From the IMG/VR virus record IMGVR_UViG_3300017758_004847: a stretch of 64,000 nt of DNA. One strand, written 5' to 3'. The position numbers and the translations under genes were made by a program. A model generated the notes under the pieces. The model saw only the letters and a list, made by a program, of their open reading frames with translations. It ran no database searches and was not told the origin of the DNA. The DNA is from an uncultured virus (IMG/VR IMGVR_UViG_3300017758_004847). Its lineage: Duplodnaviria > Heunggongvirae > Uroviricota > Caudoviricetes. How positions within the stretch are numbered: the stretch's first letter is position 1; each line of letters starts with the position of its first letter. Shown piece by piece: positions 1-64,000 of this stretch.

Positions 1-163
1 ACAGACGATGAAACAAAAGGTACATTAATTGCGTTGTCTATGAAACCTTATAAGATTCGTCCACAAATAAACTCGGGTCCTATTCTCGGATCAAAACCGT
101 TATAAACATTTCGACCCTTCACCGTCCTGATCAGGGACAATTCTAATTGGCACAGACTATAAA

Positions 164-679
164 TGTATGACACCCGTCAGGGTATAATGTCATACAATTT
201 ATAATATTATATACCCGTGGGGGTATCCCGATTTGTATTATGATTTTTTCATTATACGGGTGTATGACATCTCATCCGAGTATAACGATATAACACTTAT
301 ATTGTGGGGGTATAATGTATGACATATTATAGTATAATGACTTAACTATTATACGGGGTTCAGGGGTGTATGACCGATATAACAGTATCATATTTATAAA
401 TTTTTAGAAAAAGTGTCTTTGACTCGCACACGACACAATACCCTACGGTGTGTAGGAAAGTGGTAGAAAGTGGGAAAAACGAGGTCCTATATATACGTAC
501 CTAAGAAAAGTACCGTTTACAGGGTAGTGAGACCTAAAAAACTTACTACGACAAAAATGTACCCTAATAGGTACGTTTTAAGACACTTTTGTATGACTTA
601 TGGACACTTAACGGTACAAAGTATGTATGACGTTCTTAGGGGGTCTGGAAATGATTATCAGGGGGTATAATTGTATGAC
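164..679. repeat. Cluster of TGTATGAC octamers (iteron-like), often preceded by GGGTATAA or GGG
   Basis: TGTATGAC at 164, 261, 316, 367, 590, 624 and 672; reverse complement at 189; GGGTATAA at 180, 308 and 663; region largely non-coding. Confidence 0.8.
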
Positions 680-1146
680 TATATTACTACCTTAAAACCA
701 CCTATCAAATGGTTAATTCTATTAGAAACCTGTATAGAAGATCCATGTAAGAAGAACCTTTTATAGATTCTTTTATCTATATAGAATCTGACTACAGGTT
801 CATGATTATGGATCTGAAATGCGAGGGTAGAACCTATGTGATGATTTCCTTTTTTCCCTATAGTATAATCATACGTATACCCTATATAGAATTCATCATT
901 CATAGGGATCATACTACTATATATTTTTCTTGTCATAGAGATAAGACTTACATAATGATTCTTATAACCTAAGTCTACAGAACCACTATTGTAATGATGA
1001 CATAACCCTATAGAGAATTTATATTTTACTCCTTCTTCAATAGTATAGTTTGTTATTTTATGATAGGGACTACAATCTATTTGACTATATAGATTATTAC
1101 CTATTAGAGAGATTACTACTATGAGAGTTTTACTTATAGATCCCAT
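679..1146 (-). CDS. Hypothetical secreted protein
   Basis: 155 aa; signal-peptide-like N-terminus ending YSQ; beta-strand-rich. Confidence 0.65.
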   Translation of the reverse strand: MGSISKTLIVVISLIGNNLYSQIDCSPYHKITNYTIEEGVKYKFSIGLCHHYNSGSVDLGYKNHYVSLISMTRKIYSSMIPMNDEFYIGYTYDYTIGKKGNHHIGSTLAFQIHNHEPVVRFYIDKRIYKRFFLHGSSIQVSNRINHLIGGFKVVI

Positions 1147-1314
1147 ACAGACTTTCTCTTTTTCTTCTGTAGTCTATACCTTATTAGGAATATAATCTTC
1201 TTTATTAATTTTATCATAACTTAAAGTATTCCATATCGTACATCTCTTGTAGTTTATACTTTATTTCTTTAGGTATCCTAATAAAGAATACTCTCAACCA
1301 TACATACACTTTTG

Positions 1315-1848
1315 TCATATGACTGATTTATCTTTACTATTATACGTATCGAAGAATATCTGTAGAGTCTTTCTTACTTTGGAACCTTTCCTTACTATAG
1401 TGGTTGAATGATCTATACCACCTACTTGTAGAACTCCTTTATTTCTACTTGGTATTAGAGTATTTATTTCATCATTATCATTATATAGAAATAACCCCCC
1501 ATTTTGATAATTCCATGTATCGTTCATATAAATGGTTAGTCCCGCAGAATGATTCTCATCTGTATGCCAAGGTATATAACTTCCTTCTGACCAATAGTAG
1601 AACATCATTCCTTTTATGACATTCTTATTTAAAGGTTCTATATCATATAGTTCTAAATTCTTTTTTACTATACCTTGTATGTTCTTACATGTTATAGGGT
1701 GAATATGTACAGGTTTACTATTACCTCTTATGTTTTCCCCCCATATTCCATTCTCCATATAATCCCCCGATTCATACGCTTTATCACATACCTCTTTAAC
1801 AAAGTAAAAATCAGGTTCTCTTAATATGGTATTTAATATCTTAATCAT
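1315..1848 (-). CDS. 2OG-Fe(II) oxygenase (prolyl-hydroxylase-like)
   Basis: WHTD (HxD), TIYMN..W...GG, distal H (IDHS) and R (RKTLQIF). Confidence 0.85.
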   Translation of the reverse strand: MIKILNTILREPDFYFVKEVCDKAYESGDYMENGIWGENIRGNSKPVHIHPITCKNIQGIVKKNLELYDIEPLNKNVIKGMMFYYWSEGSYIPWHTDENHSAGLTIYMNDTWNYQNGGLFLYNDNDEINTLIPSRNKGVLQVGGIDHSTTIVRKGSKVRKTLQIFFDTYNSKDKSVI

Positions 1849-2198
1849 AATCTAAATATGAATAGTCCATACCCGATAAGTAAATTTAGGTTCACTATAA
1901 CAAGATTCCATTGTTTTGCAATCCATACCTGTGGTAATGATAGTACAGCTCCGACAAGATAAGTGTACGCCCCTAAACTATCGTACTTTAAAAGATAGGG
2001 ACTCATCATAATAAATGCCGTACCCATATAACCTAACCTATTACCTAATCTCTCTATAGGAGTAAGTTGTCTTTGGTGTACCAGTAATCTTAAGTAATAA
2101 CTAATCCATGTTCTTTCACACATTCTACAGGTCTTCTTATTCCTGTTCTTAAATAGGAAACTTGGTTTCTTCTTATTACATACGTTACACTTCTTCAT
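1845..2198 (-). CDS. Membrane protein with N-terminal CxxC..CxxC zinc ribbon
   Basis: CNVC and CRMC, then three hydrophobic segments including LSLPQV. Confidence 0.65.
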   Translation of the reverse strand: MKKCNVCNKKKPSFLFKNRNKKTCRMCERTWISYYLRLLVHQRQLTPIERLGNRLGYMGTAFIMMSPYLLKYDSLGAYTYLVGAVLSLPQVWIAKQWNLVIVNLNLLIGYGLFIFRL

Positions 2199-2314
2199 TA
2201 TGTCTTCCCCCGTTTTTTAGGTCTCTTAACTAAACAGTCTAAACAGATGTCTGTGATGTTTAATCCTACAGGAATGTTCTCCCCGCATCTTTTACATTTA
2301 CTTATGGTCTTCAT
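2198..2314 (-). CDS. Small zinc-ribbon protein (38 aa, not in ORF track)
   Basis: Hand translation MKTISKCKRCGENIPVGLNITDICLDCLVKRPKKRGKT; stop overlaps the next ATG. Confidence 0.55.
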   Translation of the reverse strand: MKTISKCKRCGENIPVGLNITDICLDCLVKRPKKRGKT

Positions 2315-2350
2315 ATGTCTATAGAAATACATAAAATATATATAAAAGTC

Positions 2351-2520
2351 AATCCTTTCGTGGATTATGGACACCCCATTATTTGGGGTTCCATCAGTTA
2401 CTGCTGATTTTAATAAGAACTAGTGCCCTTAGAACCTACTTATTGACCTAACTAACCTACCTCCGACCGAACGTGACCCTTCGGGAGTCGACCTCTGACT
2501 TCGTCCGACCCGTTGGGAAT
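2351..2520. other. GC-richer intergenic segment with several hairpins, possible structured RNA or regulatory element
   Basis: AATCC/GGATT 2351-2366; ATGGA.ACCCCA/TGGGGT.TCCAT 2367-2394; AATAAG/CTTATT 2412-2444; GACCC-TTCG-GGAGTC 2475-2489. Confidence 0.45.
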
Positions 2521-2521
2521 C

Positions 2522-3166
2522 TTAGATGATTGTTTTTGGTTCTTCCTTAAAGTCTATAATAGAATCTGTGATTGAGAGTTTATTATATAGATGTTTATAA
2601 ATGTCGTAACACCCCCGAGGTCCTGGATGAAGATCTATCTCATTACTATTCTTTATAACAAGACCTTCCTCATAATTCGTGGAGACTTCCATATAATCCA
2701 TATAACCCTTTAATGGTTCGGACGTTACTTCTGACCACGTTAGAAATATTGGGTCATATTGTTTGTAGAGTGTATCCTTAAGATATTTTATATACTTTAC
2801 TTCATTAGATCTTTCCCCCATAACCCATCTTTCGGTTTCTTGATCCCTAATCTCTTCCATGGTTTTGAATAATTCCTTATTCTTAAAGTGTGAACGTGAT
2901 AATGGTCTGTCTATAGTACCTGATTCAAAATCCCCATAATAACTAAGTGGTACTCTTGAACAATGTGTAAAGAAGATAACTAATCTATCCCCCGATTTGT
3001 ATGGTGGAAGATTATGTAGAGTATGAATGATCTCATTGTTGTTTAGTCCCGCCTTACCATAATTAAAAACCTCATAATGATTCTTTAGATAACGAACCCA
3101 ATGATGATGCGGTCTATACCATTTGGTCCATGAGTCCCCTGTAATAAAAAGTCTATTTGTTTTCAA
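2522..3166 (-). CDS. SGNH/GDSL-hydrolase-like protein
   Basis: ITGDSW block I, NYGKAG block II, DLHP block V. Confidence 0.7.
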   Translation of the reverse strand: MKTNRLFITGDSWTKWYRPHHHWVRYLKNHYEVFNYGKAGLNNNEIIHTLHNLPPYKSGDRLVIFFTHCSRVPLSYYGDFESGTIDRPLSRSHFKNKELFKTMEEIRDQETERWVMGERSNEVKYIKYLKDTLYKQYDPIFLTWSEVTSEPLKGYMDYMEVSTNYEEGLVIKNSNEIDLHPGPRGCYDIYKHLYNKLSITDSIIDFKEEPKTII

Positions 3167-3167
3167 T

Positions 3168-3803
3168 TTATTTAGTCCCCCGATTAGATCCCTTGTTTTT
3201 CATTAGGTCTCCCTTGGCAAATAAATTACGTATCTTTATATAACCATAACAGATGACTTCCCATAAGAGAATCAATCTATTAAACTTACTTGGCCAAGTA
3301 CTCCTTAACACAATAACAACCTTTGTTCCCTTAGTTACGGGCATTCCACCATGAAACGAATGTATGTGTCGAGAACTATAGTGTATGTAATGTCCAGCTC
3401 TATGGTCTTGTGGTTTGTGTTCAGTCCCTGCAAGTGGGAACGATGTAGATCCTCCCTCAAAGTCGGTAGTCAAATAAATTAAAGACGTTCGTGTACTCTG
3501 ATCGTCATAGTGTGGAATCATTTCAATAAAGTCACCAGTGTAGATAATTATAAACTTATTTTGTTCATCGTACTTTAGTCCTAACTTTTTCTCTAATTGA
3601 GAAATCCTGAGATCCATTATCTCTTTACCCTTACAATCATCCATATCATTGTAAGGTGTTTCATAAACAGATAACTCTATCCCACCATGTGCGTCGGTAA
3701 CAAAGAACTTATCATTCTGTTTCTTTATATCCGCCATTACCACTTTAGTTTCCATTCGTGGTATTGCCTGACCTATATCGTACTTGAATTTAAAAAACCC
3801 CAT
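3168..3803 (-). CDS. 2OG-Fe(II) oxygenase (P4H-like); start revised to MGFFK
   Basis: PHYD, LIYLTTDFEGGSTSF, FHGGMPVTKGTK; ATG at 3803 follows the upstream gene stop. Confidence 0.8.
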   Translation of the reverse strand: MGFFKFKYDIGQAIPRMETKVVMADIKKQNDKFFVTDAHGGIELSVYETPYNDMDDCKGKEIMDLRISQLEKKLGLKYDEQNKFIIIYTGDFIEMIPHYDDQSTRTSLIYLTTDFEGGSTSFPLAGTEHKPQDHRAGHYIHYSSRHIHSFHGGMPVTKGTKVVIVLRSTWPSKFNRLILLWEVICYGYIKIRNLFAKGDLMKNKGSNRGTK

Positions 3804-3804
3804 A

Positions 3805-3966
3805 TTATAACTTTTCAATTTCTTTAAGTACCTGATCCGCTTCAGTGTACTTCTGATCACTTTGGGACCTGTTTATTTTTGATAGTTCAAATGCCTCCCT
3901 TAATAAAGACGCATACTTCTTCTCTAACTTCTCTTTTTTACTCTTCTTTTTGAATAATCCAAACAT
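3805..3966 (-). CDS. Lacal_2735-family-like small protein (flavobacterial)
   Basis: MFGLFKKKSKKEKLEKKY..LL.EAF.LS..NRS.SD.KY.EA pattern, recognised by eye. Confidence 0.7.
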   Translation of the reverse strand: MFGLFKKKSKKEKLEKKYASLLREAFELSKINRSQSDQKYTEADQVLKEIEKL

Positions 3967-3968
3967 AT

Positions 3969-4190
3969 CTATTTGTTTTTTAATATTGAACAATAATAGT
4001 AATCCCCCGTGGTTTTAAATTTATCCCATATGAAATTTCTTGTATCTTCTGAATCATAAGTCTCTAATAGAATCGAGGCATAATCGTGTTTCGCACTATC
4101 CCATACATCATCTCTGTTGATGTTATCCATTAACATTTTTTGATTCATCATCTCTTTGTTATTTCTACTTTGAATAAACTCTCGTACCAT
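3969..4190 (-). CDS. Hypothetical protein
   Basis: ORF in a tightly packed minus-strand run; true start may be the Met near 4151. Confidence 0.55.
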   Translation of the reverse strand: MVREFIQSRNNKEMMNQKMLMDNINRDDVWDSAKHDYASILLETYDSEDTRNFIWDKFKTTGDYYYCSILKNK

Positions 4191-4402
4191 TCTTTTACCG
4201 TATAGTCATCACAATACTTATTAAACATTTCCTCTATAATATCCCCCTTTTCAGATACTGTTGGAAACATAGTTAGAAACGTTATCATCGTTGCCCTATC
4301 GAATCCCTTGATTTCCTGTATGGTCCTAACAATCATTAACTCATTAATGATGTGATCCATAACCTCCATATTATCTTCATAAGTGTAGTCGGATGTTATC
4401 AT
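4148..4402 (-). CDS. Hypothetical protein
   Basis: ATGA-type overlap with neighbours. Confidence 0.65.
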   Translation of the reverse strand: MITSDYTYEDNMEVMDHIINELMIVRTIQEIKGFDRATMITFLTMFPTVSEKGDIIEEMFNKYCDDYTVKEWYESLFKVEITKR

Positions 4403-4584
4403 AGGTATTTTTTAAATTTAATCTTTTCATCATTTGCAAATTTGATGAGTTGTTTTTGATGATACTCCCTCGCAAACTGTTCCATCAAATCAGATAGGTA
4501 TGTGTAGTGTGAATAGGCAGAACTATCTATCGGGATGTCTGGCCACTCATTCTTATCTAACCACTCTTTTGATTCTTTACTCAT
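4399..4584 (-). CDS. Hypothetical protein
   Basis: Packed operon-like ORF. Confidence 0.6.
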   Translation of the reverse strand: MSKESKEWLDKNEWPDIPIDSSAYSHYTYLSDLMEQFAREYHQKQLIKFANDEKIKFKKYL

Positions 4585-4587
4585 TTA

Positions 4588-4839
4588 TCAGAGATATTTT
4601 TCTTCTATCTGTAAATAATTTTTTTTACAATAGTCATGGTAATCAAACTTTGAGATTGAAGCGTTATAATTATTCGTATCTTTCTCATACATATAATCTT
4701 CTAATTTCTCACCACGTTTAAGTATCTCCTCTTTTGATGTGTGATTAATCTTGTTTATATCAATTTCTTCATAGTAGAGTAAAGATCTTTTACGTTTCAT
4801 TCTTAGGTATTCAATACCATTATTCATAAAGTGATTCAT
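4588..4839 (-). CDS. Hypothetical protein
   Basis: Packed operon-like ORF. Confidence 0.6.
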   Translation of the reverse strand: MNHFMNNGIEYLRMKRKRSLLYYEEIDINKINHTSKEEILKRGEKLEDYMYEKDTNNYNASISKFDYHDYCKKNYLQIEEKYL

Positions 4840-5045
4840 TTGGTTTTTATTATATGGTTTTTATGTTTCTTTTTATACTTCTCTAAAAAACTCTCCCCCA
4901 CCCCAATTTCTAATATCTCTGCATCGTCAGGGACCAATGGTTTTCTTTTACCTGTTGCTATTATGTCGTCAACCTTTGCGTCGAAGACCTGTATAGTTAC
5001 TTTTCTTTTTCTTTTTTCTTTGTAAACAACAACTACTGGTATCAT
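4836..5045 (-). CDS. Hypothetical basic protein
   Basis: ATGA overlaps on both sides. Confidence 0.65.
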   Translation of the reverse strand: MIPVVVVYKEKRKRKVTIQVFDAKVDDIIATGKRKPLVPDDAEILEIGVGESFLEKYKKKHKNHIIKTK

Positions 5046-5278
5046 TTACTAAATTCCTTCTCGAAGAATTTTTTACCATTCTCATACCCCCATTTTCCAC
5101 TTGCACCATAATCGTACATCTTCCCCGCAAATTTAACCTGATCACCCATACGTTTACGGATCATCTCTTTGACAGCGTAAAATGGGAACTTGGATATGTT
5201 ATCCTCAGTCTTGTCTATCCAACCTTGGACATCATCGTTTAATAACTCCAATGGAGTCTTCATCTTCTTTAAACTCAT
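5042..5278 (-). CDS. Hypothetical protein
   Basis: ATGA overlaps. Confidence 0.65.
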   Translation of the reverse strand: MSLKKMKTPLELLNDDVQGWIDKTEDNISKFPFYAVKEMIRKRMGDQVKFAGKMYDYGASGKWGYENGKKFFEKEFSK

Positions 5279-5790
5279 ATTATTGTTTTTTGATTAACTA
5301 TATTGTTGGGTTTTAACCATAAAATTAAAGACATCCTCTGTCCTTGTGATAATACATTTACTTTATGTTTCACTTGAGAATCGAACATCACAACAGTTCC
5401 CTTTTCTCTACTTATACTTTTTCCTTCTACCACCAGTTCTCCACCGACATAATCTGATGAATCTGATAGTTGAATAATTAAACTTCTATACCTATCTCTA
5501 CCATCAACGTGTTCCTTGAAGAATGACCCCTCATTATATTTTAATAAATGGATCTCATTTTCTTTCTTTAGAGTCTTAACTCCCATCGGTTTAATCAAAC
5601 CAAGTAGTTTATCTCTCTGATCTTCAGTTATTTGTTCTTGAATAATAGATACTTCTGATTTCCTGAAGGATAAATCTTCATACTTTTGTTTTGTGTTATT
5701 TCTTGAAACCGCTGCAACCTCGAATGAATCGGACAATGATAGGATCCAATCGCACTCTTCATTAGAAAGTAATCCCTCAACCTCTAACAT
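5275..5790 (-). CDS. 2OG-Fe(II) oxygenase (PKHD/P4H-like)
   Basis: LLSNEEC, KY..G.FFKEHVD, QLS..SDYVGGEL, KHKV...GQRMSL. Confidence 0.88.
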   Translation of the reverse strand: MLEVEGLLSNEECDWILSLSDSFEVAAVSRNNTKQKYEDLSFRKSEVSIIQEQITEDQRDKLLGLIKPMGVKTLKKENEIHLLKYNEGSFFKEHVDGRDRYRSLIIQLSDSSDYVGGELVVEGKSISREKGTVVMFDSQVKHKVNVLSQGQRMSLILWLKPNNIVNQKTII

Positions 5791-5953
5791 TTTCGTACTC
5801 TACCATTTCTTTTTCATATTGTTTTTCATACATCTTGCATTGTATTCTTCTATATTCACCATCATAGTAGTCCCACTTATCCTGTTTTGTTTGTTGGTCT
5901 CTCCTCTCCTTCATGTATTCCATTCCACGTCTCAAAGTAAGTACTGTGCTCAT
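5777..5953 (-). CDS. Hypothetical protein (58 aa, not in ORF track)
   Basis: MSTVLTLRRGMEYMKERRDQ...; starts 15 nt downstream of a Bacteroidetes promoter. Confidence 0.55.
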   Translation of the reverse strand: MSTVLTLRRGMEYMKERRDQQTKQDKWDYYDGEYRRIQCKMYEKQYEKEMVEYENVRG

Positions 5954-5967
5954 AAAAATATTTTTAT

Positions 5968-5998
5968 CAAATATAATGATTTTGTTGGAATATACAAA
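5968..5998 (-). promoter_or_regulatory. Bacteroidetes-type primary-sigma promoter
   Basis: TTTG-N19-TATATTTG on the minus strand. Confidence 0.75.
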
Positions 5999-6009
5999 CT
6001 TTCGAGCAT

Positions 6010-6040
6010 AAAAAAACCCTCGGGTGTTACGACGAGGGTC
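6010..6040 (-). terminator. Intrinsic terminator downstream of the ncRNA
   Basis: ACCCTCG/CGAGGGT stem followed by a T-run on the minus strand. Confidence 0.8.
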
Positions 6041-6086
6041 CTTTATGGTCTGTTAGTATTAAATACTAACTTCACAATATAATAAA

Positions 6087-6490
6087 AAAGAGGACATGTA
6101 CCAAGGTATGCTATCCTTAGAAATCACATCTGTTGTTTGTTTTACTCATACAACTGTATCGACTATTAAATCGATTCACTTTCGGAGTGTTAATCCTACG
6201 GTGCGGGTACAACCCCTTACAGTTTACTTTATCCCCAACAGAGGGATTATTCGGTCACAAGGTGAGATTTCCTTTCGGGTACTCACAATGAGTTTGAAAG
6301 TAAGCTTTGTTTAAGCTTAGGTCTATGATTACCACTTCCTCCCTGTCGGGACACTTCAACGTCAGTCTTGCGAACATCAGCCAAAGAAGGTAGAACATGT
6401 CTACCTGTCGGTGTGGGTTAACTCCCTTTCGAAGAGTTTATTCCCCCATACACTCAGGACCGTGATGATCAATCTTAGTCCTGCCTCTTT
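6087..6490 (-). ncRNA. Large structured non-coding RNA (~400 nt), family unknown
   Basis: 5'/3' closing helix AAAGAGG/CCTCTTT, about ten hairpins with several GNRA loops, elevated GC, own promoter (6542-6573) and terminator (6010-6040), no credible ORF. Confidence 0.75.
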
Positions 6491-6501
6491 CTATTTCAAT
6501 A

Positions 6502-6531
6502 TTTTAAAGAACGTCTGAGATGTTACTCTCA
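6502..6531 (-). promoter_or_regulatory. rrn-leader-like boxB hairpin plus boxA
   Basis: TGAGA-GTAACA-TCTCA hairpin then GTTCTTTAAAA, between promoter and RNA. Confidence 0.5.
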
Positions 6532-6541
6532 TTTGATGGTA

Positions 6542-6573
6542 CAAATATATAAAGTATTTTTTAATAAATCAAA
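6542..6573 (-). promoter_or_regulatory. Bacteroidetes-type promoter driving the ncRNA
   Basis: TTTG-N20-TATATTTG. Confidence 0.78.
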
Positions 6574-6639
6574 AGAATATTAGAAAAATTTAATTATTTT
6601 TTTATTTTTGTGTTAACTTATTGATTTATAAGGACATAA

Positions 6640-6954
6640 CTATTTTCTATCTCCTCTATTTTTTAATTCTTTATACAGTAAATTTAGTTCACCACACATT
6701 TCATACTCTTCATAGTCTGTTAAGTAACCCATAATTTCTTCAATATCCTCAAGTGTTGGGATCTCGTCTGGTGCCATGAAAAAGAAAGTAAAATCACTAC
6801 CTCGTTCAAGTACTATTTCATTGGAGGTTCTCTTTCCTGTAATTATATTAAAAGTATTATAGACACCCTGTCTAAATTCATCGGTAAAGTTCGCATTACT
6901 TAAACCTTCTAAGTAGTCACTCTCATTAATATTTTCATTGTTATTCATGTACAT
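6640..6954 (-). CDS. Hypothetical protein
   Basis: 104 aa ending in an EEYEMC-type helix; TATTTAT upstream. Confidence 0.7.
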   Translation of the reverse strand: MYMNNNENINESDYLEGLSNANFTDEFRQGVYNTFNIITGKRTSNEIVLERGSDFTFFFMAPDEIPTLEDIEEIMGYLTDYEEYEMCGELNLLYKELKNRGDRK

Positions 6955-7082
6955 TACGGTCTTTTTATATTATGTGATAGAGTTAATATAAATAAAAAAT
7001 CCCACTTAATCAATGGGATCTGAAGACTAAAAAAAAACGATAAATGTTAATTTTTTAACACTTTTTTTATATTTATTTTAAC

Positions 7083-7322
7083 ATGGTAGTCATCACTAAT
7101 TTAATAGAGTTGTTTAACGAAGATGGAGGTAATTCTATCTTTTACTTCTTTGCCGCATGTATGGTTGCTATGATTATTTCTGCTTGGTGGCTTGCAAATC
7201 GATCTTTTAAAAATCCTGAAAATACCTTCAATAGATATTTTGATGAAAATGGGGATGAATTTGTAAAAAATAAAAAGGGTAAATTAGTAAAGAAAGGATC
7301 TCATATCCGAGATTATACTTAA
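7083..7322 (+). CDS. Small membrane protein
   Basis: Single TM helix; TATTTAT at 7070-7076. Confidence 0.6.
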   Translation: MVVITNLIELFNEDGGNSIFYFFAACMVAMIISAWWLANRSFKNPENTFNRYFDENGDEFVKNKKGKLVKKGSHIRDYT

Positions 7323-7404
7323 TACTTTCTAATAAAATTCATTGTAAATAACTCGAGAAAATCTGGTGATTACGTAGAGAGTAATTGTTATAAATATAAT
7401 AATT

Positions 7405-7608
7405 TTATATGTCTTTTTTTTCATTTTTTACGTCGTTAATTAAGAACTGAAGTCTCATTGATGCAATCATCGGAGCGTTTTCTTCACATAAGGTTTTGAT
7501 CTGTTCTAAATTTTTAATCAATTCCTTTTCACTCATCTTTGATGGACGGTCCATATTTAAAAAAACCCCCAATTTCTTGAGGGTCTTTTTCATAGTTTCT
7601 TCTAGCAT
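7405..7608 (-). CDS. Hypothetical protein, paralogue of 25092-25301
   Basis: Shares KNL.QI..L.....P.IAS.R..FLI.D. Confidence 0.7.
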   Translation of the reverse strand: MLEETMKKTLKKLGVFLNMDRPSKMSEKELIKNLEQIKTLCEENAPMIASMRLQFLINDVKNEKKDI

Positions 7609-7612
7609 GGAA

Positions 7613-7780
7613 CTACTGATCTGATACAGATGCTTTCTTATAAGAAGTTACTAACTTCTTTATTTCACCAATATGTTTTCTCGCTCTTGTTTGAGAGACT
7701 TTAGTTGTTCCGTTGTGGTTTTCTACAAAAGCCACGTAATGTGAATTGATCTGTTCGAATAAATCTTGTTTTACACTCAT
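7613..7780 (-). CDS. Histone H1-like Hc1-type nucleoid protein (55 aa, not in ORF track)
   Basis: MSVKQDLFEQINSHYVAFVENHNGTTKVSQTRARKHIGEIKKLVTSYKKASVSDQ; K...TRARK...E..KL...YK..S pattern; own promoter. Confidence 0.7.
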   Translation of the reverse strand: MSVKQDLFEQINSHYVAFVENHNGTTKVSQTRARKHIGEIKKLVTSYKKASVSDQ

Positions 7781-7818
7781 GTTTAAATTTTTAATTGTTA
7801 TTACTATTATTATTATTA

Positions 7819-7850
7819 CAAATATACTAATTTATTTTAAGAAATTCAAT
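7819..7850 (-). promoter_or_regulatory. Bacteroidetes-type promoter
   Basis: ATTG-N20-TATATTTG. Confidence 0.65.
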
Positions 7851-7959
7851 GGTTTACCTAAATAATGTCATGTGCCCTGATATAGAAACCCACTCAGAAT
7901 AGTCATTTTTACGTCTTTTTATACGTTCCGTCGGGTATATAGTAGCTACAACTTAGAGT

Positions 7960-8325
7960 TTAATCACACTCTCCATAGTTTGATAAAAACGTGAGTAGAT
8001 CTTCTGCACCAACAATACCATCACCATCAAAGTCACCTTCACATATTGGATTTGTTTGAATACAAGATGTATAGTTAGGGTGTTCCGTCAATAAAGGATA
8101 TACAAAACCATCACCGTTTAAAACAAAGGCAGTACCTATGTCTGCACAGAAGATTATGGTATAACCACCAGCAGGTAAACCAAAATACTGATTACCCCCA
8201 TCACAATCTTGATATTGGAAATTAGTCCATTTTTCTGCACCAACAGAAGTAAAGACATGTTGATTACATTGTGATAAACAATAAAAAGGTAAGAGAAATA
8301 GTAGGGAAATGAGTAAAGTTTTCAT
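7960..8325 (-). CDS. Secreted Cys-rich protein with C-terminal dockerin/EF-hand-like Ca-binding motif
   Basis: Signal peptide; CEGDFDGDGIVGAEDLLTFLSNYG. Confidence 0.7.
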   Translation of the reverse strand: MKTLLISLLFLLPFYCLSQCNQHVFTSVGAEKWTNFQYQDCDGGNQYFGLPAGGYTIIFCADIGTAFVLNGDGFVYPLLTEHPNYTSCIQTNPICEGDFDGDGIVGAEDLLTFLSNYGECD

Positions 8326-8326
8326 G

Positions 8327-9577
8327 TTATCTGAATATTGTTATATGACCATTCACTTCAATAATCTCAGGGGAGTTAGATCTCCGACCTTTGATTTGGT
8401 AAAAGTAAACTCCGTCTTGTGCATAATAAGGCCCACCATTTATACTACCATCCCAATAAGGATAAGAATCAAATTCTTCACCATACCCACTATAAATTAG
8501 GTCACCCCACCTATTAAATATTTTAAACTCTACACCAACCCAACATTCCAATTCATAAATTAGTTTCCACACATCATTCATTCCATCGTTGTTTGGTGTA
8601 AAGGTATTAGGTACATAAATGCTACCTTCACCTAAACAAGGATAACCTGGATCATCTTCACATTCTAATCCACTTTCACAATCAATCCAAATCTCTTGCA
8701 AAATATACTCTGTTATAGTGTCTGTAACATATATGTAGTTATCTATCACTACCTCAACATAAGTCGTATCAAATATGAAATTATCTATATAAAGTGTATC
8801 GTATAGATTTATATACTGAGTAATTGTATCGTAAATGTAAACATTTTCGTATTCTGTTGTAAAAATGGTATCAGTAATAAAAACCTCAACATCAACATAG
8901 GTCGTGTCGAATATGTAATTATCTATATACAATGTATCGGTAATATATTCTACGACTGTATCAGGTTCACATTCATCGTAACAAACCATTAATCTATTAT
9001 CATTTATATTAATATCAGGATATAATTGAGTTTGATTAAAACTATTTCCCGCACTCCAACCATCATCAGGAAAATCATCATAACCCGCTGTTTGTGATAA
9101 GTTAATCTGCCATATCACAACTTCCCAACAATATCCCTCAATAGGGGTAGATAAAATACACTCCCAAGCAAATGGTGGATTTATATTAATAGTTGCGGTC
9201 GTACCACTTTCCCATCCACCCCAATTTGTGACATTTGAATATGACCAACCTGGATGAAACGTTGTTGATGTACAATCTGTATTTTCTCCTAAGTCTTCTC
9301 CAGTGATTTCATTTATATAATGAATACCAAAAACAAGATGAGATACATTTTCATTATTATTTACAGAAGTAGATCCATTATCAACGCAAGTATTTCCATC
9401 TGATTGAGTGAATTCATTACATCCACAATTTTCTGCATTAATAAATTCAACCACAAAGGAATGATCATCCGCTGTTGTTGCAGGTGGTGTTTGACTTACG
9501 AGTGTTATATCACAAGTCTGTGCCCATATGAGTGTAGACATAAGAAGGCACTTCAAAGTTATGAAGTGTTTTAACAT
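8327..9577 (-). CDS. Secreted protein with T9SS type-B C-terminal domain (gliding-motility-associated CTD)
   Basis: Signal peptide ending WAQ; IYVPNTFTPNNDGMNDVW..IFNRWGDLIY..WDG..DGVYFY..GHITIFR. Confidence 0.88.
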   Translation of the reverse strand: MLKHFITLKCLLMSTLIWAQTCDITLVSQTPPATTADDHSFVVEFINAENCGCNEFTQSDGNTCVDNGSTSVNNNENVSHLVFGIHYINEITGEDLGENTDCTSTTFHPGWSYSNVTNWGGWESGTTATININPPFAWECILSTPIEGYCWEVVIWQINLSQTAGYDDFPDDGWSAGNSFNQTQLYPDININDNRLMVCYDECEPDTVVEYITDTLYIDNYIFDTTYVDVEVFITDTIFTTEYENVYIYDTITQYINLYDTLYIDNFIFDTTYVEVVIDNYIYVTDTITEYILQEIWIDCESGLECEDDPGYPCLGEGSIYVPNTFTPNNDGMNDVWKLIYELECWVGVEFKIFNRWGDLIYSGYGEEFDSYPYWDGSINGGPYYAQDGVYFYQIKGRRSNSPEIIEVNGHITIFR

Positions 9578-9632
9578 TTTTGATTTTAATTTGGAGTTGT
9601 TCTACGTTTAGAACTAAAGTGAATTATTACTG

Positions 9633-10166
9633 TTATAAATAGTACCAGTCTTCGTAAACGTAACCATTAGTTGTACACATTCTTACAGCATTCTCATTCC
9701 AAGAATCACAATAAGCACATAATTTTTCATATCCGAGATCGAAACAGTATTTTGACCTTAGGTTGTTTATTGTTGTCCCCGCATAATAAGGTCGGTCAAC
9801 TCTATTAGAGACATAAAAACCACCAACATAAATCCAACCATTAGGTAAATCTCTATCAACCGTCACCCAATCAAATCTCACCTTCTCATTAAACCAACTC
9901 CATCCTATACACTGGTTGTTATAGTATAATAAAAAACATTTTGAATCGGATTTAAATCTCTGTGTTAGTTCATTAAAATCTTTGGGTCTTTCTTCCCAAT
10001 CAGGTATTTGATCTCCTAAAAGTGACAGTACAATGTTTAAGTCAGATTTGTACGATAGGTAATTTTCTATATCGACCAAATTCAATGAATATTGATCTCC
10101 ATATTTCCGAATGACTGTAAAGTTATCCTTGTTAAGTGATAGTTGGTGGTCATCAGGTTTTATCAT
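9633..10166 (-). CDS. GNAT-like acetyltransferase
   Basis: IGWSW, YVGGFYV, and C-terminal WNENAVRM...GY GNAT pattern. Confidence 0.6.
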   Translation of the reverse strand: MIKPDDHQLSLNKDNFTVIRKYGDQYSLNLVDIENYLSYKSDLNIVLSLLGDQIPDWEERPKDFNELTQRFKSDSKCFLLYYNNQCIGWSWFNEKVRFDWVTVDRDLPNGWIYVGGFYVSNRVDRPYYAGTTINNLRSKYCFDLGYEKLCAYCDSWNENAVRMCTTNGYVYEDWYYL

Positions 10167-10191
10167 GTGATTAGTTTATCCTGATATTCTT

Positions 10192-10374
10192 TTAACTATT
10201 CCTTTGTAGTTCCTGTACTCTACCCATAATATAGGTTTTCTTTCTCTCCAAGAGGTCTACCTTCTTTTGGTCCTCCGCGTTTAAATCAAATTTATTCATT
10301 TTAATTTGACCTATTTCGTTCTCTAATCTGTGATATTCAGATAGAAACTGTTCGTATTGTTGTCCTTTATCCAT
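10192..10374 (-). CDS. Hypothetical coiled-coil protein
   Basis: 60-aa heptad pattern. Confidence 0.65.
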   Translation of the reverse strand: MDKGQQYEQFLSEYHRLENEIGQIKMNKFDLNAEDQKKVDLLERKKTYIMGRVQELQRNS

Positions 10375-10383
10375 ATGTTTAAT

Positions 10384-11358
10384 TTATTTCCATTTAAAAC
10401 CACAACCCATATGTCCGAATTCTGCAGATCTACCGAACACTGGTTTTTTAAGTTCGAGGAATTCAATTATTCCTTTGGGTGATAGATCATAATCGTTATT
10501 ATCTGTGATATTAATTATATGTCCATCACAATTTGCGGTTGCCTGTAGTGGTTGATCGTACCCTATCGCATAAGCTAAGGTTACTGTGCATTCATATCCT
10601 CCGTACAACTTTAAGTAGTCGACAGCAATTCTCCTTGCCATATATGCGGCAGATCTATCAACCTTTGTAGAGTCCTTACCACTGAACGCCCCACCACCAA
10701 GAGGTACTCTTGGACCATAATTGTCAACTGCAAGTTTTCTACCTGTAACCCCTGCGTCTGCAGTAAAACCACCAATATTCCAATCCCCCGCGGGATTACA
10801 ATGTAATGATTGTATGGTATATTCGGGATATCTTTCCTCAAAGAATAAAACAACTAACTCTTCTAATTTATCTTTAGGTGCATTTTGAAATGAACATACG
10901 ACTCGTACCTTAAGGTCGTCTATGGTAACTTGAGTTTTACCATCATATGGGAAGAACCCATATACAAGTTTGTTTAGTTCACGTGATAAATAATATTCTT
11001 GAGGTAACTTTTGTTCATTGTCGTTACATGCATACCCGATCATAATTCCTTGGTCACCCGCACCACCCGTGTCTACACCTTGTGCAATTTCAGGAGATTG
11101 AGTATTAATATTAACGATAACATTAATTGTATCATCAGTGGTTATATCATGAACTACCTTTACAATGTTTTCTCTTGTTACTACTGCATTTGAAGTAATC
11201 TCACCCGTTATGTAAACCTCACCTAATCCACCACAAGTTTCTACCGCACATCTTGAGTTCGGGTCTTGTGATAAGTGAAGATCTAAAATCGCATCAGAAA
11301 TACGATCACACATTTTATCTGGATGCATCGGAGATACACATTCCGCAGTTCTCATCAT
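10384..11358 (-). CDS. metK: S-adenosylmethionine synthetase
   Basis: HPDKMCDRISD, GAGDQG, DAGVTGRK, GGGAFSGKD.TKVDRSAAY. Confidence 0.97.
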   Translation of the reverse strand: MMRTAECVSPMHPDKMCDRISDAILDLHLSQDPNSRCAVETCGGLGEVYITGEITSNAVVTRENIVKVVHDITTDDTINVIVNINTQSPEIAQGVDTGGAGDQGIMIGYACNDNEQKLPQEYYLSRELNKLVYGFFPYDGKTQVTIDDLKVRVVCSFQNAPKDKLEELVVLFFEERYPEYTIQSLHCNPAGDWNIGGFTADAGVTGRKLAVDNYGPRVPLGGGAFSGKDSTKVDRSAAYMARRIAVDYLKLYGGYECTVTLAYAIGYDQPLQATANCDGHIINITDNNDYDLSPKGIIEFLELKKPVFGRSAEFGHMGCGFKWK

Positions 11359-11360
11359 AA

Positions 11361-11651
11361 TTAATCTTTGTTATAATTTCCATCTGGATCCTTAGAAAAG
11401 GAAGGTATACCTGTTGTGGTAGAACACCAAATCTTATTTGGATCTGAATAAGGATTATCACCAATTGTTGGTGGTGGTGTGTAGGGTGCTCTTTCGAAGT
11501 TATTACACTTAACTTCTTGAACATCACTTAGTTTATCTTTGATTGTTGTTAGTTGGACCACTGAAAGATCCGTCCCACACGCTTCAACAAATCCTCTTAA
11601 CCATGTTACAAATTCATTACTGTCCATATGCTCTTTAATTTTTAATAACAT
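11361..11651 (-). CDS. Hypothetical phage protein
   Basis: FVTWLRGFVE motif; likely start MDSNE. Confidence 0.65.
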   Translation of the reverse strand: MLLKIKEHMDSNEFVTWLRGFVEACGTDLSVVQLTTIKDKLSDVQEVKCNNFERAPYTPPPTIGDNPYSDPNKIWCSTTTGIPSFSKDPDGNYNKD

Positions 11652-11697
11652 ATGAAAAATTATTTGTTAAGTCAAGTGAGTTTAAATAAGACTTTCC

Positions 11698-11931
11698 TTA
11701 ATTTTTACGTTCTGACTTATCAGTCTCACAATTTTCATGAACATCTTTTATAACACCCTTAAAGTGAATATGTTCTTTTGGTAAGTAAATGCTTGCAAGT
11801 ATCTCAATGACAGTAGCACTAAAGGCGATGGTTGCGGTAAAATACGCGGACTCAGATAGTGCACTTATGAATTCGATTATGTGAAAAAAAGAATGGAGTC
11901 TTAGACCCCATCTTAAAATTTTTATAAACAT
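11698..11931 (-). CDS. Small membrane protein
   Basis: Hydrophobic segments, His-rich. Confidence 0.6.
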   Translation of the reverse strand: MFIKILRWGLRLHSFFHIIEFISALSESAYFTATIAFSATVIEILASIYLPKEHIHFKGVIKDVHENCETDKSERKN

Positions 11932-11932
11932 A

Positions 11933-12451
11933 TTAATAACTTAATTGTGGTTTTGATTTAATCCAATCGAGGAAAATCCTACCACCATTTTTATTACCAT
12001 AAACATCCGCCAAATTCTCGTAGTAATCCTGATTCTCATTCCAAAAATCAATACTTTTAGACTTTGTTTTATTTTTAAGTGTTAATCTGTTCCAATCAAC
12101 ATAATGTTTGAACTCGTGAGCCACGGTACTGAATAAAATATCTAAAGGTAAGTGGGTCATCCTATCAAGATCAATGAAAATCTTATTTATTTCAGGATCG
12201 AATATACCTAAAACATCATCACCCATACCTTTAATATTACCAACCATCCATTCAGGTTCTTTTATATTGGCTTGATTACTCAATATGGTGATTATATGAG
12301 ATATAACACCTTTTTGTTCCTTTAAATTCAAATCAGATACCTTCATTTTCATATACCTGACCCCACCAAAGAAACCCATGATATTTCCTAATACTTTGAT
12401 AAAAAATACTGTGAGTATAACTAACAGTATCGATAAAACATAAAACTCCAT
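11933..12451 (-). CDS. Membrane-anchored HExxH zinc metallopeptidase-like protein
   Basis: N-terminal TM; TVAHEFKH and downstream E..AD. Confidence 0.7.
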   Translation of the reverse strand: MEFYVLSILLVILTVFFIKVLGNIMGFFGGVRYMKMKVSDLNLKEQKGVISHIITILSNQANIKEPEWMVGNIKGMGDDVLGIFDPEINKIFIDLDRMTHLPLDILFSTVAHEFKHYVDWNRLTLKNKTKSKSIDFWNENQDYYENLADVYGNKNGGRIFLDWIKSKPQLSY

Positions 12452-12454
12452 AAT

Positions 12455-13033
12455 TTATTGATTTACATATAAACGTTCGTGATTGTATTTTGCAACGGGG
12501 TTGTGGTCAATGAACTCACCATACTTTGACTTTGCAATAAAATGCATGGTTGTTGGATCACTATCAACACATTCCCCCATAATGTCAACAAACCCAAAGT
12601 TAGATTCATCAACCTCAGGTTGTTTAGTTTCAGGTAAACCACAATACATTGCCTCCCCAACTTCACTAATAAACATACCCGTATAAAAACCTTTAAGATC
12701 ATATCTATTAACAAACTTATCGGCATTACACCAGATGAAGACTGAGTTGTCCTTTTCTTTAAGGAGTTCAACTACACTTTCATCAATAATATAACCATTA
12801 TTATCAGTTGATGGGAATTGTCCCACACTGAATAGACCACCAGGTGAACCGTGACCCATCATCATAACCCTATCGTGGTCTCGTATCATTGATTTAACTT
12901 CATTCTTACTAAGATTACCAGTGACCAATGTTATATTGTCAATATTTTCATACACACGATTTAGGAACCATGTACTTGAATCTTCGGGATGAATAACTAA
13001 TGTTTTCATATTTTTACTTTTTATTTTATACAA
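12455..13033 (-). CDS. Hypothetical protein, possible clan-CD (His-Cys) peptidase fold
   Basis: MMMGHGS and FIWCNA motifs; likely start MKTLVIHP. Confidence 0.55.
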   Translation of the reverse strand: MYKIKSKNMKTLVIHPEDSSTWFLNRVYENIDNITLVTGNLSKNEVKSMIRDHDRVMMMGHGSPGGLFSVGQFPSTDNNGYIIDESVVELLKEKDNSVFIWCNADKFVNRYDLKGFYTGMFISEVGEAMYCGLPETKQPEVDESNFGFVDIMGECVDSDPTTMHFIAKSKYGEFIDHNPVAKYNHERLYVNQ

Positions 13034-13063
13034 ATATACTAATATTTTTTGGAATATACCAAA
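13031..13063 (-). promoter_or_regulatory. Bacteroidetes-type promoter
   Basis: TTTG-N21-TATATTTG; near-identical to 14328-14359. Confidence 0.8.
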
Positions 13064-14308
13064 TTAATTATAAAGTTTTTTGTCATTTACATAGTGATAA
13101 TCCCAATCGTAGAAGGTATCCCACCAATTTTTAAGGGTTCTACCTTCGATCTCTAATCCATTTTCATAACCTGGTATTGATTTAAACCAATAAATCATCC
13201 ACCCACCTTGCGGGTCGTTACCAATGACTGACCTATTAGTTTCTTGTTTATAATAAGATGTTGGGAAATTTGTATTGATTAATATATCTTTTTTCCAACT
13301 ATCACTATTAATTTGTTTTTGTTGTCCTGTACCATCAGGTTTCCAATCCTCAATATCAGACATTACGTAGTGTTGATTATCGTATTGATAGTCAGATGTT
13401 GCATTTACGGGGTAATGTACCGTTCCACACCCTCTATGTCGACCATCAGGACCAATTTCAAACCCTTTAAATTTACCGAATAAGAAAAAATTACTCTCCA
13501 ATGCTGAGAACTGTCTTTCTACTTGATGTCCCCTAACATGTAAAGTAAAGTCATAAGTGTTGTGTAACCAATGTGAGTACACCACATAGGTTTTATCATA
13601 AACTGGTAGATCATTATTTTCATAATCATTATCCCAAACATAACCTTGGCCATAATAACCATTAGATATGTCACCTGAGTTTGGACTTGACATATTGGAT
13701 TCAGGAACCATTAAGGACTTCCTGTTAAACCATATCTCTTTTACGTCTTGATTATTTACTAGATCTTCCATACCGATATCACCAAAAAGTTTATCATAGT
13801 CGGGATAGTAAGCTTCAGTACTATCGATCGCAAATTGTTCGGGACTGATGTCTCTTGGAATCTTTGGCATCTCATAAACATTTATATACTTGACTACATT
13901 GACCCCTATGTAAGGATCTGAACTTATCCCATCATATCCCCTAAACCTTGAACCTTCCTCAATACCTTTCTTTACACGTATTGTTTCACCTAAAACCCAT
14001 TTCTTATACTCGTCAACACTCAGATCATGGTCAATCTGACCATTGTCCCCATAAAATGGAAATGTTGTTTGAGTAAGGGTTTTACCTTTATCGTTAGAGG
14101 GTATATAATTTAGTACAACCACATTAATGGTCCTTTTTGAGTTTTCTATCGGATTTGATAGAAATTCATGAATATCATCGTATTCTATCGGTGTGTAAGT
14201 TTCTTCATCGATAATTATATCATCAATTAAAAGGTCTTTTTCACAAGAAACCAAGAACATGAGTATTCCAACGTATAAAATAATAAGTAAATAATCAAAT
14301 AATTTCAT
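13064..14308 (-). CDS. Lipoprotein, possible metallopeptidase-like
   Basis: Lipobox LVSC followed by EKD; HVRGHQVE motif. Confidence 0.65.
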   Translation of the reverse strand: MKLFDYLLIILYVGILMFLVSCEKDLLIDDIIIDEETYTPIEYDDIHEFLSNPIENSKRTINVVVLNYIPSNDKGKTLTQTTFPFYGDNGQIDHDLSVDEYKKWVLGETIRVKKGIEEGSRFRGYDGISSDPYIGVNVVKYINVYEMPKIPRDISPEQFAIDSTEAYYPDYDKLFGDIGMEDLVNNQDVKEIWFNRKSLMVPESNMSSPNSGDISNGYYGQGYVWDNDYENNDLPVYDKTYVVYSHWLHNTYDFTLHVRGHQVERQFSALESNFFLFGKFKGFEIGPDGRHRGCGTVHYPVNATSDYQYDNQHYVMSDIEDWKPDGTGQQKQINSDSWKKDILINTNFPTSYYKQETNRSVIGNDPQGGWMIYWFKSIPGYENGLEIEGRTLKNWWDTFYDWDYHYVNDKKLYN

Positions 14309-14327
14309 AATATTTTAATATTTTAAA

Positions 14328-14359
14328 CAAATATACTAGTATTATTTGGAATATACAAA
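14328..14359 (-). promoter_or_regulatory. Bacteroidetes-type promoter
   Basis: TTTG-N20-TATATTTG. Confidence 0.8.
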
Positions 14360-14408
14360 TGTTTAACTTAATTAGTTTTTTGTGTATTTATAGTATAAAC
14401 CAATCTTT

Positions 14409-15839
14409 ATGAGAATTAAGTTGAATGAGAGTCAGATTAAAAACCTGTTAGGTTCTTACAAGAACAGTCTAACTGAACAGACTGCAATGACAGGACAAGG
14501 ATTTAATCCTAAGACAAAAACACAAACAGTCAACTTAGGTTCTGTTTTCCCCGCAGGAAAGTGGAAGATCACAACACAACAAAGACAGACAATGGAACCT
14601 GAACTTAGAAAGATTGTTTCTTTTTTAGTGAAGTACCCCCAATCCAAACTAACAATACAGATTGAAGCGGGAGAGTCAAAGGTTACTAATTATGATAACG
14701 AATCTTCACCACCTATTAAAGTAAAAGAAGGTTACTTATCAAATAAAAGAGGTGAGGAGATCGCAAAATACTTAGATAAGTTCTTTAAAACTCTACAATC
14801 AAGTGGTAAAATTTCAGAAATACCAACCCTACCTCAACCTAAAACTATCGTTGGTGGTCCACTTTACACACGAGGAACGGACAACCCAAAAGATAAAAAA
14901 TATTTACCACATCAATTTATTAAGTTAGTTGTGTCCGCAGAAACAACACTTGAGTGTTTGGTCGGTATGCAAATTACAATTGGTTATAAGAGTGGGGGTG
15001 GACATAAGTGTGACGAAGCCATATTTGATTTTAAAGTTAATGGTGTTTCGTTAGGTGTTGCAAACCTTAACAATGGTCAATTAGATACCGCTGGTTCAAC
15101 TAAATGGAAATACGATCTAAAAGGTAGAATTGATACGTATAATAAAGCTGTCGTTGAAAAAGAAGTTAAAAGATTTGCGGGGGCAGAAATGATCAAATAC
15201 AGGAAGTTGACATCAAAGTTGTATAGATATAATGGTTTAGACATAAATGGTATGAGAAAAGAGTTACCCAAGGTATCACAGAAGTCAAGTCCCTACAGAA
15301 TAATGATGTTAACCAAGGAAAAAGAACTTAGGGATCAGGGTGACCCACGATTAGTAATTTTTGATAGAACTAAAGATTTTACTAAAGAAGATTTAAATAA
15401 ATTCGATAAATTTTATGGTCGTGGTAATAGAATATCTGCTCAAATCAAGAAATATATTGGTAAGAATATGGGTTACGCAGTACAAAAGAGAGACTCTATA
15501 ATGAAACTTCAGAACATCGAAGGAAGATATAGTGACCAAAGACTCGGTGGTGGAAGATCACAAACATATATTTTAGATAATAACAAAGCGAAAGAAATAG
15601 TTGCACAATCTAAAATCAAGGATCGTTTGGTGATGAGTATTAAACCATTGGTAGATAAAAATGGACCATATAAACAATTTTTTGCAATAGGTTCACACTC
15701 AGATGTTCCATACGTGGAGATAATTGACGGAAAAGGGAAGAACACGAAATTCTCACCAAATGTAAAAATGGATAGAGGAGACACTACCGAAAAACCCATA
15801 CTACAAACCACCCTATGTGGTAAGAAGATCGTTTCTTAA
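14409..15839 (+). CDS. Probable virion protein with OmpA-C-like domain
   Basis: Leader MRIKLNESQIKNLL; F..GK......L..I...L...P...I.I.A........YLS.KR...I..YL; TATTTAT upstream. Confidence 0.6.
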   Translation: MRIKLNESQIKNLLGSYKNSLTEQTAMTGQGFNPKTKTQTVNLGSVFPAGKWKITTQQRQTMEPELRKIVSFLVKYPQSKLTIQIEAGESKVTNYDNESSPPIKVKEGYLSNKRGEEIAKYLDKFFKTLQSSGKISEIPTLPQPKTIVGGPLYTRGTDNPKDKKYLPHQFIKLVVSAETTLECLVGMQITIGYKSGGGHKCDEAIFDFKVNGVSLGVANLNNGQLDTAGSTKWKYDLKGRIDTYNKAVVEKEVKRFAGAEMIKYRKLTSKLYRYNGLDINGMRKELPKVSQKSSPYRIMMLTKEKELRDQGDPRLVIFDRTKDFTKEDLNKFDKFYGRGNRISAQIKKYIGKNMGYAVQKRDSIMKLQNIEGRYSDQRLGGGRSQTYILDNNKAKEIVAQSKIKDRLVMSIKPLVDKNGPYKQFFAIGSHSDVPYVEIIDGKGKNTKFSPNVKMDRGDTTEKPILQTTLCGKKIVS

Positions 15840-16132
15840 TCCTCCATCGACTTATCCATTTCATCATGTAAACTATCTAAAACTTCAGTAGTTTCCAATG
15901 CAATCAATGAATCCAATTTACTTTCAGGAACCCATTTGTCACCCCACTTGTACAAATTTTCTCCTATTGAGTCTTGCATAGTATAAAGATCAAGGACTTC
16001 CTGTCCTTCTTTTTCAAGTGCCGTTTCTTGTTCTGTAAGAACTACTCCATTTGTTTCGTCCTGACAATTCGGTGACGTACCACAACTAACTATTAGTGTT
16101 GATACCGATAAAATCATTATTAATTTCTTCAT
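15836..16132 (-). CDS. Lipoprotein
   Basis: MKK plus hydrophobic core plus LIVSC. Confidence 0.7.
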   Translation of the reverse strand: MKKLIMILSVSTLIVSCGTSPNCQDETNGVVLTEQETALEKEGQEVLDLYTMQDSIGENLYKWGDKWVPESKLDSLIALETTEVLDSLHDEMDKSMED

Positions 16133-16153
16133 TTTCTTTTTCTTTTGTTAATA

Positions 16154-16187
16154 CAAATATATAAAAAAGTTTTGATATCACAACAAA
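16154..16187 (-). promoter_or_regulatory. Bacteroidetes-type promoter
   Basis: TATATTTG at 16154-16161 with TTG/TTTG about 19-22 nt upstream. Confidence 0.6.
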
Positions 16188-16212
16188 TATCACAAATATT
16201 TTTATAAGCTAC

Positions 16213-16239
16213 AAAAAAAATCCCCCATAAAGGGGGATT
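16213..16239 (-). terminator. Intrinsic terminator
   Basis: AATCCCCC/GGGGGATT stem with T-run on the minus strand. Confidence 0.8.
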
Positions 16240-16257
16240 AAAATCAAGTGGGTTCAA

Positions 16258-17118
16258 TTAACCTTTCATCAATGATACCATGTCATTGAATATGACCCTC
16301 TCTCTTTTTCCATAAGTTCCGAACATTTTGTTTTCGGAATTATCGTTCTTACTCAACGAATGAGTAGTATATTTTGTTACTCCACTAAATAGACCCCATA
16401 GGTTCTCACCTTTCTCTTGCATCTCACCATTTAGATCGATATAAAATCTTGAGAGTTTATTCTTCTTTGTTGACGACAACTCTTCACTATTATTATAGTT
16501 TTTCAAACTGATATCCATATCAATATCAAATAATCTTTTTGATACGTTATCCCTTAATTTATTAAAATTTGGTTTTAACGGTGTTTCGGACATTTGTTTA
16601 ATGTCGTTGAACATGATCTTTTCTGCTTCAACCAATAGATCAATACCTTTACATATTTCATCTACTCTGTTGGTCATATTTTTCGTGTGTCTAACCTTGT
16701 CAAGATTTCTCATCGCGGCAAAAAACGTATTCTGACAACTTATGGTTAGGTTGGAATTTCCAAAGGCGAGAGATGTACTCCCATCAAATGAATTAATACC
16801 AGTAACAAAACCCTCTATCTTGTCTCTACCAAGTTTCAAATCATTACTCTTCAGTTGGATGAAGACTTTTTTCCCTTCACCAAATTCACCACCCGTATGT
16901 ATATCTAAACCTGTGAGTGAAGAAACTCGTAACAAGAGTTCCGCTAATTGTCCATTTTGGTAAGGTACATAACCACTTGAATGTACTCCAAGTACTTTAT
17001 TATTGTCGTTCCTAACCATTGCAATTTTGTCCGTAGGATATCCACACTCAGTGACAACTTTAGATGAACGTACTGTCCAATCTAAACCTGTATTTTCTAA
17101 AATTTGATTTTTTTCCAT
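16258..17118 (-). CDS. DUF932/DUF945-family phage/plasmid protein
   Basis: GLDWTV, LGV.S..Y.P.QN, GKKVF, NSFDGS, SCQNTF, LWGLFSGVT.Y. Confidence 0.85.
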   Translation of the reverse strand: MEKNQILENTGLDWTVRSSKVVTECGYPTDKIAMVRNDNNKVLGVHSSGYVPYQNGQLAELLLRVSSLTGLDIHTGGEFGEGKKVFIQLKSNDLKLGRDKIEGFVTGINSFDGSTSLAFGNSNLTISCQNTFFAAMRNLDKVRHTKNMTNRVDEICKGIDLLVEAEKIMFNDIKQMSETPLKPNFNKLRDNVSKRLFDIDMDISLKNYNNSEELSSTKKNKLSRFYIDLNGEMQEKGENLWGLFSGVTKYTTHSLSKNDNSENKMFGTYGKRERVIFNDMVSLMKG

Positions 17119-17144
17119 TATATATATTTTTTAAAGATTCTCGA

Positions 17145-17175
17145 CAAATATAATGTAAAGTTTCTTATAAACAAA
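17145..17175 (-). promoter_or_regulatory. Bacteroidetes-type promoter
   Basis: TTTG-N19-TATATTTG. Confidence 0.75.
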
Positions 17176-17197
17176 ATTAATCTATATAATTTATTTT

Positions 17198-17548
17198 TTA
17201 AGGAAGTCTTGGGACTCTTTTTTTCTTTTCAGGTTCCCCATAGTATGGTTTTTTTGGTCCATACTTATTTTGTTTTGTGTTCTTTTTATATGGGACTGCG
17301 ATTCCTGTTGGAACACTTCTGTCTTTATATACTCTTGGACAGTGATAACATGCACATGAAGACATGAACACAAATAATAAAACTATGATCGATATTTTAA
17401 TGATCCATTTCATATGACTTGGTACTTGGTAATCCCGAATAATAATCCCACTTTTCATCAAGTTTACTATAAAAAGATTTATTTTTTTCTTCTTGAGCTT
17501 TAGTTTTCTTTTTTTCTTCTTGGTATTGAGTTTCATTTTCGTACTCAA
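17198..17548 (-). CDS. Basic membrane or lipoprotein-like hypothetical protein; true start probably MKWIIK
   Basis: Hydrophobic stretch ending MSSC, basic tail. Confidence 0.45.
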   Translation of the reverse strand: MSTKMKLNTKKKKRKLKLKKKKINLFIVNLMKSGIIIRDYQVPSHMKWIIKISIIVLLFVFMSSCACYHCPRVYKDRSVPTGIAVPYKKNTKQNKYGPKKPYYGEPEKKKRVPRLP

Positions 17549-17576
17549 ATATAATTCCTGGTATACACATAATTGA

Positions 17577-17774
17577 TTATTTTATAATTTCTACTTCCGA
17601 CCAAGCAACCAAATGAACAACTTCACCGTTGTCTCTCGTACAATAACTATACATTCCGTCTACGTGACTAAAGTTTAGTTCTTCCTGTTCCTCGATCTGT
17701 AATGCTGCGGGTGGTACCTTAACATCACTGATCACTTTAATTCTACTATTTCTTGGTACGTCGTGTAGTTTCAT
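17577..17774 (-). CDS. Hypothetical phage protein
   Basis: MKL.DVPRNS.I...F.HVDGMYSYC motif. Confidence 0.7.
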   Translation of the reverse strand: MKLHDVPRNSRIKVISDVKVPPAALQIEEQEELNFSHVDGMYSYCTRDNGEVVHLVAWSEVEIIK

Positions 17775-17982
17775 ACTCCTTTTTTTTAACTTTTCTTTTC
17801 TCTATTGTGACATCAGTTGGAAAACGACTAAAGTTACCCATACCATCCATATCCATGTCATCGACTAAATCTGGGTAATTCTCCTCCTTCTGTTTTCTTG
17901 AACTGTAATAGATATTCCATATCAGAAAATAAACATATCCTGAAAAAATAATAAACCCAATAACAAACATTCCTATACTCAT
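17746..17982 (-). CDS. Small membrane protein
   Basis: N-terminal TM; DMDGMGNFSRF. Confidence 0.65.
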   Translation of the reverse strand: MSIGMFVIGFIIFSGYVYFLIWNIYYSSRKQKEENYPDLVDDMDMDGMGNFSRFPTDVTIEKRKVKKKEYETTRRTKK

Positions 17983-18212
17983 GACTTTCTTCTTTGTCTA
18001 ATTACTAATGCGAATAATAAAATAGTACCTGGCCAATGTGCCGAATACTGTGCCTCCTCAGTCCTACCGAGTAATCCTAACCCAACTGAGTACAATAAAC
18101 AAATAAATGCAAATACCACAGGGTACCACCTCCTCATAAAATTTCTAAAATTTTTCATGTTTATTTGTTTATCAAACATTCTATTTACCATTTTTTGGTT
18201 TTGATCCTCCAT
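17979..18212 (-). CDS. Small two-TM membrane protein
   Basis: Two hydrophobic helices, SAHWPGT. Confidence 0.65.
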   Translation of the reverse strand: MEDQNQKMVNRMFDKQINMKNFRNFMRRWYPVVFAFICLLYSVGLGLLGRTEEAQYSAHWPGTILLFALVIRQRRKS

Positions 18213-18304
18213 TTTTCATTGATTTAATTAATTTAACTATTATTACCATAAAGGCTAGACCAAGTGAGAGGTTGAATAAGTACACAAACATTTACTGATT
18301 TTTT

Positions 18305-18541
18305 TTAATAAAGCCCGTGTCTCGTATCTAAACGAGCCGAATCTTCTATAGATAGTAGATCCCACCACTTTTCGTTCAACTCCACGAAGGTCTTTCCTTC
18401 TTTTAAGTCTCTATTGGATTTTTTGCATCTATAAATCAGACCTGTATCTGGGTCGTAGTAACTATCGACCGAACTTAAATATTTCATCAATATAGAATTG
18501 TATATATCCATAAGTATATATAAAAAGTTAACGGATGTCAA
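18305..18541 (-). CDS. Hypothetical protein
   Basis: ORF; likely start at MKYLSS. Confidence 0.5.
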   Translation of the reverse strand: MTSVNFLYILMDIYNSILMKYLSSVDSYYDPDTGLIYRCKKSNRDLKEGKTFVELNEKWWDLLSIEDSARLDTRHGLY

Positions 18542-18986
18542 ATTCTTTCACTCCCATATCTCTTCTTGTTGAGATGGCAAGTTGTTTAAACATATTTCTT
18601 TTTTGTTTACCGTTGTATATACCATTCAGAACAATAGTTGGTCTGAACTTATCTGACGTGATTAATGTTATCTTAGAAATACCTACAAGTCTATAAAGAA
18701 TTGGTCTGTATAATCTAACGTCTTTAATCCTGAAAAATTGTATTTCATCAGTGGTTACATTGAAGACTCCTTTCCTTTCGACTATTGTGTCGTCGGTGTA
18801 GATCCACTGAGTAAAGTAAAGTTGTAAGGTTTTCCATACTAATACCAAAAACAATGCGGATGCAATGACAGGTATAAAGTAAGCTGCAACACATGTTGCA
18901 ATAAAATATCCGATATTCAACCATTGTGATGGTCTATCGATTACTGATTCGTAATCATCTTTGAATAAATTTGTTATTACACTCAT
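18528..18986 (-). CDS. Membrane protein with bacterial PH (bPH_2) domain
   Basis: Two TM helices, then T...I..RKGVF...TDEI..FRIKDV....P..YRL.G. Confidence 0.8.
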   Translation of the reverse strand: MSVITNLFKDDYESVIDRPSQWLNIGYFIATCVAAYFIPVIASALFLVLVWKTLQLYFTQWIYTDDTIVERKGVFNVTTDEIQFFRIKDVRLYRPILYRLVGISKITLITSDKFRPTIVLNGIYNGKQKRNMFKQLAISTRRDMGVKEFDIR

Positions 18987-19465
18987 AATCCTAATTTTTC
19001 TAATTCTAAAATCGTGGTATTGAAATCTTTATGTAGGATACCTATACCACCATTAGATACCCATTGTTCAATATTCCTATCTCGGTCATCAATTAATATA
19101 CAGTTTGGTCCCGCATATTTCTTCTTCTGACTTGAATACTCTAAAAGTAATGGTACGCCAGGTAGTTCTCTGTTGACCCAACTATTTTTTCCTTTTCTTG
19201 ACCCGTAACCATTCCTTGATGGTGATGAAAGTAGGACAGGATAATACTCTTCGATATAAGACCAAAGTCTTTTACCATCTTTCATCCATTCAAGATTAAC
19301 CCAAAACTTTTCACCTTGTTTGTTTATTGGGTCCCAAAATTCTGCGGACGTGTGCCACTGACCTGCGATATCTTCACCTGTGAGTTCGAAATAACCTTTT
19401 TCGAAATCAACTAAGACACCATCCATATCACAGAATATTTTATATTTTAAACTATTAAATAACAT
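18983..19465 (-). CDS. HAD-family 5'(3')-deoxyribonucleotidase-like protein
   Basis: CDMDGVLVDF, LSSP, ILIDD, W...GGIGI. Confidence 0.88.
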   Translation of the reverse strand: MLFNSLKYKIFCDMDGVLVDFEKGYFELTGEDIAGQWHTSAEFWDPINKQGEKFWVNLEWMKDGKRLWSYIEEYYPVLLSSPSRNGYGSRKGKNSWVNRELPGVPLLLEYSSQKKKYAGPNCILIDDRDRNIEQWVSNGGIGILHKDFNTTILELEKLGL

Positions 19466-19466
19466 A

Positions 19467-19583
19467 TTATATTCCTTGGGACACTAATGTAAAACCTAAA
19501 ACCGCAACACTTATAAGTGTTATACCTACACCTGAAACAAAACCTTGTTGTTTCGGACTTAAATCTTCATATTTTGGGATCAT
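19467..19583 (-). CDS. Small TM protein (38 aa, not in ORF track)
   Basis: MIPKYEDLSPKQQGFVSGVGITLISVAVLGFTLVSQGI fills the gap between genes. Confidence 0.5.
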   Translation of the reverse strand: MIPKYEDLSPKQQGFVSGVGITLISVAVLGFTLVSQGI

Positions 19584-19864
19584 GATTTTTTTATTTTTCT
19601 GATTAAACTAATAATTTGTTTTTTTGTGACATATCCCATTACATCATCATAATGGTCAGAATCGAAGAAGTCTCTTGTGAAATCACCGTCTTTAAAAATT
19701 GCAATCTCATATCCTGAAAAATCGTGTGGGTTATCTAAGTTTGTCTTTGGAGTTGAGTAAACGAACTCACCAGCAACTACAGATATTTCGTAATTGTTTA
19801 TATTATGTCTACATCTCCATGTACCCATTTTATCTTGTTTGAATTTTAAATCTTCGAATGTCAT
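19580..19864 (-). CDS. Hypothetical phage protein
   Basis: F.DL.F, NYEISVV, YEIAI, DDVMGY. Confidence 0.7.
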   Translation of the reverse strand: MTFEDLKFKQDKMGTWRCRHNINNYEISVVAGEFVYSTPKTNLDNPHDFSGYEIAIFKDGDFTRDFFDSDHYDDVMGYVTKKQIISLIRKIKKS

Positions 19865-19891
19865 AACAATAATTTTTACCTTTTATACTGA

Positions 19892-19922
19892 CAAAGATAA
19901 TAATTAATTTGTTATATCCAAA
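19892..19922 (-). promoter_or_regulatory. Bacteroidetes-type promoter
   Basis: TTTG-N19-TATCTTTG. Confidence 0.7.
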
Positions 19923-19951
19923 CTAAATCTTTAAAATATTTTTAGAATATA

Positions 19952-21766
19952 CTAATTTTTCTCGAGGAGAGGTTCTATGGTAATGTAATCTACTAGTTTT
20001 TCTAAGGAGATATGTCCTGAGAATCTTTCATTACTTTTCTTAATAACGACTGTGGTCGATACACCATCCTTTTTACAATCATATTTACCGTCCGAACTGA
20101 CTTCAACACTATCATTTTTAAAAAAATAAGACCTACCTGGATAACCAAAGTTTTGGAAGTACTTGTCAAGTATTTTACTTAACTCCTTTCTTTTTTTCAT
20201 GCAGTCGGGTGTTTGTTCAAACTCCTCACCTACTTTTTCGGAATAACCCTCAAGGTGAGTTTTCATTTCTTTAAGAGTTGGGTACTCTAAGACAATTTCC
20301 CACATAGGGTTTTCATAATCATAATTCAGATCTTTACTATCACAATAAGCATCAAATAAACTCATCGAGTCTGTTATTTTAGTAATCTTTTCCCGTGATA
20401 TAAATAACGCTAACCTTGAAGGTGTGATGGTGATATCAAATTGTTTGTGATCGTCATCTATGTCAATGTATTTGGTAATTTTATTCTCCTCGGCTTGATT
20501 GGCCGATCTAACCGCATCTTCATTTAGATATGCGTATTCGTCCGCAAAATCTTCAACAATTCCATCAAAGTGGATATCGAACATTAATTTAACAAACTCT
20601 TCTGCAGTTTCCACATAAAGTGGTAATTCCTGTTCATAGAATTTTGTTAATATTGGGGTAAGTGTTTCCTTCATCCAATCATCGTCACCCGAATCCGATA
20701 TATCACTTCTTAAATATTCACTTGTGTTAGAATAAGGGTCTGATTCCGATTTGTATCCATCCAATGCGGTTTTAGTTATTTCAGTATCACTACCTAACTC
20801 CGCCACTTTAAATATTAATTTACCTGTTTTGTAATCATATTCTATATCCACAATATTATCGTCCGATACGAACTTCGTATCCAAAATATTTACCATCTCA
20901 TCACCATCTTCATCAATTAGTGTTTTAACCAATTCATTGTCTGTTTGACCAATCTGTTTATTTACCAATACCGCAATGTCACTATCAGGTAAGAAATCCA
21001 TTCGGTCTAATTCATAATTATCGACTGGTGTGTCATCAAATACTGACGGAAAAAAGAACTTAGTCACTTCACGATAACTACTGAAGAACTCTGATGTATT
21101 GATTTGAGTATCGGTTTTACTCATAAACTGTTTAGTTTCAAAATGAAACTGAAATTTTGTTTGGGGATCATTTCTTCTAACTACCACATAAAGTTCTCCC
21201 CTATCATTATGATGTGAAAAATGATTCTTACGATCAGTATAACTTTTATTGGTTGAGTATGGACCCCATGAAGTACACCATTGTGTGTTGTGTCCTAATA
21301 CCGCAGCTCCCTTTTCTGACTTAGGTTTATATATAATCCAATTTTCCCCACTGAAAAGTAATTCGTAATCGTCCTTTGATAATGTTGGGATTAATTCGAA
21401 AACGGTCTTATCCGTGTCTTGTGTGTAATATTTTTGAACGATATTAAATAAATCACTAAGATCTTTGATTTTGTTTTGATCAACCGAAACTTGATGTTTG
21501 TAAACCAAATCGAGATATTCTTTTGCCTTAGGATAATCCTCAGGTTTTAATTTACCTTCCTTAAATAGTTTGAGTAGTATCTTTGAGTATTTACCGATTC
21601 TAAGTACTTTTTTATCGTCCTCCACATCAGGATTTATCTTACTCCTACTATCTAAACTTATTATACGGACGAATTCATCAAAATCAATCTTACTATAGTA
21701 CTTGTCATAAATCGCTTTAGGACTTGCCTCTAAAAGTAAATCATATATAGTGTCAATTAATTTCAT
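19952..21766 (-). CDS. Large acidic phage protein with G..T.WCT domain, probable virion/internal protein
   Basis: LGHNTQWCT..F..H...G.LY....KFQFHFE..QFM; leader ending LLLEA. Confidence 0.7.
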   Translation of the reverse strand: MKLIDTIYDLLLEASPKAIYDKYYSKIDFDEFVRIISLDSRSKINPDVEDDKKVLRIGKYSKILLKLFKEGKLKPEDYPKAKEYLDLVYKHQVSVDQNKIKDLSDLFNIVQKYYTQDTDKTVFELIPTLSKDDYELLFSGENWIIYKPKSEKGAAVLGHNTQWCTSWGPYSTNKSYTDRKNHFSHHNDRGELYVVVRRNDPQTKFQFHFETKQFMSKTDTQINTSEFFSSYREVTKFFFPSVFDDTPVDNYELDRMDFLPDSDIAVLVNKQIGQTDNELVKTLIDEDGDEMVNILDTKFVSDDNIVDIEYDYKTGKLIFKVAELGSDTEITKTALDGYKSESDPYSNTSEYLRSDISDSGDDDWMKETLTPILTKFYEQELPLYVETAEEFVKLMFDIHFDGIVEDFADEYAYLNEDAVRSANQAEENKITKYIDIDDDHKQFDITITPSRLALFISREKITKITDSMSLFDAYCDSKDLNYDYENPMWEIVLEYPTLKEMKTHLEGYSEKVGEEFEQTPDCMKKRKELSKILDKYFQNFGYPGRSYFFKNDSVEVSSDGKYDCKKDGVSTTVVIKKSNERFSGHISLEKLVDYITIEPLLEKN

Positions 21767-22617
21767 TCTAATTCAAGTAATCGGTCATGTAAAATACTAT
21801 TAAAATTATCATCGTCAACATCAGGATGCCATCGGTCATCTAAACTTAAAGAAGGTCTATCTAAGTAATCGTAACCTATAATCTCATCAAACATACATTC
21901 TCCAAGTGTTGCAAGGTTCGCATCGTTATTATTCTCACCATCTCTACATCTATCTAATATATCTAAAAATTCATCGTCTTTCGAATAATCTGTGTTGAAC
22001 ACACCTTTGATTACGTCGATCATTTCTATTTTGACTTTAATTGGTTCACCATAATTAAATTCTATAACCTCACCATATTCATCTATTGCCTCCCTCATTT
22101 GTTTTCTTATGTAACTCATGTAACTGTCCGCTTCACAATCTCCTAATGTTGTTGACAACATAATGGAGATGTCGTTATCCTCATCAAATTCATTAATAAG
22201 GTCTTGTAGGGTACTATCAGTATAATCTTGAGGATTTTGGTCTGAATCGGTTATGTATGTATTTACGATTGTTCTTATCTTATCTTCATTCTCTTGGTTA
22301 ACATGATAATCCAACGCCGACTCCCAATCACCGTCATAACTATGATGATCATATACATCGTAAGATTCTCCTTGATAGATTGCGTCAAATAAGGTATAAC
22401 TTCTTTCACGACCATCTTTATCCTTCCATTTATTGATAGTCCAATCACCACCCACATATTTCGATAAGTCATCTTGATCTATCTCCAACACAAAATCTAA
22501 GAGACCCGCATCAATTGCACGATTAATATATCTATCTTGCATCAAATAAAACGGATTCTTTTTTGCTATTGCCTTGATTTGATCTGATGACTGTTCGACT
22601 AATGAGAATAACTTCAT
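21763..22617 (-). CDS. Acidic hypothetical protein
   Basis: 284 aa, very Asp/Glu-rich; TATTTAT 4 nt upstream. Confidence 0.75.
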   Translation of the reverse strand: MKLFSLVEQSSDQIKAIAKKNPFYLMQDRYINRAIDAGLLDFVLEIDQDDLSKYVGGDWTINKWKDKDGRERSYTLFDAIYQGESYDVYDHHSYDGDWESALDYHVNQENEDKIRTIVNTYITDSDQNPQDYTDSTLQDLINEFDEDNDISIMLSTTLGDCEADSYMSYIRKQMREAIDEYGEVIEFNYGEPIKVKIEMIDVIKGVFNTDYSKDDEFLDILDRCRDGENNNDANLATLGECMFDEIIGYDYLDRPSLSLDDRWHPDVDDDNFNSILHDRLLELE

Positions 22618-22643
22618 ATTAATAAATACTTTGTTTTATAAAT

Positions 22644-22668
22644 GAAAAACCCCAATTTAATGGGGTTT
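22644..22668 (-). terminator. Intrinsic terminator
   Basis: AAACCCCA/TGGGGTTT stem with T-run. Confidence 0.7.
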
Positions 22669-22673
22669 GTAGG

Positions 22674-22916
22674 TTAAGTTAATTTCGTTGCCTTTGGGTC
22701 CTCACTACCGTCGTCTTGGAAGACATAGAAGTTTCCTTCCTCATCTTTTGCAAGTCTTAACGGTACTCCGTTTTCAGAACTTAATTCTTCAGGACTTTGT
22801 TTTGCCAAGTCTTTTATTTCAGGATCTTCAGACCCTTGATAATCTTCTTGTTCTTTCAAAACATCTAAAACTAATTTTTTGATGTCACTTTCTTTGATTT
22901 TTACGACTTTACTCAT
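22674..22916 (-). CDS. Hypothetical protein with KIKESDIKKLV leader
   Basis: MSKVVKIKESDIKKLVLDVLKEQ; TATTTAT upstream. Confidence 0.75.
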   Translation of the reverse strand: MSKVVKIKESDIKKLVLDVLKEQEDYQGSEDPEIKDLAKQSPEELSSENGVPLRLAKDEEGNFYVFQDDGSEDPKATKLT

Positions 22917-22925
22917 GAGTTTCTT

Positions 22926-23474
22926 TTAATTATAAATATCTAAGTCTTGTAAAAAGGGTAACTCTAAATCTTTTGGTGATACTATGGGTTCTCCCTTTAC
23001 TCCCCAATCAATATTAAGTTCGGGATCATCGTACCTAATCCCACCTTCTTGATCCTTATTATATAGGTTATCTACTTTGTATTGAAGTAACGCGGTTTCT
23101 TTAACTGAGAATCCATGAGCACAACCTCTTGGTACGAAAACAGACCTTTCTCTATATTCCCCACCTAAAGGTATTTTGACAATCTTATTATAGGTTGGGG
23201 AGTCTTTTCTCATATCATAAATTACATCTATTACTTGTCCTATTGGACATCTAACCAACTTAGCTTGTTCAAAATCACCGTTTTGAAAATGTAATCCTCT
23301 AATAACATTTTTATGGGAAAAGGATTCGTTGTCTTGTATGAATCTCGTATCTATTTTTGTTTTAAATAGGAATTCATGGTGATTAAATGAAACACCGAAG
23401 TGACCTCTATAGTCAACGTAAACATCCCATTCAATAACCCAACAATCTTTTATGTCAGTTTCAAGAAATTTCAT
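22926..23474 (-). CDS. rmlC: dTDP-4-dehydrorhamnose 3,5-epimerase
   Basis: D.RG.F, QDNESFS, IRGLHFQ, QAKLVRC, G.AHGF, YKVDN.Y, S.KD. Confidence 0.95.
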   Translation of the reverse strand: MKFLETDIKDCWVIEWDVYVDYRGHFGVSFNHHEFLFKTKIDTRFIQDNESFSHKNVIRGLHFQNGDFEQAKLVRCPIGQVIDVIYDMRKDSPTYNKIVKIPLGGEYRERSVFVPRGCAHGFSVKETALLQYKVDNLYNKDQEGGIRYDDPELNIDWGVKGEPIVSPKDLELPFLQDLDIYN

Positions 23475-23676
23475 GGATTTCGTTGATTTTCTCTTTAATA
23501 CAATTTTCTAAGGATTTGTGATATGCCATTACAAGTTCATCATCACCATTGGTCTTGAGGAAATGGTCTTTAAAATTGTGTACGTATTGTATTGCCCCAT
23601 CCACATGAATTAGGGTCTCACAACTCTCGATTACTTTAATTCCTTTATGATATACGTCTGGTAAGTTATTATTCAT
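23461..23676 (-). CDS. Hypothetical protein
   Basis: Overlapping operon ORF; KVIESC.T..H motif. Confidence 0.65.
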   Translation of the reverse strand: MNNNLPDVYHKGIKVIESCETLIHVDGAIQYVHNFKDHFLKTNGDDELVMAYHKSLENCIKEKINEIHEIS

Positions 23677-23926
23677 TATCTAAGGTCTGAATATATATTG
23701 GGGTGTTTTCACCAACATAAGCGTTTAACACATTAAAGTCTAAGTACTCCACAGCATCTTCCAAAGTTAGTTCTTCTTGGGTGACTAAGACTTGTACCAT
23801 CATATCGATATCATATATTACTTTACCTGATAGTGGTTCTAAACCGATTATTGCATCGTCAAATCCATCCGCTTGTAATAACTCCAATTCAGGATACATT
23901 TCATTTAGTTGATCAATTTTCTTCAT
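23669..23926 (-). CDS. Conserved hypothetical phage protein
   Basis: ADGFDDAIIG...IYD...DA.EY.DFN...AYVGE.TP. Confidence 0.75.
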   Translation of the reverse strand: MKKIDQLNEMYPELELLQADGFDDAIIGLEPLSGKVIYDIDMMVQVLVTQEELTLEDAVEYLDFNVLNAYVGENTPIYIQTLDNE

Positions 23927-24443
23927 TTTGTTTGTATTTTACTATTTGTTCACAATCCCATTTAAACCATCTTAGGACTTGTTTCTGTGAAGGATAACAC
24001 ATTTTAAGTATACTATCCTTCTCCTCTCTTATTTCGTCCTCTAAAGGACTCTCATTACACGTATCGAAGACCCATAACTTTTCAGGACAAAGTCGTGATA
24101 CAACATTGTGGGTCCCTATATGTCTATAATGTCCGTACTCTCCACCCTGATTGTGTGTTACAATCTTCTCCCAATTCTTTTCATTTAATACTCTTTCGAG
24201 TCTTGGTATTAGTATAGACTCATTATAGGCGGTTGATGACTTGTATGGTTCACCATCCCAATGTTCCCATTTGTTTACACCTAATACCTCCATAGCACAA
24301 ATAAACTCCTTATGTCTAATCAGATGATTTCCATAGTCTAAAACCACTACTTTGTACTCACCCTTATATCTAAGAAGTTCACCCCCACCAAATAGTGTCT
24401 CATCATCGGGATGAGCCACAATCATTAATTTGTTAACTTGCAT
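23913..24443 (-). CDS. PIG-L/LmbE-family de-N-acetylase
   Basis: VAHPDDE..FGG, THN..GEYGH..H, Y.SQ. Confidence 0.88.
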   Translation of the reverse strand: MQVNKLMIVAHPDDETLFGGGELLRYKGEYKVVVLDYGNHLIRHKEFICAMEVLGVNKWEHWDGEPYKSSTAYNESILIPRLERVLNEKNWEKIVTHNQGGEYGHYRHIGTHNVVSRLCPEKLWVFDTCNESPLEDEIREEKDSILKMCYPSQKQVLRWFKWDCEQIVKYKQNEEN

Positions 24444-25095
24444 AAAAAACCTGTATGTTTGGATGTACCTGAAGAATACTTGCAGGTCTATCCTTAGTCA
24501 CCGATCCATTAAAACATTCATCAAGAATATTAAATTTATCTTCCCCGTTAGCAATCAATATTACTTTTTTAGATTCCCTGATGGTTTTCATTCCCATAGT
24601 ATGTGCCTTTTTAGGGACCTCAGTAACATCACCAAAAAATCTACTATTTGCTTCAATAGTTTCTTTACTTAACTTTACTTTTCTTGTTTTTGAAGTGAGT
24701 GAACCACCTGGTTCATTAAATGCAATGTGTCCGTTATGTCCAATACCTAAAATGACTAAATCTAAACCACCTAAACCTCTGATTGTTTTATCATAATTTT
24801 TATCGGGGAAATACATATTCTCTTTTTTCAAATTCACATGTAAGAATAGGTTTTTCTCCATATACATGTGATATGATTCGGGATGTAAATGACTAATACC
24901 TTCATATTCATCGAGGTTGAAGGTTTGTACCTCAGACCAATCTAGTTCCCCTTGTACTAAGTTTCTGTACATACCTATAGGGGTTGAACCTGTTGGTAAT
25001 CCAAGTTTACACTGTGGATTCTCGTCTATCGTTTCTGCAACTAACGAAGCTACATACTCAGACATTTGATTATAATTTTCGAATAGAGTGATCAT
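24433..25095 (-). CDS. nagB: Glucosamine-6-phosphate deaminase
   Basis: LGLPTGSTP, FNLDEY, LGIGHNGHIAFNEPG, ANSRFF, TMG. Confidence 0.95.
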   Translation of the reverse strand: MITLFENYNQMSEYVASLVAETIDENPQCKLGLPTGSTPIGMYRNLVQGELDWSEVQTFNLDEYEGISHLHPESYHMYMEKNLFLHVNLKKENMYFPDKNYDKTIRGLGGLDLVILGIGHNGHIAFNEPGGSLTSKTRKVKLSKETIEANSRFFGDVTEVPKKAHTMGMKTIRESKKVILIANGEDKFNILDECFNGSVTKDRPASILQVHPNIQVFYAS

Positions 25096-25301
25096 AATTT
25101 TCCACCATCCAATTTACCATTGTCCATATCTGAGATTAGAAACTTAATTCTTTCAGAAGCAATGATAGGTGAATCCTGTTTTAACAACTCTAATATTTGG
25201 TGAAGATTCTTCTTAACCAATCTTTTCGAACAGAGAGGGTTTTTTGGTTTTAATTCTTTACCTTCTCTTAACCAATCTTTTACCGTATCTCTTAAACTCA
25301 T
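25092..25301 (-). CDS. Hypothetical protein, paralogue of 7405-7608
   Basis: KNLHQILELLKQDSPIIASERIKFLISD. Confidence 0.7.
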   Translation of the reverse strand: MSLRDTVKDWLREGKELKPKNPLCSKRLVKKNLHQILELLKQDSPIIASERIKFLISDMDNGKLDGGKL

Positions 25302-25358
25302 AATTTTTTGGTCTTATATAGTTAAGATACATAAATAATTTGGTTAAGTCAAACGCAT

Positions 25359-25385
25359 AAAAAAACCCAACATAGTGTTGGGTTC
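25359..25385 (-). terminator. Intrinsic terminator
   Basis: AACCCAACA/TGTTGGGTT stem with T-run. Confidence 0.8.
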
Positions 25386-25406
25386 TTTAGTGATTCTATG
25401 AGTTTT

Positions 25407-26828
25407 CTATTTCCTCTTTTTGTTAATAGTCTTTTTAACCACATCCTTAATCTCCGATTCTCTTAAATTACGTTGTGGTTCTCCTAAATCTTCAATTCTA
25501 CTAACCGCTCTTCTAATAGACATGTTAGGGTTCATAGATTTCATTTCCTCTTTGAAATCATCTAATATTTGTTCTAAACCTTGTCTAATATTAATGTCTG
25601 TTAATGGGTGATTATCACCTGTATCACTCTCATCTTGTATTTTACCTCTATCACCTAAAATAGTACTACCATCAAATTTCTTTGGTTGCTCAAGTTGTAC
25701 TAATACTTCTTTTTTAATATCACCATCTTTAATCATTTTTCTTGCAACCCTATCAGTTGGTGCCTTCTTAGCGTATTCGATAAGATACTCAATCTCCCAC
25801 TTCCATGAAACAGTTTCTCCTTGATCATTGTTCTCCACTTCAGAACCTGTAATTTTTATGTCTGAAGAAACCATAACTTCAAAGTTCTGTTCACTAGGAA
25901 AATCACCTCTATCTAATTTAAAGACTGGTGTCTTTCCATAATCAGTTGAACTTGTAAACCTTGTTTTATTCCAATTTGAGTATAATTTGTTATATAATCT
26001 TCTTAAGGATTTATCTTGAGGTACATTCAATTTTTCAGGATCTCTCTCCCTAACATTAGATGTAACACTTTGAATAAAGTCTCTCTGTGTATTATATGTG
26101 TTTATATTGTGTGATTGGAATGATATTGTTTTATCATCAACATCACTATAAGAGTTTCTATGTTTTGGATTACTAATTACAATGTTTGGTAAACTTAATT
26201 TCTTAATTGCATTTGTGAATTCACTGTCTTCAGATAAACTACTTTTTAATATTTGATTGAAATCTCTATTAATTTTTTCTCTTGTATACTTAGTTGCTGC
26301 CTCGCCATTCTCATCATATTTTTGAATATATGGTTGTGGTTCAACCTCAAGATCCTCACCTTCTTCATCACCTGGTAAAGGTTTTGCTAATACCATTTCG
26401 GGCGCTCCCTTACCTCTGTAAGGTGTATATGCATCACATTTATCCTCAATCAGTTTTACCTCACCATATCTTTGTTTTAGTTTAGGTATTAGATCAGGAT
26501 GTTTTTCAATTAGTTCGTCCCATTCACAAGTAAAGATAATTGGTTTTGGACCTTCCATACCTTCTTTAAAGTAAAACCATCCGACGTGGTCTATTGGTTT
26601 ACCGTTGTCATCTGTTTCGTAGGCTCTTGTCCATGTAGGTAACTTACCTCCCGATCTCTTTGTTGGTTTACTTGGGTCTGGTTGTTTCTTAGGAAAGTCT
26701 TCAGGTTTTTGTGGCATTTCACCAATTTCCTCCTCAGACTCATCAAATCCCTTGTATCCGTAATGTCTTATTGTAGTAAGATTCTCACCAACAATATTCA
26801 AAATATCTTTTTTACTAATTTCTTCCAT
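25407..26828 (-). CDS. Hypothetical protein, probable late/virion
   Basis: 473 aa; TATTTAT upstream; C-terminal LRESEIKDVVKK motif. Confidence 0.75.
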   Translation of the reverse strand: MEEISKKDILNIVGENLTTIRHYGYKGFDESEEEIGEMPQKPEDFPKKQPDPSKPTKRSGGKLPTWTRAYETDDNGKPIDHVGWFYFKEGMEGPKPIIFTCEWDELIEKHPDLIPKLKQRYGEVKLIEDKCDAYTPYRGKGAPEMVLAKPLPGDEEGEDLEVEPQPYIQKYDENGEAATKYTREKINRDFNQILKSSLSEDSEFTNAIKKLSLPNIVISNPKHRNSYSDVDDKTISFQSHNINTYNTQRDFIQSVTSNVRERDPEKLNVPQDKSLRRLYNKLYSNWNKTRFTSSTDYGKTPVFKLDRGDFPSEQNFEVMVSSDIKITGSEVENNDQGETVSWKWEIEYLIEYAKKAPTDRVARKMIKDGDIKKEVLVQLEQPKKFDGSTILGDRGKIQDESDTGDNHPLTDINIRQGLEQILDDFKEEMKSMNPNMSIRRAVSRIEDLGEPQRNLRESEIKDVVKKTINKKRK

Positions 26829-26865
26829 GTGGTTTTTATATATAAATACTTGGATTATCCGAAAT

Positions 26866-27273
26866 CTAAGAAACTTTGGTCCATTTTTCTGTAGAGTCTA
26901 GCTTGAATGACCCAATAAAGTTTTGTTCCCACTCGTCAGGACCAATTAATGATAGGAAAACAACATCCTTCTTGTTAGTATAAAGATGATATGTATGTCC
27001 TATTACGGGGATGAATGAGTATGTTGATTTATATATGACCTGATTCCAATTGAATTCGTTAACTAATTTATTATACTCTTCTCTTAACTCTTCAAATTTA
27101 GTCTTGATCTGATTATTCACTTTACTAACCTGTTGATTTTTCCAACCAACAGTGTCGTCTAATTTTATTGCGGGGGCACCAACATTACTTGCATAAGGTA
27201 GTTTGTGTCCAACCCAACCTTCTTTCTCGTCCCAAGCTACATTGTCGGGGTATTTTTGTTTTTCTTTACTCAT
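26866..27273 (-). CDS. DUF2452-like protein
   Basis: LPY.SNVGAPAI, F.PVIG..YHLY, LSLI.P.EW. Confidence 0.7.
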   Translation of the reverse strand: MSKEKQKYPDNVAWDEKEGWVGHKLPYASNVGAPAIKLDDTVGWKNQQVSKVNNQIKTKFEELREEYNKLVNEFNWNQVIYKSTYSFIPVIGHTYHLYTNKKDVVFLSLIGPDEWEQNFIGSFKLDSTEKWTKVS

Positions 27274-27857
27274 AAACCTAAATCTTTTCTAATATCATTT
27301 TTAACTGTGGTTAAGTACTTGGTTCTCTTCTTGTGAGTAACAAAAGGAACAGACCAAAATTGTTTTGTTTTAAACCATCTACTGAGTTTCCACCCAAAAA
27401 CAAAGGTAAAAACACCTAACACTAATCTCAACTTAACTGAATTTAAGTACAAAATTTGTACAGGTAATGAAGGTGCACCATGTGTAATATAAGTCCTAAC
27501 TTTTTTATCTTTTAGGAATGGTTTGGGATACGCATATAATTTAGTGATATTTACAAATTTATATGCAAAACCAGGTACAAATACTTCGTCAAAAAATATT
27601 TCCATTCTTGGTGTTAATCTAAACCACCATACTGGTGAGATAAAATAAATGTGGGTTGACCAAGTTACCAATTCCTGATACTTTTTAATTAGGTCGGTTC
27701 TTGGTCTGTCAAATGAATCCCTATATAAATCAATCACTCTATATGATTGTTTATGTTTTCTCATCTGTCTTGTTGCAGTTTTATATATACCGTTCCAACA
27801 AAATGATTTTTTATTGGGATGACCTACTACAATTAAAATTTTCTTTTGTTTTTTCAT
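27270..27857 (-). CDS. NAD(P)H-dependent oxidoreductase, flavodoxin-like fold
   Basis: ILIVVGHP..KSF, IDLY, PVWW....P......D.VF.PGFAY. Confidence 0.85.
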   Translation of the reverse strand: MKKQKKILIVVGHPNKKSFCWNGIYKTATRQMRKHKQSYRVIDLYRDSFDRPRTDLIKKYQELVTWSTHIYFISPVWWFRLTPRMEIFFDEVFVPGFAYKFVNITKLYAYPKPFLKDKKVRTYITHGAPSLPVQILYLNSVKLRLVLGVFTFVFGWKLSRWFKTKQFWSVPFVTHKKRTKYLTTVKNDIRKDLGL

Positions 27858-28183
27858 AGACTGAAACTCTCACCACAACCACATGTTCTATTTGCGTTGG
27901 GGTTTATCCATTCAAACCCTTTACCATTTAAACCTCCTTGGAAGTCTAACGTGGTACCAGCTATGTAAAGTATGGATTGTTTATTGATTACTATTTTCAC
28001 TACTTCAAGATCTACGACTTTATCAGTCTCTTCAATCTTATCATCGAAATCCATTAGATATTGTAAACCACTACAACCACCTCCCTTTACACCAACTCTC
28101 AAATGATGGGTATCAGGTGTTAAACCCTTTTCCATCATTAATGCGATTACCTTTTCAAGTGCTATTTCAGTTATATTAACCAT
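27854..28183 (-). CDS. iscA: A-type Fe-S carrier protein (IscA/HesB)
   Basis: LRVGVKGGGCSGL.Y, NPNA.RTCGCGESF. Confidence 0.93.
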   Translation of the reverse strand: MVNITEIALEKVIALMMEKGLTPDTHHLRVGVKGGGCSGLQYLMDFDDKIEETDKVVDLEVVKIVINKQSILYIAGTTLDFQGGLNGKGFEWINPNANRTCGCGESFSL

Positions 28184-28240
28184 TCAACTAACTCTGTTCT
28201 TTAGTTCAGATATAGTATAAATAATACGTAAAATAAATAA

Positions 28241-29665
28241 TTAAATCAAATCGTATTTTTCTTTTACCCAAGAAATGTTTTTTTGTTTTTTGAATCTCTT
28301 TGTTAGTGTGTCCACCACTATTTTAAACTCATCGGGTATTGGTGAGTTGGCCTTACCATATGCCATAGTCATATCACCACTTTTATATTGAACATTAATC
28401 CATTTCTTACCCTTTCTAAGAGAGACGTATACTGATACCGCACCATGATTAAATTGTTGTCCCATGCAATTTTTCATAATGTGACCCTCAACTTTAAACT
28501 CTTCTTCAGTACTTAATATTTTTGGTTTATATACTTCATCACCAATTAAAATGTCTTGTTCAATGTACTTGATAAAATCTTTTTTGAAAACATATCTAAC
28601 TCTGTATCCTCGTGATATGTATTTTTTTACCGATAACCATCGTTCTTCTAATTCTCTAAATTGTAGATCATTAGTAGCGGTATATCGTAAATCAATTCCT
28701 TTCTTTTCTAAAGATTGTCTGAGTGACAGGAGATTATATAAACTATCAACAAAAGAATCGGTCATCATGTTCTCTTTCTCCCAATTAATGATAGTCATCA
28801 TCATATTCTTTTTCTCAGTATCATTTTTTAGGAGGTGGGTTTTATTACCCCTTGGTGGTCTGTAACAATGGAGGTGCCAATCAACTTTGTTTAAGTAATC
28901 AATAAAATTGTCACCAAATAATTTACAAATGTAGTTAAGTGACTTAATGATGATCGGCAGACCCTCCGTGTTATTATTTAATGTACTTATGAATTGTTTT
29001 GTTTTAATACCATACCCATCAAGAACTGAAGGTACGAACTTATAATCATTTAATTTTAGATATTTTAGTTTAGGGTAATCAGTTTGAATATCTAAGTAAA
29101 TTAAGTCATGACCTTTAATATTTTTTTTATCTAAATGATAATCAACAAGTAAATCAAATAATGGATCTATCTCTGTTTTGTGAAAGTGCATTTTATTTCT
29201 AAGATAGTCGTCTTTTATCCTTGGTTGGATAAGGTCCTTTAATATTATAAATGCTTGGTCAACTTTATCACTATATCTTTTACCCCATTTACCAGACCCT
29301 CTTTTGTTTCCTTTGTAGAACGCCTCAGTTGTAAATTCTGCTAGTCTATCAAATCTATTTTTACTGATATTGGGTTTTTTCATTCCCCTGATATCACCAA
29401 AGAAACCTTTAGTCACAGTACTATTCCAAACTCTATAGTTTGCTTTCTTAAGATCAATTGTTAGTTCTGTAGACATCTCGACTTCTCTAACAAGAGTGTA
29501 TTCGGGAATGTCATTATCCCCATCTTTAGGTCTTTTATAGGAGTAATCGTAATCTTGTTTGATTTGAATTGTTTCCTCCCAAAAATAGATTTCTAAGGAG
29601 ACCCTCTCAATCTGTTTACCTTTATCTGTCTTTTTATTTTGTTCGTAACTAAATAACTGTTCCAT
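28241..29665 (-). CDS. PcfJ-like domain protein
   Basis: C-terminal EG..MKNCM...Y.SLR........Q......YGKAN. Confidence 0.65.
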   Translation of the reverse strand: MEQLFSYEQNKKTDKGKQIERVSLEIYFWEETIQIKQDYDYSYKRPKDGDNDIPEYTLVREVEMSTELTIDLKKANYRVWNSTVTKGFFGDIRGMKKPNISKNRFDRLAEFTTEAFYKGNKRGSGKWGKRYSDKVDQAFIILKDLIQPRIKDDYLRNKMHFHKTEIDPLFDLLVDYHLDKKNIKGHDLIYLDIQTDYPKLKYLKLNDYKFVPSVLDGYGIKTKQFISTLNNNTEGLPIIIKSLNYICKLFGDNFIDYLNKVDWHLHCYRPPRGNKTHLLKNDTEKKNMMMTIINWEKENMMTDSFVDSLYNLLSLRQSLEKKGIDLRYTATNDLQFRELEERWLSVKKYISRGYRVRYVFKKDFIKYIEQDILIGDEVYKPKILSTEEEFKVEGHIMKNCMGQQFNHGAVSVYVSLRKGKKWINVQYKSGDMTMAYGKANSPIPDEFKIVVDTLTKRFKKQKNISWVKEKYDLI

Positions 29666-29720
29666 CTATTGAATAATAGATGAAAAAAAGTAGATTGTGA
29701 ATGGTTTTTTTAATACTTTT

Positions 29721-29858
29721 TTAAGAGTGTGCGGACTTGAAGAACTGAATGAACTTAGATATGGTTGATTCCATTTTTATCTTATCCGTTTCAGATACCT
29801 GTGTGACTGGTCTACTAACTCTAATTGGTATTTTTTTATAAATCTTTGGTGCTGACAT
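29721..29858 (-). CDS. Small protein (45 aa, not in ORF track) directly after the twin-Hint gene
   Basis: MSAPKIYKKIPIRVSRPVTQVSETDKIKMESTISKFIQFFKSAHS; ATG 3 nt after the upstream stop. Confidence 0.6.
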   Translation of the reverse strand: MSAPKIYKKIPIRVSRPVTQVSETDKIKMESTISKFIQFFKSAHS

Positions 29859-29861
29859 ATC

Positions 29862-32189
29862 TTACTCTAGTTTATTATGTACGAGAATCCCTTCTGCGTA
29901 AAAATTATTATTATCTTCTACATGTATGATGTAGGTTTGAACGGGAAACAGTTTAGGTGTGATTATTTTTTCAATATCCAAAATTTCTAATTCTCTACCG
30001 TCTTGGTGGAAGAGAATATCACCAACCTCTATTTGTACTGCGTCCCTATCATCTCCTAATTCATACAAAAGATTTGTTTTCGATGGTAAGTATGATGCAA
30101 TACCCTTGTCCTTAACATAATATGGGTGATCTTCTGTTGATGTTAATGTTATGTCGTCGGATATAACATATTTTACAAGATCATCGTGTAAAGGATCATT
30201 TTTACCGATTACTAGTTTATTTTCTTGTGTCTTTGTCTCTTCATTAAATGATAAAACTTCATCTCCAATATCAAGGGTTTCTATGGGAACAAGTGTTCCG
30301 TCACCCATTGTTACTTTAGTCCCCTTAACAAAACAGTCGGATGGAATCATAAATCTAAAACGGTTGTGAGTAATTATATTTAGATTCATTGTGTGACTAT
30401 CACCGAGTACATATGTATCGTTATCCTCCACGTTTATACCATAGAGTTTACTACTTGGTTCATCTAAGAAACAGAATTCCACTGAAGTGATATCAACTAA
30501 GTTACCGTCATTACTAAACAACTTGTGTAATGATGGATTCAAATCCATTGCTGGTTCAAATTTTGTGATGTTAGTACTTGTGTTGTATGCTATATATCTT
30601 TTTCCAATACCTGTGTAAATTTTATCACCGTTACTTAGTGCAATTTCCGTAACCACGTTATTCTTAGCGTCTTCAACTTTAATATCGACAATAGATGCTG
30701 TGGAATCAGACTCGGTATATGTTAAGGTCGAACCAGTGATTTGCCAATTATCAGTGTTTGTTTCGTCTAAATCTAAACCTTCAATAGTTTTAGATTTTAC
30801 TACATCATTCACTTCAAGTTGACTAAGACTTTTACTTGTACCATCAGACATAAGTACGGTGTGTGTTCCATATAATGATTCGGATTTGTATGGTATGATA
30901 GAATTTGTTGCAAACTCATAATAGTGTCTTGGATTTATAATATTCAAACATTGGTTGTCTTTGACTAATGAAGTCTTACCTATATTAACCTTACCAAGTT
31001 GATCACCTAAGTCAAAAAACAATCTTGTGGTTTCGTTGTTTAAATTATAGACAGTGAAATTAACCACATACTTTTGTCTTGTTGTAGTAATACTAATAAC
31101 TTCATTTACATTTGTCCAAGGATCATGATCTAAACCTAAACCAACTATTATTGTTCTTTCTACATCACTCCAAGCGTCAAACTCTATTTTGTAGTGGGAC
31201 CCATCTTGAACATTGACTTTCTGTGTTAAGTTAACCTCGTGTTTTTCACCAACAACAGTTACATCCGCCGAATAATATGTGTCACCATCTACAGTTTCTA
31301 CGTTTACCTCGTTGGGGTCATCCACACCTTCTGTCCATGAAGTACTACCACCACTAAAATCACCATTGTTAAGTAATTCGACATCACCGATAATATCAAT
31401 CTCTGTCGGTATTTCAGTGTATGATGAATTTTGTAATGTGGCAAGGTTTAATACATCAAGTTCACTACCGTATATGATACTGTAGGATCTAAATGATACT
31501 ACTCTATTTTGTTCATCTAAACTATCATTACCAAAATGATATTGTTCTATAATCTCTTGTCCGTGAACAACACCATTTGTTAATCCCTCGACTCTATTTG
31601 CATTTGTATCATTTATACTACCAATCTTACCAAATTTGTGAGTTTGTCCCGATCCTTTTTCTACTTGTTTTATTGCAACATCAGGGATATTAGTAGGTCT
31701 ATTATCTAAAAAGGTATCTTCAATTGTATTGTGATGTACGTTATTTTCATCGGTATATGAAAATGATATAATGTCGGAAGATGAATCATTTGTTTTAAAT
31801 AAATTTAATGTGTTAAATCTATTTTTTATATAACTTGAATCAAATATTGCATTTTCGTCGTAGACTAATCTTAATATAAAATTACTACCACTTTCACTAA
31901 TCGCAGTTGGGTAAATTGAATTGGGTTGTTCCCTATGTAAATTTACTTGTAGAGATGGTAATGTATCCTGATAAGTATCCACAATTCTTTTGACTATATG
32001 GTTATGTATGTCTTTGTAAATAATATCTAAAGTCGTCAGTGAATTTTCATTAAGGATTTGATATAAACCAGAGAAATCTAATAGTGCGGAGCTTGAAGAT
32101 CCAGCAGCGGTATCTGTGTTAAATTCAATTAACCTTAATTCACCTAATTCATCTTTGATAAAGTCACCACTAAAAAGAGTCCCTTTCAT
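29862..32189 (-). CDS. Multidomain protein: ATP-grasp-like N-terminus, CBM4/9-like domain, two tandem Hint domains
   Basis: DF......LRLIEFNT; ELLNNGDF..W..LTQ..YKIEFDA; SLYGT.TVLMSDG...IITHN; CFVKGTKVTMGDG..TEDHP..NFYAEGILVHN. Confidence 0.75.
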   Translation of the reverse strand: MKGTLFSGDFIKDELGELRLIEFNTDTAAGSSSSALLDFSGLYQILNENSLTTLDIIYKDIHNHIVKRIVDTYQDTLPSLQVNLHREQPNSIYPTAISESGSNFILRLVYDENAIFDSSYIKNRFNTLNLFKTNDSSSDIISFSYTDENNVHHNTIEDTFLDNRPTNIPDVAIKQVEKGSGQTHKFGKIGSINDTNANRVEGLTNGVVHGQEIIEQYHFGNDSLDEQNRVVSFRSYSIIYGSELDVLNLATLQNSSYTEIPTEIDIIGDVELLNNGDFSGGSTSWTEGVDDPNEVNVETVDGDTYYSADVTVVGEKHEVNLTQKVNVQDGSHYKIEFDAWSDVERTIIVGLGLDHDPWTNVNEVISITTTRQKYVVNFTVYNLNNETTRLFFDLGDQLGKVNIGKTSLVKDNQCLNIINPRHYYEFATNSIIPYKSESLYGTHTVLMSDGTSKSLSQLEVNDVVKSKTIEGLDLDETNTDNWQITGSTLTYTESDSTASIVDIKVEDAKNNVVTEIALSNGDKIYTGIGKRYIAYNTSTNITKFEPAMDLNPSLHKLFSNDGNLVDITSVEFCFLDEPSSKLYGINVEDNDTYVLGDSHTMNLNIITHNRFRFMIPSDCFVKGTKVTMGDGTLVPIETLDIGDEVLSFNEETKTQENKLVIGKNDPLHDDLVKYVISDDITLTSTEDHPYYVKDKGIASYLPSKTNLLYELGDDRDAVQIEVGDILFHQDGRELEILDIEKIITPKLFPVQTYIIHVEDNNNFYAEGILVHNKLE

Positions 32190-32291
32190 AATGTATAATG
32201 TTTGTTATATAAATAGTTTATTTCTCAATAATAGTAAACCCAATAAGATTTATTGTTGACTTATAGTTAGTGATTACGTATAGTTATATAT

Positions 32292-32816
32292 ATGAGAAAC
32301 ATTTTAATCGTTGGTATACCAAGAAGTGGTACTACAAATTTACTTAAAAGTTTATCTTTATTTTACAAATATAAAGCGGTGTTCGAACCTTCTTATGAAG
32401 AACTTAAAGAAATGAATATTAACAAAAAAGTAGTAAAGGTTATTGCAGGCCCATGGTTTCCAAACAAATATCTCATAGAACAGTCAAAAAGGTTCGACGG
32501 TATTATATTTATCAGTAGAAGAGATTTAAAGTCATCGGCGGAATCTTTGTACGTCATGAGGACATACAATGATAGAATTGTCAATAGACAATGGTCTGAT
32601 GAATTTATACCTGAAAATATTAAGGAATACAACGAACAAGTACTTTCGGATAAAATGTTACATGAGTTCGCAAAGACTCTTTCAATAGATGTAAACTATT
32701 ATGAAGACGTTTACACCACAAAAAAATTAAACGATGATAGGTTTGGTCTACATCCCGAACCTTTACACGATAGGAATAAGTTAAGGAGGATAAAAAATCA
32801 AAAAACTTTTATATGA
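32292..32816 (+). CDS. Sulfotransferase-family protein
   Basis: IVGIPRSGTT (5'-PSB-like), FEP, R......S, YYED. Confidence 0.75.
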   Translation: MRNILIVGIPRSGTTNLLKSLSLFYKYKAVFEPSYEELKEMNINKKVVKVIAGPWFPNKYLIEQSKRFDGIIFISRRDLKSSAESLYVMRTYNDRIVNRQWSDEFIPENIKEYNEQVLSDKMLHEFAKTLSIDVNYYEDVYTTKKLNDDRFGLHPEPLHDRNKLRRIKNQKTFI

Positions 32817-33352
32817 GTTGGAGTTACAAACACATAGGTAATTATAAGACTTCAAATATTTTAGAGTTCGTAAATAAATTAAGTGATGCCGATTGGTCTC
32901 TTTGGACATTCAAACAAGATTCATATGCAAAAGTTCATCATAACACAAATACAATACCTGTGTTAGTTGATGAAGAGTACGAATTAAGAAGGGGTCAAAA
33001 AACAATTTATTACAAACTGTTAGAGAGTGAAATTAAGGGTATCGAAGAGGTGATAAAAACCACTTTAGGTGATGGTACCGTCCTTCGAATTGAAATTGCA
33101 AAACTTAAATCTAGTACTGTAATTCCTGAACATGTGGATACGGGTGTTTCTTTAATAGGTAACAGTAGAATACATCTACCAATCGTAACTAATAATGAAT
33201 GTATTTTTAAAGTGAATGGTGTGGAAAAGTTTATTCCTGTTGGTGAGTTGTGGGAAATTAATAACGAGTCTTTACATGGTGTTACAAATCTTGGGGGAGA
33301 TAGAATACATATGATAATTGATTTTAAGAAGTCCGCAAGGGTACTATTTTAA
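32813..33352 (+). CDS. Aspartyl/asparaginyl beta-hydroxylase-like 2OG oxygenase
   Basis: IPEHVD, RIHLPIVTN, GELWEINN..LHGVTN.G.DRIHMIID. Confidence 0.88.
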   Translation: MSWSYKHIGNYKTSNILEFVNKLSDADWSLWTFKQDSYAKVHHNTNTIPVLVDEEYELRRGQKTIYYKLLESEIKGIEEVIKTTLGDGTVLRIEIAKLKSSTVIPEHVDTGVSLIGNSRIHLPIVTNNECIFKVNGVEKFIPVGELWEINNESLHGVTNLGGDRIHMIIDFKKSARVLF

Positions 33353-33588
33353 AATCCCATATGACTCACAACTATTTGACCTAAATTATGTGATGGTTGG
33401 TAGTATTTAAAATCGTGTCTTTCACATATTTCAATTACACCGTCTCTCATAGGTTTACTATTTCCCGTAATGACCGTAACATCGAATGAACCTTTCAAAG
33501 ACCTCATAAGTAGTTCATCTTCTACTAACACAAACGCATCTTCCCTATACATTCCGTGTAGATCTATTTCTTTATTTTGCCAACCCAT
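33349..33588 (-). CDS. Smr-domain protein
   Basis: IDLHG...EDA, VITG.S, N.G. Confidence 0.8.
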   Translation of the reverse strand: MGWQNKEIDLHGMYREDAFVLVEDELLMRSLKGSFDVTVITGNSKPMRDGVIEICERHDFKYYQPSHNLGQIVVSHMGF

Positions 33589-33865
33589 TTATTATTCTGT
33601 TTTGCACTTCTACTGAGTAGTTCATAAGAAAATCGAACACCGCCCTTGTAATTTCAGGGTCAACATCATTTTCAATAGATTGTTGTTTTATTTTTTCAAA
33701 TATATCCTCTCTCCTTTTTGGACACATCTCATGGGTATCATACTTCTTTTTGAGTCTACCGAAATCCTTTGTAAGATTAATTCTTGAAATAATAACATCC
33801 ATGATAATCTCGTCAGTAATATCGATTAAATCACGTAGTTCTTCTATTTCTTTTTCGTAGCTCAT
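33572..33865 (-). CDS. Chorismate mutase (AroQ-type)
   Basis: IEELR..ID..DE.I...I..R.......G.LK.........RRE. Confidence 0.75.
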   Translation of the reverse strand: MSYEKEIEELRDLIDITDEIIMDVIISRINLTKDFGRLKKKYDTHEMCPKRREDIFEKIKQQSIENDVDPEITRAVFDFLMNYSVEVQNRIINGLAK

Positions 33866-33991
33866 CCTCAGTCTTTTCACTTAAACTTTGTTGAAGTCTT
33901 TGTATTTCAAATTTTATTTCTTGCGTCTGTGGACGAATTTGTTTAAGTTCCAAAATTTTGTCTACTATTTCTCTATCAATACCTTTCATAA

Positions 33992-34873
33992 TCAATTACT
34001 TAATTCACCTTTTATTCTTGCGTGGGACTCATACCCAATAATTTTATAATCAAATTCACCATTTAATATATTAACATTGGATAATTCGATAGTTGGTAAC
34101 TTGTAAGGATCTCTTGAGAGTTGTTCCTTACATTGTTCTATGTGATTCTTATAAATATGAACGTCACCCAAATTACAAATAAGATCACCAGGTTTTAAAT
34201 TGGTCTCTTCACATAATAAAAGTAATAGAGTCGCATATGAAGTTATATTAAAAGGTAACCCTAAGAAGGTATCGACACTTCTCTGATTCCACATTAAAGA
34301 TAGTTTACCGTTATTTACGTAACATTGGAACCCGTAATGACATGGAGGTAATTTCATATAAATAAGATCTGAAACATTCCAAGCATTCACCATCAACCTT
34401 CTACTTGTAGGGTCATTTTTAATATTATAAATCAAATCTTTAATTTGGTCAACTCCGTTGAAGTCTCTCCACTGTTTTCCATAGATAAATCCAAGGTTAC
34501 CCCATTGTTTTGAGAAGTCATCATCCTCTAATATTTTTTGTTCGAATTCTTTGACACCATATTCAGGATCTTCTAAGTCCCAATGATGTACTCTTTCGTA
34601 AACACTATACGCATCACCTGTCCATATATGACAATTGTTTTGTAACAAGTATCTTAAATCGGTCCTACCTTTTAAGAACCATTTAAGTTCAGTCATGATT
34701 GATTTAATTGCCATTTTTTTAGTTGTTAGGATTGGAAATCCCTCTGACATATCATGACGTAGTTGTCTTCCGAATACTGATATTGTACCAGTTCCTGTTC
34801 TGTCTTCTTTTTCTTCACCGTTTTTTAAAATGTCGGTGAGTAGGTTTTGATAAACTAAATCTATTTTGTTCAT
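33992..34873 (-). CDS. thyA: Thymidylate synthase
   Basis: DRTGTGT, FPILTTKK, SRRL..AWN, LPPCH, QRSVD.FLGLPFN, HIYKNH; start revised to MNKID. Confidence 0.97.
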   Translation of the reverse strand: MNKIDLVYQNLLTDILKNGEEKEDRTGTGTISVFGRQLRHDMSEGFPILTTKKMAIKSIMTELKWFLKGRTDLRYLLQNNCHIWTGDAYSVYERVHHWDLEDPEYGVKEFEQKILEDDDFSKQWGNLGFIYGKQWRDFNGVDQIKDLIYNIKNDPTSRRLMVNAWNVSDLIYMKLPPCHYGFQCYVNNGKLSLMWNQRSVDTFLGLPFNITSYATLLLLLCEETNLKPGDLICNLGDVHIYKNHIEQCKEQLSRDPYKLPTIELSNVNILNGEFDYKIIGYESHARIKGELSN

Positions 34874-35217
34874 TTCCAAAATATTTGTATTGATATTAGA
34901 ATAAAACAAAGACCTAAACTAAGTAATGTTTTAATATCCAACCCCTCTTTAAAATATATGTTAACAAAAATTGCATATTGAATCATTCCGATACTAAACC
35001 CAATAAACCTTGCGGGCCACAATAACCCATCCATTGCATCTACAGTGTGTTTTGTTCCCCATATAAAAAAGAATGATATTATCATCCCTGATGCCGCGAC
35101 TAATATTTCATTTTCCTTAAAACTCTTCCAAATAAATTGTCCGTTAAGTTGATAGAAAACTAAAATGTGTCCGATTAAAAAATATAGGAGTCCTAAAGAT
35201 AAGTCTGTTACTTTCAT
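34870..35217 (-). CDS. Four-TM membrane protein (DMT-like)
   Basis: Four hydrophobic helices. Confidence 0.65.
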   Translation of the reverse strand: MKVTDLSLGLLYFLIGHILVFYQLNGQFIWKSFKENEILVAASGMIISFFFIWGTKHTVDAMDGLLWPARFIGFSIGMIQYAIFVNIYFKEGLDIKTLLSLGLCFILISIQIFWK

Positions 35218-35263
35218 ACTTGTAAATTATACATATTTATTATTATATTGTAAATATTAAACT

Positions 35264-35599
35264 ATGTCAGTAATCCTTGATAGTAAAGTACATGAAGCGG
35301 AGTACATGGAAACTCCCGAACAAATCAAACACGGTATGATGGGTCGTAGAGAACTCAAAGGTTGTATGGTGTTTAAGATGGGTATGGGACATCACAGTTT
35401 TTGGATGAGGAAATGTCTTGTACCTTTAGATATAGTATTTGTTAGTAAGAATGTAATAACAAAAATTTACCTTGATTGTCAACCCTGTGATTTAAACTGT
35501 GATGAAAGATACACTGGTATTGGTGATCACGTCGTTGAGTTTCTTTCAGGTACTTGTAGAAATACTAAGGTTGGGGATCGAATAAGTCTGTATTATTAA
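35264..35599 (+). CDS. DUF192-family protein
   Basis: TP.....GMM.R, MVF, FWM.....PLDIVFV, VVE...G. Confidence 0.85.
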   Translation: MSVILDSKVHEAEYMETPEQIKHGMMGRRELKGCMVFKMGMGHHSFWMRKCLVPLDIVFVSKNVITKIYLDCQPCDLNCDERYTGIGDHVVEFLSGTCRNTKVGDRISLYY

Positions 35600-36248
35600 A
35601 CTCATATTTTACCTTAGGTTTAACTTTTTCAAAAACCCAAAAATAAGAATGGAACTTTCTAGCGTGGTGTTGCTTCTTCCACTTAGTACCATTAAATGCG
35701 TTAACTCTAATATTTGATGTGAGTACGAACATGTCTCTTGGATAAAAACCGAGTTCTAACGCCATATTCATAATCATCACATGTGTGAAGTGTTGTTTAC
35801 CTCCCGATACTGTATCCTGACATTTCATCACAACAAATCCACCTTTTTCACATAATCTATATAACTCTTTGAGTGAGTTATAATAATTGTCGGTCAGTTT
35901 CTTATATGTTGTATACCCTTCAAATCGTTTGGCAATTATTGAACTACCAACCTTGTTATTTTTATACGATTTACCCGATATAACAAAAGGCGGATCATAC
36001 ATTATCGCTTTCATCGACTCACTCTCAAAAGGTAAGTTCTCTGAATCCGCCTTCAAAACGTTTTCATAATGTGGATATAGGTCAGTTTTATGTGTTGGGT
36101 CTGGCAATCCTTTCCAAAAATTACCTCTTGAGTATGTGGGGTCAAGATCAAATTTATCTATATTATACAATCTCATAATATTAGAAATTGCCTCATTATT
36201 AGATGTGTATACACTCTTGACCATTACAAAATCTTCATTTACATCCAT
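35565..36248 (-). CDS. SAM-dependent amino-methyltransferase (DNA m6A/m4C-like)
   Basis: LDPTYS.G.FW motif I, YDPPF motif IV, E.YRL...GG..V.KCQD. Confidence 0.75.
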   Translation of the reverse strand: MDVNEDFVMVKSVYTSNNEAISNIMRLYNIDKFDLDPTYSRGNFWKGLPDPTHKTDLYPHYENVLKADSENLPFESESMKAIMYDPPFVISGKSYKNNKVGSSIIAKRFEGYTTYKKLTDNYYNSLKELYRLCEKGGFVVMKCQDTVSGGKQHFTHVMIMNMALELGFYPRDMFVLTSNIRVNAFNGTKWKKQHHARKFHSYFWVFEKVKPKVKYEFNNTDLFDPQP

Positions 36249-36398
36249 GTTCGTCTTGTTTTAATAAAGTATAAGGAAAATATTTTAATAAATCCACCCC
36301 CACTTAAGACTTGACAAAGAATTATATTTTATATATTATTTTATTGAACCCTTCGAGATTTTCTGATAAGGTGATAATTATAGATAAACAATTATATT

Positions 36399-36539
36399 AT
36401 GGGATGCGGATGTAAAAAAAAGAAAGCCACAACACAAACTCAAACTTTTCCTAACACTCAACAACAGGTTGGTAACACGAATAAAGAACCGATTGTAGTT
36501 AAAATCGAAGAGTCACAGTTTACTAAGGTTAAAAAGTAG
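36399..36539 (+). CDS. Small protein with MGCGCKK N-terminus (46 aa, not in ORF track)
   Basis: MGCGCKKKKATTQTQ...; followed by a terminator. Confidence 0.6.
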   Translation: MGCGCKKKKATTQTQTFPNTQQQVGNTNKEPIVVKIEESQFTKVKK

Positions 36540-36548
36540 AAATTAAGA

Positions 36549-36576
36549 ACTGGTGTCTTTACATCAGTCTTTTTTT
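36549..36576 (+). terminator. Intrinsic terminator
   Basis: ACTGGTGT-CTTT-ACATCAGT then T-run. Confidence 0.65.
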
Positions 36577-36609
36577 GTCTTCTAAATATATATAAAAATA
36601 TATACTAAT

Positions 36610-36813
36610 ATGAGTAAAGCAAAAACAAAATTGACAACAGTTAATGTAATTGAGGATAAATATAAGGTATTTAGAATCAACACTATAGAAACTGACGGAG
36701 TCAATTTCCAAAAATTAGTTAATAGGTCTATGGACTTATATAATAATAACGAAAGTTTCAGGGAATTGATAGATAATCACAACGTTCTGTCTGTGAGTGG
36801 TTCAAGGTTTTAA
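36610..36813 (+). CDS. Small ribbon-helix-helix-like protein heading the glycosyltransferase operon
   Basis: LTTVNV...Y..F........FQKLVNRS..LY. Confidence 0.55.
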   Translation: MSKAKTKLTTVNVIEDKYKVFRINTIETDGVNFQKLVNRSMDLYNNNESFRELIDNHNVLSVSGSRF

Positions 36814-36816
36814 TTA

Positions 36817-38196
36817 ATGAGTAAGAAAAAAATATTATTACTTTCTGATGATATGAGAATGACATCGGGAGTTGCAACAATGTCCAAAGAAATTGTTTTA
36901 GGATCCGTCAAAGACTTTGATTGGGTTCAGTTGGGAGCAGCAATTAAACATCCTGAATATGGTAAGGTAGTTGATCTAAAAGATGATATTAGAAAAAGAA
37001 CAGGTGTTCAAGACGCTAATGTTAAGATCATACCTTATAATGGTTATGGGGATATAGGTAAGTTGAGGTCTATAATTGAAGAAGAAAACCCTGACGCTAT
37101 ATTACATTTTACCGACCCACATTATTGGCAATGGTTATATGACAATGAACAAGAAATTAGGAATAAGGTTCCTTTACTCTTTTATCATATTTGGGATGAT
37201 TTACCTGACCCATATTATAATAGAAACTATTATGAATCATGCGATTGGTTAGGATGTATCTCAAAACAAACCTACGGAATTGTTCATAGGGTTGGGAAGA
37301 GTACTAGAGAGGTAACACACCAACCACTTAAGAATTGGCAAATAAGTTATGTTCCTCATGGAATTAATACTGAAGTTTATAAACCATTAAAGGGTGAGGA
37401 CGAAGAGATGAAAAAATTCGTCCACGGAGATAAGGACTATGATTTCATTTTATTCTTCAATAATAGAAATATAAAAAGAAAACAACCATCAGATGTAATT
37501 TACTGTTATAAATTATTCTGTGATAATTTACCTAAAGAGAAATCTGACAAATGTTTACTACTAATGCACACCTCTTCTTTAGACAAAAATGGTACTGACT
37601 TAGTTGCTGTAGTAAATGAATTATGTCCCGACTACGATGTTAAATTCACCAACGATAAATTCGATCAGTCTCAACTGAATAGAATATATAATACGGTGGA
37701 TTGCACAATTAACATCGCTAATAATGAAGGTTTCGGTTTAACCACCGCTGAGAGTTTATCTTCAGGTACACCTATTATTGTAAATGTAACAGGTGGATTA
37801 CAGGACCAATGTGGTTTTAAGAAAGATGGTAAACTATTAAAAGCCGATGATTATATTGAAATAGGTTCCCTACATCAACGAGGAGTTTGGGAGGGTGACT
37901 TAGAACATGGTGATTGGGTTAAACCAATATGGTCAACATCAATTACATTAAATGGTTCACCTAATACCCCTTATATATTTGATGATAGAATAGAACATAT
38001 CTCTGTGGTAAATGCAATTCAAACAATGTACGACTACGGTCGCAAAGAAAGAAAGAAACGTGGATTGTTAGGTAGAAAATATATCCAACAACACTTCTCA
38101 AGAGAAGTTATGTGTAAAACATTAGTTAAGGGTGTAAAACAAACATTAAAGAAGTTTCAAAAGAAACCAAAATACGAATTATATAAAATAGTATGA
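36817..38196 (+). CDS. Glycosyltransferase, GT4-like
   Basis: YVPHGIN, NRNIKRKQ, EGFGL..AE....GTPI. Confidence 0.88.
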   Translation: MSKKKILLLSDDMRMTSGVATMSKEIVLGSVKDFDWVQLGAAIKHPEYGKVVDLKDDIRKRTGVQDANVKIIPYNGYGDIGKLRSIIEEENPDAILHFTDPHYWQWLYDNEQEIRNKVPLLFYHIWDDLPDPYYNRNYYESCDWLGCISKQTYGIVHRVGKSTREVTHQPLKNWQISYVPHGINTEVYKPLKGEDEEMKKFVHGDKDYDFILFFNNRNIKRKQPSDVIYCYKLFCDNLPKEKSDKCLLLMHTSSLDKNGTDLVAVVNELCPDYDVKFTNDKFDQSQLNRIYNTVDCTINIANNEGFGLTTAESLSSGTPIIVNVTGGLQDQCGFKKDGKLLKADDYIEIGSLHQRGVWEGDLEHGDWVKPIWSTSITLNGSPNTPYIFDDRIEHISVVNAIQTMYDYGRKERKKRGLLGRKYIQQHFSREVMCKTLVKGVKQTLKKFQKKPKYELYKIV

Positions 38197-39449
38197 GTAA
38201 AAAATCATTATTATTTAGAGGACCAGTCAAAAGTTTAAGTGGTTATGGGTCTCATTCGAGAGACCTTTTAAAATCACTTTATGATATGGACTTATTTGAT
38301 ATCATAATAGATAGTACTTCATGGGGTAACACACCTTTAAATGTATTAGATAAAGATGTTTTATTCCATAAGTGGATTGATGATCGTATTGTAACGACTT
38401 TAGAAGAACAACCCGACATTTATATACAATTAACAGTTCCGAGTGAGTTCAAAAGAGTAGGTAAATTCAATATAGGTATAACTGCAGGGATTGAAACTAC
38501 CGTAGCACCCAAATCTTGGATAGATGGTTGTAACAACATGGATTTAATATTAGTTACATCTTCATTTTCAAGGGATAGTTTACTACAAACGGTTTATAAT
38601 GAGACCGATAAAGTTACCACCAAGTTAATCAAACAACACAAGATTACCACACCAATAGAAGTACTTCATGAAGGTGTAGATCTATCCATATATAATAATC
38701 ATAAAAGTGACTTTGAATTAAATATTAAAGAAGACTTTGCATATCTATTTGTTGGTCATTGGTTAAAAGGTGATTTGGGTCAAGATAGGAAAGATGTTGG
38801 GATGTTAGTTAGGTGTTTCTGTGAAAGTTTTAGTGGTAAGAAAGATAAACCCGCACTTATACTTAAAACATCAAGTGCAACATTTTCAATTAAAGAAAGA
38901 GAAAAACTAAGACATAAAATTCAGAATCTAACATCTGATTACGATGACGCACCGTCGATATATCTTCTATTTGGTCAATTAACTGATGAGGAGATGAATG
39001 GCCTTTACAACCACGAAAAAATTAAATCTATGGTTTCGATAACAAAAGGTGAGGGTTTTGGTAGACCGTTATTAGAATTTTCAATAACGGGTAAACCTAT
39101 AATTGCATCAAATTGGTCAGGTCATAAAGATTTCCTACCAATGGATAAAGGTATTATGGTAGGTGGTAAACTAACACACGTACATAAAAGTGCATCGGAT
39201 GATTTTATACTAACATCGGCAAAGTGGTTTACTGCTGACTATGAAGAGTTTGTACAAGTATTAAGGGTGGTATATAAACAATATGAGGATTTTAGTGAGA
39301 GATCTGAGAATCTTAGAAAATCTAATGTTTCAGAATTTTCACTTGAGAAAATAACCTCTGATTTTAAAAAAATATTATCTGGTATTGTAACAGATAAACC
39401 AAAGAAGGTGGATCTTAAAATCCCTAAATTAACAAAAAAAGAAAATTAG
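38193..39449 (+). CDS. Glycosyltransferase, GT4-like
   Basis: SGYG, FVGHW...RKD, GEGFGRPLLE...GKPIIA..WSG. Confidence 0.88.
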   Translation: MSKKSLLFRGPVKSLSGYGSHSRDLLKSLYDMDLFDIIIDSTSWGNTPLNVLDKDVLFHKWIDDRIVTTLEEQPDIYIQLTVPSEFKRVGKFNIGITAGIETTVAPKSWIDGCNNMDLILVTSSFSRDSLLQTVYNETDKVTTKLIKQHKITTPIEVLHEGVDLSIYNNHKSDFELNIKEDFAYLFVGHWLKGDLGQDRKDVGMLVRCFCESFSGKKDKPALILKTSSATFSIKEREKLRHKIQNLTSDYDDAPSIYLLFGQLTDEEMNGLYNHEKIKSMVSITKGEGFGRPLLEFSITGKPIIASNWSGHKDFLPMDKGIMVGGKLTHVHKSASDDFILTSAKWFTADYEEFVQVLRVVYKQYEDFSERSENLRKSNVSEFSLEKITSDFKKILSGIVTDKPKKVDLKIPKLTKKEN

Positions 39450-39450
39450 T

Positions 39451-40299
39451 ATGAATATATTAGTTACTGGTGGAAATGGTTTTATTGGTAGTAACCTAAT
39501 CAAGAGACTTTTAAATGATGGTCATAGTGTAAAATCATTAGATAACCTATCAACAGGTTTGAAAGAATATGAAGTCGAAGGATGTGTTTATCAATATGGT
39601 GATGTAGAAAATATAGATCGTATCGGTGGTTTATTTGATGTATGTTTTCATCTATCAGCACTTTCAAGGATACAACCTTCCTTCGAAGATCCAACAGAAA
39701 CTTTTAGATCAAATACAATAGTTTGTCAAAGGGTTGCTGATTGGGCTAAAAGACAAAATGTTAAAGTTGTTTATGCAGGGTCGTCATCACAATGGCACAA
39801 CCCCGAGGACTCACCATACGCAACTTATAAAAAATTAGGTGAAGACATATTCAAATTATACAGGAAAACCTATGATTGTGATTTTGAAATTGCAAGATTT
39901 TACAATGTATATGGACCTAACGAATTAGTTGACGGTAAATGGGCAGCAGTAATAGGTATATGGAGACATCAAGTAAACGAGGGTGATCCAATTACAGTTG
40001 TTGGAGATGGTGAACAGAGAAGAGACTTTACACATGTTGATGATATTGTTGATGGTTTAGTGAGAATATCTCAAACCGATAAGAGTCATGTAGATGCTTG
40101 GGAATTAGGAACTGGTATTAATTACTCAATCAATGAAGTATTAGACATCTTTAAAGAACGTTTTGGTAATGTAGATAAAGTGAATATACCTGATCAAACA
40201 GGGAACTATAGGGAAACACTAAGGGAGAATAACGACACGTTAGACTTGTTAGGTTGGTCACCAAAAGATAAACTCAAAGAATATATACTTTCACTATGA
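39451..40299 (+). CDS. NAD-dependent epimerase/dehydratase
   Basis: VTGGNGFIG, YATYK (YxxxK), RFYNVYGP, GDGEQRRDF. Confidence 0.93.
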   Translation: MNILVTGGNGFIGSNLIKRLLNDGHSVKSLDNLSTGLKEYEVEGCVYQYGDVENIDRIGGLFDVCFHLSALSRIQPSFEDPTETFRSNTIVCQRVADWAKRQNVKVVYAGSSSQWHNPEDSPYATYKKLGEDIFKLYRKTYDCDFEIARFYNVYGPNELVDGKWAAVIGIWRHQVNEGDPITVVGDGEQRRDFTHVDDIVDGLVRISQTDKSHVDAWELGTGINYSINEVLDIFKERFGNVDKVNIPDQTGNYRETLRENNDTLDLLGWSPKDKLKEYILSL

Positions 40300-40922
40300 A
40301 AATATCCTACGCAATAACAGTATGTAATGAGTTTATTGAAATACAGAAACTATTAAACTTTCTATTAGAAAATAAGAGACAAGAAGATGAAATAGTTGTT
40401 TTGTGGGACTCTAATGGTGATAAAGAGATAGAGACGTACCTGAGATCAAAAAATGTAAGTAAGAGTTTTTTTCTTTGGTATCCTTATGATTTTAAGAACG
40501 ATTTTTCTGACTTAAAGAATCAATTAGTGAGCCATTGTAATGGAGATTATATTTTTCAAATAGATGCTGACGAAATACCAAACGAATTCTTACTCAAAAA
40601 TCTACCTAATATTATAGAATCAAATGGAGGTGTTGAAGTCATTTTAGTACCAAGAGTGAATATTGTTGATGGAATAGACCCTGGTCACCATATAAATCAG
40701 TGGGGTTGGCGTTTGGATGAAGAGAATAGAATCAATTGGCCTGATTATCAATGGAGAATATGGAAAAATTTAGATAATATTAAATGGGTTAATAAAGTTC
40801 ACGAAAGACTTGATGGTTTTAAGACTTACTCCACATTACCAAAAGAGACTAAGTACTCCTTGTATCATCACAAAACAATAGAAAAACAGGAAAGACAAAA
40901 TGAATTTTACAGAACCTTATGA
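40296..40922 (+). CDS. Glycosyltransferase, GT2-like
   Basis: ISYAITVCNE, IFQIDADE, VHE. Confidence 0.85.
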   Translation: MKISYAITVCNEFIEIQKLLNFLLENKRQEDEIVVLWDSNGDKEIETYLRSKNVSKSFFLWYPYDFKNDFSDLKNQLVSHCNGDYIFQIDADEIPNEFLLKNLPNIIESNGGVEVILVPRVNIVDGIDPGHHINQWGWRLDEENRINWPDYQWRIWKNLDNIKWVNKVHERLDGFKTYSTLPKETKYSLYHHKTIEKQERQNEFYRTL

Positions 40923-42024
40923 TTATGATATCTCCTTTGTTTTAGCCGTCTACAATAATTTAGACTATACGAAAGAATGTTATGAACGAATCAGGAATAT
41001 ATATCCTGAAGCTCCTTTCGTTATTAGTAGTGGTGGTTCAACAGATGGGACATTAGAGTGGTTACAATCTCTTGATGACGATGAATTATCTTTTATTCAT
41101 GATGATGACCAATTAAGTTTCTCCGAAAATTACAATGCAGCAATAAAATTAGTTGATACTGATAAACTTGTTTTGATCCATAACGATATGGTTATAGGTG
41201 AAAACTTCTTAGAAAACTTATCTGAGTTAGTTGATGAAAAAACATTAATTACATACACCACAGTTGAACCTCCGATATTTAAGGGACATAAGAGAGTAGG
41301 TAAAGTCATTATGGATTTAGGTACGGGGTTCAATGACTTCAATCAAATTGTTTTTGATGAATATGTTGATAGAGTTAAAGACAAAAAAGACTTAGTTAAT
41401 GGTTGTTCCTGTGTTTTTATGTGTGGTTATAAAAAACTATTTGAAGATGTTGGTTACTTTGATGGGTTTTCATTTAAACCATTTTTTTGTGAAGATGATG
41501 ACTTTATTATTAGGACTAAACTTAAGGGTTATCAACTCAAAACAACTGAATGTGCGGTAGTGTATCACTTCGTATCAAAAACAAGTAGAGTCTTAAGGTC
41601 GAGTGAAAGTAAACTTAGTGAACATAGAAATATTAGAAACTTTGTAAGAAAATGGGGTATAACAATACCAGTTTTCAACGAACTAAGATATTGGGAAGAT
41701 ACTGTGTTTACTTATAAAACTTTCAATATGGGATTAACCACGAATAGTGATAAATACCTATATAGATTAGAACCTTTTTTTGATAAAATAAATTTAGGTA
41801 AAATGCCGACAGAGTATATTGAGAATGAACAACCAAATACAAATTATGACCTGAGATCTAAATTCTTACTTACTGATGTGGTTGATGTTATGGTTTATGA
41901 AACCTCCCCTTTTGAAGACGAAGATATATATACCTTAAATAAAATCCGATTATCAATTCCACACTACGATGTAGGGGAATATCAAATCGGAAATATGACT
42001 ATCGTTATTAATAATAAGATTTAA
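40900..42024 (+). CDS. Glycosyltransferase, GT2-like
   Basis: VYN, GSTDGT, HND, G.FD..F....EDDD, VYH. Confidence 0.85.
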   Translation: MNFTEPYDYDISFVLAVYNNLDYTKECYERIRNIYPEAPFVISSGGSTDGTLEWLQSLDDDELSFIHDDDQLSFSENYNAAIKLVDTDKLVLIHNDMVIGENFLENLSELVDEKTLITYTTVEPPIFKGHKRVGKVIMDLGTGFNDFNQIVFDEYVDRVKDKKDLVNGCSCVFMCGYKKLFEDVGYFDGFSFKPFFCEDDDFIIRTKLKGYQLKTTECAVVYHFVSKTSRVLRSSESKLSEHRNIRNFVRKWGITIPVFNELRYWEDTVFTYKTFNMGLTTNSDKYLYRLEPFFDKINLGKMPTEYIENEQPNTNYDLRSKFLLTDVVDVMVYETSPFEDEDIYTLNKIRLSIPHYDVGEYQIGNMTIVINNKI

Positions 42025-42029
42025 ACCTA

Positions 42030-42473
42030 TTAACTAATAAGTTTAAAAAGTATTTTGTACTGATCCGTTGTTTTACCAACGTCTCTTAAATCGTCTTTGC
42101 TAATTGTGGGTACGTCAAGTTCAATCTCTTTATTTAGTAGTTTTCCATACTCCTCTAAGAACTCAACATATTTTTCATTCTTGACTGTTTCAGTCTTTTT
42201 ACCCTTTTTAACTTCAACTGTGGGTTTTATTTCTACCGCACCATCTTCTTTGGTTGATCCGTATTTTGTTACTAATTCATTTCTGAGTTCATCAACTTTA
42301 CTTTTCTCTTCTGAAAGTGATTTTGTTAACTCAGATAATTCGTATTTCAGAAGGATTGGTAATTCGAGATTTGCAAAACCTTTATATACTACTTCACCTG
42401 TTTGTTGGTTTGATAGTCCGTTGATCTCAGCTTCTAACTGAAGTACTTCGTCAATTGTTAATTTAATACTCAT
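42030..42473 (-). CDS. Hypothetical protein downstream of the tail fibre (possible chaperone)
   Basis: 147 aa, helical, R.ELV.KYG motif; adjacent to the fibre gene. Confidence 0.65.
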   Translation of the reverse strand: MSIKLTIDEVLQLEAEINGLSNQQTGEVVYKGFANLELPILLKYELSELTKSLSEEKSKVDELRNELVTKYGSTKEDGAVEIKPTVEVKKGKKTETVKNEKYVEFLEEYGKLLNKEIELDVPTISKDDLRDVGKTTDQYKILFKLIS

Positions 42474-42552
42474 AATTTATAATGTTTTTAAAAAGTATAA
42501 GATATATTTTTCAAAAAGTCAAGACTATGATTAAAGAAATATTGTTGTTTTA

Positions 42553-45500
42553 TTAGAAATTACTTGAGTCGAATACTCTGTATCTAATTTTTATAGAGAT
42601 TGAATTAAAACCAGAACCTATTGTACCACTTGTTCTGTGAATTGTTGTCGCTAAGTTATTCCCGTAAGTTCTTCCATTTATAGGAACATCTCTTTCGTAT
42701 ATTACATCACCTCCAGCAGAACTAGCCTGTTGCCAGTTCGAATACGGAAGTTTAGAGATTGTCACTGCTCCTGGTGACCCTGGTTGTCTTAATTCTATAG
42801 CAGAAGCACCACTATGTCTGAAGTTATTCTTTATTAAATATGAAGTTTCATATATAACCACAAATTTTCCACTACCAGGTGCTGATATTATAGTCGTTCC
42901 GTTACCCCCAAATCCATTATTAATTTGAGCTGCTGTATAGGTAACTGTTGTTTCTTGGTATGGGTTAGATGCCGATGAAGTTATATATCCCGCTTGTGAA
43001 TGGTCACCCCATCCATATGCGGTATCCCAATTAGACTTATTATATCCTGTTGTTGTAACTATACCTAACGTATTAATAAAATTAGTAGGTGAGTAGTATC
43101 TAATATATCCATCTCCTGACGCGTATATTCTACTGATTGAATTCGTTCCATTATCTCCACTTGTTGTGTTAATCCATCCCGCTTGAATATATCCATTAAC
43201 ATCAGTACGAACAACTTTGTTTGCTTCATTATTTCTACCTGTATGTAAATCTATTCCATCTAATAAATTTGAATCTGCTGCTTTACCTGAAGTTGATAGA
43301 TAACCTCCACTTGCATGATTTCCCCATCCATATGCGGTATCCCAATTAGATGAGTTATTTGTCAGGTTACCTGAATCCCATATCTTTTTATTAGTACCCC
43401 AAGCGGAATCACTCGTTGCTGTTCTTCTCCATAAATGATCACCAGAGAATATTAATTGTTCTTGTCTGTGACTTGCGTCAAAACTTGCCCACTTAGATAC
43501 TGTTAGTAATGAGTGCCATCCGTCACCTCCAACACCCGTATCAGATGTGTTTTGGAAATCCCATTGTGCGTATCTATCATCATAGTATGATGGTGCTCTC
43601 GCAGATCCTCTACTATCTGTAATGTAGTTTCTATCATTAGTATCTGTTAGTGTACCCGTATTAGAAGTATAACCCGCTACTGAGTGATCTCCCCACCCAT
43701 ACGCTGTGTTCCATTGTGATGAATTACCATGGGATGTTGTTGTTATAGTACCATCTGTCCATATACCCGCTCCAATGGCAGATACAGTAGTACCATTCCT
43801 CATTATTAACATTTGATGATCTAAACCTGATTTAGATTGTCCACCAACATTTGTATGTGTGAACGATATACCGTATAAATTACCAGATGTTGAACCATCA
43901 TCTGAAAGATTATAAGCGGTACCCATAGACCAAACATGTTGGTATTTCGTTGAGGAATATAAACCATAAACACCTCGTCCATAATTGTTGGCGACTAATG
44001 CATGTTGAGTACCCATTGTAATAGTACCCGTAAACGTATCCGCCGTATCACTTCTTAAGAATTGAGTTGAATCTAACGTATCTAATGTAGTGGCATTACC
44101 ACCATCTGGTGATGTTATATATCCTGCTACTGAGTGGTCGCCCCATCCATATGCAGTATTCCAATTTGTAGAACTGTCAGTAAAATTACCACTATGATAA
44201 ACTTTATTTTGGGTAGTTTGACTACCAGCGTATATTTCACCCGTAGTTATTATACCACCATTTACAGTTAAATCTAAATCAACTTTGGCTCTTTCACCAA
44301 AACTTGACCAATTAGAAACGTCACCAGGATCGGATGCATCAGCAACCCAATTTTTTAAAACCCAACCAGCCGTTTGAGCATTACCACCTACAATGGCAGC
44401 ATATACTGAGTTAGAATCCGCATCTACATATACCTGTAAAGCAGCCCCCGCGTAAGTATCATGATCTTTTATTCTTATATATCTAAAGTTTGTACCCGAG
44501 TACCTTGAATTGGCTGTAACAGTTATGTCGTTTGATGTGTCTGTACCAAAATGATGTGATGCACTAAATAGAACAGATTGATGATCGCTTGATGCTGTAT
44601 CCCATATTTGAAACTCCCCTAAAGCTCTATCACCTGTGTTAGTGGCAATTGTATACCAACCAACGGCTAAGTTACTTTGACTGAATGAATCTATGTAACC
44701 TCTATCAAAATAGGTTTTCATTTCTGATTCAGTATAATATCTATCGTCGTGATTATGTGATGGTAACGATGTAAGATAACCTCCACTTGCATGATTTCCC
44801 CATCCATATGCGGTATTCCAATTGGATATATTTAATGCACTACCGAAAACATAAGCGGTATTCGTATCACCTTCTAATTGTAATGGATGTGGTGTTTCAT
44901 AACCACCATCTATTGTGTCACTACCATCTCTGTCGGCAAGTACATAGAAATTATTACTATTAACGTGTATGTAAAAATTATCCTCCGATGATGTATCCAT
45001 GAAAGATATAGTTCCATGTGAACCTTCTATAACAAGAGAGGAATTAGAAAACTTTTTAGTTCCAGATATAGATTGGTTACCCGTTAATTTTACCACACTG
45101 TTGTCAGCGGCATAACCTCCACTTGCATGATCCCCCCATCCATATGCGGTATTCCAATTTCCGTCATTATAAGAAGATGCGTTACTATGTATAACCTCAC
45201 TTAGTGTTAAATCTACCCCACTTGTAGCGTCTTTATAACCAATCATAACACCACCATTGTATGGTGCTTGTAATATTAACTTATCAGCGGCATCATTAGA
45301 TACACCAATAACCATAGCCGCAGACTCACCTGTCGTGTTACCATAACCATATGAGTGAAACTGTATAAAACCATAATCAGAAGGATCATTGATATTAGCA
45401 CCATCTTTTTCTGACTCAAAAAATATCCCACTTCTACCTACACTATCACCTTTTAATACTATGTTAGTACCTGCACTTTGATAATAACCCATATCAGTAC

Positions 45501-48500
45501 CGCCAGAGTCTATAGAACCACCTATTGTAAGTGCTCCCGTTGTCGTATCGTTCGCATCACTTCTTAAGTACTTACTTTGAGTTGAACTTGAAGTTAGGTA
45601 CCCCGCTTGTGAATGGTCTCCCCATCCATATGCGGCATCCCAATTAGTTATATCACTCGATGAAATACCTCCCGCTGCCGATGCGGAGAATACAGGATCT
45701 GACTCAGTAAATGAAGTCAAGTATCTTCCATCGATATCTACGGTGAATGTATCTCCACCATTATTTCTTGTAAATGTAATTACACCATTACCACTATTAA
45801 AAGTCGCACCCGTTGTAAACTCATTTGTATCTGTAAATGAACTTATATATCCCGCTTGTGAATGATCTCCCCATCCATATGCGGTATTCCAATTAGATAT
45901 ATTAGTACTTGAAAAGTCACCATCGTGCCAATACTTCTTCCAAGTTTGTTTTGACCCATTAGCGACGGTTCTTATGTACATTCTACCCGCATCACCACCT
46001 GTCATTTGAATGGCCAAGGTATTACTATAATATGATACAGGGTCACCATGTCCAATTCTTAAAGAGGTGTACCAATCTGTAGTAGGATTTAAATCCAGAG
46101 TACTCTCTTGAGAATTCCAATTTTGCATCCCACCACTACCTTCATTTGCGGTAGATCCTAATAAGAATTTATGGTTGTGTGCTGTTTCTGCATATCTACC
46201 ATCAATATCAACAGTATATGTAGCACCACCATTCTTAGTGAATGTAATTATACCGTTACTACTATTGAATGTTGCGCCTGTTGTGTGTAAAACAGTATCA
46301 ACTGCAAAACCTGTAACGTCTACTGAACCTCCGTTTGATTTATTTAATGTTAATGTTTGGTTGGCATCATTGTATGTTCCACCTGTAACATTAATATCTG
46401 TTAGTGTAGAACTAATGTCCACATTAAATGTGTCACCACCATTATTTCTTGTGAAGGTTACTATACCAGTATTACCATCAAAAGTGGCTCCCGTAACAAA
46501 CTCATTGGTGTCCGTAAATGAACTTATATATCCTGCTAGTGAATGATCTCCCCATCCATATGCTGTGTTCCAATTTGTTGAGTTACCACCATCACCATAA
46601 AAAGTGCCTGCATGTACTTGATACCATCTTTTACTTGAAGTACCTAATAATTGATCAGATTGATTATCACCTGAAGGTTGAACACCTCTATTAAATTGTA
46701 TTTTATTATCAGTTTCATTTAAAGTTATCTCACCCCAACCATTACTGGCTGCATTATATAATCTAAAAGATTTACCTGCGTTAACAGCTACAATACCTGC
46801 AAAACGTGTGTTTTGAGATGCGTCTAATCTTATCGCCTCAGTATTGTTTGTTCCAATAGATAATTGTTCAGAACCGCCTGCGGTTCCTATAAAAGTGGTA
46901 GGATTTACTCCACTACCATTTCTTATTATGAAAGAACCTCTAGCACCTGTGTTAGAGTAAAACCTTGCAATAGTTGAATTGTCGGTGTCTGCCCCTTTAA
47001 CATCTAAAGGATGACTTGGAGACCCCATATTATCACCAATTCCTATATTTCCAGCAAAAGTTGCATCGACATCATTAATTGTTAATCTTACAGAGCCACC
47101 AGATACTACAGCAAACGTCTCGTCATCACTAAACCCAAATTTAGTACCAGAATCGCCAGTGTGGTTTATATAATCAGGTATAGTTAAATCACCTGTTAAT
47201 GTGCCACCAGCTAATGGTAGGAATCTTCCATCGATATCAACTGTAAATCCTGCATTACCTGTTCCCACACCTGTTATAACACCTGTTGATGAATTGAATG
47301 TCGCTCCACTTATATAGTCTATGTCATTATCATTTCCACTATCCGTAACTGTTTCTGTAGCCGTGGTTAATCCTGTTACGTGTCCATTACTATCAAGTAA
47401 TATATCTTGAATATATGTTCTTCCACTATTGTTGGAAGAACTTGCTGCAGATATATTGTCATGTTGAGTATATGTTTCAGTGAATGAAGTAAGATATCTT
47501 CCATCTAAGTCTACATTAAAGGTATCACCCCCATTGTTTCTTGTAAACGTAACAACACCATTACTTGTGTTAAATGTTGCTCCCGTTGTAAATTCATTTG
47601 TATTTGTAAATGAACTTATATATCCCGCTTGTGAATGATCTCCCCATCCATATGCCGTCACACCATTTGCAACATCTGTTGTTGTGAAGTCACCTGCATG
47701 ATGTACACGATTACCATTAACTTGTAATCTGTTATTACCTCTTGTAACATTTACAAGACCATTATGATCAATCGATATTGCGGTTTTTGAACCAGTAGCA
47801 TAACTGTCGGTGGTTGCGATGTACATTTTTGTACCATAAGAACCATCAGACTTTACATATATACCCGCTTGTGCACTATTTGCATCAGATGCGTTGAATG
47901 TAATTGCACCACCCGCATGGTCGTTACTAACACTCATTAAATGAATATTACCTTCACCTAAACCTGGTGTGGTTGCATTCCATATATCAGAACCATTAGA
48001 GTGAGTTCTCCTCCCTCTTGCGGTTACAGTTGATAACGTATCGGTTTCACTATAACTTGTTAGATATCCCGCTACTGAATGATCTCCCCATCCATATGCA
48101 GTATCCCAATTTGATATTTTAGTTGTAGTAACTCCAAATGCCGCATGTGCAGTAAATATAGGATCTGACTCAGTAAACGAAGTTAAAAATCTACCATCTA
48201 AATCAACATTGAAAGTGTCGCCACCATTGTTTCTTGTAAATGTAATTTTACCGTCACTTGTGTTGAATGTCGCACCTGTAACAAATTCGTTTGTATCCGT
48301 AAATGAACTTATGTATCCTGCTAGTGAATGATCTCCCCATCCATATGCAGTATCCCAATTCGATATTTTAGTTGTGGTAACACCAAATGCCGCATGAGCA
48401 GTAAATACAGGGTCGGTTTCTGTAAATGATGTTAGGAATCTACCATCTAAGTCTACAGTAAATGTGTCGCCACCATTGTTTCTTGTAAATGTAAGAACAC

Positions 48501-51500
48501 CATTACTTGTGTTAAATGTCACCCCTGTTGTAAATTCGTTCGTATCCGTGAATGAACTTATATAACCCGCCAATGAATGGTCACCCCATCCGTATGCCGT
48601 GTTCCAATTACTATCGTTGTAACCACTTGCGGTTAGTGTCCCTGTAATTTTTGTATTTGATGTTATCTCTAAACCTGAAGTTGCGGTTGGACTTATTCTA
48701 TAGTAATTACCGTTATGTGTAAAGGTTGTGTATTTACCATTATTGGCCTGACTATAGTGGTACATATTCATACCATTACTCGAATCACCTAAATAAAGGT
48801 GTCCTGTTCCGTTAGGATACAGTTTTAAGTTTGTATCTGTAGGTGTTGATATTTGTGTTGTTGTTAGTTCACCTACTGTAATTGTGTTAGAAGTACTTGA
48901 CCCTCTATCGGTTACACTATCTAATGTATCTGTTTCTGTGAATGAGGTTAGGTATCTACCGTCTAAGTCTACCGTGTATGTATCTCCACCATTCTTAGTA
49001 AAAGTAATTATACCGTTACTTGAATTGAAAGTTGCACCTGTTGTGTGAAGTACGGTGTCTACAGCGAACCCATTTACATCGACAGTACTACCATCTGATT
49101 TGGTAAGTGTTAATGTTTGACTACTATCGTCATATGTACCACTTGTGACTGTTACGTCAGATAATGTATCTAACAATGTAACTGTAAAGGTATCACCGTC
49201 ATTTCTTGTGAAGGTTAATACCGCATTACCACTATTAAATGTTGCACCCGTCACAAACTCATCCGTATTTACTACAGATTCAGTTGAAGTAGTTAAACCT
49301 GTGACATGTCCATTATCATCAAGTAATATATCTTGTATGTAAGTTCGACCACTATTGTTAGACGAAGATGCTGCGGATATATCCTCATGTTGAGTATACG
49401 TTTCTGTAAAACTTTTCAAATATCCTTCAACCGAGTGATCACCCCATCCATATGCGGTGTCCCAATTTGATATTTTACCGTTGGTGATTCCTGCTGATGG
49501 AGATGCCATAAATACAGGATCTGATTCAGTAAACGAAGTTAGGAATCGTCCGTCAATGTCAACCGTAAAGATATCACCATCATTTCTTGTGAAGGTTAAT
49601 ATACCATCACTTGTATTAAATGTCGCACCTGTTGTAAATTCATCTGAACTCACTAATGTTTCTGTGGCGGTAGTTATACCAGTAACATGACCATTACCAT
49701 CGAGTAGTATGTCTTGAATATATGTTCTCCCACTATTGTTGGAAGAACTTGCTGCAGATATATTTGGATGTGAAGTAAGGTACCCACCTAACGAATGGTC
49801 ACCCCATCCGTATGCCGTGTTCCAATTGGATCTATCATATCCTGTGATTGATGTAGTTCCATCAAAGAAATTACCTATTTCTGTTTCAGTATAATATCTA
49901 TCATCGTGATTGTGTGATGGTAAAGATGTTAGATAACCACCTAACGAATGATCACCCCATCCATATGCGGTATTCCAATTAGATATATTAGTTGATGTAA
50001 TCCCGTGAGCTACGTGAGCGGTAAACACAGGGTCTGTTTCAGTATAACTTGTTAAGAACCTACCGTCAATATCAACAGTGAAAGTATCACCATCATTTCT
50101 TGTAAACGTAATAACACCATTTGATGTATTAAATGTTGCTCCTGTAGTAAATTCGTCCGTATTAACAACAGATTCACTTGCAGTTGTAATTCCTGTTACG
50201 TGACCATTACCATCTAATAAAATATCTTGTATATATGTTCTTCCACTATTGTTTGAAGAACTCTCTGCATTTATGTTTGGATGTGAGGTTAGGTACCCAC
50301 CTAATGAGTGATCACCCCATCCATATGCGGTGTCCCAATTTGATATTTTAGTTGTGGTAACACCAAATGCTGCATGAGCGGTAAACACAGGATCTGTTTC
50401 TGTGAATGATGTTAGGAATCTACCATCTAAATCAACTGTATATGTATCCCCACCATTCTTAGTAAAAGTAACAACACCATCACTTGTATTAAATGTTGCT
50501 CCTGTAGTATGTAGGACTGTGTCAACTGCAAACCCCGTTATATCTATTGAACCTCCGTTTGATTTATTTAATGTTAACGTTTGACTACTATCGTTATAGG
50601 TACCTCCCGTAACATTTATGTCGGTTAGAGTTGAACTGATATCAAGTGTAAAAGTGTCCCCGTCGTTCCTTACAAATGTAATTATACCACTACTACCATT
50701 AAATGTTGCACCTGTGGTGTATTCATCATTGTACGAAGTTAGATATCCCGCTACTGAATGATCTCCCCATCCATATGCTGTATCCCAATTTGATATTTTA
50801 CCGTTGGTGATTCCTGCAGAAGGGGACGCTCCAAATATAGGATCTGTTTCTGTAAACGAAGTTAAATATCTCCCATCTAAATCAACTGTCCAACTGTTTC
50901 CGTCATTACGTGTTCCTGTAACAACACCATCACTTGAATTAAATGTTGCTCCTGTTGTATAATAATTATTTGTAGCAAAACTACCAGTTTTACTTTCAAT
51001 ATCATCTAATCTATCATCATGTGATCCACTTGTTACTTCTAATGAATCTAATCTGTTCCCATGTTGCAGTAATTTTGTTTTTTGTGATCCAGTTACTGTC
51101 TCTATCAGATCTAATCTATTATTTTGGGATGTATTAGTGGTTTCAAGACTACCAGTTTTAGTTTCTAAAGAACCTACTCTTCCACTTAGAGTTGATCTCT
51201 CACTTGCATTAGATGATGTATAATCATTAAAATCTGTTCTAAGTGTGGTAACATCACTATCAGTTGCGAATGTATCATCAATACTACCCGTAAATAACTC
51301 TATTAAGTCTAATCTACCATCAACTAAATTGTAATTTGTAGTGTTTGTGATATCGATTTGTACAGAACCACTAACAACTGTCTCAGTATTTAATTTGGAT
51401 TTTACCCCACCTAAAAAATGGTTAGATCCCGTTTCAAGTGTTAAACTCCTATTTGTATCAATAGTACCACCACCTATCAAACCTTTACCACTACCAATCG

Positions 51501-53394
51501 TAATAGTTGAGTGGTCAATATGTTCATTTGCTGAAAAGTTTGTGGTTGTATCGTGATCTATCTGTATAGAACTACTAATAACCGTTTCACTATTTAGTTT
51601 ATTTTTAATAGTTGTATCAATACTACTTGTAAAACTTTCAATTGAACCGCTTGTTGCCTCTAAACTTCCTAATCTACTATTTTGATTTGTGTTGGTGGTG
51701 TCGTTTGAGGAGGTGTACGTATTTAAATCATTTCTTAATGTGGTTACATCGGCATCACTTGCAAATGTAGCATCTAAACTACCTGTAAAGAGTTCTATTG
51801 AACTTAACCTACTATTTTGTGAGGTATCGGTGGTCTCTAAACTACCTGTTTTAGTCTCAATATTATCTAGTCTATTGTTTTGAGATGTATTTGTTGTGTC
51901 AAGACTACCAGTTTTAGTTTCTAAACTATCAACTCTTCCATCTAATGTAGAAATATCTGTTGTTAAACTACCTGTTTTTGTTTCGATGGAGTCAAGTCTA
52001 CCATCATGTGAACCAGATATTGTTTCTAATTCACCTATACGTGTATTATGTGAACCTGTAGTTGATTCAATCTCATTTAATCTTAATTTAACAGAACCAC
52101 TTTCATTTTCTAAAGAACCAATACTTGAATCTATTGTGGTTAAATCATCACTATTGAGTAAACGTTTTTCTGAACCTTTTAAACCACCCTTCCATTGATT
52201 ATCCCCCGTATCATATACAAGTGATCCTGATGTTGTACCAGGCGCTTCAGTGTCTCTAACTTCAATACCCGCATTGACTGCACCACTACCATTCAATGAA
52301 ATTATATTGTCTGCGATATCTACAGTGGTAGAATCTACCTTTGTTTCAGTACCTTTTACTAAAAGGTTCCCTTTAATAGTAACGTTTGACCCTGTAAACT
52401 GAATGCCCGTCTCAACGTCACTTTGAAAACTCTCTAAATTACCAATACTCGTGGCTTGTGAACCACTATTAGTTTCTAAACTTCCTAATCTACCATCCTG
52501 TGTAGTATTTTTAGTTTCTAAACTACCAGTCTTTATTTCAATAGAGTCTAATCTACCGTCCTGTGTAGTATTTTTAGTACTAAGACTTCCCGTGCTTGTT
52601 TCTAAATTATCTAACCTACCATCAAATGACCCTGTCGTTGTATCAAAGGTACTTTTAAACGTACCAATCTCCACACCATCAACATTTCCTGTCAAACTTA
52701 TACTACCTGTGATTATTACACCATTTCCAAAAACTATTGAATTACCATCAGATGATAAAATTTTATTACCTGCAGTAATCTGTATGGGGGCATCTAATTC
52801 AATATTACCCGTACCTGAAGATGATAGTGTTATGTCACCATTTTCCGATTGTAGGGTTATAGTATCAGACCCTTCCTCTAAAATCTTGATTGATTCACCA
52901 TTATCAGTTGTAATTCTTAGTTCCGTACCTGTGGTTGAAATTACTTGTTGTCCATTAATGTATAATGATCCTGAAGATAGGTATAGGTCTCTCCATTGTT
53001 TTGAAGGTGACCCTAAATCAATTGTGTCTGTTAGTTTGGGGATTATTGATACATTTGTTACTAATTCGGTTGACGATATTGATGCTGTTGCTGTACTACT
53101 TGCAAGACTATCTAAACTTAAACCTGTGACCGCTGTAGCGGGTATATCAGTAAGTTCGGAACCATCTCCACTAAAGGAACCAGTGAACGAACCCGTCCCA
53201 ACACTCGCGGTGAATATTTCGTAACTTGATGTTAAAACGTAACTTGCGGCGTGTGATGCGCTTGTTGCTGTCTCCACCGAACCATTAATCTGTGCGGTAC
53301 CATAAATTGTACCTCCCACGGTTAAATCTCCCTGAATATCTGCTGAGGAGGAAACGGACAGGGAACCCGTTATATGTGGATCATATATTTTCAT
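42553..53394 (-). CDS. Giant repetitive tail-fibre/adhesin protein (3613 aa)
   Basis: Coiled-coil RL..LE..TGS repeats, 18 AYGWG[DN]H repeats, TGATFN..GV.TF repeats, SNNSGRTYIQDILLD repeats, HNHDDRYYTE motifs, LDG.D/FLRSD fibre motifs. Confidence 0.85.
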   Translation of the reverse strand: MKIYDPHITGSLSVSSSADIQGDLTVGGTIYGTAQINGSVETATSASHAASYVLTSSYEIFTASVGTGSFTGSFSGDGSELTDIPATAVTGLSLDSLASSTATASISSTELVTNVSIIPKLTDTIDLGSPSKQWRDLYLSSGSLYINGQQVISTTGTELRITTDNGESIKILEEGSDTITLQSENGDITLSSSGTGNIELDAPIQITAGNKILSSDGNSIVFGNGVIITGSISLTGNVDGVEIGTFKSTFDTTTGSFDGRLDNLETSTGSLSTKNTTQDGRLDSIEIKTGSLETKNTTQDGRLGSLETNSGSQATSIGNLESFQSDVETGIQFTGSNVTIKGNLLVKGTETKVDSTTVDIADNIISLNGSGAVNAGIEVRDTEAPGTTSGSLVYDTGDNQWKGGLKGSEKRLLNSDDLTTIDSSIGSLENESGSVKLRLNEIESTTGSHNTRIGELETISGSHDGRLDSIETKTGSLTTDISTLDGRVDSLETKTGSLDTTNTSQNNRLDNIETKTGSLETTDTSQNSRLSSIELFTGSLDATFASDADVTTLRNDLNTYTSSNDTTNTNQNSRLGSLEATSGSIESFTSSIDTTIKNKLNSETVISSSIQIDHDTTTNFSANEHIDHSTITIGSGKGLIGGGTIDTNRSLTLETGSNHFLGGVKSKLNTETVVSGSVQIDITNTTNYNLVDGRLDLIELFTGSIDDTFATDSDVTTLRTDFNDYTSSNASERSTLSGRVGSLETKTGSLETTNTSQNNRLDLIETVTGSQKTKLLQHGNRLDSLEVTSGSHDDRLDDIESKTGSFATNNYYTTGATFNSSDGVVTGTRNDGNSWTVDLDGRYLTSFTETDPIFGASPSAGITNGKISNWDTAYGWGDHSVAGYLTSYNDEYTTGATFNGSSGIITFVRNDGDTFTLDISSTLTDINVTGGTYNDSSQTLTLNKSNGGSIDITGFAVDTVLHTTGATFNTSDGVVTFTKNGGDTYTVDLDGRFLTSFTETDPVFTAHAAFGVTTTKISNWDTAYGWGDHSLGGYLTSHPNINAESSSNNSGRTYIQDILLDGNGHVTGITTASESVVNTDEFTTGATFNTSNGVITFTRNDGDTFTVDIDGRFLTSYTETDPVFTAHVAHGITSTNISNWNTAYGWGDHSLGGYLTSLPSHNHDDRYYTETEIGNFFDGTTSITGYDRSNWNTAYGWGDHSLGGYLTSHPNISAASSSNNSGRTYIQDILLDGNGHVTGITTATETLVSSDEFTTGATFNTSDGILTFTRNDGDIFTVDIDGRFLTSFTESDPVFMASPSAGITNGKISNWDTAYGWGDHSVEGYLKSFTETYTQHEDISAASSSNNSGRTYIQDILLDDNGHVTGLTTSTESVVNTDEFVTGATFNSGNAVLTFTRNDGDTFTVTLLDTLSDVTVTSGTYDDSSQTLTLTKSDGSTVDVNGFAVDTVLHTTGATFNSSNGIITFTKNGGDTYTVDLDGRYLTSFTETDTLDSVTDRGSSTSNTITVGELTTTQISTPTDTNLKLYPNGTGHLYLGDSSNGMNMYHYSQANNGKYTTFTHNGNYYRISPTATSGLEITSNTKITGTLTASGYNDSNWNTAYGWGDHSLAGYISSFTDTNEFTTGVTFNTSNGVLTFTRNNGGDTFTVDLDGRFLTSFTETDPVFTAHAAFGVTTTKISNWDTAYGWGDHSLAGYISSFTDTNEFVTGATFNTSDGKITFTRNNGGDTFNVDLDGRFLTSFTESDPIFTAHAAFGVTTTKISNWDTAYGWGDHSVAGYLTSYSETDTLSTVTARGRRTHSNGSDIWNATTPGLGEGNIHLMSVSNDHAGGAITFNASDANSAQAGIYVKSDGSYGTKMYIATTDSYATGSKTAISIDHNGLVNVTRGNNRLQVNGNRVHHAGDFTTTDVANGVTAYGWGDHSQAGYISSFTNTNEFTTGATFNTSNGVVTFTRNNGGDTFNVDLDGRYLTSFTETYTQHDNISAASSSNNSGRTYIQDILLDSNGHVTGLTTATETVTDSGNDNDIDYISGATFNSSTGVITGVGTGNAGFTVDIDGRFLPLAGGTLTGDLTIPDYINHTGDSGTKFGFSDDETFAVVSGGSVRLTINDVDATFAGNIGIGDNMGSPSHPLDVKGADTDNSTIARFYSNTGARGSFIIRNGSGVNPTTFIGTAGGSEQLSIGTNNTEAIRLDASQNTRFAGIVAVNAGKSFRLYNAASNGWGEITLNETDNKIQFNRGVQPSGDNQSDQLLGTSSKRWYQVHAGTFYGDGGNSTNWNTAYGWGDHSLAGYISSFTDTNEFVTGATFDGNTGIVTFTRNNGGDTFNVDISSTLTDINVTGGTYNDANQTLTLNKSNGGSVDVTGFAVDTVLHTTGATFNSSNGIITFTKNGGATYTVDIDGRYAETAHNHKFLLGSTANEGSGGMQNWNSQESTLDLNPTTDWYTSLRIGHGDPVSYYSNTLAIQMTGGDAGRMYIRTVANGSKQTWKKYWHDGDFSSTNISNWNTAYGWGDHSQAGYISSFTDTNEFTTGATFNSGNGVITFTRNNGGDTFTVDIDGRYLTSFTESDPVFSASAAGGISSSDITNWDAAYGWGDHSQAGYLTSSSTQSKYLRSDANDTTTGALTIGGSIDSGGTDMGYYQSAGTNIVLKGDSVGRSGIFFESEKDGANINDPSDYGFIQFHSYGYGNTTGESAAMVIGVSNDAADKLILQAPYNGGVMIGYKDATSGVDLTLSEVIHSNASSYNDGNWNTAYGWGDHASGGYAADNSVVKLTGNQSISGTKKFSNSSLVIEGSHGTISFMDTSSEDNFYIHVNSNNFYVLADRDGSDTIDGGYETPHPLQLEGDTNTAYVFGSALNISNWNTAYGWGNHASGGYLTSLPSHNHDDRYYTESEMKTYFDRGYIDSFSQSNLAVGWYTIATNTGDRALGEFQIWDTASSDHQSVLFSASHHFGTDTSNDITVTANSRYSGTNFRYIRIKDHDTYAGAALQVYVDADSNSVYAAIVGGNAQTAGWVLKNWVADASDPGDVSNWSSFGERAKVDLDLTVNGGIITTGEIYAGSQTTQNKVYHSGNFTDSSTNWNTAYGWGDHSVAGYITSPDGGNATTLDTLDSTQFLRSDTADTFTGTITMGTQHALVANNYGRGVYGLYSSTKYQHVWSMGTAYNLSDDGSTSGNLYGISFTHTNVGGQSKSGLDHQMLIMRNGTTVSAIGAGIWTDGTITTTSHGNSSQWNTAYGWGDHSVAGYTSNTGTLTDTNDRNYITDSRGSARAPSYYDDRYAQWDFQNTSDTGVGGDGWHSLLTVSKWASFDASHRQEQLIFSGDHLWRRTATSDSAWGTNKKIWDSGNLTNNSSNWDTAYGWGNHASGGYLSTSGKAADSNLLDGIDLHTGRNNEANKVVRTDVNGYIQAGWINTTSGDNGTNSISRIYASGDGYIRYYSPTNFINTLGIVTTTGYNKSNWDTAYGWGDHSQAGYITSSASNPYQETTVTYTAAQINNGFGGNGTTIISAPGSGKFVVIYETSYLIKNNFRHSGASAIELRQPGSPGAVTISKLPYSNWQQASSAGGDVIYERDVPINGRTYGNNLATTIHRTSGTIGSGFNSISIKIRYRVFDSSNF

Positions 53395-53421
53395 ATAAAA
53401 GTAGTTTTCTATTTACTATAG

Positions 53422-53428
53422 ATAAATA
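53422..53428 (-). promoter_or_regulatory. TATTTAT putative late-promoter motif (representative copy)
   Basis: The same motif precedes genes at 6954, 7083, 14409, 22617, 22916, 26828, 28183, 32189 and 53394. Confidence 0.55.
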
Positions 53429-53448
53429 CTTTGTAATTCAATAGTGAG

Positions 53449-53655
53449 TTAAATTTTGGTGTGTTTACTACCGATTTTATTCCAAAATCTTTCAAAACCG
53501 AAGTATCCTAATGTTTTAATTACTGTATCGGCACCTCCGATCGCCAAACCAAATTGGAAATTACCACTTATATACCAACCGATACCTATTGTTATTGTGG
53601 TTGCGATAACTCTCCATATGAATGTTTTTATTAGCGTCTCTTTAATTGTTACCAT
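53449..53655 (-). CDS. DUF2061-family membrane protein
   Basis: KT..WR.IAT..T......G.....AIG......K...Y...ER.W. Confidence 0.85.
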   Translation of the reverse strand: MVTIKETLIKTFIWRVIATTITIGIGWYISGNFQFGLAIGGADTVIKTLGYFGFERFWNKIGSKHTKI

Positions 53656-53977
53656 CCCTAATTTTTGTTCCTGATATTTCTTTTATGTCTTCAGGGGGAA
53701 AATGTTCAATAACCTCGTATCCAACACCTCTACCATAATTTATAGATTCTATGTCTGGTATGATAGAAATATGTAATTTATCTGTATTATCCTTAATAAA
53801 AGGTACTTCCATTAGACTCATCATTACTTCATGAGCACTCTTAGGATTATTTGGACCAACTTCAACGTCCCTAATTGCAATCCAAACCTTATTACCTTTG
53901 TCTAATTGTTGTCTAATCAACCATTCGTGTCCATTATGCCATGTCTGCCATCGGCCGATATATAAATTATACTTCAT
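53642..53977 (-). CDS. HxGH-type nucleotidyltransferase (cytidylyltransferase-like)
   Basis: IGRWQTWHNGH, YGRGVGY, ISGTKIR. Confidence 0.8.
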   Translation of the reverse strand: MKYNLYIGRWQTWHNGHEWLIRQQLDKGNKVWIAIRDVEVGPNNPKSAHEVMMSLMEVPFIKDNTDKLHISIIPDIESINYGRGVGYEVIEHFPPEDIKEISGTKIRDGNN

Positions 53978-54437
53978 AAATTTTATTTTTTAATGTTGTT
54001 AATATTTCTACTATAGATTCTTCGGGTGTGACATCTGTAGTATCCATGTTTATAAAATTATCTTTGGGTGATTGATAGTCATCTGACTTAAAATGGTCCC
54101 TTTCTCTTTTTTCAGAAGTGTGTACATATATTTCAACTATCTTATTACCTAATAATTTTTTAAATTGTTCTCTTTGGTCTATATATGGTGAAACTAATGA
54201 TACAATAGTATCATCACCCTTAGTTTGTAGATAATGTGATATTTTTTGTACTATATCAACGTTATATCTACGTCCTTTCTCACTATAGTCTTTGTTTTGG
54301 AATAATTCCCTTACATTATCCCCATCTAATTGTTCTACTTTATAAGTAAACATCCTATCTCTTTCTAATTCTTTCTTTAGGAGATTTGATAGTGTAGTTT
54401 TACCTGAACCAGGTTGTCCTGTGAACCAATATATCAT
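53967..54437 (-). CDS. cysC: Adenylylsulfate (APS) kinase
   Basis: WFTGQPGSGKTT, LDGDNVR, YS..GR..N, VSPY...R. Confidence 0.9.
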   Translation of the reverse strand: MIYWFTGQPGSGKTTLSNLLKKELERDRMFTYKVEQLDGDNVRELFQNKDYSEKGRRYNVDIVQKISHYLQTKGDDTIVSLVSPYIDQREQFKKLLGNKIVEIYVHTSEKRERDHFKSDDYQSPKDNFINMDTTDVTPEESIVEILTTLKNKIYEV

Positions 54438-54438
54438 A

Positions 54439-55197
54439 TTAAATTAATTTTCTTTTTTTTATTTTTTCCCCATTTAAAAATGGAATTATTACATTATTTA
54501 CAAAAAATTTGTGACCATCTTCATGTGGGTGGTGTCCACCATCACTCGGCATACCTTGAGGATAATTCTCTCTAACATATTCATAACAACCTTTTATTGG
54601 TAAATAATTATTAAAATCTATTAAATCGTATAGGTATTTTATCTCAGGATTATCAAGGAAATGTTCCCCATATTTGTTAAAGATATCCATGTATGTGGTC
54701 ATAAAATATTTAACCCCTTTTTCTTTCAGAAACCATTGAGTTAAGAGTATAGACTGTAATGTACTGACAACCGCACCGATATTTGAATGAAAATATTTAT
54801 AATGTGACTCCATAAGGGGGTGTGGATCATCTAATCCACCCCAACCAGGATTTATCAAATACCATTTTTTATCCTTAACCACATTGGTTGGGTTATGTAT
54901 TGAATTAACATGACCATTATTACCCCAATTAGAACTTTTATAATTGTTTTCACTATGAAAATCAAATCGGTCAATACCACTCCACATTATACCAACTAAA
55001 AGATCTTCAGGTTTATATTTTTCAAGTGACTCTGTAACCGCATAGATTAATTTTTTTGATATCAATCCATTACCTTGTGAACCCATACCTACATTGGTAA
55101 TATCATTCAACTCTAAACCGTAATGTTCTCCTAAAAACTTTGGCCAATTCCAATCTTCAAATGTAAAACTACATCCTGACACTACTAATCTTTTCAT
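54439..55197 (-). CDS. SGNH-like protein
   Basis: SGCSFT, NVG.GSQGN, MWSG..R, HP...GH. Confidence 0.7.
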   Translation of the reverse strand: MKRLVVSGCSFTFEDWNWPKFLGEHYGLELNDITNVGMGSQGNGLISKKLIYAVTESLEKYKPEDLLVGIMWSGIDRFDFHSENNYKSSNWGNNGHVNSIHNPTNVVKDKKWYLINPGWGGLDDPHPLMESHYKYFHSNIGAVVSTLQSILLTQWFLKEKGVKYFMTTYMDIFNKYGEHFLDNPEIKYLYDLIDFNNYLPIKGCYEYVRENYPQGMPSDGGHHPHEDGHKFFVNNVIIPFLNGEKIKKRKLI

Positions 55198-56486
55198 ATT
55201 AATCCTGTTTTAAGTTTGAAGTCGAAACCAGTTAACTCAGTATATAATTTTTCACCACCCGATATTAACGGTAAATCCAAATCAGAATATTTTGATTCAT
55301 AATACTTATGGATATTTCGAATACCCTCGTCACCAATCTCAGACCTTAATTTGTCTATGATTATTGCCTGTATTATATCGTACCACTTTAGATAACTCGT
55401 GTGTAGAAATCCATTGAAATCTTCATCAAAATAGTTTTTTACATCACCCGCATCTTTTATTACTATTTTTCTAAATTTATTATTATGAGTTTCTTCTTTG
55501 AAATTCTTAAACTTAGAAAGTTTTGTTATTGTACTTTCATCACAACAATCACACTTAAAATGTTTTTGGTTAAGGACACTTAATCTAAATGGGTATGATA
55601 TCTTAGTATAGTCAGCATTATTGTTATCGGGGTCTATCTGCATCATAGGATTATGTTCAAAAAGAACATGATCGTCTTTTTTATTAGATTTCTTATATTG
55701 GGAATTCAACATCCTAAGATGTACGTGTAACATCAACTGTTCTATATAACAAGGACCATATTCTTCTTTATCTATTTTACTTTTATTTTCTTCGTAATGT
55801 TTTAAAGTTTCTTGACAAACTTTTTGAAATGTTTCCGTGTCTTTTACAAAAACAATATTCATATTTGGTATAGATGGGAAATGTGTATTATCAAAAACTT
55901 TGTTATCTATTTTTTCCATAAGATCAAAAAATAGTTTACTGTATGTTTTATCCATATAAACAAAACTCTCTTTTGTGTCAATATCAGTGAGTGTTAATTC
56001 AGGTAATTGATTTATCGTTTTTGAAACCATTGATTTGAAAGGATAGTCACTATCATGGTCTTGTCCTTTTGGGATTCTACAAAAATAATATTTGTAGAGT
56101 TCTTCCATGATTTGATCTTTTTTATATCCATTTGGTAAGGACATATCTATGTGACTAAATAGAAAATCCTGTTGGTATGTATCAAAATCGATCTTATCAA
56201 ACATTAAAGTATCGGTATCAATGTGTAGAAATGGTTCTGTGATAGATTCATAAACTTTCAATTTTGGGATACTCCATGTGTCCATATCACTTTTCTTAAC
56301 CACGTTATAATTAAGTGTGTCATATGGTAACCCCATTTCCCTCATTTGGTCACACGCTTTCTCATCACCATAGAACGAGATATTACCATAATGTTTTTTC
56401 GCCAACAAAAGACTGAGGTATTGTACATACAATAACTCTTTCCAAATTAAATCATGTTTATCTATATATGTGTGAACTACCTTCAT
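55194..56486 (-). CDS. DUF6734-like/GT-A-type protein
   Basis: WS.PKL..Y, PFLHIDTD (DxD), N..I, IEQ. Confidence 0.65.
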   Translation of the reverse strand: MKVVHTYIDKHDLIWKELLYVQYLSLLLAKKHYGNISFYGDEKACDQMREMGLPYDTLNYNVVKKSDMDTWSIPKLKVYESITEPFLHIDTDTLMFDKIDFDTYQQDFLFSHIDMSLPNGYKKDQIMEELYKYYFCRIPKGQDHDSDYPFKSMVSKTINQLPELTLTDIDTKESFVYMDKTYSKLFFDLMEKIDNKVFDNTHFPSIPNMNIVFVKDTETFQKVCQETLKHYEENKSKIDKEEYGPCYIEQLMLHVHLRMLNSQYKKSNKKDDHVLFEHNPMMQIDPDNNNADYTKISYPFRLSVLNQKHFKCDCCDESTITKLSKFKNFKEETHNNKFRKIVIKDAGDVKNYFDEDFNGFLHTSYLKWYDIIQAIIIDKLRSEIGDEGIRNIHKYYESKYSDLDLPLISGGEKLYTELTGFDFKLKTGLI

Positions 56487-56487
56487 A

Positions 56488-56607
56488 TTAATGTTTGTAA
56501 ATAAATGGGTCTCTTTTTTTCAATTCCTCCATTTTTTTCTTGAACTCCTTTTCTTTACGTTTTTTATCTTTTCGTTCTTTAAACCAACGAACTATCTTTC
56601 CAATCAT
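56488..56607 (-). CDS. Small basic protein ending RDPFIYKH (39 aa, not in ORF track)
   Basis: MIGKIVRWFKERKDKKRKEKEFKKKMEELKKRDPFIYKH. Confidence 0.65.
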   Translation of the reverse strand: MIGKIVRWFKERKDKKRKEKEFKKKMEELKKRDPFIYKH

Positions 56608-56637
56608 GTTTTAAATTTTTTTACTTTCACTATAGTA

Positions 56638-56931
56638 TTATTTTCCTATTTCATCTTTAAACATTACTTTAAAGGTTCTCAACATATAAAATACTTTATG
56701 TGCCAATGCGACAGTAATTGATAGACCTATTCCACCTAAAAATAATCTTATATCAGTTATAAAAGTTTTACCAATAGCAGCATAACCAATAGTCATAAAA
56801 GTATCTAAACCTATCATTACAGGAACCATCCCCAATATATTTTTTGGAAATAATTTGCACAACTCAACCACTATATAATTAACTAATATTAGTAACACCA
56901 ATAATACTAATCCTAATAAAAAATCTCCCAT
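56638..56931 (-). CDS. Membrane protein
   Basis: Three hydrophobic helices. Confidence 0.65.
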   Translation of the reverse strand: MGDFLLGLVLLVLLILVNYIVVELCKLFPKNILGMVPVMIGLDTFMTIGYAAIGKTFITDIRLFLGGIGLSITVALAHKVFYMLRTFKVMFKDEIGK

Positions 56932-56934
56932 ATT

Positions 56935-58599
56935 TTATTTTTTAAAAATTAAAAAGTTATGTAACACCAAAATGTCAATGTCAGTCTGATCAAATGTTTT
57001 TAAAGCATCTTCAGGTGTCAACACCATTGTCTTATCTTTTATATTAAATGAAGTATTCAATAGTATTGGATAAGAAGTGATTTTTTCAAACTCAACTAAG
57101 AGTTTGTGTATTGTGTTTTTATTGTCTACCGATTGGACTCTCGAAGTTCCATCAACATGAACAACTGCAGGTAAACTCATTCGGTGCATTTCATTTACTT
57201 TAACCACTTGATTCATATATGGAACATCATCTATAACATCAAAAAATTCTTTTTGTCTCTCTTTGGTGACCATCGGAGCAAAAGGTCTAAAACCTTCTCT
57301 TCTTTTGACCATCTTATTAATCCTATCCTTCATTTTTGGATTTCTCGGATCTGCTAATATTGACCTGTGTCCAAGTGCTCTCGCACCAAACTCAATTTGA
57401 TGTCTATACCAACCAATGACTTTACCTTTTTTTATTTCATTTGCAACTATTCTATAAATGTTATTTTCATTCACATAGAGGAAGTTACGTTTAGTTAAGT
57501 GTCTTTTAAATTTAATATTAACATTATAGGAAGGACCCAAAAATGGTGTGTTAGGTATAGTGACTTTGGAACCTATATTTGTATAGTAGTTTACTACTGA
57601 CCCAATGGATGATCCCGCATCTGAAGGTGCTGGTGGCACCCATACACTTTTAAATTTAGTCTTAGTATATACCTTTCCGTTTGCTAGTCCATTGTATGCA
57701 CATCCACCACCCAAACATAGATTATGGGTTTTATATTTTTTTTGAGTGTAGTTTAGTAATTGAAATAACACCTCCTCAAATACTAACTGTACCCCATAAG
57801 CAAGATCCTTATGTTTTTTTGTTATCCTTTCTTCAGGTAATCGAGGTAATAGATTAAGATACTCTGATAATTTATAGTTAAACATAACTTTACCATTACT
57901 ATCCCAAGTAAAATAATTCATGTCACAATCTATCTTACCATTAACAAAAGTAATTAATTTCCTTAGATCCTTTACGATTGGTGTCGTCTTCCCATATGAA
58001 CTCAAACCCATAACTTTATATTCACCCTCATTTGGTCTAAAACCTAAAAAGGATGTCATCGCAGAATAAAATAATCCCATAGAGTGTGGGTATGATGATA
58101 CTGTTTCAACATCTAACTTTTTACCATTATAATAGGATATTGTTGTTGTGTCGTACTCACCAACACCATCAATGGACACCACTGCCGATTCTTTGTATGG
58201 TGAACTGAAAGATGAATAGTATAAATGTGAATGGTGATGTTTAGAGTAAAATATATTATCTGATAATTTAGGTAATAGTCTTTTAAGTTCTCTCTTATTT
58301 TTAAGGAAGTTGAGGTAGTTTCTTAGAGAATATAATGGTTTTTTAAAAAATAGTTTTTTTGAATATTCGACTACTCTTTCCTTCTTAAGTGAAGGATCCT
58401 CATAGAAACATACCACCTCAACGTTCTCCTTATTTAATTTGTAAGTATCTTTTATATAATTTAAGGTTTCTTTAGGAAAACTACTATCATGTTTAATACC
58501 CGTGAACTTTTCTTCCTCACAAGCAAAGATTAATTTTCGGTCTTTAAACAGTGCGACCGAAGAGTCATGATAATAACAAGATATTCCTATTGAAAACAT
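56935..58599 (-). CDS. O-carbamoyltransferase (NodU/CmcH family)
   Basis: YHDS, EEE.F...KH, HH.SH, DGVGE, EGEYKVMGL, EFGARALG.RS, FRPFAP, HVDG..RVQ, LNTSFN. Confidence 0.95.
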   Translation of the reverse strand: MFSIGISCYYHDSSVALFKDRKLIFACEEEKFTGIKHDSSFPKETLNYIKDTYKLNKENVEVVCFYEDPSLKKERVVEYSKKLFFKKPLYSLRNYLNFLKNKRELKRLLPKLSDNIFYSKHHHSHLYYSSFSSPYKESAVVSIDGVGEYDTTTISYYNGKKLDVETVSSYPHSMGLFYSAMTSFLGFRPNEGEYKVMGLSSYGKTTPIVKDLRKLITFVNGKIDCDMNYFTWDSNGKVMFNYKLSEYLNLLPRLPEERITKKHKDLAYGVQLVFEEVLFQLLNYTQKKYKTHNLCLGGGCAYNGLANGKVYTKTKFKSVWVPPAPSDAGSSIGSVVNYYTNIGSKVTIPNTPFLGPSYNVNIKFKRHLTKRNFLYVNENNIYRIVANEIKKGKVIGWYRHQIEFGARALGHRSILADPRNPKMKDRINKMVKRREGFRPFAPMVTKERQKEFFDVIDDVPYMNQVVKVNEMHRMSLPAVVHVDGTSRVQSVDNKNTIHKLLVEFEKITSYPILLNTSFNIKDKTMVLTPEDALKTFDQTDIDILVLHNFLIFKK

Positions 58600-59763
58600 T
58601 TACTTTCTTGTATTTCCGTAATGAACGACTTTTATGTTTTTATTTGTTGTGAATGATCTCCACGGATCTAAAATCACCGAACCTTCAGGAAAATCGTAAT
58701 CGTGATCCTTACCCATGTGTGCTAATAGATAAACACCAAGTATTGGAGTTTTCAAATCAAACTGAACTGACAAACCTTGTTCTTCAATATAATGTCCTAC
58801 TAATATGGATGATGAACCGTCAACATAATTTACATTGGGTTTGTAAGCTTTACCCAATATGATTATAGGTAAATCACTCTCTTTAGATAATTCAACTAAC
58901 CTATTCGCCATATTCTTCGCTTGTACTTCTCTTGCCGACATAATAGAATCAAATAAATCATACCCTAAACCCAACTTATCTGCCATGAATCTCAGTGCAA
59001 TATTGTCTCTTGGGTGGCATCCTCCACCATCACCCATACCCGCTTTCATATACGCAGGTCCCAAAATTCTATAGGTTGACCTTTCAAGTGCACCCGTGAT
59101 AATATCAGTATTAATATTACCTGATTTTTCTGCCACGTCTTGGATCATATTAACCAAAGCTACCTTCGTTGATATGAATGTATTGTAGAATATTTTAATT
59201 CCTTCCGCCTCGTCCCATGTACCAACTTCGTATCTTGTACCATCAGTAATAAATGTTCTATAGAAGTCTAATAGAAGTTTAGCGTCCCCTGTCATAGTTC
59301 CATCTTCAGTACCTATAATAACCATCTCAGGATTTACCATGTCCCACTTAACAGTCCCCATAGCGATCAAATATGGGTTGTATATAAACCTACCATTAGG
59401 GATTAACTCAATAAACTCTCTTCTGATTGTACCAGGTAATACTGTTGATATTAAAACAACTAATTGTTCTTTAGATACGTGTTTATTTGTCTCTATTAAA
59501 ATATCTTTTACGATCTGATAATTAAAATCTTTATTGGGTAAATGTGAAGTGGGGTATCTACCATCATAATCAGGATGGTGTGGTGTTGGAACAGCGATGA
59601 ATATTAATTCACGGTCTTCACAAACCTCTTTTATTGTACTAACCATTTTAAAATTATCTGGTTTTACTTCATTGATGTCATAACCAAGTACATCGTGTTT
59701 TTCGGCCATTACCTCAGCCGCATCTTTTCCGAGTTTCCCAACCCCTATGAAACCTATTTTCAT
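58600..59763 (-). CDS. UDP-glucose/GDP-mannose dehydrogenase family
   Basis: IGVGKLG, IAVPTP, STV.PGT, AE..K...N, GGGCHPRD, AYKP. Confidence 0.9.
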   Translation of the reverse strand: MKIGFIGVGKLGKDAAEVMAEKHDVLGYDINEVKPDNFKMVSTIKEVCEDRELIFIAVPTPHHPDYDGRYPTSHLPNKDFNYQIVKDILIETNKHVSKEQLVVLISTVLPGTIRREFIELIPNGRFIYNPYLIAMGTVKWDMVNPEMVIIGTEDGTMTGDAKLLLDFYRTFITDGTRYEVGTWDEAEGIKIFYNTFISTKVALVNMIQDVAEKSGNINTDIITGALERSTYRILGPAYMKAGMGDGGGCHPRDNIALRFMADKLGLGYDLFDSIMSAREVQAKNMANRLVELSKESDLPIIILGKAYKPNVNYVDGSSSILVGHYIEEQGLSVQFDLKTPILGVYLLAHMGKDHDYDFPEGSVILDPWRSFTTNKNIKVVHYGNTRK

Positions 59764-60791
59764 ATCAGTTCTTTATTTTTATAATTTATTTTTCCTTTGT
59801 ATTTTTTTAAACCTAAACCCTTTGATATACAAGTCTCTCTAATTTTCAAGAACCATATCCAATGACCTGTTTCATTAAAGTGCCAATCATTTAGTTTGGA
59901 TAATTGTAAGTGGGAATAAGAACTATCTATTAAGTCCATTTCTTGTATTAATCTTTCTTTATCAACAACCAAGTTCACAAAACTTGGTATACGTTCAAAA
60001 AAATCCATTTCTAATGATAAAGGTAATTTTGTGTTTACATTACATAATTCACACACATATCTTTGTGCGGGTGTTTCAATAATTTTAATATTATCGTGTG
60101 TGTCGTCATTGACTGATATGAATTCATTAAAGTTTTTCCAAACCAATCCTTCAACATTATACTTACCAAGTATTTCACTTATTCTTTGGAATATTATTTT
60201 CTCATACTCCTTAAACCACGACTCAAAATCGTATGGTTTGTTTATTTTATAATCGTTGTTTTCTTGAAATAGTTCTCCTAACCCAAAATCGTCCCAATCG
60301 TTACTATGTCTTGAACATCTACCTGGTGATGTAATTTGTATTAATACAAATATCCTTTCGTAACTTTTATTATTAAGTATCCACTTTAGACCCTCATCTA
60401 AATCTTTAAGTATGTCTATGTTTGATTGACCTGCGGTTGCACATTGTAGAAAGTCAGTATCTAACCACTCACTTACTTTAGTTGAAAATATTTTGGAAAT
60501 TCTATATGATAAGTTGTCTTTATTTTCGGCACATTTAACAAATGGTTTTAAACTATCACCATACGTCCAACTTTCACCAACAACTAATGTAATGTCTTTC
60601 TTTCCTCTATCGGCGTAAATAATTTCTCCATTTTGTAGATCATCCCATTGGTGTATTTTCTCACACGAAAACACAAAATCCGATTCTTTTAAATCGGGTA
60701 TGAGTTCGGATGACTCCTGATAATAACTATTGTTTTTTCTCAGGTATCGTCTCTTACCATTATACTTACCTACAGGACCGTAGTCTGACAT
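59760..60791 (-). CDS. SGNH-like protein
   Basis: VGESWTYG, A.AGQSN, T.PGR, H.NE.GH. Confidence 0.6.
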   Translation of the reverse strand: MSDYGPVGKYNGKRRYLRKNNSYYQESSELIPDLKESDFVFSCEKIHQWDDLQNGEIIYADRGKKDITLVVGESWTYGDSLKPFVKCAENKDNLSYRISKIFSTKVSEWLDTDFLQCATAGQSNIDILKDLDEGLKWILNNKSYERIFVLIQITSPGRCSRHSNDWDDFGLGELFQENNDYKINKPYDFESWFKEYEKIIFQRISEILGKYNVEGLVWKNFNEFISVNDDTHDNIKIIETPAQRYVCELCNVNTKLPLSLEMDFFERIPSFVNLVVDKERLIQEMDLIDSSYSHLQLSKLNDWHFNETGHWIWFLKIRETCISKGLGLKKYKGKINYKNKELI

Positions 60792-60861
60792 ATACTAAAT
60801 CTTAAATAAACCATTATTACTGATAAAGTATGATTTTTTTGGGTTTAAGTAAAGTATATTT

Positions 60862-61875
60862 TCAAATAAGGTATCCGTTTATGGATTTTTCAATTACCTC
60901 GTAAATTTTATCTATTCTTCCCCATTTATTTGTAATTTGATCATAGGATGTGTCACACCAATCGGTTAGATGAGAAATATCTTTATTGTGATATTTTTTG
61001 TAGTATTGTTTTGTCTTTTCTAACATATTGGGAGCGGAAAGTAAGATAAATTTCTTATTCATCTGAACACACTTAGTTGTTTTTTCGGTAATGAAATGTC
61101 TATCGTGATTGATATCACTTTCCAACACCACAACAAACTCAACTAAATCATATGGTGTTGAATCATATCTACGTGTATGTGAAACTTTAAAATCAAAGGT
61201 GTCTACATCTAATAATTTGTTTCCTCCCATTTTCAAAATACCCTCTTTAACTCTTAACTTCTGTTCTATTGGTGAATCTGACATAAAATAATCATAGACA
61301 GTCTCATTTGTAAATGATGAAAGGGGTTCGAACCCAAAGTAGGATATATGACCATATTTATGAAGGTCATTACCAAAAATTAAACCCGTAATTGCTGTTC
61401 TAAAATCTTTTGATTTACCACCCAACATTAGAAATTTTTTTCTGTCGAGATCTTTGTGTTGAATTTTAATTGGCACGTAATAATCCTCGTATTTGACAAA
61501 AAATTGCTCGACAATCAATGTTACTCCCTTATCTCTAAGGTTATAAAATTTTTTTTCATAATTATTTGTTGGTCCGTTTGTGAGAATCGTAAGTGTTGAT
61601 AGATTGTCATGTATTTGTATTCTATCAATAAAATTTTCGGATATCAACTCTGTTGTTGAATCGTAATATATCTTTTTATTATTCTCCTTAGAATATACTA
61701 TAAGTTCAACAAAATCATTGTAGAATTTGTCATAAAGTGCATCATAATTAGTGAGTAAGATTATTTCACAATTCTCTATCGTATTAACGATATTTTTGGG
61801 TCGTAATATCGACAAGTTTTCGTCAATATAGTTGCAACTTGAATTATAGAAATATAGGGGTTCATTAATAATCAT
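60862..61875 (-). CDS. Glycosyltransferase-like hypothetical protein
   Basis: FL.L....K..R, V.ES...FITEKT.K, D.SYD. Confidence 0.55.
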   Translation of the reverse strand: MIINEPLYFYNSSCNYIDENLSILRPKNIVNTIENCEIILLTNYDALYDKFYNDFVELIVYSKENNKKIYYDSTTELISENFIDRIQIHDNLSTLTILTNGPTNNYEKKFYNLRDKGVTLIVEQFFVKYEDYYVPIKIQHKDLDRKKFLMLGGKSKDFRTAITGLIFGNDLHKYGHISYFGFEPLSSFTNETVYDYFMSDSPIEQKLRVKEGILKMGGNKLLDVDTFDFKVSHTRRYDSTPYDLVEFVVVLESDINHDRHFITEKTTKCVQMNKKFILLSAPNMLEKTKQYYKKYHNKDISHLTDWCDTSYDQITNKWGRIDKIYEVIEKSINGYLI

Positions 61876-63290
61876 ATTAAAGTCTTTGACTCTTTGTCCC
61901 CAAAATCTTCCAATTCATCTAAAAGATTGTATAATGATTCACCCTTCATTAAGATATTAAAGTTATGAATCAACGTTGGTAACATTTCTTGTGTTATTTT
62001 ATAACATTTATCCATATCCCAAGACGCTATTGTCTCCATTACCTTAATTATCTTATCCATCCTCTTGTGAAAATCAAGTTCTTCATCATAACTCTCGTCC
62101 CACCACTTGTCAAAAGTTTTAAAACCTTGTTTTCTCAAAACTTTCAATGATTGTGGGTTGCCCACCATAATAAATGGTTGTGCACAGAACATGGGTTTAT
62201 ATGTTTTCTCTGAAAAAAATACGGTTTCATGGTGTATAAGTGATTCACTCACAATATTGACAAAAGATTCTTTGTGTGCTGTTGTGTTAAAGGTGTTTGC
62301 TTTATTATTTTCAAGGTCAGGTTCATCATACCACGTATGAACACGACAATCATAATTTTCATAAAAATTAACTATGTCTTTTTTCCATTCATATACGTCG
62401 GGCACTTGTCCCTCAACCCATTGTTTGTAGAATTGTTTGTCGTCTGTGTCCGCACCACCAAGTGTTGATATGAATTTATCTTTGAATATGTCTTTACTAT
62501 TGAGTACTCCGAATAGAATCACTCTGTGTAACTTTGGGACACGATTGAAATTTAAAAAGTGGTGTGTCTTTCTTTCTGTTAATGAATGAGTAATAAATTC
62601 CTGTAATTTTTCTCTCGCCATTCTGTCGGCATTTGGGTCTGTTATGTGACCTGGATTCGTGAACCATAAATTTGATTGAAAGTATGAGTATTCTATAATC
62701 TTAAACGAATCCTTACCTATCAATCCACGTTCTTCTAATGATTTTTTTCTTTGGTCCGCAATAAAGTTAGTTGATATACCTATTAAGGAGTTTGAACTTA
62801 ACTCATACTTGTTTGATAAACGATCTAACCATATAAAATTTTTATCATCCTCACCAAAGAAACCTTCTGTTGGTTGAATAAAACATATTTTACAATTACC
62901 GTTTCTTGCGTCTTGGATTATTTTACTGGGTATGTCTATAGTTTGATATTTTTTGAATATCTCATTACTATATATAACAATGGGGTATATATAATTAACT
63001 CTAATATTTGTAATTTCATCAAGTGTATATACCTTATGTCTGTTGTAGTTGTGATCTAAAAAAACTTGTATCTGTTGACTCCTAAATAATTCAATTAGTT
63101 CCAAAAATTTAGGATCCTCACCACCTTTAATATGATACGGAAATTTTATTCCATATGTATCTTCAATAACTTTTAAGTTAGTATAATCACCAGTGTGCCA
63201 AGGATGCACATCATATTGTGCAATATTAGAGTTTGGGTATTCTCTTTTGCCGTTTCTGTAGATTAATATTTCATTGTAGACAATATTCAC
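61872..63290 (-). CDS. Glycosyltransferase-like hypothetical protein
   Basis: FLNFNR.P..HR, NIVSES, FSEKTYKP...QPFI..G, GFKTF..WWDESYD. Confidence 0.6.
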   Translation of the reverse strand: MNIVYNEILIYRNGKREYPNSNIAQYDVHPWHTGDYTNLKVIEDTYGIKFPYHIKGGEDPKFLELIELFRSQQIQVFLDHNYNRHKVYTLDEITNIRVNYIYPIVIYSNEIFKKYQTIDIPSKIIQDARNGNCKICFIQPTEGFFGEDDKNFIWLDRLSNKYELSSNSLIGISTNFIADQRKKSLEERGLIGKDSFKIIEYSYFQSNLWFTNPGHITDPNADRMAREKLQEFITHSLTERKTHHFLNFNRVPKLHRVILFGVLNSKDIFKDKFISTLGGADTDDKQFYKQWVEGQVPDVYEWKKDIVNFYENYDCRVHTWYDEPDLENNKANTFNTTAHKESFVNIVSESLIHHETVFFSEKTYKPMFCAQPFIMVGNPQSLKVLRKQGFKTFDKWWDESYDEELDFHKRMDKIIKVMETIASWDMDKCYKITQEMLPTLIHNFNILMKGESLYNLLDELEDFGDKESKTLI

Positions 63291-64000
63291 TTAGAGTTTG
63301 ATTTCCTTACAATAATTATAGAACTCTTCTAATTCAGGAAAAGTTTTAACAAAATTCGTCCCTCTCCTTTCATCGTGAGCATTGAAGAATTTATAAAAAT
63401 TATATTGGTTTCTCTTTAAAACATCGGGTTTTTGGTAAGATACCATCCAATCATATATCCTATGAAGTTTAGGTATTTCCATCATGGTATACCCATAAGT
63501 TACCCCCATGTTATTGTGTTCACCATCGTGTATTATTTCTTGTAAGGATTCTGCTAACTTACCATGTGATTTCACGGTATCTGCAAAAGATTCTGGTAAA
63601 ACCTGAACCGTTTGATGAAACGGGTGTCTTAAAAAAGAAGCGTCAAGTGAGATTGGTGTTGTCCAAGCTCTGTTGGTCGATGCATATTCTCTCTTTAAAT
63701 CATAAACACCCTTTATCAGTCTATCATATGACGGTACAGATAATGCATTATAAGTACTCATAATACCTATTGTCACACTTGGGCACTTTGTCAGAATTTT
63801 ATTCATATTGTCCCAAAACTTATTAAAGACTAAACCACTTCTTCCATACTCCGCTTGTTCTCCCCATCCTTCTACGGAAGTGTATACAACAAAAGATTTT
63901 ACTTTGTTACCATCTTCAAGTCTATTTATTTTTTCAATAAATTTATCAATTAATTTATCGGGTATACCTAAATTACTATTGATTGATAAGTTAAGTTCTC
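63291..64000 (-). CDS. Radical SAM-like protein, C-terminal part (5' end outside the window)
   Basis: Frame open to the window edge: SINSNLG...YTSVEGWGEQAEYGRSG; C-terminal D.RRGTNF..TFPE. Confidence 0.65.
   Translation of the reverse strand, partial: ELNLSINSNLGIPDKLIDKFIEKINRLEDGNKVKSFVVYTSVEGWGEQAEYGRSGLVFNKFWDNMNKILTKCPSVTIGIMSTYNALSVPSYDRLIKGVYDLKREYASTNRAWTTPISLDASFLRHPFHQTVQVLPESFADTVKSHGKLAESLQEIIHDGEHNNMGVTYGYTMMEIPKLHRIYDWMVSYQKPDVLKRNQYNFYKFFNAHDERRGTNFVKTFPELEEFYNYCKEIKL

Follow-up and report, generated by a model that had tools for sequence, protein, structure and literature searches.

Genes carrying the C-terminal tail

The window, that is, the whole 64,000-nucleotide stretch of uncultured viral DNA analysed here, contains genes for putative tailoring enzymes whose products end in a hydrophobic residue followed by Ile. 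These genes, together with the untagged ones discussed below, are the following.

1315..1848, minus strand: 2OG-Fe(II) oxygenase-like protein (PF13640, E = 4.8e-5, below the cut-off); ends KDKSVI (GTC ATA TGA), the stop overlapping the ATG of a 34-aa ORF
2522..3166, minus strand: SGNH-like protein, by a GDS motif only; ends EPKTII (ATC ATC TAA), without a downstream start
5275..5790, minus strand: 2OG-Fe(II) oxygenase (PF13640, E = 4.4e-12); ends NQKTII (ATA ATA TGA, overlap)
29862..32189, minus strand: CBM_4_9 and HINT protein, untagged
32292..32816, plus strand: P-loop sulfotransferase-like protein; ends NQKTFI
32813..33352, plus strand: Asp/Asn beta-hydroxylase-like protein; variant end SARVLF
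42553..53394, minus strand: 3613-aa Thr/Ser/Gly-rich fibre-like protein adjoining the tagged cluster, context only
53449..54437, minus strand: untagged trio beside tagged genes (DUF2061-like small membrane protein, 111-aa protein, and APS-kinase-like protein)
54439..55197, minus strand: DUF6071/SGNH-like protein; ends KKRKLI (TTA ATT TAA T ATG)
55194..56486, minus strand: DUF6734 protein of GT-A-like fold; ends LKTGLI, the tail being disordered
59760..60791, minus strand: SGNH-like protein (GESWTYGDS motif); ends KNKELI
60862..61875, minus strand: paralogue of the 61872 product (C-terminal half alike, E = 8e-7); ends INGYLI (CTT ATT TGA, no overlap)
61872..63290, minus strand: GT-B-fold glycosyltransferase-like protein (models as GT-B); ends ESKTLI

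All the C-termini quoted in the preliminary description are present, including the variant SARVLF and two loose members, KYDLI (28241) and FKVVI (679), and the housekeeping enzymes that it set apart (MetK, ThyA, NagB, RmlC, IscA, and the APS-kinase-like gene) do end otherwise. However, the two loose members probably do not belong to the set because their orthologues in a syntenic relative (G001:C1) end YDIIK and LKVVL, respectively. The fold names are backed by Pfam for the two 2OG oxygenases, the Asp/Asn hydroxylase, and DUF6734, whereas the rest are weaker: 54439 matches DUF6071 below the cut-off, and a Pfam scan of the 86 window ORFs gave no match for 2522, 59760, 32292, 60862, and 61872. 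The core GT2 and GT4 operon of the window (36.8-42.0 kb) is without the tail.

Searches by megablast against cultured phages found no close relatives of the window, and the GT-B-like and DUF6734 proteins had no tblastn match among 50,697 phage records. Profiles of both families matched no PDB sequence under E = 0.2, IMG/VR scans with the single proteins 2525 and 61875 returned no matches, NCBIfam names none of the tagged proteins in the window, and Rfam and tRNA scans of the window were empty.

In a greedy non-overlapping set of window ORFs (minimum length 50 aa), 11 of 86 end in [LIVFM]-I, whereas inside the ORFs this dipeptide has a frequency of 0.020 (binomial p = 1.3e-6). Also, K-[ST]-[LIVFM]-I occurs five times at a C-terminus and only five times internally, in ~20,000 residues. 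Taken alone, the window is weak evidence for a tag, because six of its nine core tags end in ATA-TGA with stop-start overlap and because uncoupled starts, read as virtual peptides, give hydrophobic-Ile in 8 of 68 cases, including KTTFI and QTLI.

Selection acts on the tail as a protein sequence

These overlaps bring in the possibility that the ending is a by-product of gene packing, either the A/T-rich, SD-less start region of the downstream gene (AAAAC..TTAATATG) being read in the upstream frame or a DNA motif marking cassette boundaries. The start context suits such an origin, with T at -1 in 47 of 86 starts, A at -2 and at -3 in 46 of 86 each, and an A-rich stretch from -9 to -16; read in the overlap frame, this SD-less context yields K-T-L-I-like peptides. 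However, 43 of 488 uncoupled ORFs carry the ending versus 2.2% internally, in a 774-ORF data set that is biased by having been built around DUF6734 loci. Moreover, codons vary at the last two positions (the last codon of uncoupled genes is ATT in 23 cases, ATA in 15, and ATC in 5, and Leu codons are spread), and DUF6734 tails stand before tRNA-like sequence or spacers at at least 10 loci. The same start style is found in the syntenic relative, where tails are few (1 of 24 ATGA-overlap genes has the ending), and in a host proxy, where none of the 7 carriers is among the 23 ATGA-overlap genes. A ACGGGGGA motif near three starts was not above chance. Gene packing as the full explanation is largely refuted, and we regard this origin as highly improbable.

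Enrichment is also observed in three other jumbo-phage contigs, where crude longest-ORF calls, spurious antisense ORFs included, give hydrophobic-Ile ends in 10/98 (G002), 19/262 (G003), and 23/268 (G004) cases (p = 3.5e-5 to 7.5e-9). In G003, 10 such ends lie in a run of neighbouring genes at 221-235 kb, and in G004, a run at 53.7-71.3 kb has 13 [LIVFMY][ILV] ends, 10 of them hydrophobic-Ile. The carriers in the clusters of these contigs are 2OG oxygenases, SET, Trp halogenase, radical SAM, sulfotransferase-like, and SGNH-like proteins and glycosyltransferases. By comparison, background levels are found in the syntenic relative (7/242 versus 11/82 in the window, Fisher p = 0.001), in G005 (3/146), and in Flavobacteriaceae host-proxy contigs of 28-31% GC (7/389), whereas two cyanophage loci have none (0/24), among them 7 genes that either bear a 2OG oxygenase annotation or match the 2OG query. 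Thus, the preliminary description's own counter-scenario, a frequency equal to that of AT-rich background or an account by ATATGA overlap, does not remove the signal, although overlap covers six of the nine cases in the window alone. The expectation that cellular homologues would be tail-free holds for the strict motif (0/19 and 0/17 bacterial homologues) but fails for looser hydrophobic pairs, which end 5 of 17 cellular Bacteroidota DUF6734 ORFs (SVL, QFV, GIV).

A comparison of homologues reveals where the preference lies. For DUF6734, 112 homologues have a recognisable core end; 43 terminate at most 3 residues later and the other 69 run on for 4 residues or more. Of these extensions, 63 finish with two hydrophobic residues and 45 have a length of 7-8 residues, a sharp peak. 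The GT-B-like family has a hydrophobic-Ile end in 50 of the best 150 cluster representatives, and among 62 ends with two hydrophobic residues, the last position is Ile in 51 versus Leu in 7, whereas the penultimate one is Leu in 40 versus Ile in 12. This position-specific order of Leu then Ile is better matched to a stereospecific pocket than to general hydrophobicity. Lys at positions -3 to -7 amounts to 17-25% versus 7.8% overall in window ORFs, and Ser/Thr at -2 to 27% in the family-weighted profile, the conserved positions being 0 and -1.

The tail is retained at 33-54% identity in the sulfotransferase-like and 2522 families. Homologues of 32292 with 51-52% identity end NRTLI and EKTLL, and the one in G003 (33% identity) retains FNKKLI despite a 15-residue deletion directly preceding the tail. 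Full-length homologues of 2522 end KTVI (87% and 84% identity), KTII (82%), and NKII (54%), in a set of 6 matches of which 2 are truncated or chimeric sequences. Other homologous ends are KKQNLI in G003 and GKQNLI in G004 for 5275, KQNLI in the G001:C1 orthologue of 54439, whose family has [LIVFMY][ILV] in 6 of 7 members, NKNKELI in the L001 orthologue of 59760, and ATPKFI in an Asp_Arg_Hydrox protein of L035. The tblastn matches of 5275 in cultured phages mostly end near residue 158-160 of 171, with one extending to 167. Some orthologues of tagged genes drop the tail without obvious consequence, as does that of 60862 in G001:C1, which ends DKITN.

AF2 models of 55194 and 61872 reach overall pLDDT values of 92 and 95, with tails below 50 (residues 428-430 and 467-472, respectively), and Foldseek places the first as GT-A-like and the second as GT-B, so that two different folds carry the tail. 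By Pfam, the other carriers include 2OG-FeII_Oxy_3, Oxy_5, PhyH, Asp_Arg_Hydrox, SET, Trp_halogenase, Radical_SAM, and DUF6071, and a K-[TSN]-L-I ending is found on at least five folds inside a single 14-kb gene run. Four results show that selection acts on the protein: diverged homologues preserve the tail with varied codons, before tRNA genes or spacers; two confident models, of different folds, leave it disordered; the syntenic relative, the host proxy, and two cyanophage loci are at background rate; and in the three other jumbo-phage contigs it clusters on accessory enzymes. The motif is also fold-independent, flexible, and confined to one kind of gene module. On these unrelated tailoring enzymes, it looks like a selected address label.

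Docking and alternative functions

The tail comprises 4-12 polar or Lys-rich disordered residues, followed by two aliphatic residues and the free carboxylate, typically K-[TSNK]-[LI]-I. Its carriers are accessory tailoring enzymes, to which it has been appended in one clade of uncultured jumbo phages that are T4-like and whose hosts are probably Flavobacteriaceae or other Bacteroidota. The reading that we favour, at a little under even confidence, is that of a genuine short linear motif on tailoring enzymes of at least five folds, docking to one shared partner. The terminal aliphatic side chains and the carboxylate would plug into a pocket of this partner, which would gather all the tailoring enzymes at the same substrate or site. 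A more specific form, which we offer only tentatively, is an "enzyme address code" in which a four-residue C-terminal label plugs any newly acquired tailoring enzyme into a common reader, possibly the large domain of a ~500-aa protein. The logic of RiPP leader and RRE would thereby be inverted, the enzymes bearing the peptide and the substrate bearing the reader.

Sorting or docking of many unrelated proteins by short terminal labels is familiar in eukaryotes and from a few bacterial hubs; a label common to a whole set of phage tailoring enzymes was not found in the literature searched. If the tail is a docking code, it would give a handle on the substrate and product of a large and widespread phage module (radical SAM, 2OG oxygenase, halogenase, SET, sulfotransferase, GT), its polar linker plus terminal L/I-I would be a sequence rule predicting module genes in metagenomes, and the peptide would be portable for enzyme recruitment in Bacteroidota.

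A shared degron is unlikely. In this case, a nonpolar dipeptide after basic residues would be read by an AAA+ protease (ClpXP, MuA-type; ClpAP; FtsH), giving the enzymes a short, timed life, which would be a rare phage case of timed turnover across a whole pathway. The MuA-type signal is a basic cluster plus two apolar residues (RRKKAI), and many of the tails resemble ClpX signals of this kind in their extreme C-terminal position, free carboxylate, basic-then-apolar order, and occurrence on unrelated proteins; KKRKLI in the window and many GT-B-like tails (KKRLI, KRKLI, IKKLI) have this composition. However, many tails are non-basic, such as EPKTII, ESKTLI, and most DUF6734 tails, which are mostly Ser/Thr/Asn-rich. 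ClpP is encoded in the relatives G001:C1, G002, G003, and G005, and G003 has a two-AAA Clp ATPase of 672 aa, whose homologue in G001:C1 is 70% identical, these ATPases themselves ending TKII and TPLI, respectively, which recalls the self-degradation tag carried by ClpA. Nonetheless, tag use does not follow the Clp genes of the phages: both ClpP and Clp ATPase are missing from G004 (86% complete), which yet has the most tags (23/268), and G001:C1 encodes both with few tags (7/242). Host Clp may still read the tails. Moreover, the logic of a degron on at least 10 enzymes of one pathway is not obvious.

It is improbable that the likeness across families is coincidental, each family having converged on a hydrophobic tip that closes over its own enzyme as a lid or straps oligomers together. 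GT-A and 2OG enzymes are known to have C-terminal lids, the sharply peaked extension length of DUF6734 also fits an intramolecular or oligomeric role, and hydrophobic-pair ends occur on 5 of 17 cellular DUF6734 proteins. However, the tails are of low confidence and unpacked in both monomer models, cyanophage homologues have no tail and bacterial ones lack the strict motif, and one K-[TSN]-L-I ending over at least five folds in one gene run of 14 kb speaks against convergence.

Decidedly improbable is a weak membrane tether, in which a Lys-rich stretch and two aliphatic residues would keep the enzymes at the inner membrane, the site of lipid-linked glycan synthesis. The Lys enrichment at -3 to -7, the glycosyltransferases among the carriers, and the small DUF2061 membrane protein present in tag-rich clusters would suit it, but two residues with a charged carboxylate make a poor anchor, neutral or acidic tails are common (EPKTII, ESKTLI, TTSLI), the Leu-then-Ile order is unexpected for lipid binding, and the GT2/GT4 core operon has no tail.

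Gene module, candidate reader, and comparable systems

Returning to docking, the tagged genes belong to a module of twitch radical SAM enzymes, 2OG oxygenases, sulfotransferase-like proteins with a PAPS-supply trio, glycosyltransferases, and SGNH-like proteins, with SET methyltransferase and Trp halogenase as single cases. Homologues of all three trio genes are found in G002, G003, and G004; the DUF2061-like membrane protein of the window is assigned by likeness to the G003 copy, which is the one that was scanned, and the G003 homologue of the 111-aa protein is nucleotidyltransferase-like. The APS-kinase-like and 111-aa genes of the window have no homologue in G001:C1, and the G004 trio copies have none in G001:C1 or G005.

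The module adjoins giant fibre genes and a virus-only ~500-aa protein with a Cys-rich or HINT-bearing C-terminus. This family, for which NCBIfam has no name, accompanies tag-rich clusters, its window member being 29862..32189, and its large domain is the first, still unproven, candidate for reader or substrate. A complex prediction pairing the ~500-aa protein and the sulfotransferase-like enzyme, both of G003, from shallow alignments of 5 and 6 rows gave no answer (score 0.00) and weighs neither for nor against an interaction. A screen for readers among G003 and G004 genes absent from the tag-poor relative returned only tagged genes, the PAPS-type trio, and unrelated structural genes. What is supported of the preliminary description's interpretation is a protein-level, fold-independent, flexible motif that is carried by accessory tailoring enzymes and missing from those of housekeeping and precursor supply. 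Pfam scans of 86 window ORFs, 145 of the relative, and 134 + 20 of G003 gave no PDZ, TPR, or similar domain as a reader. The fibre as pseudo-substrate was rejected, with 0 matches to K-[TSNK]-[LIVF]-I within its 3613 aa; phage Clp as a dedicated reader is not supported, the presence or absence of ClpP and Clp ATPase not following tag use.

Encapsulin cargo-loading and microcompartment encapsulation peptides bring enzymes of unrelated folds to one assembly, and they share with the tail the form of a short flexible C-terminal extension on unrelated folds. However, the tail has neither a GSL-type core nor an amphipathic helix, and none of the Pfam scans returned an encapsulin family, nor was a shell gene seen. 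The relative has a T4 gp23-like capsid protein.

In RiPP pathways, the leader peptide and RRE let many tailoring enzymes act on one precursor. The likeness lies in one recognition element for many tailoring enzymes and in clusters with several radical SAM enzymes and a Cys-rich C-terminal peptide protein, although here the polarity would be the opposite one, and RRE domains were not detected.

Closer to these phages, the T4 gp45 clamp is bound by the C-terminal tails of gp43, gp33, and gp55, and motifs for the bacterial beta-clamp are described as well (PMC11139829). There, as proposed here, one hub reads short hydrophobic C-terminal tails of several unrelated T4-like phage proteins, but the tagged proteins are tailoring enzymes and not replication or transcription factors. 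A clamp-binding tail was discarded, the DNA polymerase of the relative ending SLLDFEIEK, the T4-like form, and not K-x-L-I.

The peroxisomal signal PTS1 and class I PDZ ligands are likewise C-terminal codes of tripeptide scale with a required free carboxylate, and K-T-[LIF]-I agrees with the pattern [ST]-x-hydrophobic. Where PTS1 must have a basic residue, at -2, the tail has Leu or Ile, and PDZ ligands of class I conserve 0 and -2. A class I PDZ ligand was rejected given the conserved positions 0 and -1, Ser/Thr at -2 in 27%, and no PDZ match in the scans. The I-x-I docking motif of small heat-shock proteins has two aliphatic residues one residue apart, a spacing that does not fit the adjacent aliphatic residues of the tail. 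An Hsp20 gene is present in the relative and in G003.

Hydrophobic-Ile ends and the overlap of genes

All the C-termini that the preliminary description had quoted for a shared tag on tailoring enzymes (a polar or Lys-rich linker followed by a hydrophobic residue and Ile, e.g. KTLI) are present in the window. There, [LIVFM]-Ile ends are found in 11 of 86 ORFs, against 2.0% for the same dipeptide internally (p = 1.3e-6), and K-[ST]-[LIVFM]-I occurs five times at C-terminal ends versus five times in ~20,000 internal positions. The tagged proteins are mutually unrelated by BLASTP, with the exception of two pairs, 60865 with 61875 (genes 60862..61875 and 61872..63290, both on the minus strand; E = 8e-7) and two weakly alike 2OG oxygenases (E = 0.01).

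The same description had allowed that AT-rich background or ATATGA stop-start overlap might explain the motif, and inside the window this scenario has force. Of the nine core cases, six close with ATA-TGA, their stop being overlapped by the next ATG, and the 22 genes ending in NNA-TGA have ATA as final codon six times and TTA or CTA eight times. Moreover, translating the 17 bases upstream of each of the 68 non-overlapped starts in the frame of the overlap gives virtual peptides of which 16 have Ile as their last residue; hydrophobic-Ile is the ending of 8, among them KTTFI and QTLI. Taken by themselves, the window data would favour a by-product of gene packing.

However, this scenario fails on the homologues, the codons and the control genomes. 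A word-indexed search with the DUF6734 gene (55194..56486, minus strand) gave 142 matches, and among the best 120 of these, the last residue is Ile in 36 and Leu in 18. The core end (…LTGFKF) is recognisable in 112 of the same best 120; 43 of them stop at most three residues beyond it, and the remaining 69 are prolonged by 4-12 residues, the last two of which are hydrophobic in 63. In IMG/VR loci these tails use the codons ATT, ATC, CTT or GTC, and in at least ten such loci tRNA-like sequence (GCGGGAGTAGCTCA…) or spacers come after them. For the GT-like family of 61875, with 8175 matches in the representative library, Ile is the last residue in 55 of the best 150, the ending is hydrophobic-Ile in 50 and [LIVFMY][ILV] in 60. 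Within the 62 hydrophobic-hydrophobic ends of this best 150, the last residue is Ile in 51 versus Leu in 7 and the penultimate one Leu in 40 versus Ile in 12, both residues being near-equal in overall abundance in these proteins. Also, sulfotransferase-like homologues retain NRTLI and EKTLL at 51-52% identity, another at 33% identity retains FNKKLI across a 15-residue deletion, and the family of the SGNH-like gene 2522 (2522..3166, minus strand) retains KTVI, KTII and NKII. In tagged ORFs without a coupled start, the last codon is ATT in 23, ATA in 15 and ATC in 5 (internal usage 42/43/15%), and TTA, TTG, CTA, CTT and CTC are all used for Leu at -2.

Control genomes show low counts. Hydrophobic-Ile ends are found in 7/242 ORFs of G001:C1, the tag-poor syntenic relative (one among 24 overlap genes), in 7/389 from 400 kb of the other contigs of its MAG (28-31% GC; none of the seven among 23 overlap genes) and in 3/146 of contig G005. 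Two cyanophage loci have 0/24 tagged ends, including seven genes with a 2OG oxygenase annotation or a match to the 2OG query. Among bacterial MAG homologues of the GT-like family, the tag is present in 0/19 readable ORFs from 22 loci, leaving out two unreadable in the frame walk and L037, which is the phage contig itself and whose copy ends PKTLI. Cellular Bacteroidota DUF6734, a family matched in 14 of 401 genomes, has hydrophobic-Ile in 0/17 ORFs (17 of 20 places, one with internal stops and two fragments being left out); five of these ORFs have looser pairs at the end (SVL, QFV, GIV), and one extends beyond its locus. In a set of 774 ORFs, biased by being centred on DUF6734 loci, such ends occur in 43/488 uncoupled, 23/107 ATGA, 12/47 TAATG and 13/132 near-start cases. 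Some of the ORFs, which were called greedily as the longest ones, are spurious antisense frames within fibre genes; they dilute the tag signal and do not create it, and such antisense ORFs in fibre-like genes also surface as spurious 'families'. Based on the homologue families, the codon variety and the control genomes, the tag is real and selected, and gene packing is a very improbable origin for it.

The gene module that bears the tag

The tag belongs to a gene module, not to a genome, and is the mark of a single accessory tailoring module in uncultured T4-like jumbo phages. In three tag-rich contigs it is found on 10/98 ORFs (G002), 19/262 (G003, 251 kb) and 23/268 (G004, 245 kb), this last one being of a different lineage with only 44-56 genes in common with the others. 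Ten of the G003 cases lie between 221 and 235 kb (TTKLI, EKTLI, KQNLI, NKNKLI, VKTLI, KNTLI, EKTLI, NKKLI, EYKLI and RPLI), on four 2OG-FeII_Oxy_3 proteins, a SET-domain protein, a sulfotransferase-like protein, a radical SAM enzyme and three unknowns; an additional 2OG oxygenase of this run ends in KTIL. The run adjoins a tandem array of five radical SAM genes, of which one is tagged and four exceed the NF033640 cut-off (N-terminal twitch class), and its further neighbours are APS-kinase-like and nucleotidyltransferase-like genes, a DUF2061 membrane protein, a 497-aa protein and a 1438-aa fibre-like gene. In G004 the tag is borne by, among others, a Trp halogenase (E = 7e-97), radical SAM/SPASM enzymes, an epimerase-2OG fusion and 2OG oxygenases. 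In the sets studied, the tag is never found on carbamoyltransferase (0/8), UDP-glucose dehydrogenase (0/7), GT7+LamG (0/10), epimerases, the GT2/GT4 core operon, or replication or structural proteins.

A ~500-aa virus-only family accompanies the tag-rich clusters, with close homologues in the window, the three tag-rich contigs and locus L024, and distant ones in G001:C1 and G005. It is located among radical SAM genes.

Members of the ~500-aa family and two small proteins of the module
Window 29862-32189 (-): ~500-aa family
L089:10955-12445: ~500-aa family
L115:14936-16435: ~500-aa family
L074:6656-8131: ~500-aa family
Window 53449-53655 (-): DUF2061 membrane protein, 68-71 aa
G003 227331-227540: DUF2061 membrane protein, 68-71 aa
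G004 61265-61474: DUF2061 membrane protein, 68-71 aa
G003 230566-230869: tagged Cys-rich (zinc-finger-like) protein, ~100 aa
G004 56467-56773: tagged Cys-rich (zinc-finger-like) protein, ~100 aa
G002 26260-26542: tagged Cys-rich (zinc-finger-like) protein, ~100 aa

Near its N-terminus the family conserves an E-x-N-T-N motif, and a likewise conserved H-N…C junction precedes a Cys/Trp/Tyr-rich peptide of ~30 aa; in place of this peptide, the window copy has a CBM_4_9 and a HINT domain ending VHN-KLE. With its Cys-rich or HINT C-terminus, and together with the many radical SAM enzymes, the protein looks as if it might serve a peptide-tailoring pathway as a large precursor or scaffold; it may be RiPP-like, as a giant precursor, or a scaffold that processes itself.

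The tagged ~100-aa protein is conserved and always directly adjoins the ~500-aa Cys-rich-ended gene. The DUF2061 gene adjoins the APS-kinase-like and nucleotidyltransferase-like genes, and its G003 and G004 copies are 95.7% identical, their neighbours being at 44-75% and few other genes common to both phages.

Possible roles of the tail

The tag is common to enzymes of at least five folds. The DUF6734 model has a pLDDT of 92, the last ten residues averaging 70 and residues 428-430 falling below 50, and the GT-like model has a pLDDT of 95, its last helix ending at 461 and residues 467-472 falling below 50. By Foldseek, the former is nearest to GT-A enzymes (glycogenin, GT6 and MNT2; weak, TM ~0.3) and the latter lies among GT-B enzymes (TM ~0.4), the same floppy tail being thus placed on two different folds. 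Docking to one common partner would be the most likely role, although we hold this reading tentatively. Among the Pfam-scanned ORFs of the window, G001:C1 and G003, no PDZ, TPR or encapsulin families are found. Among the literature searched, no paper on DUF6734/DUF6071 was found, and nothing about the tag came up for the motif or the module.

A degron is attractive because these phages encode both ClpP (in G001:C1, G002, G003 and G005) and a two-AAA Clp ATPase (672 aa, without N-domain, in G003; G001:C1 has a homologue at 70% identity), and these two ATPases themselves end TKII and TPLI.

Phage Clp genes
L081:4875-6890: two-AAA Clp ATPase, G003
L086:10509-11198: ClpP, G003
G001:C1 19907-21923: two-AAA Clp ATPase
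G001:C1 136960-137635: ClpP

Nonetheless, G004 has neither gene yet the most tags, whereas G001:C1 has both and few tags, so that a degron is doubtful. Family-specific lids or straps would be unlikely, and a membrane tether slightly more so. The Clp genes adjoin Hsp20 and KTSC genes.

Clamp and SSB codes differ from the tag: in G001:C1 the DNA polymerase closes with SLLDFEIEK and gp32 with DDLPF.

G001:C1 87730-88564: gp32-like SSB, ends SDDLPF

This SDDLPF end is in the style of bacterial SSB tails, a separate C-terminal code in the same phage lineage.

Source phage and host

The window has 33% GC and tightly packed genes, most of them on the minus strand. Its Pfam matches include MetK, ThyA, RmlC, NagB, IscA, glycosyltransferases, a carbamoyltransferase and a protein with a CHU_C type IX secretion domain. 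G001:C1, a 248-kb contig in a Flavobacteriaceae MAG bin, shares synteny with the window, their proteins being 25-92% identical, and carries genes for T4-type portal, capsid, prohead protease, terminase, sheath and gp32, together with a Por_Secre_tail protein. Based on this synteny and these genes, the window belongs to an uncultured T4-like jumbo phage, whose host is probably a member of the Bacteroidota; no close cultured phage was found for it.

Window 8327-9577 (-): CHU_C protein, type IX secretion C-terminal domain (Pfam)
G001:C1 16302-17036: Por_Secre_tail protein, type IX secretion C-terminal domain
Window 42553-53394 (-): 3613-aa fibre-like protein, 14.6% Thr, 11.7% Ser, 11.8% Gly

The type IX domains would point to a host among the Bacteroidota, whose T9SS would export these phage proteins.

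At all the window starts a Shine-Dalgarno signal is absent, and their context has A at -3 and -2, T at -1 and an A-rich tract from -9 to -16. This context, with AAT before ATG, is of Bacteroidota style. TAATATG and ATATGA junctions are common.

In the fibre-like protein, the motif NWDTAYGWGDHSxAGYI recurs, and weak Pfam matches, including BppL_N and an SLT_beta-like stretch (29 bits), are probably sugar-binding modules. Finally, P0006, a database homologue of the 2522-3166 product, is identical to the SGNH-like protein over its first ~100 residues and then passes into the C-terminus of the DUF6435 protein encoded at 3805-3993, which points to a deletion variant or a chimeric assembly within the population.

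Follow-up and report, generated by a model that had tools for sequence, protein, structure and literature searches.

The question raised by the locus at positions 6010-6573 of the window (the whole 64,000-nt stretch of viral DNA analysed) is whether the minus strand carries a gene for an untranslated RNA and, if so, of which kind. The locus constitutes a stand-alone gene that encodes a stable structured RNA of approximately 410 nt acting in trans; it comes from an uncultured large marine phage whose host probably belongs to the Flavobacteriales or to another group of Bacteroidota. The parts of the gene are:

6542..6573, minus strand: Bacteroidetes-type promoter, read from the sequence (TTTG 6573-6570, spacer of 20 nt, TATATTTG 6549-6542)
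6497..6514, minus strand: leader ACGUUCUUUAAAAUAUUG, 18 nt, a boxA-type element of the rrn-leader kind
6085-6490, minus strand: folded RNA of ~410 nt, between leader and terminator
6007..6071, minus strand: 3' trailer with an AU-rich hairpin (6051-6071) and an intrinsic terminator (6007-6047)

Gene layout and expression signals

The sequence-only reading of this DNA had described a minus-strand promoter, an ORF-free GC-rich block and a terminator as a stand-alone structured non-coding phage RNA gene; coordinates and features match that description, and the RNA has a promoter and terminator of its own and a covarying fold. The promoter consensus is one that we take to be typical of Bacteroidetes. 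The GC content is 0.40-0.45 across 6100-6499 and 0.20-0.35 in the flanks, and the ORFs within the block are mechanical ones only (31-72 aa). The RNA has no tRNA-like score, in agreement with its earlier description as neither tRNA nor tmRNA. The terminator stem ACCCUCG/CGAGGGU is followed by U7, and the trailer folds at -23.1 kcal/mol (z -4.28); a consensus scan for terminators found none, overlooking this one because its loop is 10 nt long. A second Bacteroidetes-type promoter (TTTG 5998-5995, TATATTTG 5975-5968) lies between the terminator and the next ATG, and same-strand ORFs are located downstream of the RNA at 5777-5953 and 5275-5790.

The gene is expressed, and marine RNA libraries contain its RNA. 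At least 60% of the sampled words were present in 20 sequencing runs, 15 of them recorded as RNA, and short contigs from RNA libraries of four marine studies cover only 6095-6521, i.e. the RNA. The flanks are uncovered in three of the four RNA-library runs and covered at low depth in one; these contigs are uninformative on the ends, strand and level of the RNA, and their limits are a weak hint to its ends.

The core of the leader is kept in 49 of 49 homologues. A pattern search with the leader returned 117 viral and 121 genome loci, many of them chance or coding matches. In 4 of the 121 genome loci, these four from Bacteroidota (Schleiferiaceae, Cryomorphaceae, Prolixibacteraceae and one more), the 5' end of 16S follows 80-108 nt after the word; the other 117 are, by appearance, mostly chance or coding matches. 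The word also occurs directly 5' of host tmRNA and tRNA genes and recurs inside tRNA arrays of these hosts and phages. Among phage contigs, the RNAs that follow it are tRNA, tmRNA, GOLLD-like and YrlA-like ones; the GOLLD-like RNAs follow the same 18-nt leader in 5 phage loci, at 62-99 bits in matches cut off by the locus ends. In three loci (L241, L248 and L278) the TATATTTG box and the leader occur together, there ahead of other RNAs. The leader resembles the rrn leader boxA in that the word lies upstream of 16S in Bacteroidota genomes and that a long untranslated structured RNA follows, with its ends paired as in the rRNA leader-trailer helix. It differs in driving a phage non-coding RNA, as a predicted Nus-factor site, and in standing directly before tRNA and tmRNA genes as well in these hosts and phages. 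Through the shared leader, the manA-type, GOLLD-like, tmRNA, Y-RNA-like and tRNA genes of Bacteroidota phages are connected with a single route of expression in the host.

Along this route, host RNA polymerase would initiate at the Bacteroidetes-type promoter and transcribe the leader, which may then recruit NusB/NusE for antitermination. Binding of these factors is inferred from the position of the motif in host rrn leaders and from what boxA does in E. coli antitermination, as described in PMC10250234; the rrn antitermination complex is given as NusB/NusE, NusA, NusG, SuhB and S4 (PMC10250234, PMC4807359). Antitermination would protect the untranslated RNA from Rho and, by analogy with the rRNA leader-trailer, the 5' strand may be kept near the RNA exit until the 3' strand emerges, so that the closing helices P1 and P3 (see below) could form. 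The intrinsic terminator would set the 3' end of the transcript, and in relatives the flanking tRNAs would set the ends via tRNA processing.

Of 48 relatives, 19 have tRNA genes immediately next to the RNA, 6 of them on both sides; the order in six loci is tRNA-Ala, then leader and RNA, then tRNA-Gly. tRNAs are absent from the examined stretch around the window's copy and in each of the 24 relatives belonging to the two nearest clades, all with the fold intact. Terminators resembling the window's are found in two relatives (L082 and L086); relatives of the L080 type are without a U-tract terminator and tRNA-flanked relatives without any, so that the terminator is not conserved with the RNA as an expression platform. 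The downstream genes also vary among relatives. Since the leader is common to stable RNAs and tRNA genes flank the RNA, it is a free stable RNA and not a 5'-UTR switch.

The earlier suggestion of an RNA of the GOLLD/ROOL kind stands as far as gene context is concerned (tRNA neighbours in 19/48 relatives, same leader) and fails as a family match: the GOLLD and ROOL covariance models gave nothing at gathering score in the window and nothing at E<=10 in 5900-6700. GOLLD and ROOL are large ornate RNAs, often phage-borne and beside tRNAs, and RNA-only multimers were reported by cryo-EM (PMC12286853). The RNA described here is likewise a large, ORF-free, multi-domain phage RNA, located beside tRNA genes in relatives and preceded by the 18-nt leader that GOLLD-like RNAs have in the 5 phage loci; unlike them, it is about half their size and has a manA-derived fold.

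Homologues, helices and pseudoknots

Forty-nine distinct homologues of the RNA were found, on contigs of marine phages and metagenomes. Neither the locus nor one distant relative had a blastn match among 50,697 phage records, and single-sequence nhmmer against 79 syntenic loci gave no match either. These 79 loci were reached via the protein at 8327-9577; most stop short of the RNA, and synteny is loose. The neighbouring protein (5275-5790) yielded no confirmed locus as a synteny probe. The first DNA pattern from the manA-like part had 0 matches; a loose manA-type pattern returned 92 loci, with the family present in 14. The elements of the fold, all on the minus strand, are:

6484..6490 (AAAGAGG) with 6087..6093 (CCUCUUU): P1 closing stem; a terminal duplex of 5-10 bp is possible in 49/49
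6455..6483: P2 hairpin, 5' core; both-side change in 4/6 stem pairs
6449..6453 (GUGUA) with 6096..6100 (UACAU): P3; 100% paired in 48 distinct rows
6333..6447: P4 and P5 multi-branch, rest of the 5' manA-like core; covarying helices
6301..6319: P6, variable linker hairpin (UAAGCUU/AAGCUUA), in the window's clade
6144..6293: 3' manA-like core; RF01745 match, 122 bits with model R1, covariation
6288-6293 with 6144-6149: P10, 3' core
6262-6286: P7, 3' core
6226-6255: P8, with a GAAUAA/UAA loop, 3' core
6152-6224: P9 multi-branch with three hairpins, 3' core
6237..6242 (UCUGUU, P8 hairpin loop) with 6129..6134 (AACAGA, single-stranded tail): PK-B
6101..6120: P11 hairpin (CUAAGG/CCUUGG); conserved loop, both-side change in 5/6 pairs

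The conserved fold is real. In a plain MAFFT alignment, 98.9% of the cells of 61 pairs are paired, compared with 87.1% when shuffled and 34-46% when slid; compensatory change on both sides occurs in 32 of the 61 pairs, which 0 of 500 shuffles reach, and the covariation score is 0.430 against 0.201. In the model-fitted alignment of the 3' core, both-side change was seen in 28 of 38 pairs (equalled by 0/500 shuffles). Single-sequence folding of the minus strand gave a z of -1.98, with 3 of 100 shuffles folding as well, and the plus strand a z of -1.37. The folding energy is marginal and the case therefore stands on covariation among the 49 homologues.

Most helices drawn previously from the single sequence are kept in the 49 homologues by covariation or full pairing: AAAGAGG/CCUCUUU (P1), AGGAC/GUCCU (P2), GGG/CCC with ACUCUU/GGGAGU (P4), GUAGA/UCUAC (P5a), CCC-GACA-GGG (P5c), GUGAG/CUCAC (P7), AUCCC/GGGAU (P8b), AACUGU/ACAGUU (P9), AUCGA/UCGAU (P9c) and CUAAGG/CCUUGG (P11). 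Of the proposed ACUCAU/AUGAGU helix (P10) the CAU/AUG part survives and the remainder does not; UAAGCUU/AAGCUUA (P6) holds in the window's clade, and other clades have a different hairpin there. The proposed GUGU/ACAC helix is replaced by two others, GUGUA pairing with the 3' UACAU (P3) and CACC with GGUG (P5), the latter covarying (CG 30, UA 18). P4 contains a GAAUAA/UAA internal loop and a GAAA loop, and P5 carries the hairpins P5a, P5b and P5c (GNRA loop). Sequence types of P1 include GAGG/CCUC and GUGA/UCAC. P3 varies in the main family from G-C to G-U only, with no both-side change, and its places are taken by GGGAU/AUCCC in the distant clade (read by eye).

The P2 loop UUGAUCAU (6465-6472) contains the palindrome UGAUCA and is invariant in 49/49; distant relatives have other palindromes in this loop, CUGAUCAG in L367 and UAAUUA in L110 and L135. 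A 6-nt palindrome is not unusual in an AU-rich loop, and the constancy of the loop in the main family places its pairing outside the reach of covariation. Pairing of any kind between the P2 loop and the tail was also considered and rejected, being not above shuffles and inconsistent in register.

Of two pseudoknots proposed earlier, UCUGUU/AACAGA (PK-B) is supported by covariation: at least 5 bp are possible in 49/49 sequences, with four co-varying sequence types, and a fifth type (CUCUGA/UCAGAG) occurs in the distant-clade relative L110. Per sequence the pairing is not above mononucleotide shuffles, 20% of which do as well; its support comes from the co-change of the types, a signal that is the same for pairing within one molecule and between copies. 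The other, AUCAC/GUGAU, was not borne out (best duplex mean 6.0 bp versus 5.0 in shuffles, 34% of which equal it).

Relation to manA

The RNA belongs to the manA type and not to a new class, as established by a full-model match, a homology chain to relatives over the manA cut-off and reciprocal model matches. No Rfam family was detected at gathering score in the window. The 3' half (6103-6287) matches the full RF01745 model (positions 1-192) at 44.6 bits, E 4e-10; the gathering cut-off is 55.2 bits, and the window's clade lies below it. RF01745 scores 25.8-49.6 bits in 12 of 15 relatives, with no match at E<=0.01 in 3, and the distant relatives L161, L135 and L110 exceed the cut-off at 68.6, 61.4 and 61.2 bits. 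The 3'-core model R1 scores 79-84 bits on distant relatives. One RF01745 copy each is present in the Prochlorococcus phages P-SSM4 (184.1 bits) and P-SSM2 (181.6 bits), and R1 finds the same sites at 22.2 bits (E 3.5e-4) and 18.7 bits (E 2.2e-3), respectively. P11 corresponds in the alignment to the final hairpin of the manA model.

Inside the same closing stem, the 5' half forms a second manA-like core that has diverged. The matches of this core are individually weak (E 0.0035 to 2.3): RF01745 scores 12.2 bits at 6383-6483, R1 13.8 bits at 6352-6464 (E 0.0035), and RF01745 19.7 bits on the 5' core of L110, while the 5'-core model R2 scores 9-16 bits on 3' cores and canonical manA. The best secondary R1 match is the same-strand 5' core in 17 of 18 relatives, which are kin and not independent tests. 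The 3' core alone is without the manA pseudoknot, the model's pseudoknot columns being gapped. P3, which joins the linker of the 5' core to the 3' end of the RNA, is the putative equivalent of the manA pseudoknot helix; the latter, between the P1-P2 linker and the 3' end, is marked 'pseudoknot?' in the legend of Figure 2 of PMC2864571.

Each half keeps the manA order of hairpin, GAAUAA/UAA internal-loop stem, three-hairpin multi-branch and terminal hairpin, and a putative equivalent of the pseudoknot helix connects the linker after the first hairpin with the 3' end. As with manA, the RNA is marine and phage-borne, and the covariance-model matches are reciprocal. It differs from manA in having two cores in ~410 nt versus one of 186-198 nt in P-SSM4 and P-SSM2, in a putative pseudoknot-type helix common to both cores with PK-B as an additional loop-to-tail pairing, and in its Bacteroidota-type signals, whereas canonical manA is found in cyanophage or gamma-proteobacterial settings. 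Canonical manA occupies a 5'-UTR position; this RNA comes with a promoter and boxA leader of its own and with either a terminator or neighbouring tRNAs, and in the window a separate promoter precedes the next ORF. The manA-type RNA is here a free gene product, which, for these phages at least, speaks against labelling it cis-regulatory.

In the tandem glycine riboswitch, one RNA carries a pair of homologous aptamers that contact each other. It likewise has a structured core duplicated in one transcript and tertiary contacts between the copies; unlike the present free RNA, which has no known ligand, it regulates in cis as an mRNA leader and its ligand is known. For manA, no tandem or double form is named in the titles and abstract openings of the papers listed, and the word 'tandem' is absent from the text of preprint 10.64898/2026.07.01.735769.

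Possible self-assembly and competing explanations

manA was first proposed as a ligand-binding RNA by Weinberg et al. in 2010 (PMC2864571) and has been an orphan 'riboswitch candidate' since then; RNA-only cages in vitro were shown in 2026. In the preprint 10.64898/2026.07.01.735769, single manA RNAs with cores of <200 nt form 60-mers, decamers and octamers in vitro via kissing loops and GNRA contacts. Self-assembly is the leading candidate mechanism for the RNA described here: an RNA-only oligomer or shell may form, with the covalently doubled manA core as protomer, held together by loop-loop, loop-strand and GNRA contacts. The sequence alone suggests two candidate interfaces, the P2 loop with its invariant palindrome and PK-B. 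The best joint explanation, which we consider fairly probable, would be a free two-core manA-type RNA gene with boxA-led expression and self-assembly.

The RNA could instead act in trans as a monomer that binds a host protein or small ligand or serves as a decoy or sponge for it, with PK-B and P3 formed only within the molecule. This is possible, though unlikely: the fold is compact and wholly enclosed by P1 and P3, PK-B is feasible within one molecule, the two fused cores could satisfy mutual interfaces internally, and ligand binding was the first proposal for manA (PMC2864571), but 5 of 5 manA variants named in section 7 of the preprint oligomerised in vitro (10.64898/2026.07.01.735769), the invariant palindrome of the P2 loop has no supported partner inside the RNA, and no analysis indicates a ligand or protein partner. 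It is improbable that the fold is a cis-acting riboswitch or attenuator that responds to a signal by controlling the terminator (6007-6047) and with it the ORFs at 5777-5953 and 5275-5790. The second promoter (5998-5968) between terminator and next ATG, the tRNA genes bracketing the RNA in 19/48 relatives with no protein gene to regulate, the L080-type relatives without a U-tract terminator, the differing downstream genes and the RNA-library contigs that end at the RNA (flanks covered at low depth in 1/4 runs) all speak against it, despite a layout of promoter, long structured leader, terminator and same-strand ORFs, the cataloguing of manA as cis-regulatory (RF01745; PMC2864571) and the location of canonical manA between regA and purL in P-SSM2.

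The adjoining tRNAs in relatives (tRNA-Ala, leader and RNA, tRNA-Gly in 6 loci) and the shared stable-RNA leader would also suit a passenger of tRNA-array expression, i.e. a substrate or competitor of RNase P, RNase Z or another stable-RNA enzyme, or a precursor-cleavage spacer, and not a finished particle. Such a role is very improbable, since the window's copy and 24/24 nearest-clade relatives keep the whole fold with no tRNA in the examined stretch, 410 nt of covarying structure far exceed the need of a spacer, and there is no tRNA-like score. The new class unrelated to known families that had been suggested as a possibility would be consistent with the lack of any Rfam family at gathering score in the window and of any match among 50,697 phage records; it is contradicted by the full-model manA match (E 4e-10), the chain to relatives at 61-69 bits over the manA cut-off and the reciprocal matches with cyanophage manA in P-SSM4 and P-SSM2, and is hardly credible.

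Self-assembly may extend to the infected cell, a conjecture that we regard as rather unlikely: marine Bacteroidota phages would form RNA-only shells or oligomers there from the doubled-core protomer, with the P2 loop as a two-fold contact, PK-B pairing between copies and the boxA route providing stable-RNA levels, as for GOLLD-like RNAs. If this were true, manA would be a phage structural RNA and core doubling a way to change cage geometry. The doubled core, with one helix common to its halves, offers a natural 'tandem protomer' for comparison with cages built from single cores.

Gene layout and presence in RNA libraries

The manA-type RNA gene is laid out on the minus strand as promoter, structured block and terminator, as the sequence-only reading had described it.

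Features of the RNA locus in the window
6542-6573, minus strand: promoter, with TTTG at 6573-6570, a 20-nt spacer and TATATTTG at 6549-6542
6514-6497, minus strand: 18-nt leader ACGUUCUUUAAAAUAUUG of the rrn-leader boxA type
6490-6087, minus strand: structured block, with AAAGAGG/CCUCUUU as closing pair
6051-6071, minus strand: AU-rich hairpin, part of the 3' trailer
6007-6047, minus strand: terminator (z -4.28 for the trailer fold)
5968-5998, minus strand: second promoter, with TTTG at 5998-5995, a 19-nt spacer and TATATTTG at 5975-5968

Both promoters are of the Bacteroidetes type; the second sits between the terminator of the RNA and the ATG (5953) of a 58-aa ORF. The block was described earlier as ORF-free and GC-enriched, which agrees with its GC content (0.40-0.45, against 0.20-0.35 outside) and with the purely mechanical ORFs (31-72 aa) that overlap it. 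ARAGORN detected neither tRNA nor tmRNA in the 64-kb window, in line with the lack of such signatures noted before. Folding energy, proposed as a check against shuffled controls, is only marginal for the single sequence (z -1.98 for the minus and -1.37 for the plus strand). In 20 public runs, 60% or more of the words sampled from 6000-6560 were present; 15 of these runs are recorded as RNA, all marine. Four RNA libraries from four studies contain short matching contigs confined to the RNA: 6101-6521 (421 nt; X1), 6106-6488 (X2, with low-depth coverage of the flanks too), 6122-6494 (X3, depth 50.8) and 6095-6478 (X6). Such contigs, which cannot give RNA ends, strand or level, hint at a discrete, abundant species of ~370-430 nt that is able to retain the leader.

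Homologues, fold and relation to manA

Search of phage records by blastn gave zero matches to the RNA locus. Rfam had been named as the test of novelty: no family reached its gathering score in the window, and the first lead came from a relaxed scan, which matched manA (RF01745, full model) at 6103-6287 with 44.6 bits (cut-off 55.2) and E 4e-10. A related contig (RF01745, 27.4 bits) carries the same RNA with base pairs swapped. Patterns built from shared stretches yielded nine viral loci, of which one matched by chance, and a metagenome scan 63 further loci. The recommended homologue search with nhmmer retained 90 hits; full-length copies number 83 including the window, 49 of them distinct. 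One copy, L337 from a metagenome, matches the window at every position of the RNA.

In a plain MAFFT alignment of the 49 distinct sequences, RNAalifold predicted 63 pairs and showed compensatory change in 33. Pairing was counted on 61 curated nested pairs, which make up 14 helices; four helices required clade-specific registers. The covariation sought by the sequence-only reading is present: 32 of the 61 pairs change on both sides, a number equalled by none of 500 shuffles (5-8 when 3' partners are slid), 98.9% of cells are paired (shuffled, 87.1%; slid, 34-46%), and the covariation score is 0.430 (shuffled, 0.201; slid, at most 0.113). In their clade-specific registers, helix P9 pairs at all six positions in 49/49 sequences, with four of the six covarying, and P9a covaries. 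The closing stem proposed earlier, AAAGAGG/CCUCUUU (P1), forms 5-10 bp in all 49 homologues with varying types (GAGG/CCUC versus GUGA/UCAC). For the 3' core (52 sequences, 41 distinct), an Infernal-fitted alignment, which is biased towards its model, shows both-side change in 28 of 38 pairs, and none of 500 shuffles was as high. One of the two suggested pseudoknots, UCUGUU/AACAGA between the P8 loop and the 3' tail, has at least five contiguous pairs in all 49 sequences. Taken sequence by sequence, this pairing does not exceed mononucleotide shuffles; its support is the co-change of four types (UCUGUU/RACAGA, UCUUAU/AUAAGA, AUCCAAU/AUUGGAU, UCUUGU/ACAAGA), with a fifth, CUCUGA/UCAGAG, in a distant clade. 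The other pseudoknot, AUCAC/GUGAU, is unsupported, and the suggested GUGU/ACAC helix is displaced by P3 and P5.

Both halves of the RNA share one order: a hairpin, a stem with a GAAUAA/UAA internal loop, a three-hairpin multi-branch and a further hairpin. R1, a covariance model of the 3' core, scores 122 bits on the 3' half in the window and 79-84 bits on a more distant clade (L109, L110, L112, L122, L135, L161), three members of which exceed the Rfam manA cut-off (L161, 68.6; L135, 61.4; L110, 61.2 bits). It also recovers the canonical manA of Prochlorococcus phages P-SSM4 (22.2 bits) and P-SSM2 (18.7 bits), which RF01745 scores at 184 and 182 bits, in single copy per genome. The 5' half of the window scores 12.2 bits with RF01745 (E 0.54) and 13.8 bits with R1 (E 0.0035). 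In 17 of 18 relatives the same-strand 5' core is the best secondary R1 hit (8.2-14.4 bits; none in L233), RF01745 gives 19.7 bits on the 5' core of L110, and R2, the 5'-core model, has 3' cores and canonical manA as best non-self hits (9-16 bits); these hits are weak singly and the sequences are kin, so that the weight lies in the same location throughout. By these comparisons the 3' half is assigned as manA-like and the 5' half as a diverged copy of the same core. The manA pseudoknot helix of Rfam is absent from the 3' core taken alone. Its apparent counterpart is P3 (GUGUA/UACAU in the window, GGGAU/AUCCC in L110 as read by eye), which spans from the linker of the 5' core to the extreme 3' end and would therefore be common to both cores. 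The RNA is thus classified as of the manA kind, and the earlier suggestion of a new class fails.

The Rfam manA model (192 positions) differs in having no doubled core, shared helix, free-gene layout or Bacteroidota setting. These four traits were not found in the available part of the 2010 manA motif paper (PMC2864571), nor in the preprint on manA cages (10.64898/2026.07.01.735769), where the word 'tandem' is absent. They also go unnamed in the titles and abstract openings of the related papers covered. In P-SSM4, the hypothetical protein PSSM4_169.1 (L490, 164884-165057) is probably no gene, because it lies inside the canonical manA RNA (164829-165014; 184 bits).

The leader and neighbouring tRNA genes

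Among the 117 viral stretches that contain the 18-nt leader, many match by chance or within coding sequence, and in many others it lies directly 5' of stable-RNA genes, including tRNA genes (L223, L247, L272, L297, L186/L282), tmRNA-like 5' ends, tmRNA (three loci: L202, L184, L244), GOLLD-like RNAs (five: L246, L203, L225, L237, L253; 62-99 bits, matches ending at locus edges) and Y-RNA-like (YrlA-like) RNAs (two: L200, L366; sub-threshold). This distribution suggests a general 'stable-RNA cassette' in Bacteroidota phages. In phage contigs the leader often stands 22-35 nt after a TAnnTTTG box and is repeated between the tRNAs of arrays. Three viral loci (L241, L248, L278) carry the TATATTTG box and leader almost letter-for-letter as in the window; their downstream RNAs differ and have no Rfam match at E<=0.001.

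Of 121 genome loci, 4 (L405, L423, L480, L435; Schleiferiaceae, Cryomorphaceae, Prolixibacteraceae and one more) have the leader word 80-108 nt ahead of the 16S 5' end, the same position as the rrn leader boxA, whose role is described in PMC10250234 and PMC4807359. Bacteroidota genomes also carry it directly before the tmRNA 5' end (L400, L479) and before tRNAs (L452, L459, L478), so the boxA-type element is not confined to rrn operons in these hosts. By analogy, the leader may bind Nus factors.

Of 48 main-family relatives, 19 have tRNA genes immediately next to the RNA and on its strand; in the 24 loci of the window's clade and the one next to it, the examined stretches contain no tRNA. The order tRNA-Ala(UGC), leader and RNA, tRNA-Gly is found at six loci (L354, L342, L324, L338, L322, L334). 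This order resembles an rrn spacer with tRNA-Ala ahead of the spacer boxA and 23S, and a host rrn spacer may be the source of the cassette. Canonical manA is instead wedged among protein genes (pstS and small ORFs in P-SSM4, regA and purL in P-SSM2). The tRNA-Gly of the six-locus order was called with the unusual anticodon ACC. A distant family member (R2, 107 bits; R1, 79 bits), cut by the contig start, follows tRNA-Thr and the leader within the first 824 bases of a 63-kb Flavobacteriaceae MAG contig (L367); the placement may point to the host or reflect mis-binning of a phage contig. In a Cytophagales MAG (L391/L392) the leader word occurs 28 times within 2.6 kb, with a period of ~76 nt, in what looks like a repeat array (CRISPR-like?) with the word inside the repeat.

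Possible function and the phage

From the observed gene layout, fold, manA kinship, shared leader and presence in RNA libraries, a route may be proposed in which host polymerase and Nus factors would transcribe the RNA as they do rRNA and tRNA. Such transcription would shield the untranslated RNA from Rho and aid pairing of its 5' and 3' ends; the ends would be set by tRNA-processing enzymes or by the terminator, and the product would work in trans. That it should be a switch acting in cis is very improbable. Single manA RNAs are reported in the preprint (10.64898/2026.07.01.735769) to form 60-mer, decamer and octamer cages in vitro via kissing loops and a GNRA-receptor contact. The present RNA has several GNRA loops and an invariant palindromic loop, UGAUCA (CUGAUCAG in L367, UAAUUA in L110 and L135), and its covarying loop-to-tail pairing might equally form between copies. 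By analogy with the cages, self-assembly is the leading possibility, if a doubtful one; that the RNA serves as a monomeric binder, with the loop-to-tail pairing kept within one molecule, is somewhat less likely.

The window is AT-rich and its ORFs mostly have no PHROG match; it also encodes 2OG-Fe(II) oxygenase-like, glycosyltransferase and carbamoyltransferase genes. The phage is probably large, because contigs with a relative of the protein at 8327-9577 reach 161-199 kb at an estimated completeness of 52-66%. An ORF of 3,613 aa is located at 42553-53394 on the minus strand, near two glycosyltransferase-like genes (36817-39449) and a Nol-like carbamoyltransferase (56935-58599).

Follow-up and report, generated by a model that had tools for sequence, protein, structure and literature searches.

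What does a virus do with a protein that carries two self-cutting (Hint) domains separated by only nine residues? The question is raised by an open reading frame (29862-32189, minus strand) in a 64,000-nucleotide stretch of DNA from an uncultured member of the Caudoviricetes (IMG/VR record IMGVR_UViG_3300017758_004847; this whole stretch is the window hereafter), for which a sequence-only reading had proposed a system that excises the peptide RFRFMIPSD. All coordinates and residues in that reading, including the catalytic ones, were correct on recheck: the frame encodes a 775-aa protein with, in order, a permuted ATP-grasp domain, a CBM_4_9 module, a crippled Hint (Hint-1), RFRFMIPSD, an intact Hint (Hint-2) and the tail KLE. 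Based on sequence comparisons, structural models and gene context, we think it fairly probable that this protein is a self-processing viral ATP-grasp amide ligase, and that RFRFMIPSD is a spacer or short tail rather than its product. The family to which it belongs is large, is found in uncultured viruses and has apparently not been described before; our literature searches found no paper on the ligase-Hint family or module. The relevant features are as follows.

31404-32189, minus strand: circularly permuted ATP-grasp ligase domain, aa 1-262 (assigned by fold)
31005-31379, minus strand: carbohydrate-binding-type module (Pfam CBM_4_9), aa 271-395
30903-30929, minus strand: HYYEF-x-TN motif, aa 421-429, preceding Hint-1 throughout the family
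30363-30878, minus strand: Hint-1, aa 438-609, with Ser438, no block-B His and a His608-Asn609 end
30336-30362, minus strand: linker RFRFMIPSD, aa 610-618, between the Hint-1 Asn and the Hint-2 Cys
29874-30335, minus strand: Hint-2, aa 619-772, intact and type-A BIL-like, with Cys619, T685/H688, His771-Asn772 and Lys773 at +1
29865-29873, minus strand: tail KLE after the last Asn
29721-29858, minus strand: partner ORF, 45 aa, starting 3 nt past the ligase stop codon
28241-29665, minus strand: 474-aa protein with C-terminal tag ...DLI, downstream of the partner ORF
32292-32816, plus strand: P-loop protein, sulfotransferase-like (sub-threshold), with tag ...TFI, divergent neighbor
32813-33352, plus strand: Asp/Arg beta-hydroxylase-like cupin (Pfam Asp_Arg_Hydrox), with tag ...VLF

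By its modelled fold, the N-terminal head belongs with the circularly permuted ATP-grasp domains of glutathione synthetase, Gsp synthetase and YgiC, which bears out the assignment previously made from a short motif. The top 11 of 48,161 chains in the structure comparison were all ATP-grasp proteins of the permuted GSH/Gsp-synthetase type, and the head opens directly at the strand pair bearing D9, D13, R19, E22-x-N24 and D26-T27. E22 and N24, an E-x-N motif of the Mg-binding type, were invariant in 50 sequences, and K59, R107, K174, K188 and R234, candidates for the ATP-binding lysines and arginine, were invariant among relatives as well; we take the residues equivalent to E22/N24 to be those that bind Mg in solved ATP-grasp enzymes. 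In a profile comparison with E. coli K-12 ygiC, E22/N24 lined up with the 101-121 motif of YgiC, albeit as a weak match (prob 22%, E 9e-4). No Pfam family, including GSP_synth (PF03738), matched aa 1-270 at E values up to 10; GSP_synth also had no match in the 326-kb record of a relative, while control genomes did match; the head profile gave nothing significant against PDB sequences (best E 0.11), and PHROGs had no family for the head.

The CBM4/9-like, putatively glycan-binding module that had been suspected between the head and Hint-1 is indeed there; it scored above the Pfam gathering cut-off for CBM_4_9 (E 2.2e-12, 48 bits vs. 25.9) and was also matched by the laminarinase CBM 1gui in the PDB (E 2.7e-5). 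Inserts of this size are rare, occurring in 7 of 300 family proteins, five of these seven in the window's subclade.

The two Hints differ in what they have kept. Hint-1 has the Hint fold and is homologous to Hints, and it lacks the residue pair for N-terminal Hint chemistry (Ser438 present, block-B His absent), as its starting Ser, missing block-B TxxH and His-Asn end had indicated. Of 124 relatives, 123 begin Hint-1 with Gly, Ser being restricted to the window's subclade, while the terminal Asn is found in 124/124 and the penultimate His in 111/124; in the preceding HYYEF-x-TN motif, H422 and N429 are invariant and E425 and T428 are conserved in at least 90%. Judged by alignment and model, Hint-1 is a Hint fold that has lost its N-terminal chemistry and retains the C-terminal cleavage residues only. 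Hint-2, on the other hand, has the Hint fold, the Cys nucleophile and the block-B T-x-x-H (T685-E-D-H688), and the full catalytic set originally claimed for it (Cys1, TEDH, HN-KLE) is near-invariant: among the 510 intact Hint copies of the family, Cys1 and the Asn are present in all 510, the block-B His and the penultimate His in 509 each, and the Thr in 508. It is not a class 1 intein, as its +1 residue is Lys773 rather than Cys, Ser or Thr (K, R, F, L or Q follow the intact Hints of relatives). Its His771-Asn772-Lys773 end is that of a type-A BIL with predicted cleavage or splicing, and its best structural and sequence matches are Tetrahymena BUBL BIL2 (6y75/6tmm) and the Clostridium thermocellum BIL (2lwy). 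PMC4031507 describes type-A BILs as ending in His-Asn without a +1 nucleophile, as forming a thioester and cyclising the Asn with mostly cleavage products, as being able to splice nonetheless, and as undergoing attack of a freed amine on the thioester. Of 280 relatives, 190 have a single K behind the last intact Hint, 24 have KL and 2 have KLE.

The residues between the two Hints are far less constrained. Across 267 relatives, 50 forms of the Hint-1-to-Hint linker were found, most often AP (118), none at all (44), SP (39) or A (8), and the window's type is confined to 6 proteins. Homologues have fixed catalytic residues and a variable linker, the pattern for which the sequence-only reading proposed to look, and the variability extends to AP or no linker, which argues against a product. 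Within the subclade, variants such as FFKFLIPFD, RFRFLIPSE and KFLIPQD share F-[LM]-I-P-x-[DE] in 6/6 members whose overall identity is 54-99%, and because the motif is kept there, not hypervariable, the linker may have a role in these viruses. Residues 609-618 were modelled as disordered (pLDDT <50). The linkers between intact Hints are also short, 1-11 residues in 247 of 249 cases; the other two measure 26 and 29. As far as can be judged from these alignments, the position behind the Hint-1 Asn is a highly variable, putative cargo site across the family.

The module is abundant, and its occurrence on IMG/VR contigs together with the gene content suggests that the window is viral. The head family comprises 324 cluster representatives (50% identity, E<=0.001), almost every one of the 150 listed among them opening with the head at residue 1, and IMG/VR holds 111 relatives plus 309 of a sister clade; related loci came with an alignment query, the search with the single protein having returned none. 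Among 319 distinct proteins, head-Hint1-Hint-Hint was the most common architecture (174), followed by head-Hint1-Hint (65), three Hints (38) and head-Hint1 only (21); the other 21 were head only (11), head-Hint (7) or odd (3). Against 50,697 phage records, the only tblastn matches of the window's protein were to aa 609-772, were intein-like and came from 9 Vibrio phages; a related query (P0100) matched 80 records and, among the 25 records listed, none matched before query residue 401. Megablast of 10 kb returned only 45-nt matches, in the thymidylate synthase of Tenacibaculum phages.

The ligase gene also appears to have a dedicated partner. A tiny ORF homologous to the 45-aa one follows it in 40 of 42 loci examined and in 59/59 distinct sister-clade loci; Pfam and PHROGs had no family for it. 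The predicted complex of the two proteins had an ipSAE of 0.82 vs. 0.02 for the best of 3 controls (116 of 157 solved complexes attained this mark, compared with 2 of 215 mismatched pairs). The runs shared at least 93% of contacts, and the partner's pLDDT was 84 or higher. In the head, the predicted contacts involve residues 8-36, 115-139 and 225-258; on the Hint-1 side, they involve 421-442, 511-525 and 548-580, including residues 421 and 430 in the HYYEF-x-TN region. That is, the partner is predicted to clamp the ATP-grasp head to Hint-1, packing on the back of the first strands.

Of the two divergent genes that had been called a sulfotransferase and an Asp/Asn-hydroxylase-like gene, the latter was supported by an Asp_Arg_Hydrox match above the cut-off (E 2e-8, 34.7 bits vs. 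22.6), whereas the former stayed sub-threshold, its Sulfotransfer_1 likeness covering the N-terminal P-loop region only (E 0.0075, 16 bits vs. 22). Proteins with a similar N-terminal P-loop start are present in sister-clade loci (ORF ends compared by eye). Neither Pfam nor PHROGs had a family for the 474-aa neighbor. A short hydrophobic C-terminal end is shared by all three genes around the ligase-partner pair: of the 315 ORFs that lie no more than 2 kb from the ligase gene, 197 terminate in [LIVFM][ILFV], vs. 16 of 61 at 6-8 kb and an internal dipeptide frequency of 7%, and 658 of 868 sister-clade neighbors (76%) carry it.

Taken as a self-processing ligase, the protein would mature as follows. 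Hint-2 would form a thioester at Asp618|Cys619 and cut itself off, probably serving as a self-removing C-terminal cap, and KLE would be lost through cyclisation of Asn772; whatever remains behind Hint-1 could be detached through cyclisation of Asn609. The mature enzyme would then be the ligase-CBM-Hint-1 piece with its bound partner, and the tagged enzymes may join it on a peptide-like or C-terminal-carboxylate substrate. In this best explanation, the 9-mer would not be a conserved product at all but the form that a variable spacer, or a minimal tail, takes in the subclade. It is important to note that a role as cap only leaves the retention of 1-3 intact Hint copies unaccounted for.

Alternatively, it is possible, if rather unlikely, that the locus encodes a self-releasing peptide or carrier system, in which cargo behind the Hint-1 Asn is made ribosomally on the ligase, tagged enzymes dock and tailor it, the Hint or S74 caps free its C-terminus, the head ligates or cyclises it, and Asn609 releases it. 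The sister clade speaks for this possibility: in 56 of its 59 distinct proteins, the terminal stretch after His-Asn is a peptide of 26-33 aa that is rich in Trp/Tyr, keeps a fixed framework of six cysteines with variable residues between them and has a K-[LIVA]-type end, and in the remaining 3, an intact Hint and KK come after the six-Cys peptide. In other relatives, a Cys-rich stretch precedes a Peptidase_S74-like end (sub-threshold, E 0.0003-0.0065). Further, sister-clade neighbors, 76% of them tagged as mentioned above, are modifiers of the protein/peptide type, i.e., a Trp halogenase (E 1e-88), several P4H-like 2OG oxygenases, SET, radical SAM/SPASM and APS kinase, and the head's closest structural relatives, YgiC/YjfC, are peptide-spermidine ligases (PMC12568646) acting on peptide C-terminal carboxylates. 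The window would be a reduced version of such a system, with RFRFMIPSD as cargo, extended to RFRFMIPSD-KLE in the event of type-A BIL-like splicing by Hint-2. However, the window lacks a Cys-rich peptide, a cargo of AP (118/267) or nothing (44) in its own clade is hard to see as a product, and the tags could serve packaging, turnover or assembly instead. A framework-conserved peptide between two cutting sites was found in those 3 of 59 sister-clade proteins only and not in the window's clade; hence, the idea of two self-cutting modules bracketing a peptide describes a real layout, because these three proteins have it, but does not carry over to the window's 9-mer as a conserved product.

It is improbable, in our assessment, that the intact Hints are instead intein-like passengers, which sit in a tolerant C-terminal region, remove themselves without a host role and are conserved for their own survival. 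Relatives do carry anywhere from 0 to 3 copies of them, splicing by type-A BILs does not require a +1 nucleophile (PMC4031507), and the +1 Lys/Arg and mostly K last tail resemble the "empty site" of a relative (P0249) that ends in His-Asn-Lys. Yet, no homing endonuclease domain is present, and sibling copies within one protein are only ~36% identical (23-47%) with catalytic residues fixed nonetheless; such low identity also rules out recent tandem duplication. Array position is conserved on the tree (30 label changes vs. 190 in shuffles) and thus phylogenetically stable, which marks the intact Hints as old, selected copies and long-standing residents. Moreover, with nothing but K or KLE behind the Hint, failed excision should carry little cost, and still Cys1 and the Asn are kept in 510/510 copies.

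We regard as very improbable the literal version of the sequence-only reading, i.e., that Hint-1 cuts RFRFMIPSD loose at its N-terminus while Hint-2 activates its C-terminus, with the free, cyclic or ligated peptide being the functional product. Catalytic residues that are fixed family-wide do face both linker ends, the linker motif is kept inside the subclade, and the amine attack on the thioester reported for type-A BILs (PMC4031507) makes an intramolecular attack conceivable. The peptide did not hold up as a defined product, however, given its 50 forms among 267 relatives, usually two residues or none, its own type in 6 of them and its disordered model; in addition, S74-ended relatives cannot make a thioester, and thus, if the downstream modules share one role, this should be cleavage rather than activation. 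Finally, diketopiperazine or dipeptide products from X-Pro linkers were set aside, as neither the linkers of one or zero residues nor the S74-ended relatives are compatible with them.

While ATP-grasp ligases, BIL-type Hints and CBMs are each known already as separate parts, their permanent fusion, the micro-partner and the set of tagged enzymes are new to the literature that we searched. The family also gives intein research hundreds of tandem type-A BIL arrays of natural origin and, in Hint-1, what looks like a natural Hint retaining Asn chemistry alone. Should the cargo reading be true, leader, ligase and release protease would be one polypeptide, representing a new route to modified peptides with a halogenase, hydroxylases, sulfotransferases, SET and radical SAM proteins as candidate tailoring enzymes. 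Large aquatic phages would then tailor peptides in a manner unlike the known RiPP, NRPS and cyclodipeptide pathways, and orphan viral halogenases and prolyl-hydroxylase-like oxygenases would have natural substrates.

The closest known systems each share some elements with this model. E. coli YgiC/YjfC, the synthetase domain of GspS and eukaryotic glutathione synthetase are circularly permuted ATP-grasp enzymes like the head modelled here, but the viral head lacks the first ~93 residues of YgiC and any GSP_synth match, is permanently fused to Hints and has a predicted separate 45-aa partner. Known type-A BILs, with those of Tetrahymena (BIL2) and C. thermocellum as closest matches, resemble Hint-2; in contrast to them, Hint-2, known here from sequence and models, lies at the very end of its protein, preceded by an ATP-grasp enzyme and a crippled Hint, and its relatives carry arrays of 1-3 copies, mostly 1-11 residues apart. 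Engineered two-intein designs for peptide release or cyclisation, which use split or paired inteins, likewise flank a short segment with a Hint that cleaves at Asn on its upstream side and one that forms a thioester on its downstream side, whereas the window's system is natural, its upstream Hint is permanently dead at its N-terminus and the segment is not conserved in the clade. The LysW/ArgX amino-group carrier and scaffold-peptide (RiPP-like) pathways, which are forms of carrier-tethered biosynthesis, provide an analogy only: the putative carrier here would be the ligase's own tail, released by Hint Asn cyclisation, and the shared tag sits on the enzymes rather than on the substrate.

The ligase gene is a single ORF, in which the two Hint domains, the linker and the carbohydrate-binding module described by the sequence-only reading were all recovered in place, together with a small partner ORF beside it:

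29862..32189, minus strand: ligase ORF, 775 residues
aa 271-395: CBM_4_9 (Pfam E 2.2e-12, 48 bits vs. a cut-off of 25.9)
aa 610-618: linker RFRFMIPSD, nine residues
aa 619-772: Hint-2 (Pfam PT-HINT, Hom_end_hint and Hint; PT-HINT E 6.2e-11)
29721..29858, minus strand: partner ORF, 45 aa, starting 3 nt past the ligase stop codon

Hint-2 begins with Cys619, carries T685-E-D-H688 and ends in His771-Asn772, followed by KLE. Hint-1 (aa 438-609) is barely detectable with sequence libraries (PT-HINT E 0.028, C-terminal half only). That it is nevertheless a Hint, as had been proposed, is shown by two independent tests; in one, the profile of 124 Hint-1 regions matches that of 246 intact Hints of the family over 134 columns (hhalign probability 96.9, E 1.7e-10). 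The same alignment confirms that Hint-1 lacks the block-B His, and places a ~23-residue insert in it. Hint-1 retains its terminal Asn in 124/124 regions and the penultimate His in 111/124, and Gly stands opposite Cys1 in 123/124; Ser at this position is confined to the window's subclade, which P0003 represents in this alignment, the motif filter having removed P0001 (the window's own protein), P0002 and P0004. Complete intact copies (n = 510) have Cys1 in 510, block-B Thr in 508, His in 509, penultimate His in 509 and Asn in 510, based on an HMM built from copies picked with a Cys-start pattern.

For the N-terminal head (aa 1-262), aa 1-270 gave zero Pfam family matches, even at E 10, and a search of PDB sequences with its family profile brought no significant match (best E 0.11). 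Its predicted fold (pLDDT 92.8, pTM 0.88; 67 homologues in the alignment) drew as top Foldseek matches eukaryotic glutathione synthetases, E. coli YgiC/YjfC, GspS, trypanothione synthetase and the E-64 ligase Cp1B (E ~1e-6, TMq 0.45-0.50), which bears out the suggested likeness to ATP-grasp and glutathionylspermidine-synthase proteins. On this model, the matches make the head a circularly permuted ATP-grasp that begins at the equivalent of YgiC residue ~94. A weak profile alignment to the YgiC sequence (probability 22%, E 9e-4) sets D9, D13, E22-x-N24 and D26-T27 opposite YgiC residues 101-121; among 50 family sequences D9, D13, E22, N24 and D26 are invariant and T27 nearly so; K59, R107, K174, K188 and R234 are likewise invariant, and Y110, D117, Y120 and D170 are invariant or nearly so.

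The whole-protein search returned 262 relatives out of 7,999 scored candidates, and the head profile 324 cluster representatives (E<=0.001) among 1.84 billion proteins, the head beginning at residue 1 in nearly all of the 150 matches listed. Among the phage records searched and their listed matches, no cultured phage carries the head. Layouts, assigned with purpose-built HMMs in 319 distinct family proteins, were head-Hint1-Hint-Hint (174), head-Hint1-Hint (65), three intact Hints (38), head-Hint1 only (21), head only (11), head-Hint (7) and odd (3). The Hint copies are old, because siblings within one protein share only 23-47% identity (median 36%) and labels of array position ("last/only" vs. 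"first/middle") change rarely on the tree of 510 copies (30 changes; 200 shuffles averaged 190 and never gave fewer than 169, a contrast that owes part to host-protein relatedness).

In 40 of the 42 viral loci examined, a 43-53-aa homologue of the partner comes after the ligase gene (it is absent in two), with Y7, K8 and H44 nearly invariant. The predicted complex of the full 775-aa protein with the partner reached an ipSAE of 0.82 (best of 3 controls, 0.02); the ipSAE mark is attained by 116/157 solved complexes and 2/215 mismatched pairs, a calibration that is only rough here, with our own alignments used. Runs agreed in at least 93% of contacts, with a partner pLDDT of at least 84. Predicted contacts fall on the head (residues 8-36, 115-139 and 225-258) and on Hint-1 with the preceding HYYEF motif (421-442, 511-525 and 548-580). 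The model supports binding of the partner to the ligase protein, as a predicted clamp on head and Hint-1.

Neighbouring enzymes commonly end in a hydrophobic tag, [LIVFM][ILFV]. Among ORFs of at least 90 aa at 50 distinct loci, binned by distance from the ligase gene, it occurs in 197/315 within 2 kb, 103/210 at 2-4 kb, 60/183 at 4-6 kb and 16/61 at 6-8 kb, against a background (internal dipeptide frequency) of 7%. In the window, 13/58 ORFs carry it, including all three genes flanking the ligase-partner pair, and a second tagged cluster (54.4-62.6 kb) adjoins an APS kinase and a carbamoyltransferase:

28241-29665: tagged flanking gene, ends ...DLI
32292-32816: tagged flanking gene, ends ...TFI
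32813-33352: tagged flanking gene, ends ...VLF
53642-54437 and 56935-58599, minus strand: APS kinase region (E 1.3e-22, beside a small cytidylyltransferase-like gene) and carbamoyltransferase

In the related loci L004 and L049 the same trio (APS kinase, cytidylyltransferase-like, carbamoyltransferase) sits immediately upstream of the ligase, so the window has the module in two separate pieces. Genes contiguous with the ligase in relatives encode carbamoyltransferase, APS kinase, many P4H-like 2OG oxygenases, radical SAM/SPASM, methyltransferase and GDSL-like proteins. Positions 679-5790 (minus strand) hold four further tagged ORFs (ends VVI, SVI, TII and TII), one of them a 2OG-Fe(II) oxygenase (5275-5790, phrog_61 E 2.4e-23); the sole match of tagged ORF 1315-1848 is a DNA-endonuclease family, and untagged ORF 3168-3860 is a second phrog_61 match (E 3e-6). 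The tagged enzyme set appears to have a third patch in this stretch.

We infer that the window is viral because IMG/VR contigs carry its relatives (one of them a 326-kb record with a reported CheckV completeness of 100%), PHROG matches are to auxiliary-gene families, and it encodes a fibre-like ORF, the first of these two:

42553-53394, minus strand: 3613-aa ORF, coiled-coil-type Pfam DUF7310 and DUF16, short BppL_N baseplate motif
8327-9577, minus strand: CHU_C type IX secretion sorting domain protein, E 1.4e-15

The 3613-aa ORF, which also has a weak partial SLT_beta match, probably encodes a very large fibre or tail protein. The CHU_C domain and 45-nt matches of the window to Tenacibaculum phages hint at a Bacteroidota host. 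Auxiliary genes at 10384-11358, 27270-28183 and 33349-34909 include SAM synthetase, flavodoxin-like, Fe-S assembly, chorismate mutase, Smr domain and thymidylate synthase.

What follows Hint-1 differs among relatives. In distant members, His-Asn precedes short Lys/Pro-rich tails or Cys-rich peptides, in a few cases a Cys-rich stretch and then a Peptidase_S74 match (E 0.0003-0.0065, below cut-off), and an alignment of 13 such proteins drew 309 relatives from IMG/VR. Among 59 distinct proteins read from this sister clade, 56 continue after His-Asn with a 26-33-residue tail that ends the protein and has a fixed six-Cys, Trp/Tyr-rich framework in which the residues separating the cysteines vary, plus a G/P-rich stretch and a K-[LIVA]-type end; in the other three (L082, L083 and L152) the same peptide runs directly into an intact Hint and KK. 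The proposed bracketing of a peptide by two self-cutting modules is hence real as a layout in those three relatives, though not as a defined RFRFMIPSD product. A tiny ORF is present in 59/59 sister-clade loci, 658/868 neighbour ORFs carry the tag, and neighbours include a tryptophan halogenase (E 1e-88), several P4H-like 2OG oxygenases, a SET domain protein, radical SAM/SPASM and APS kinase; DUF6071/DUF6734 proteins are common to these neighbourhoods and the window. This halogenase (L154:1797-3008) and the SET-domain protein at L093:8822-9184, both tagged, lie beside ligases with a Trp- and Cys-rich tail ending in Lys, possibly a natural substrate of these viral enzymes. Sub-threshold Peptidase_S74 (endosialidase chaperone) matches lie behind Hint-1 in P0267, P0286 and P0305, and P0286 and P0299 also have a Cys-rich stretch there; P0299, which gave no Peptidase_S74 match, presumably has an S74-like end, assigned from a motif. 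Such an end would give this position a candidate alternative type of self-cleaving terminus.

Since the six-Cys tails sit there, the position behind Hint-1's Asn appears to be a cargo position, and in the window's clade the cargo seems to have shrunk to a spacer. The sister clade is the main support for reading the protein as a carrier of cargo, a bolder proposal than a self-processing ligase and one we consider possible but rather unlikely. That the Hints are pure passenger inteins fits the data more poorly and is improbable.

The linker between Hint-1 and the first intact Hint takes 50 forms among 267 proteins (mainly AP 118, none 44, SP 39, A 8 and NP 6), the window's type occurring in six (RFRFMIPSD 2, FFKFLIPFD 1, RFRFLIPSE 1 and KFLIPQD 2). 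Linkers separating intact Hints (n = 249) are 1-11 residues long in 247, with outliers of 26 and 29, and read RF (40), R (37), K (19), RA (12), FKYGGGS (12) or G/P/T-rich strings, and the tail behind the last Asn (n = 280) is mostly K (190) or KL (24). The sequence-only reading had looked to homologues for a variable inter-Hint peptide beside fixed catalytic residues, and this is what they show. Because linker and tail forms vary and RFRFMIPSD is among three model stretches with pLDDT <50, a specific nonapeptide product is not a family feature, and the literal claim of one, also a poorer fit to these data, is improbable. Within the window's subclade, whose six members share 54-99% overall identity and all retain F-[LM]-I-P-x-[DE], the linker could conceivably have a local role. 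At L013, L014, L020, L022 and L024 the first intact Hint is followed not by a His-Asn-Lys end but by a 28-58-aa stretch with conserved SGLGDN...RQ, which may be a different Hint C-terminus, clipped by the Hint HMM.

We favor, as the likelier account, an ATP-grasp ligase that processes itself: the Hint tail would be a C-terminal appendage that removes itself, and the 9-mer a spacer or minimal tail. Full-text literature searches, with subscription journals largely outside their scope, found no paper on an ATP-grasp and Hint fusion. For the head, the closest known systems include YgiC and YjfC, which PMC12568646, citing Pederick et al. 2023, terms peptide-spermidine ligases. For the tail, the comparison is with type-A BILs, for which the excerpted text of PMC4031507 describes an N-terminal thioester, C-terminal Asn cyclisation and dominant cleavage products; by this chemistry, Hint-2 would cut at Asp618|Cys619 and Asn772|Lys773, and Hint-1 would be limited to Asn609|Arg610. 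New with the window are the CBM_4_9 insert (7/300 family proteins have one of this size), a Ser as the first residue of Hint-1, and a long linker combined with the KLE tail.
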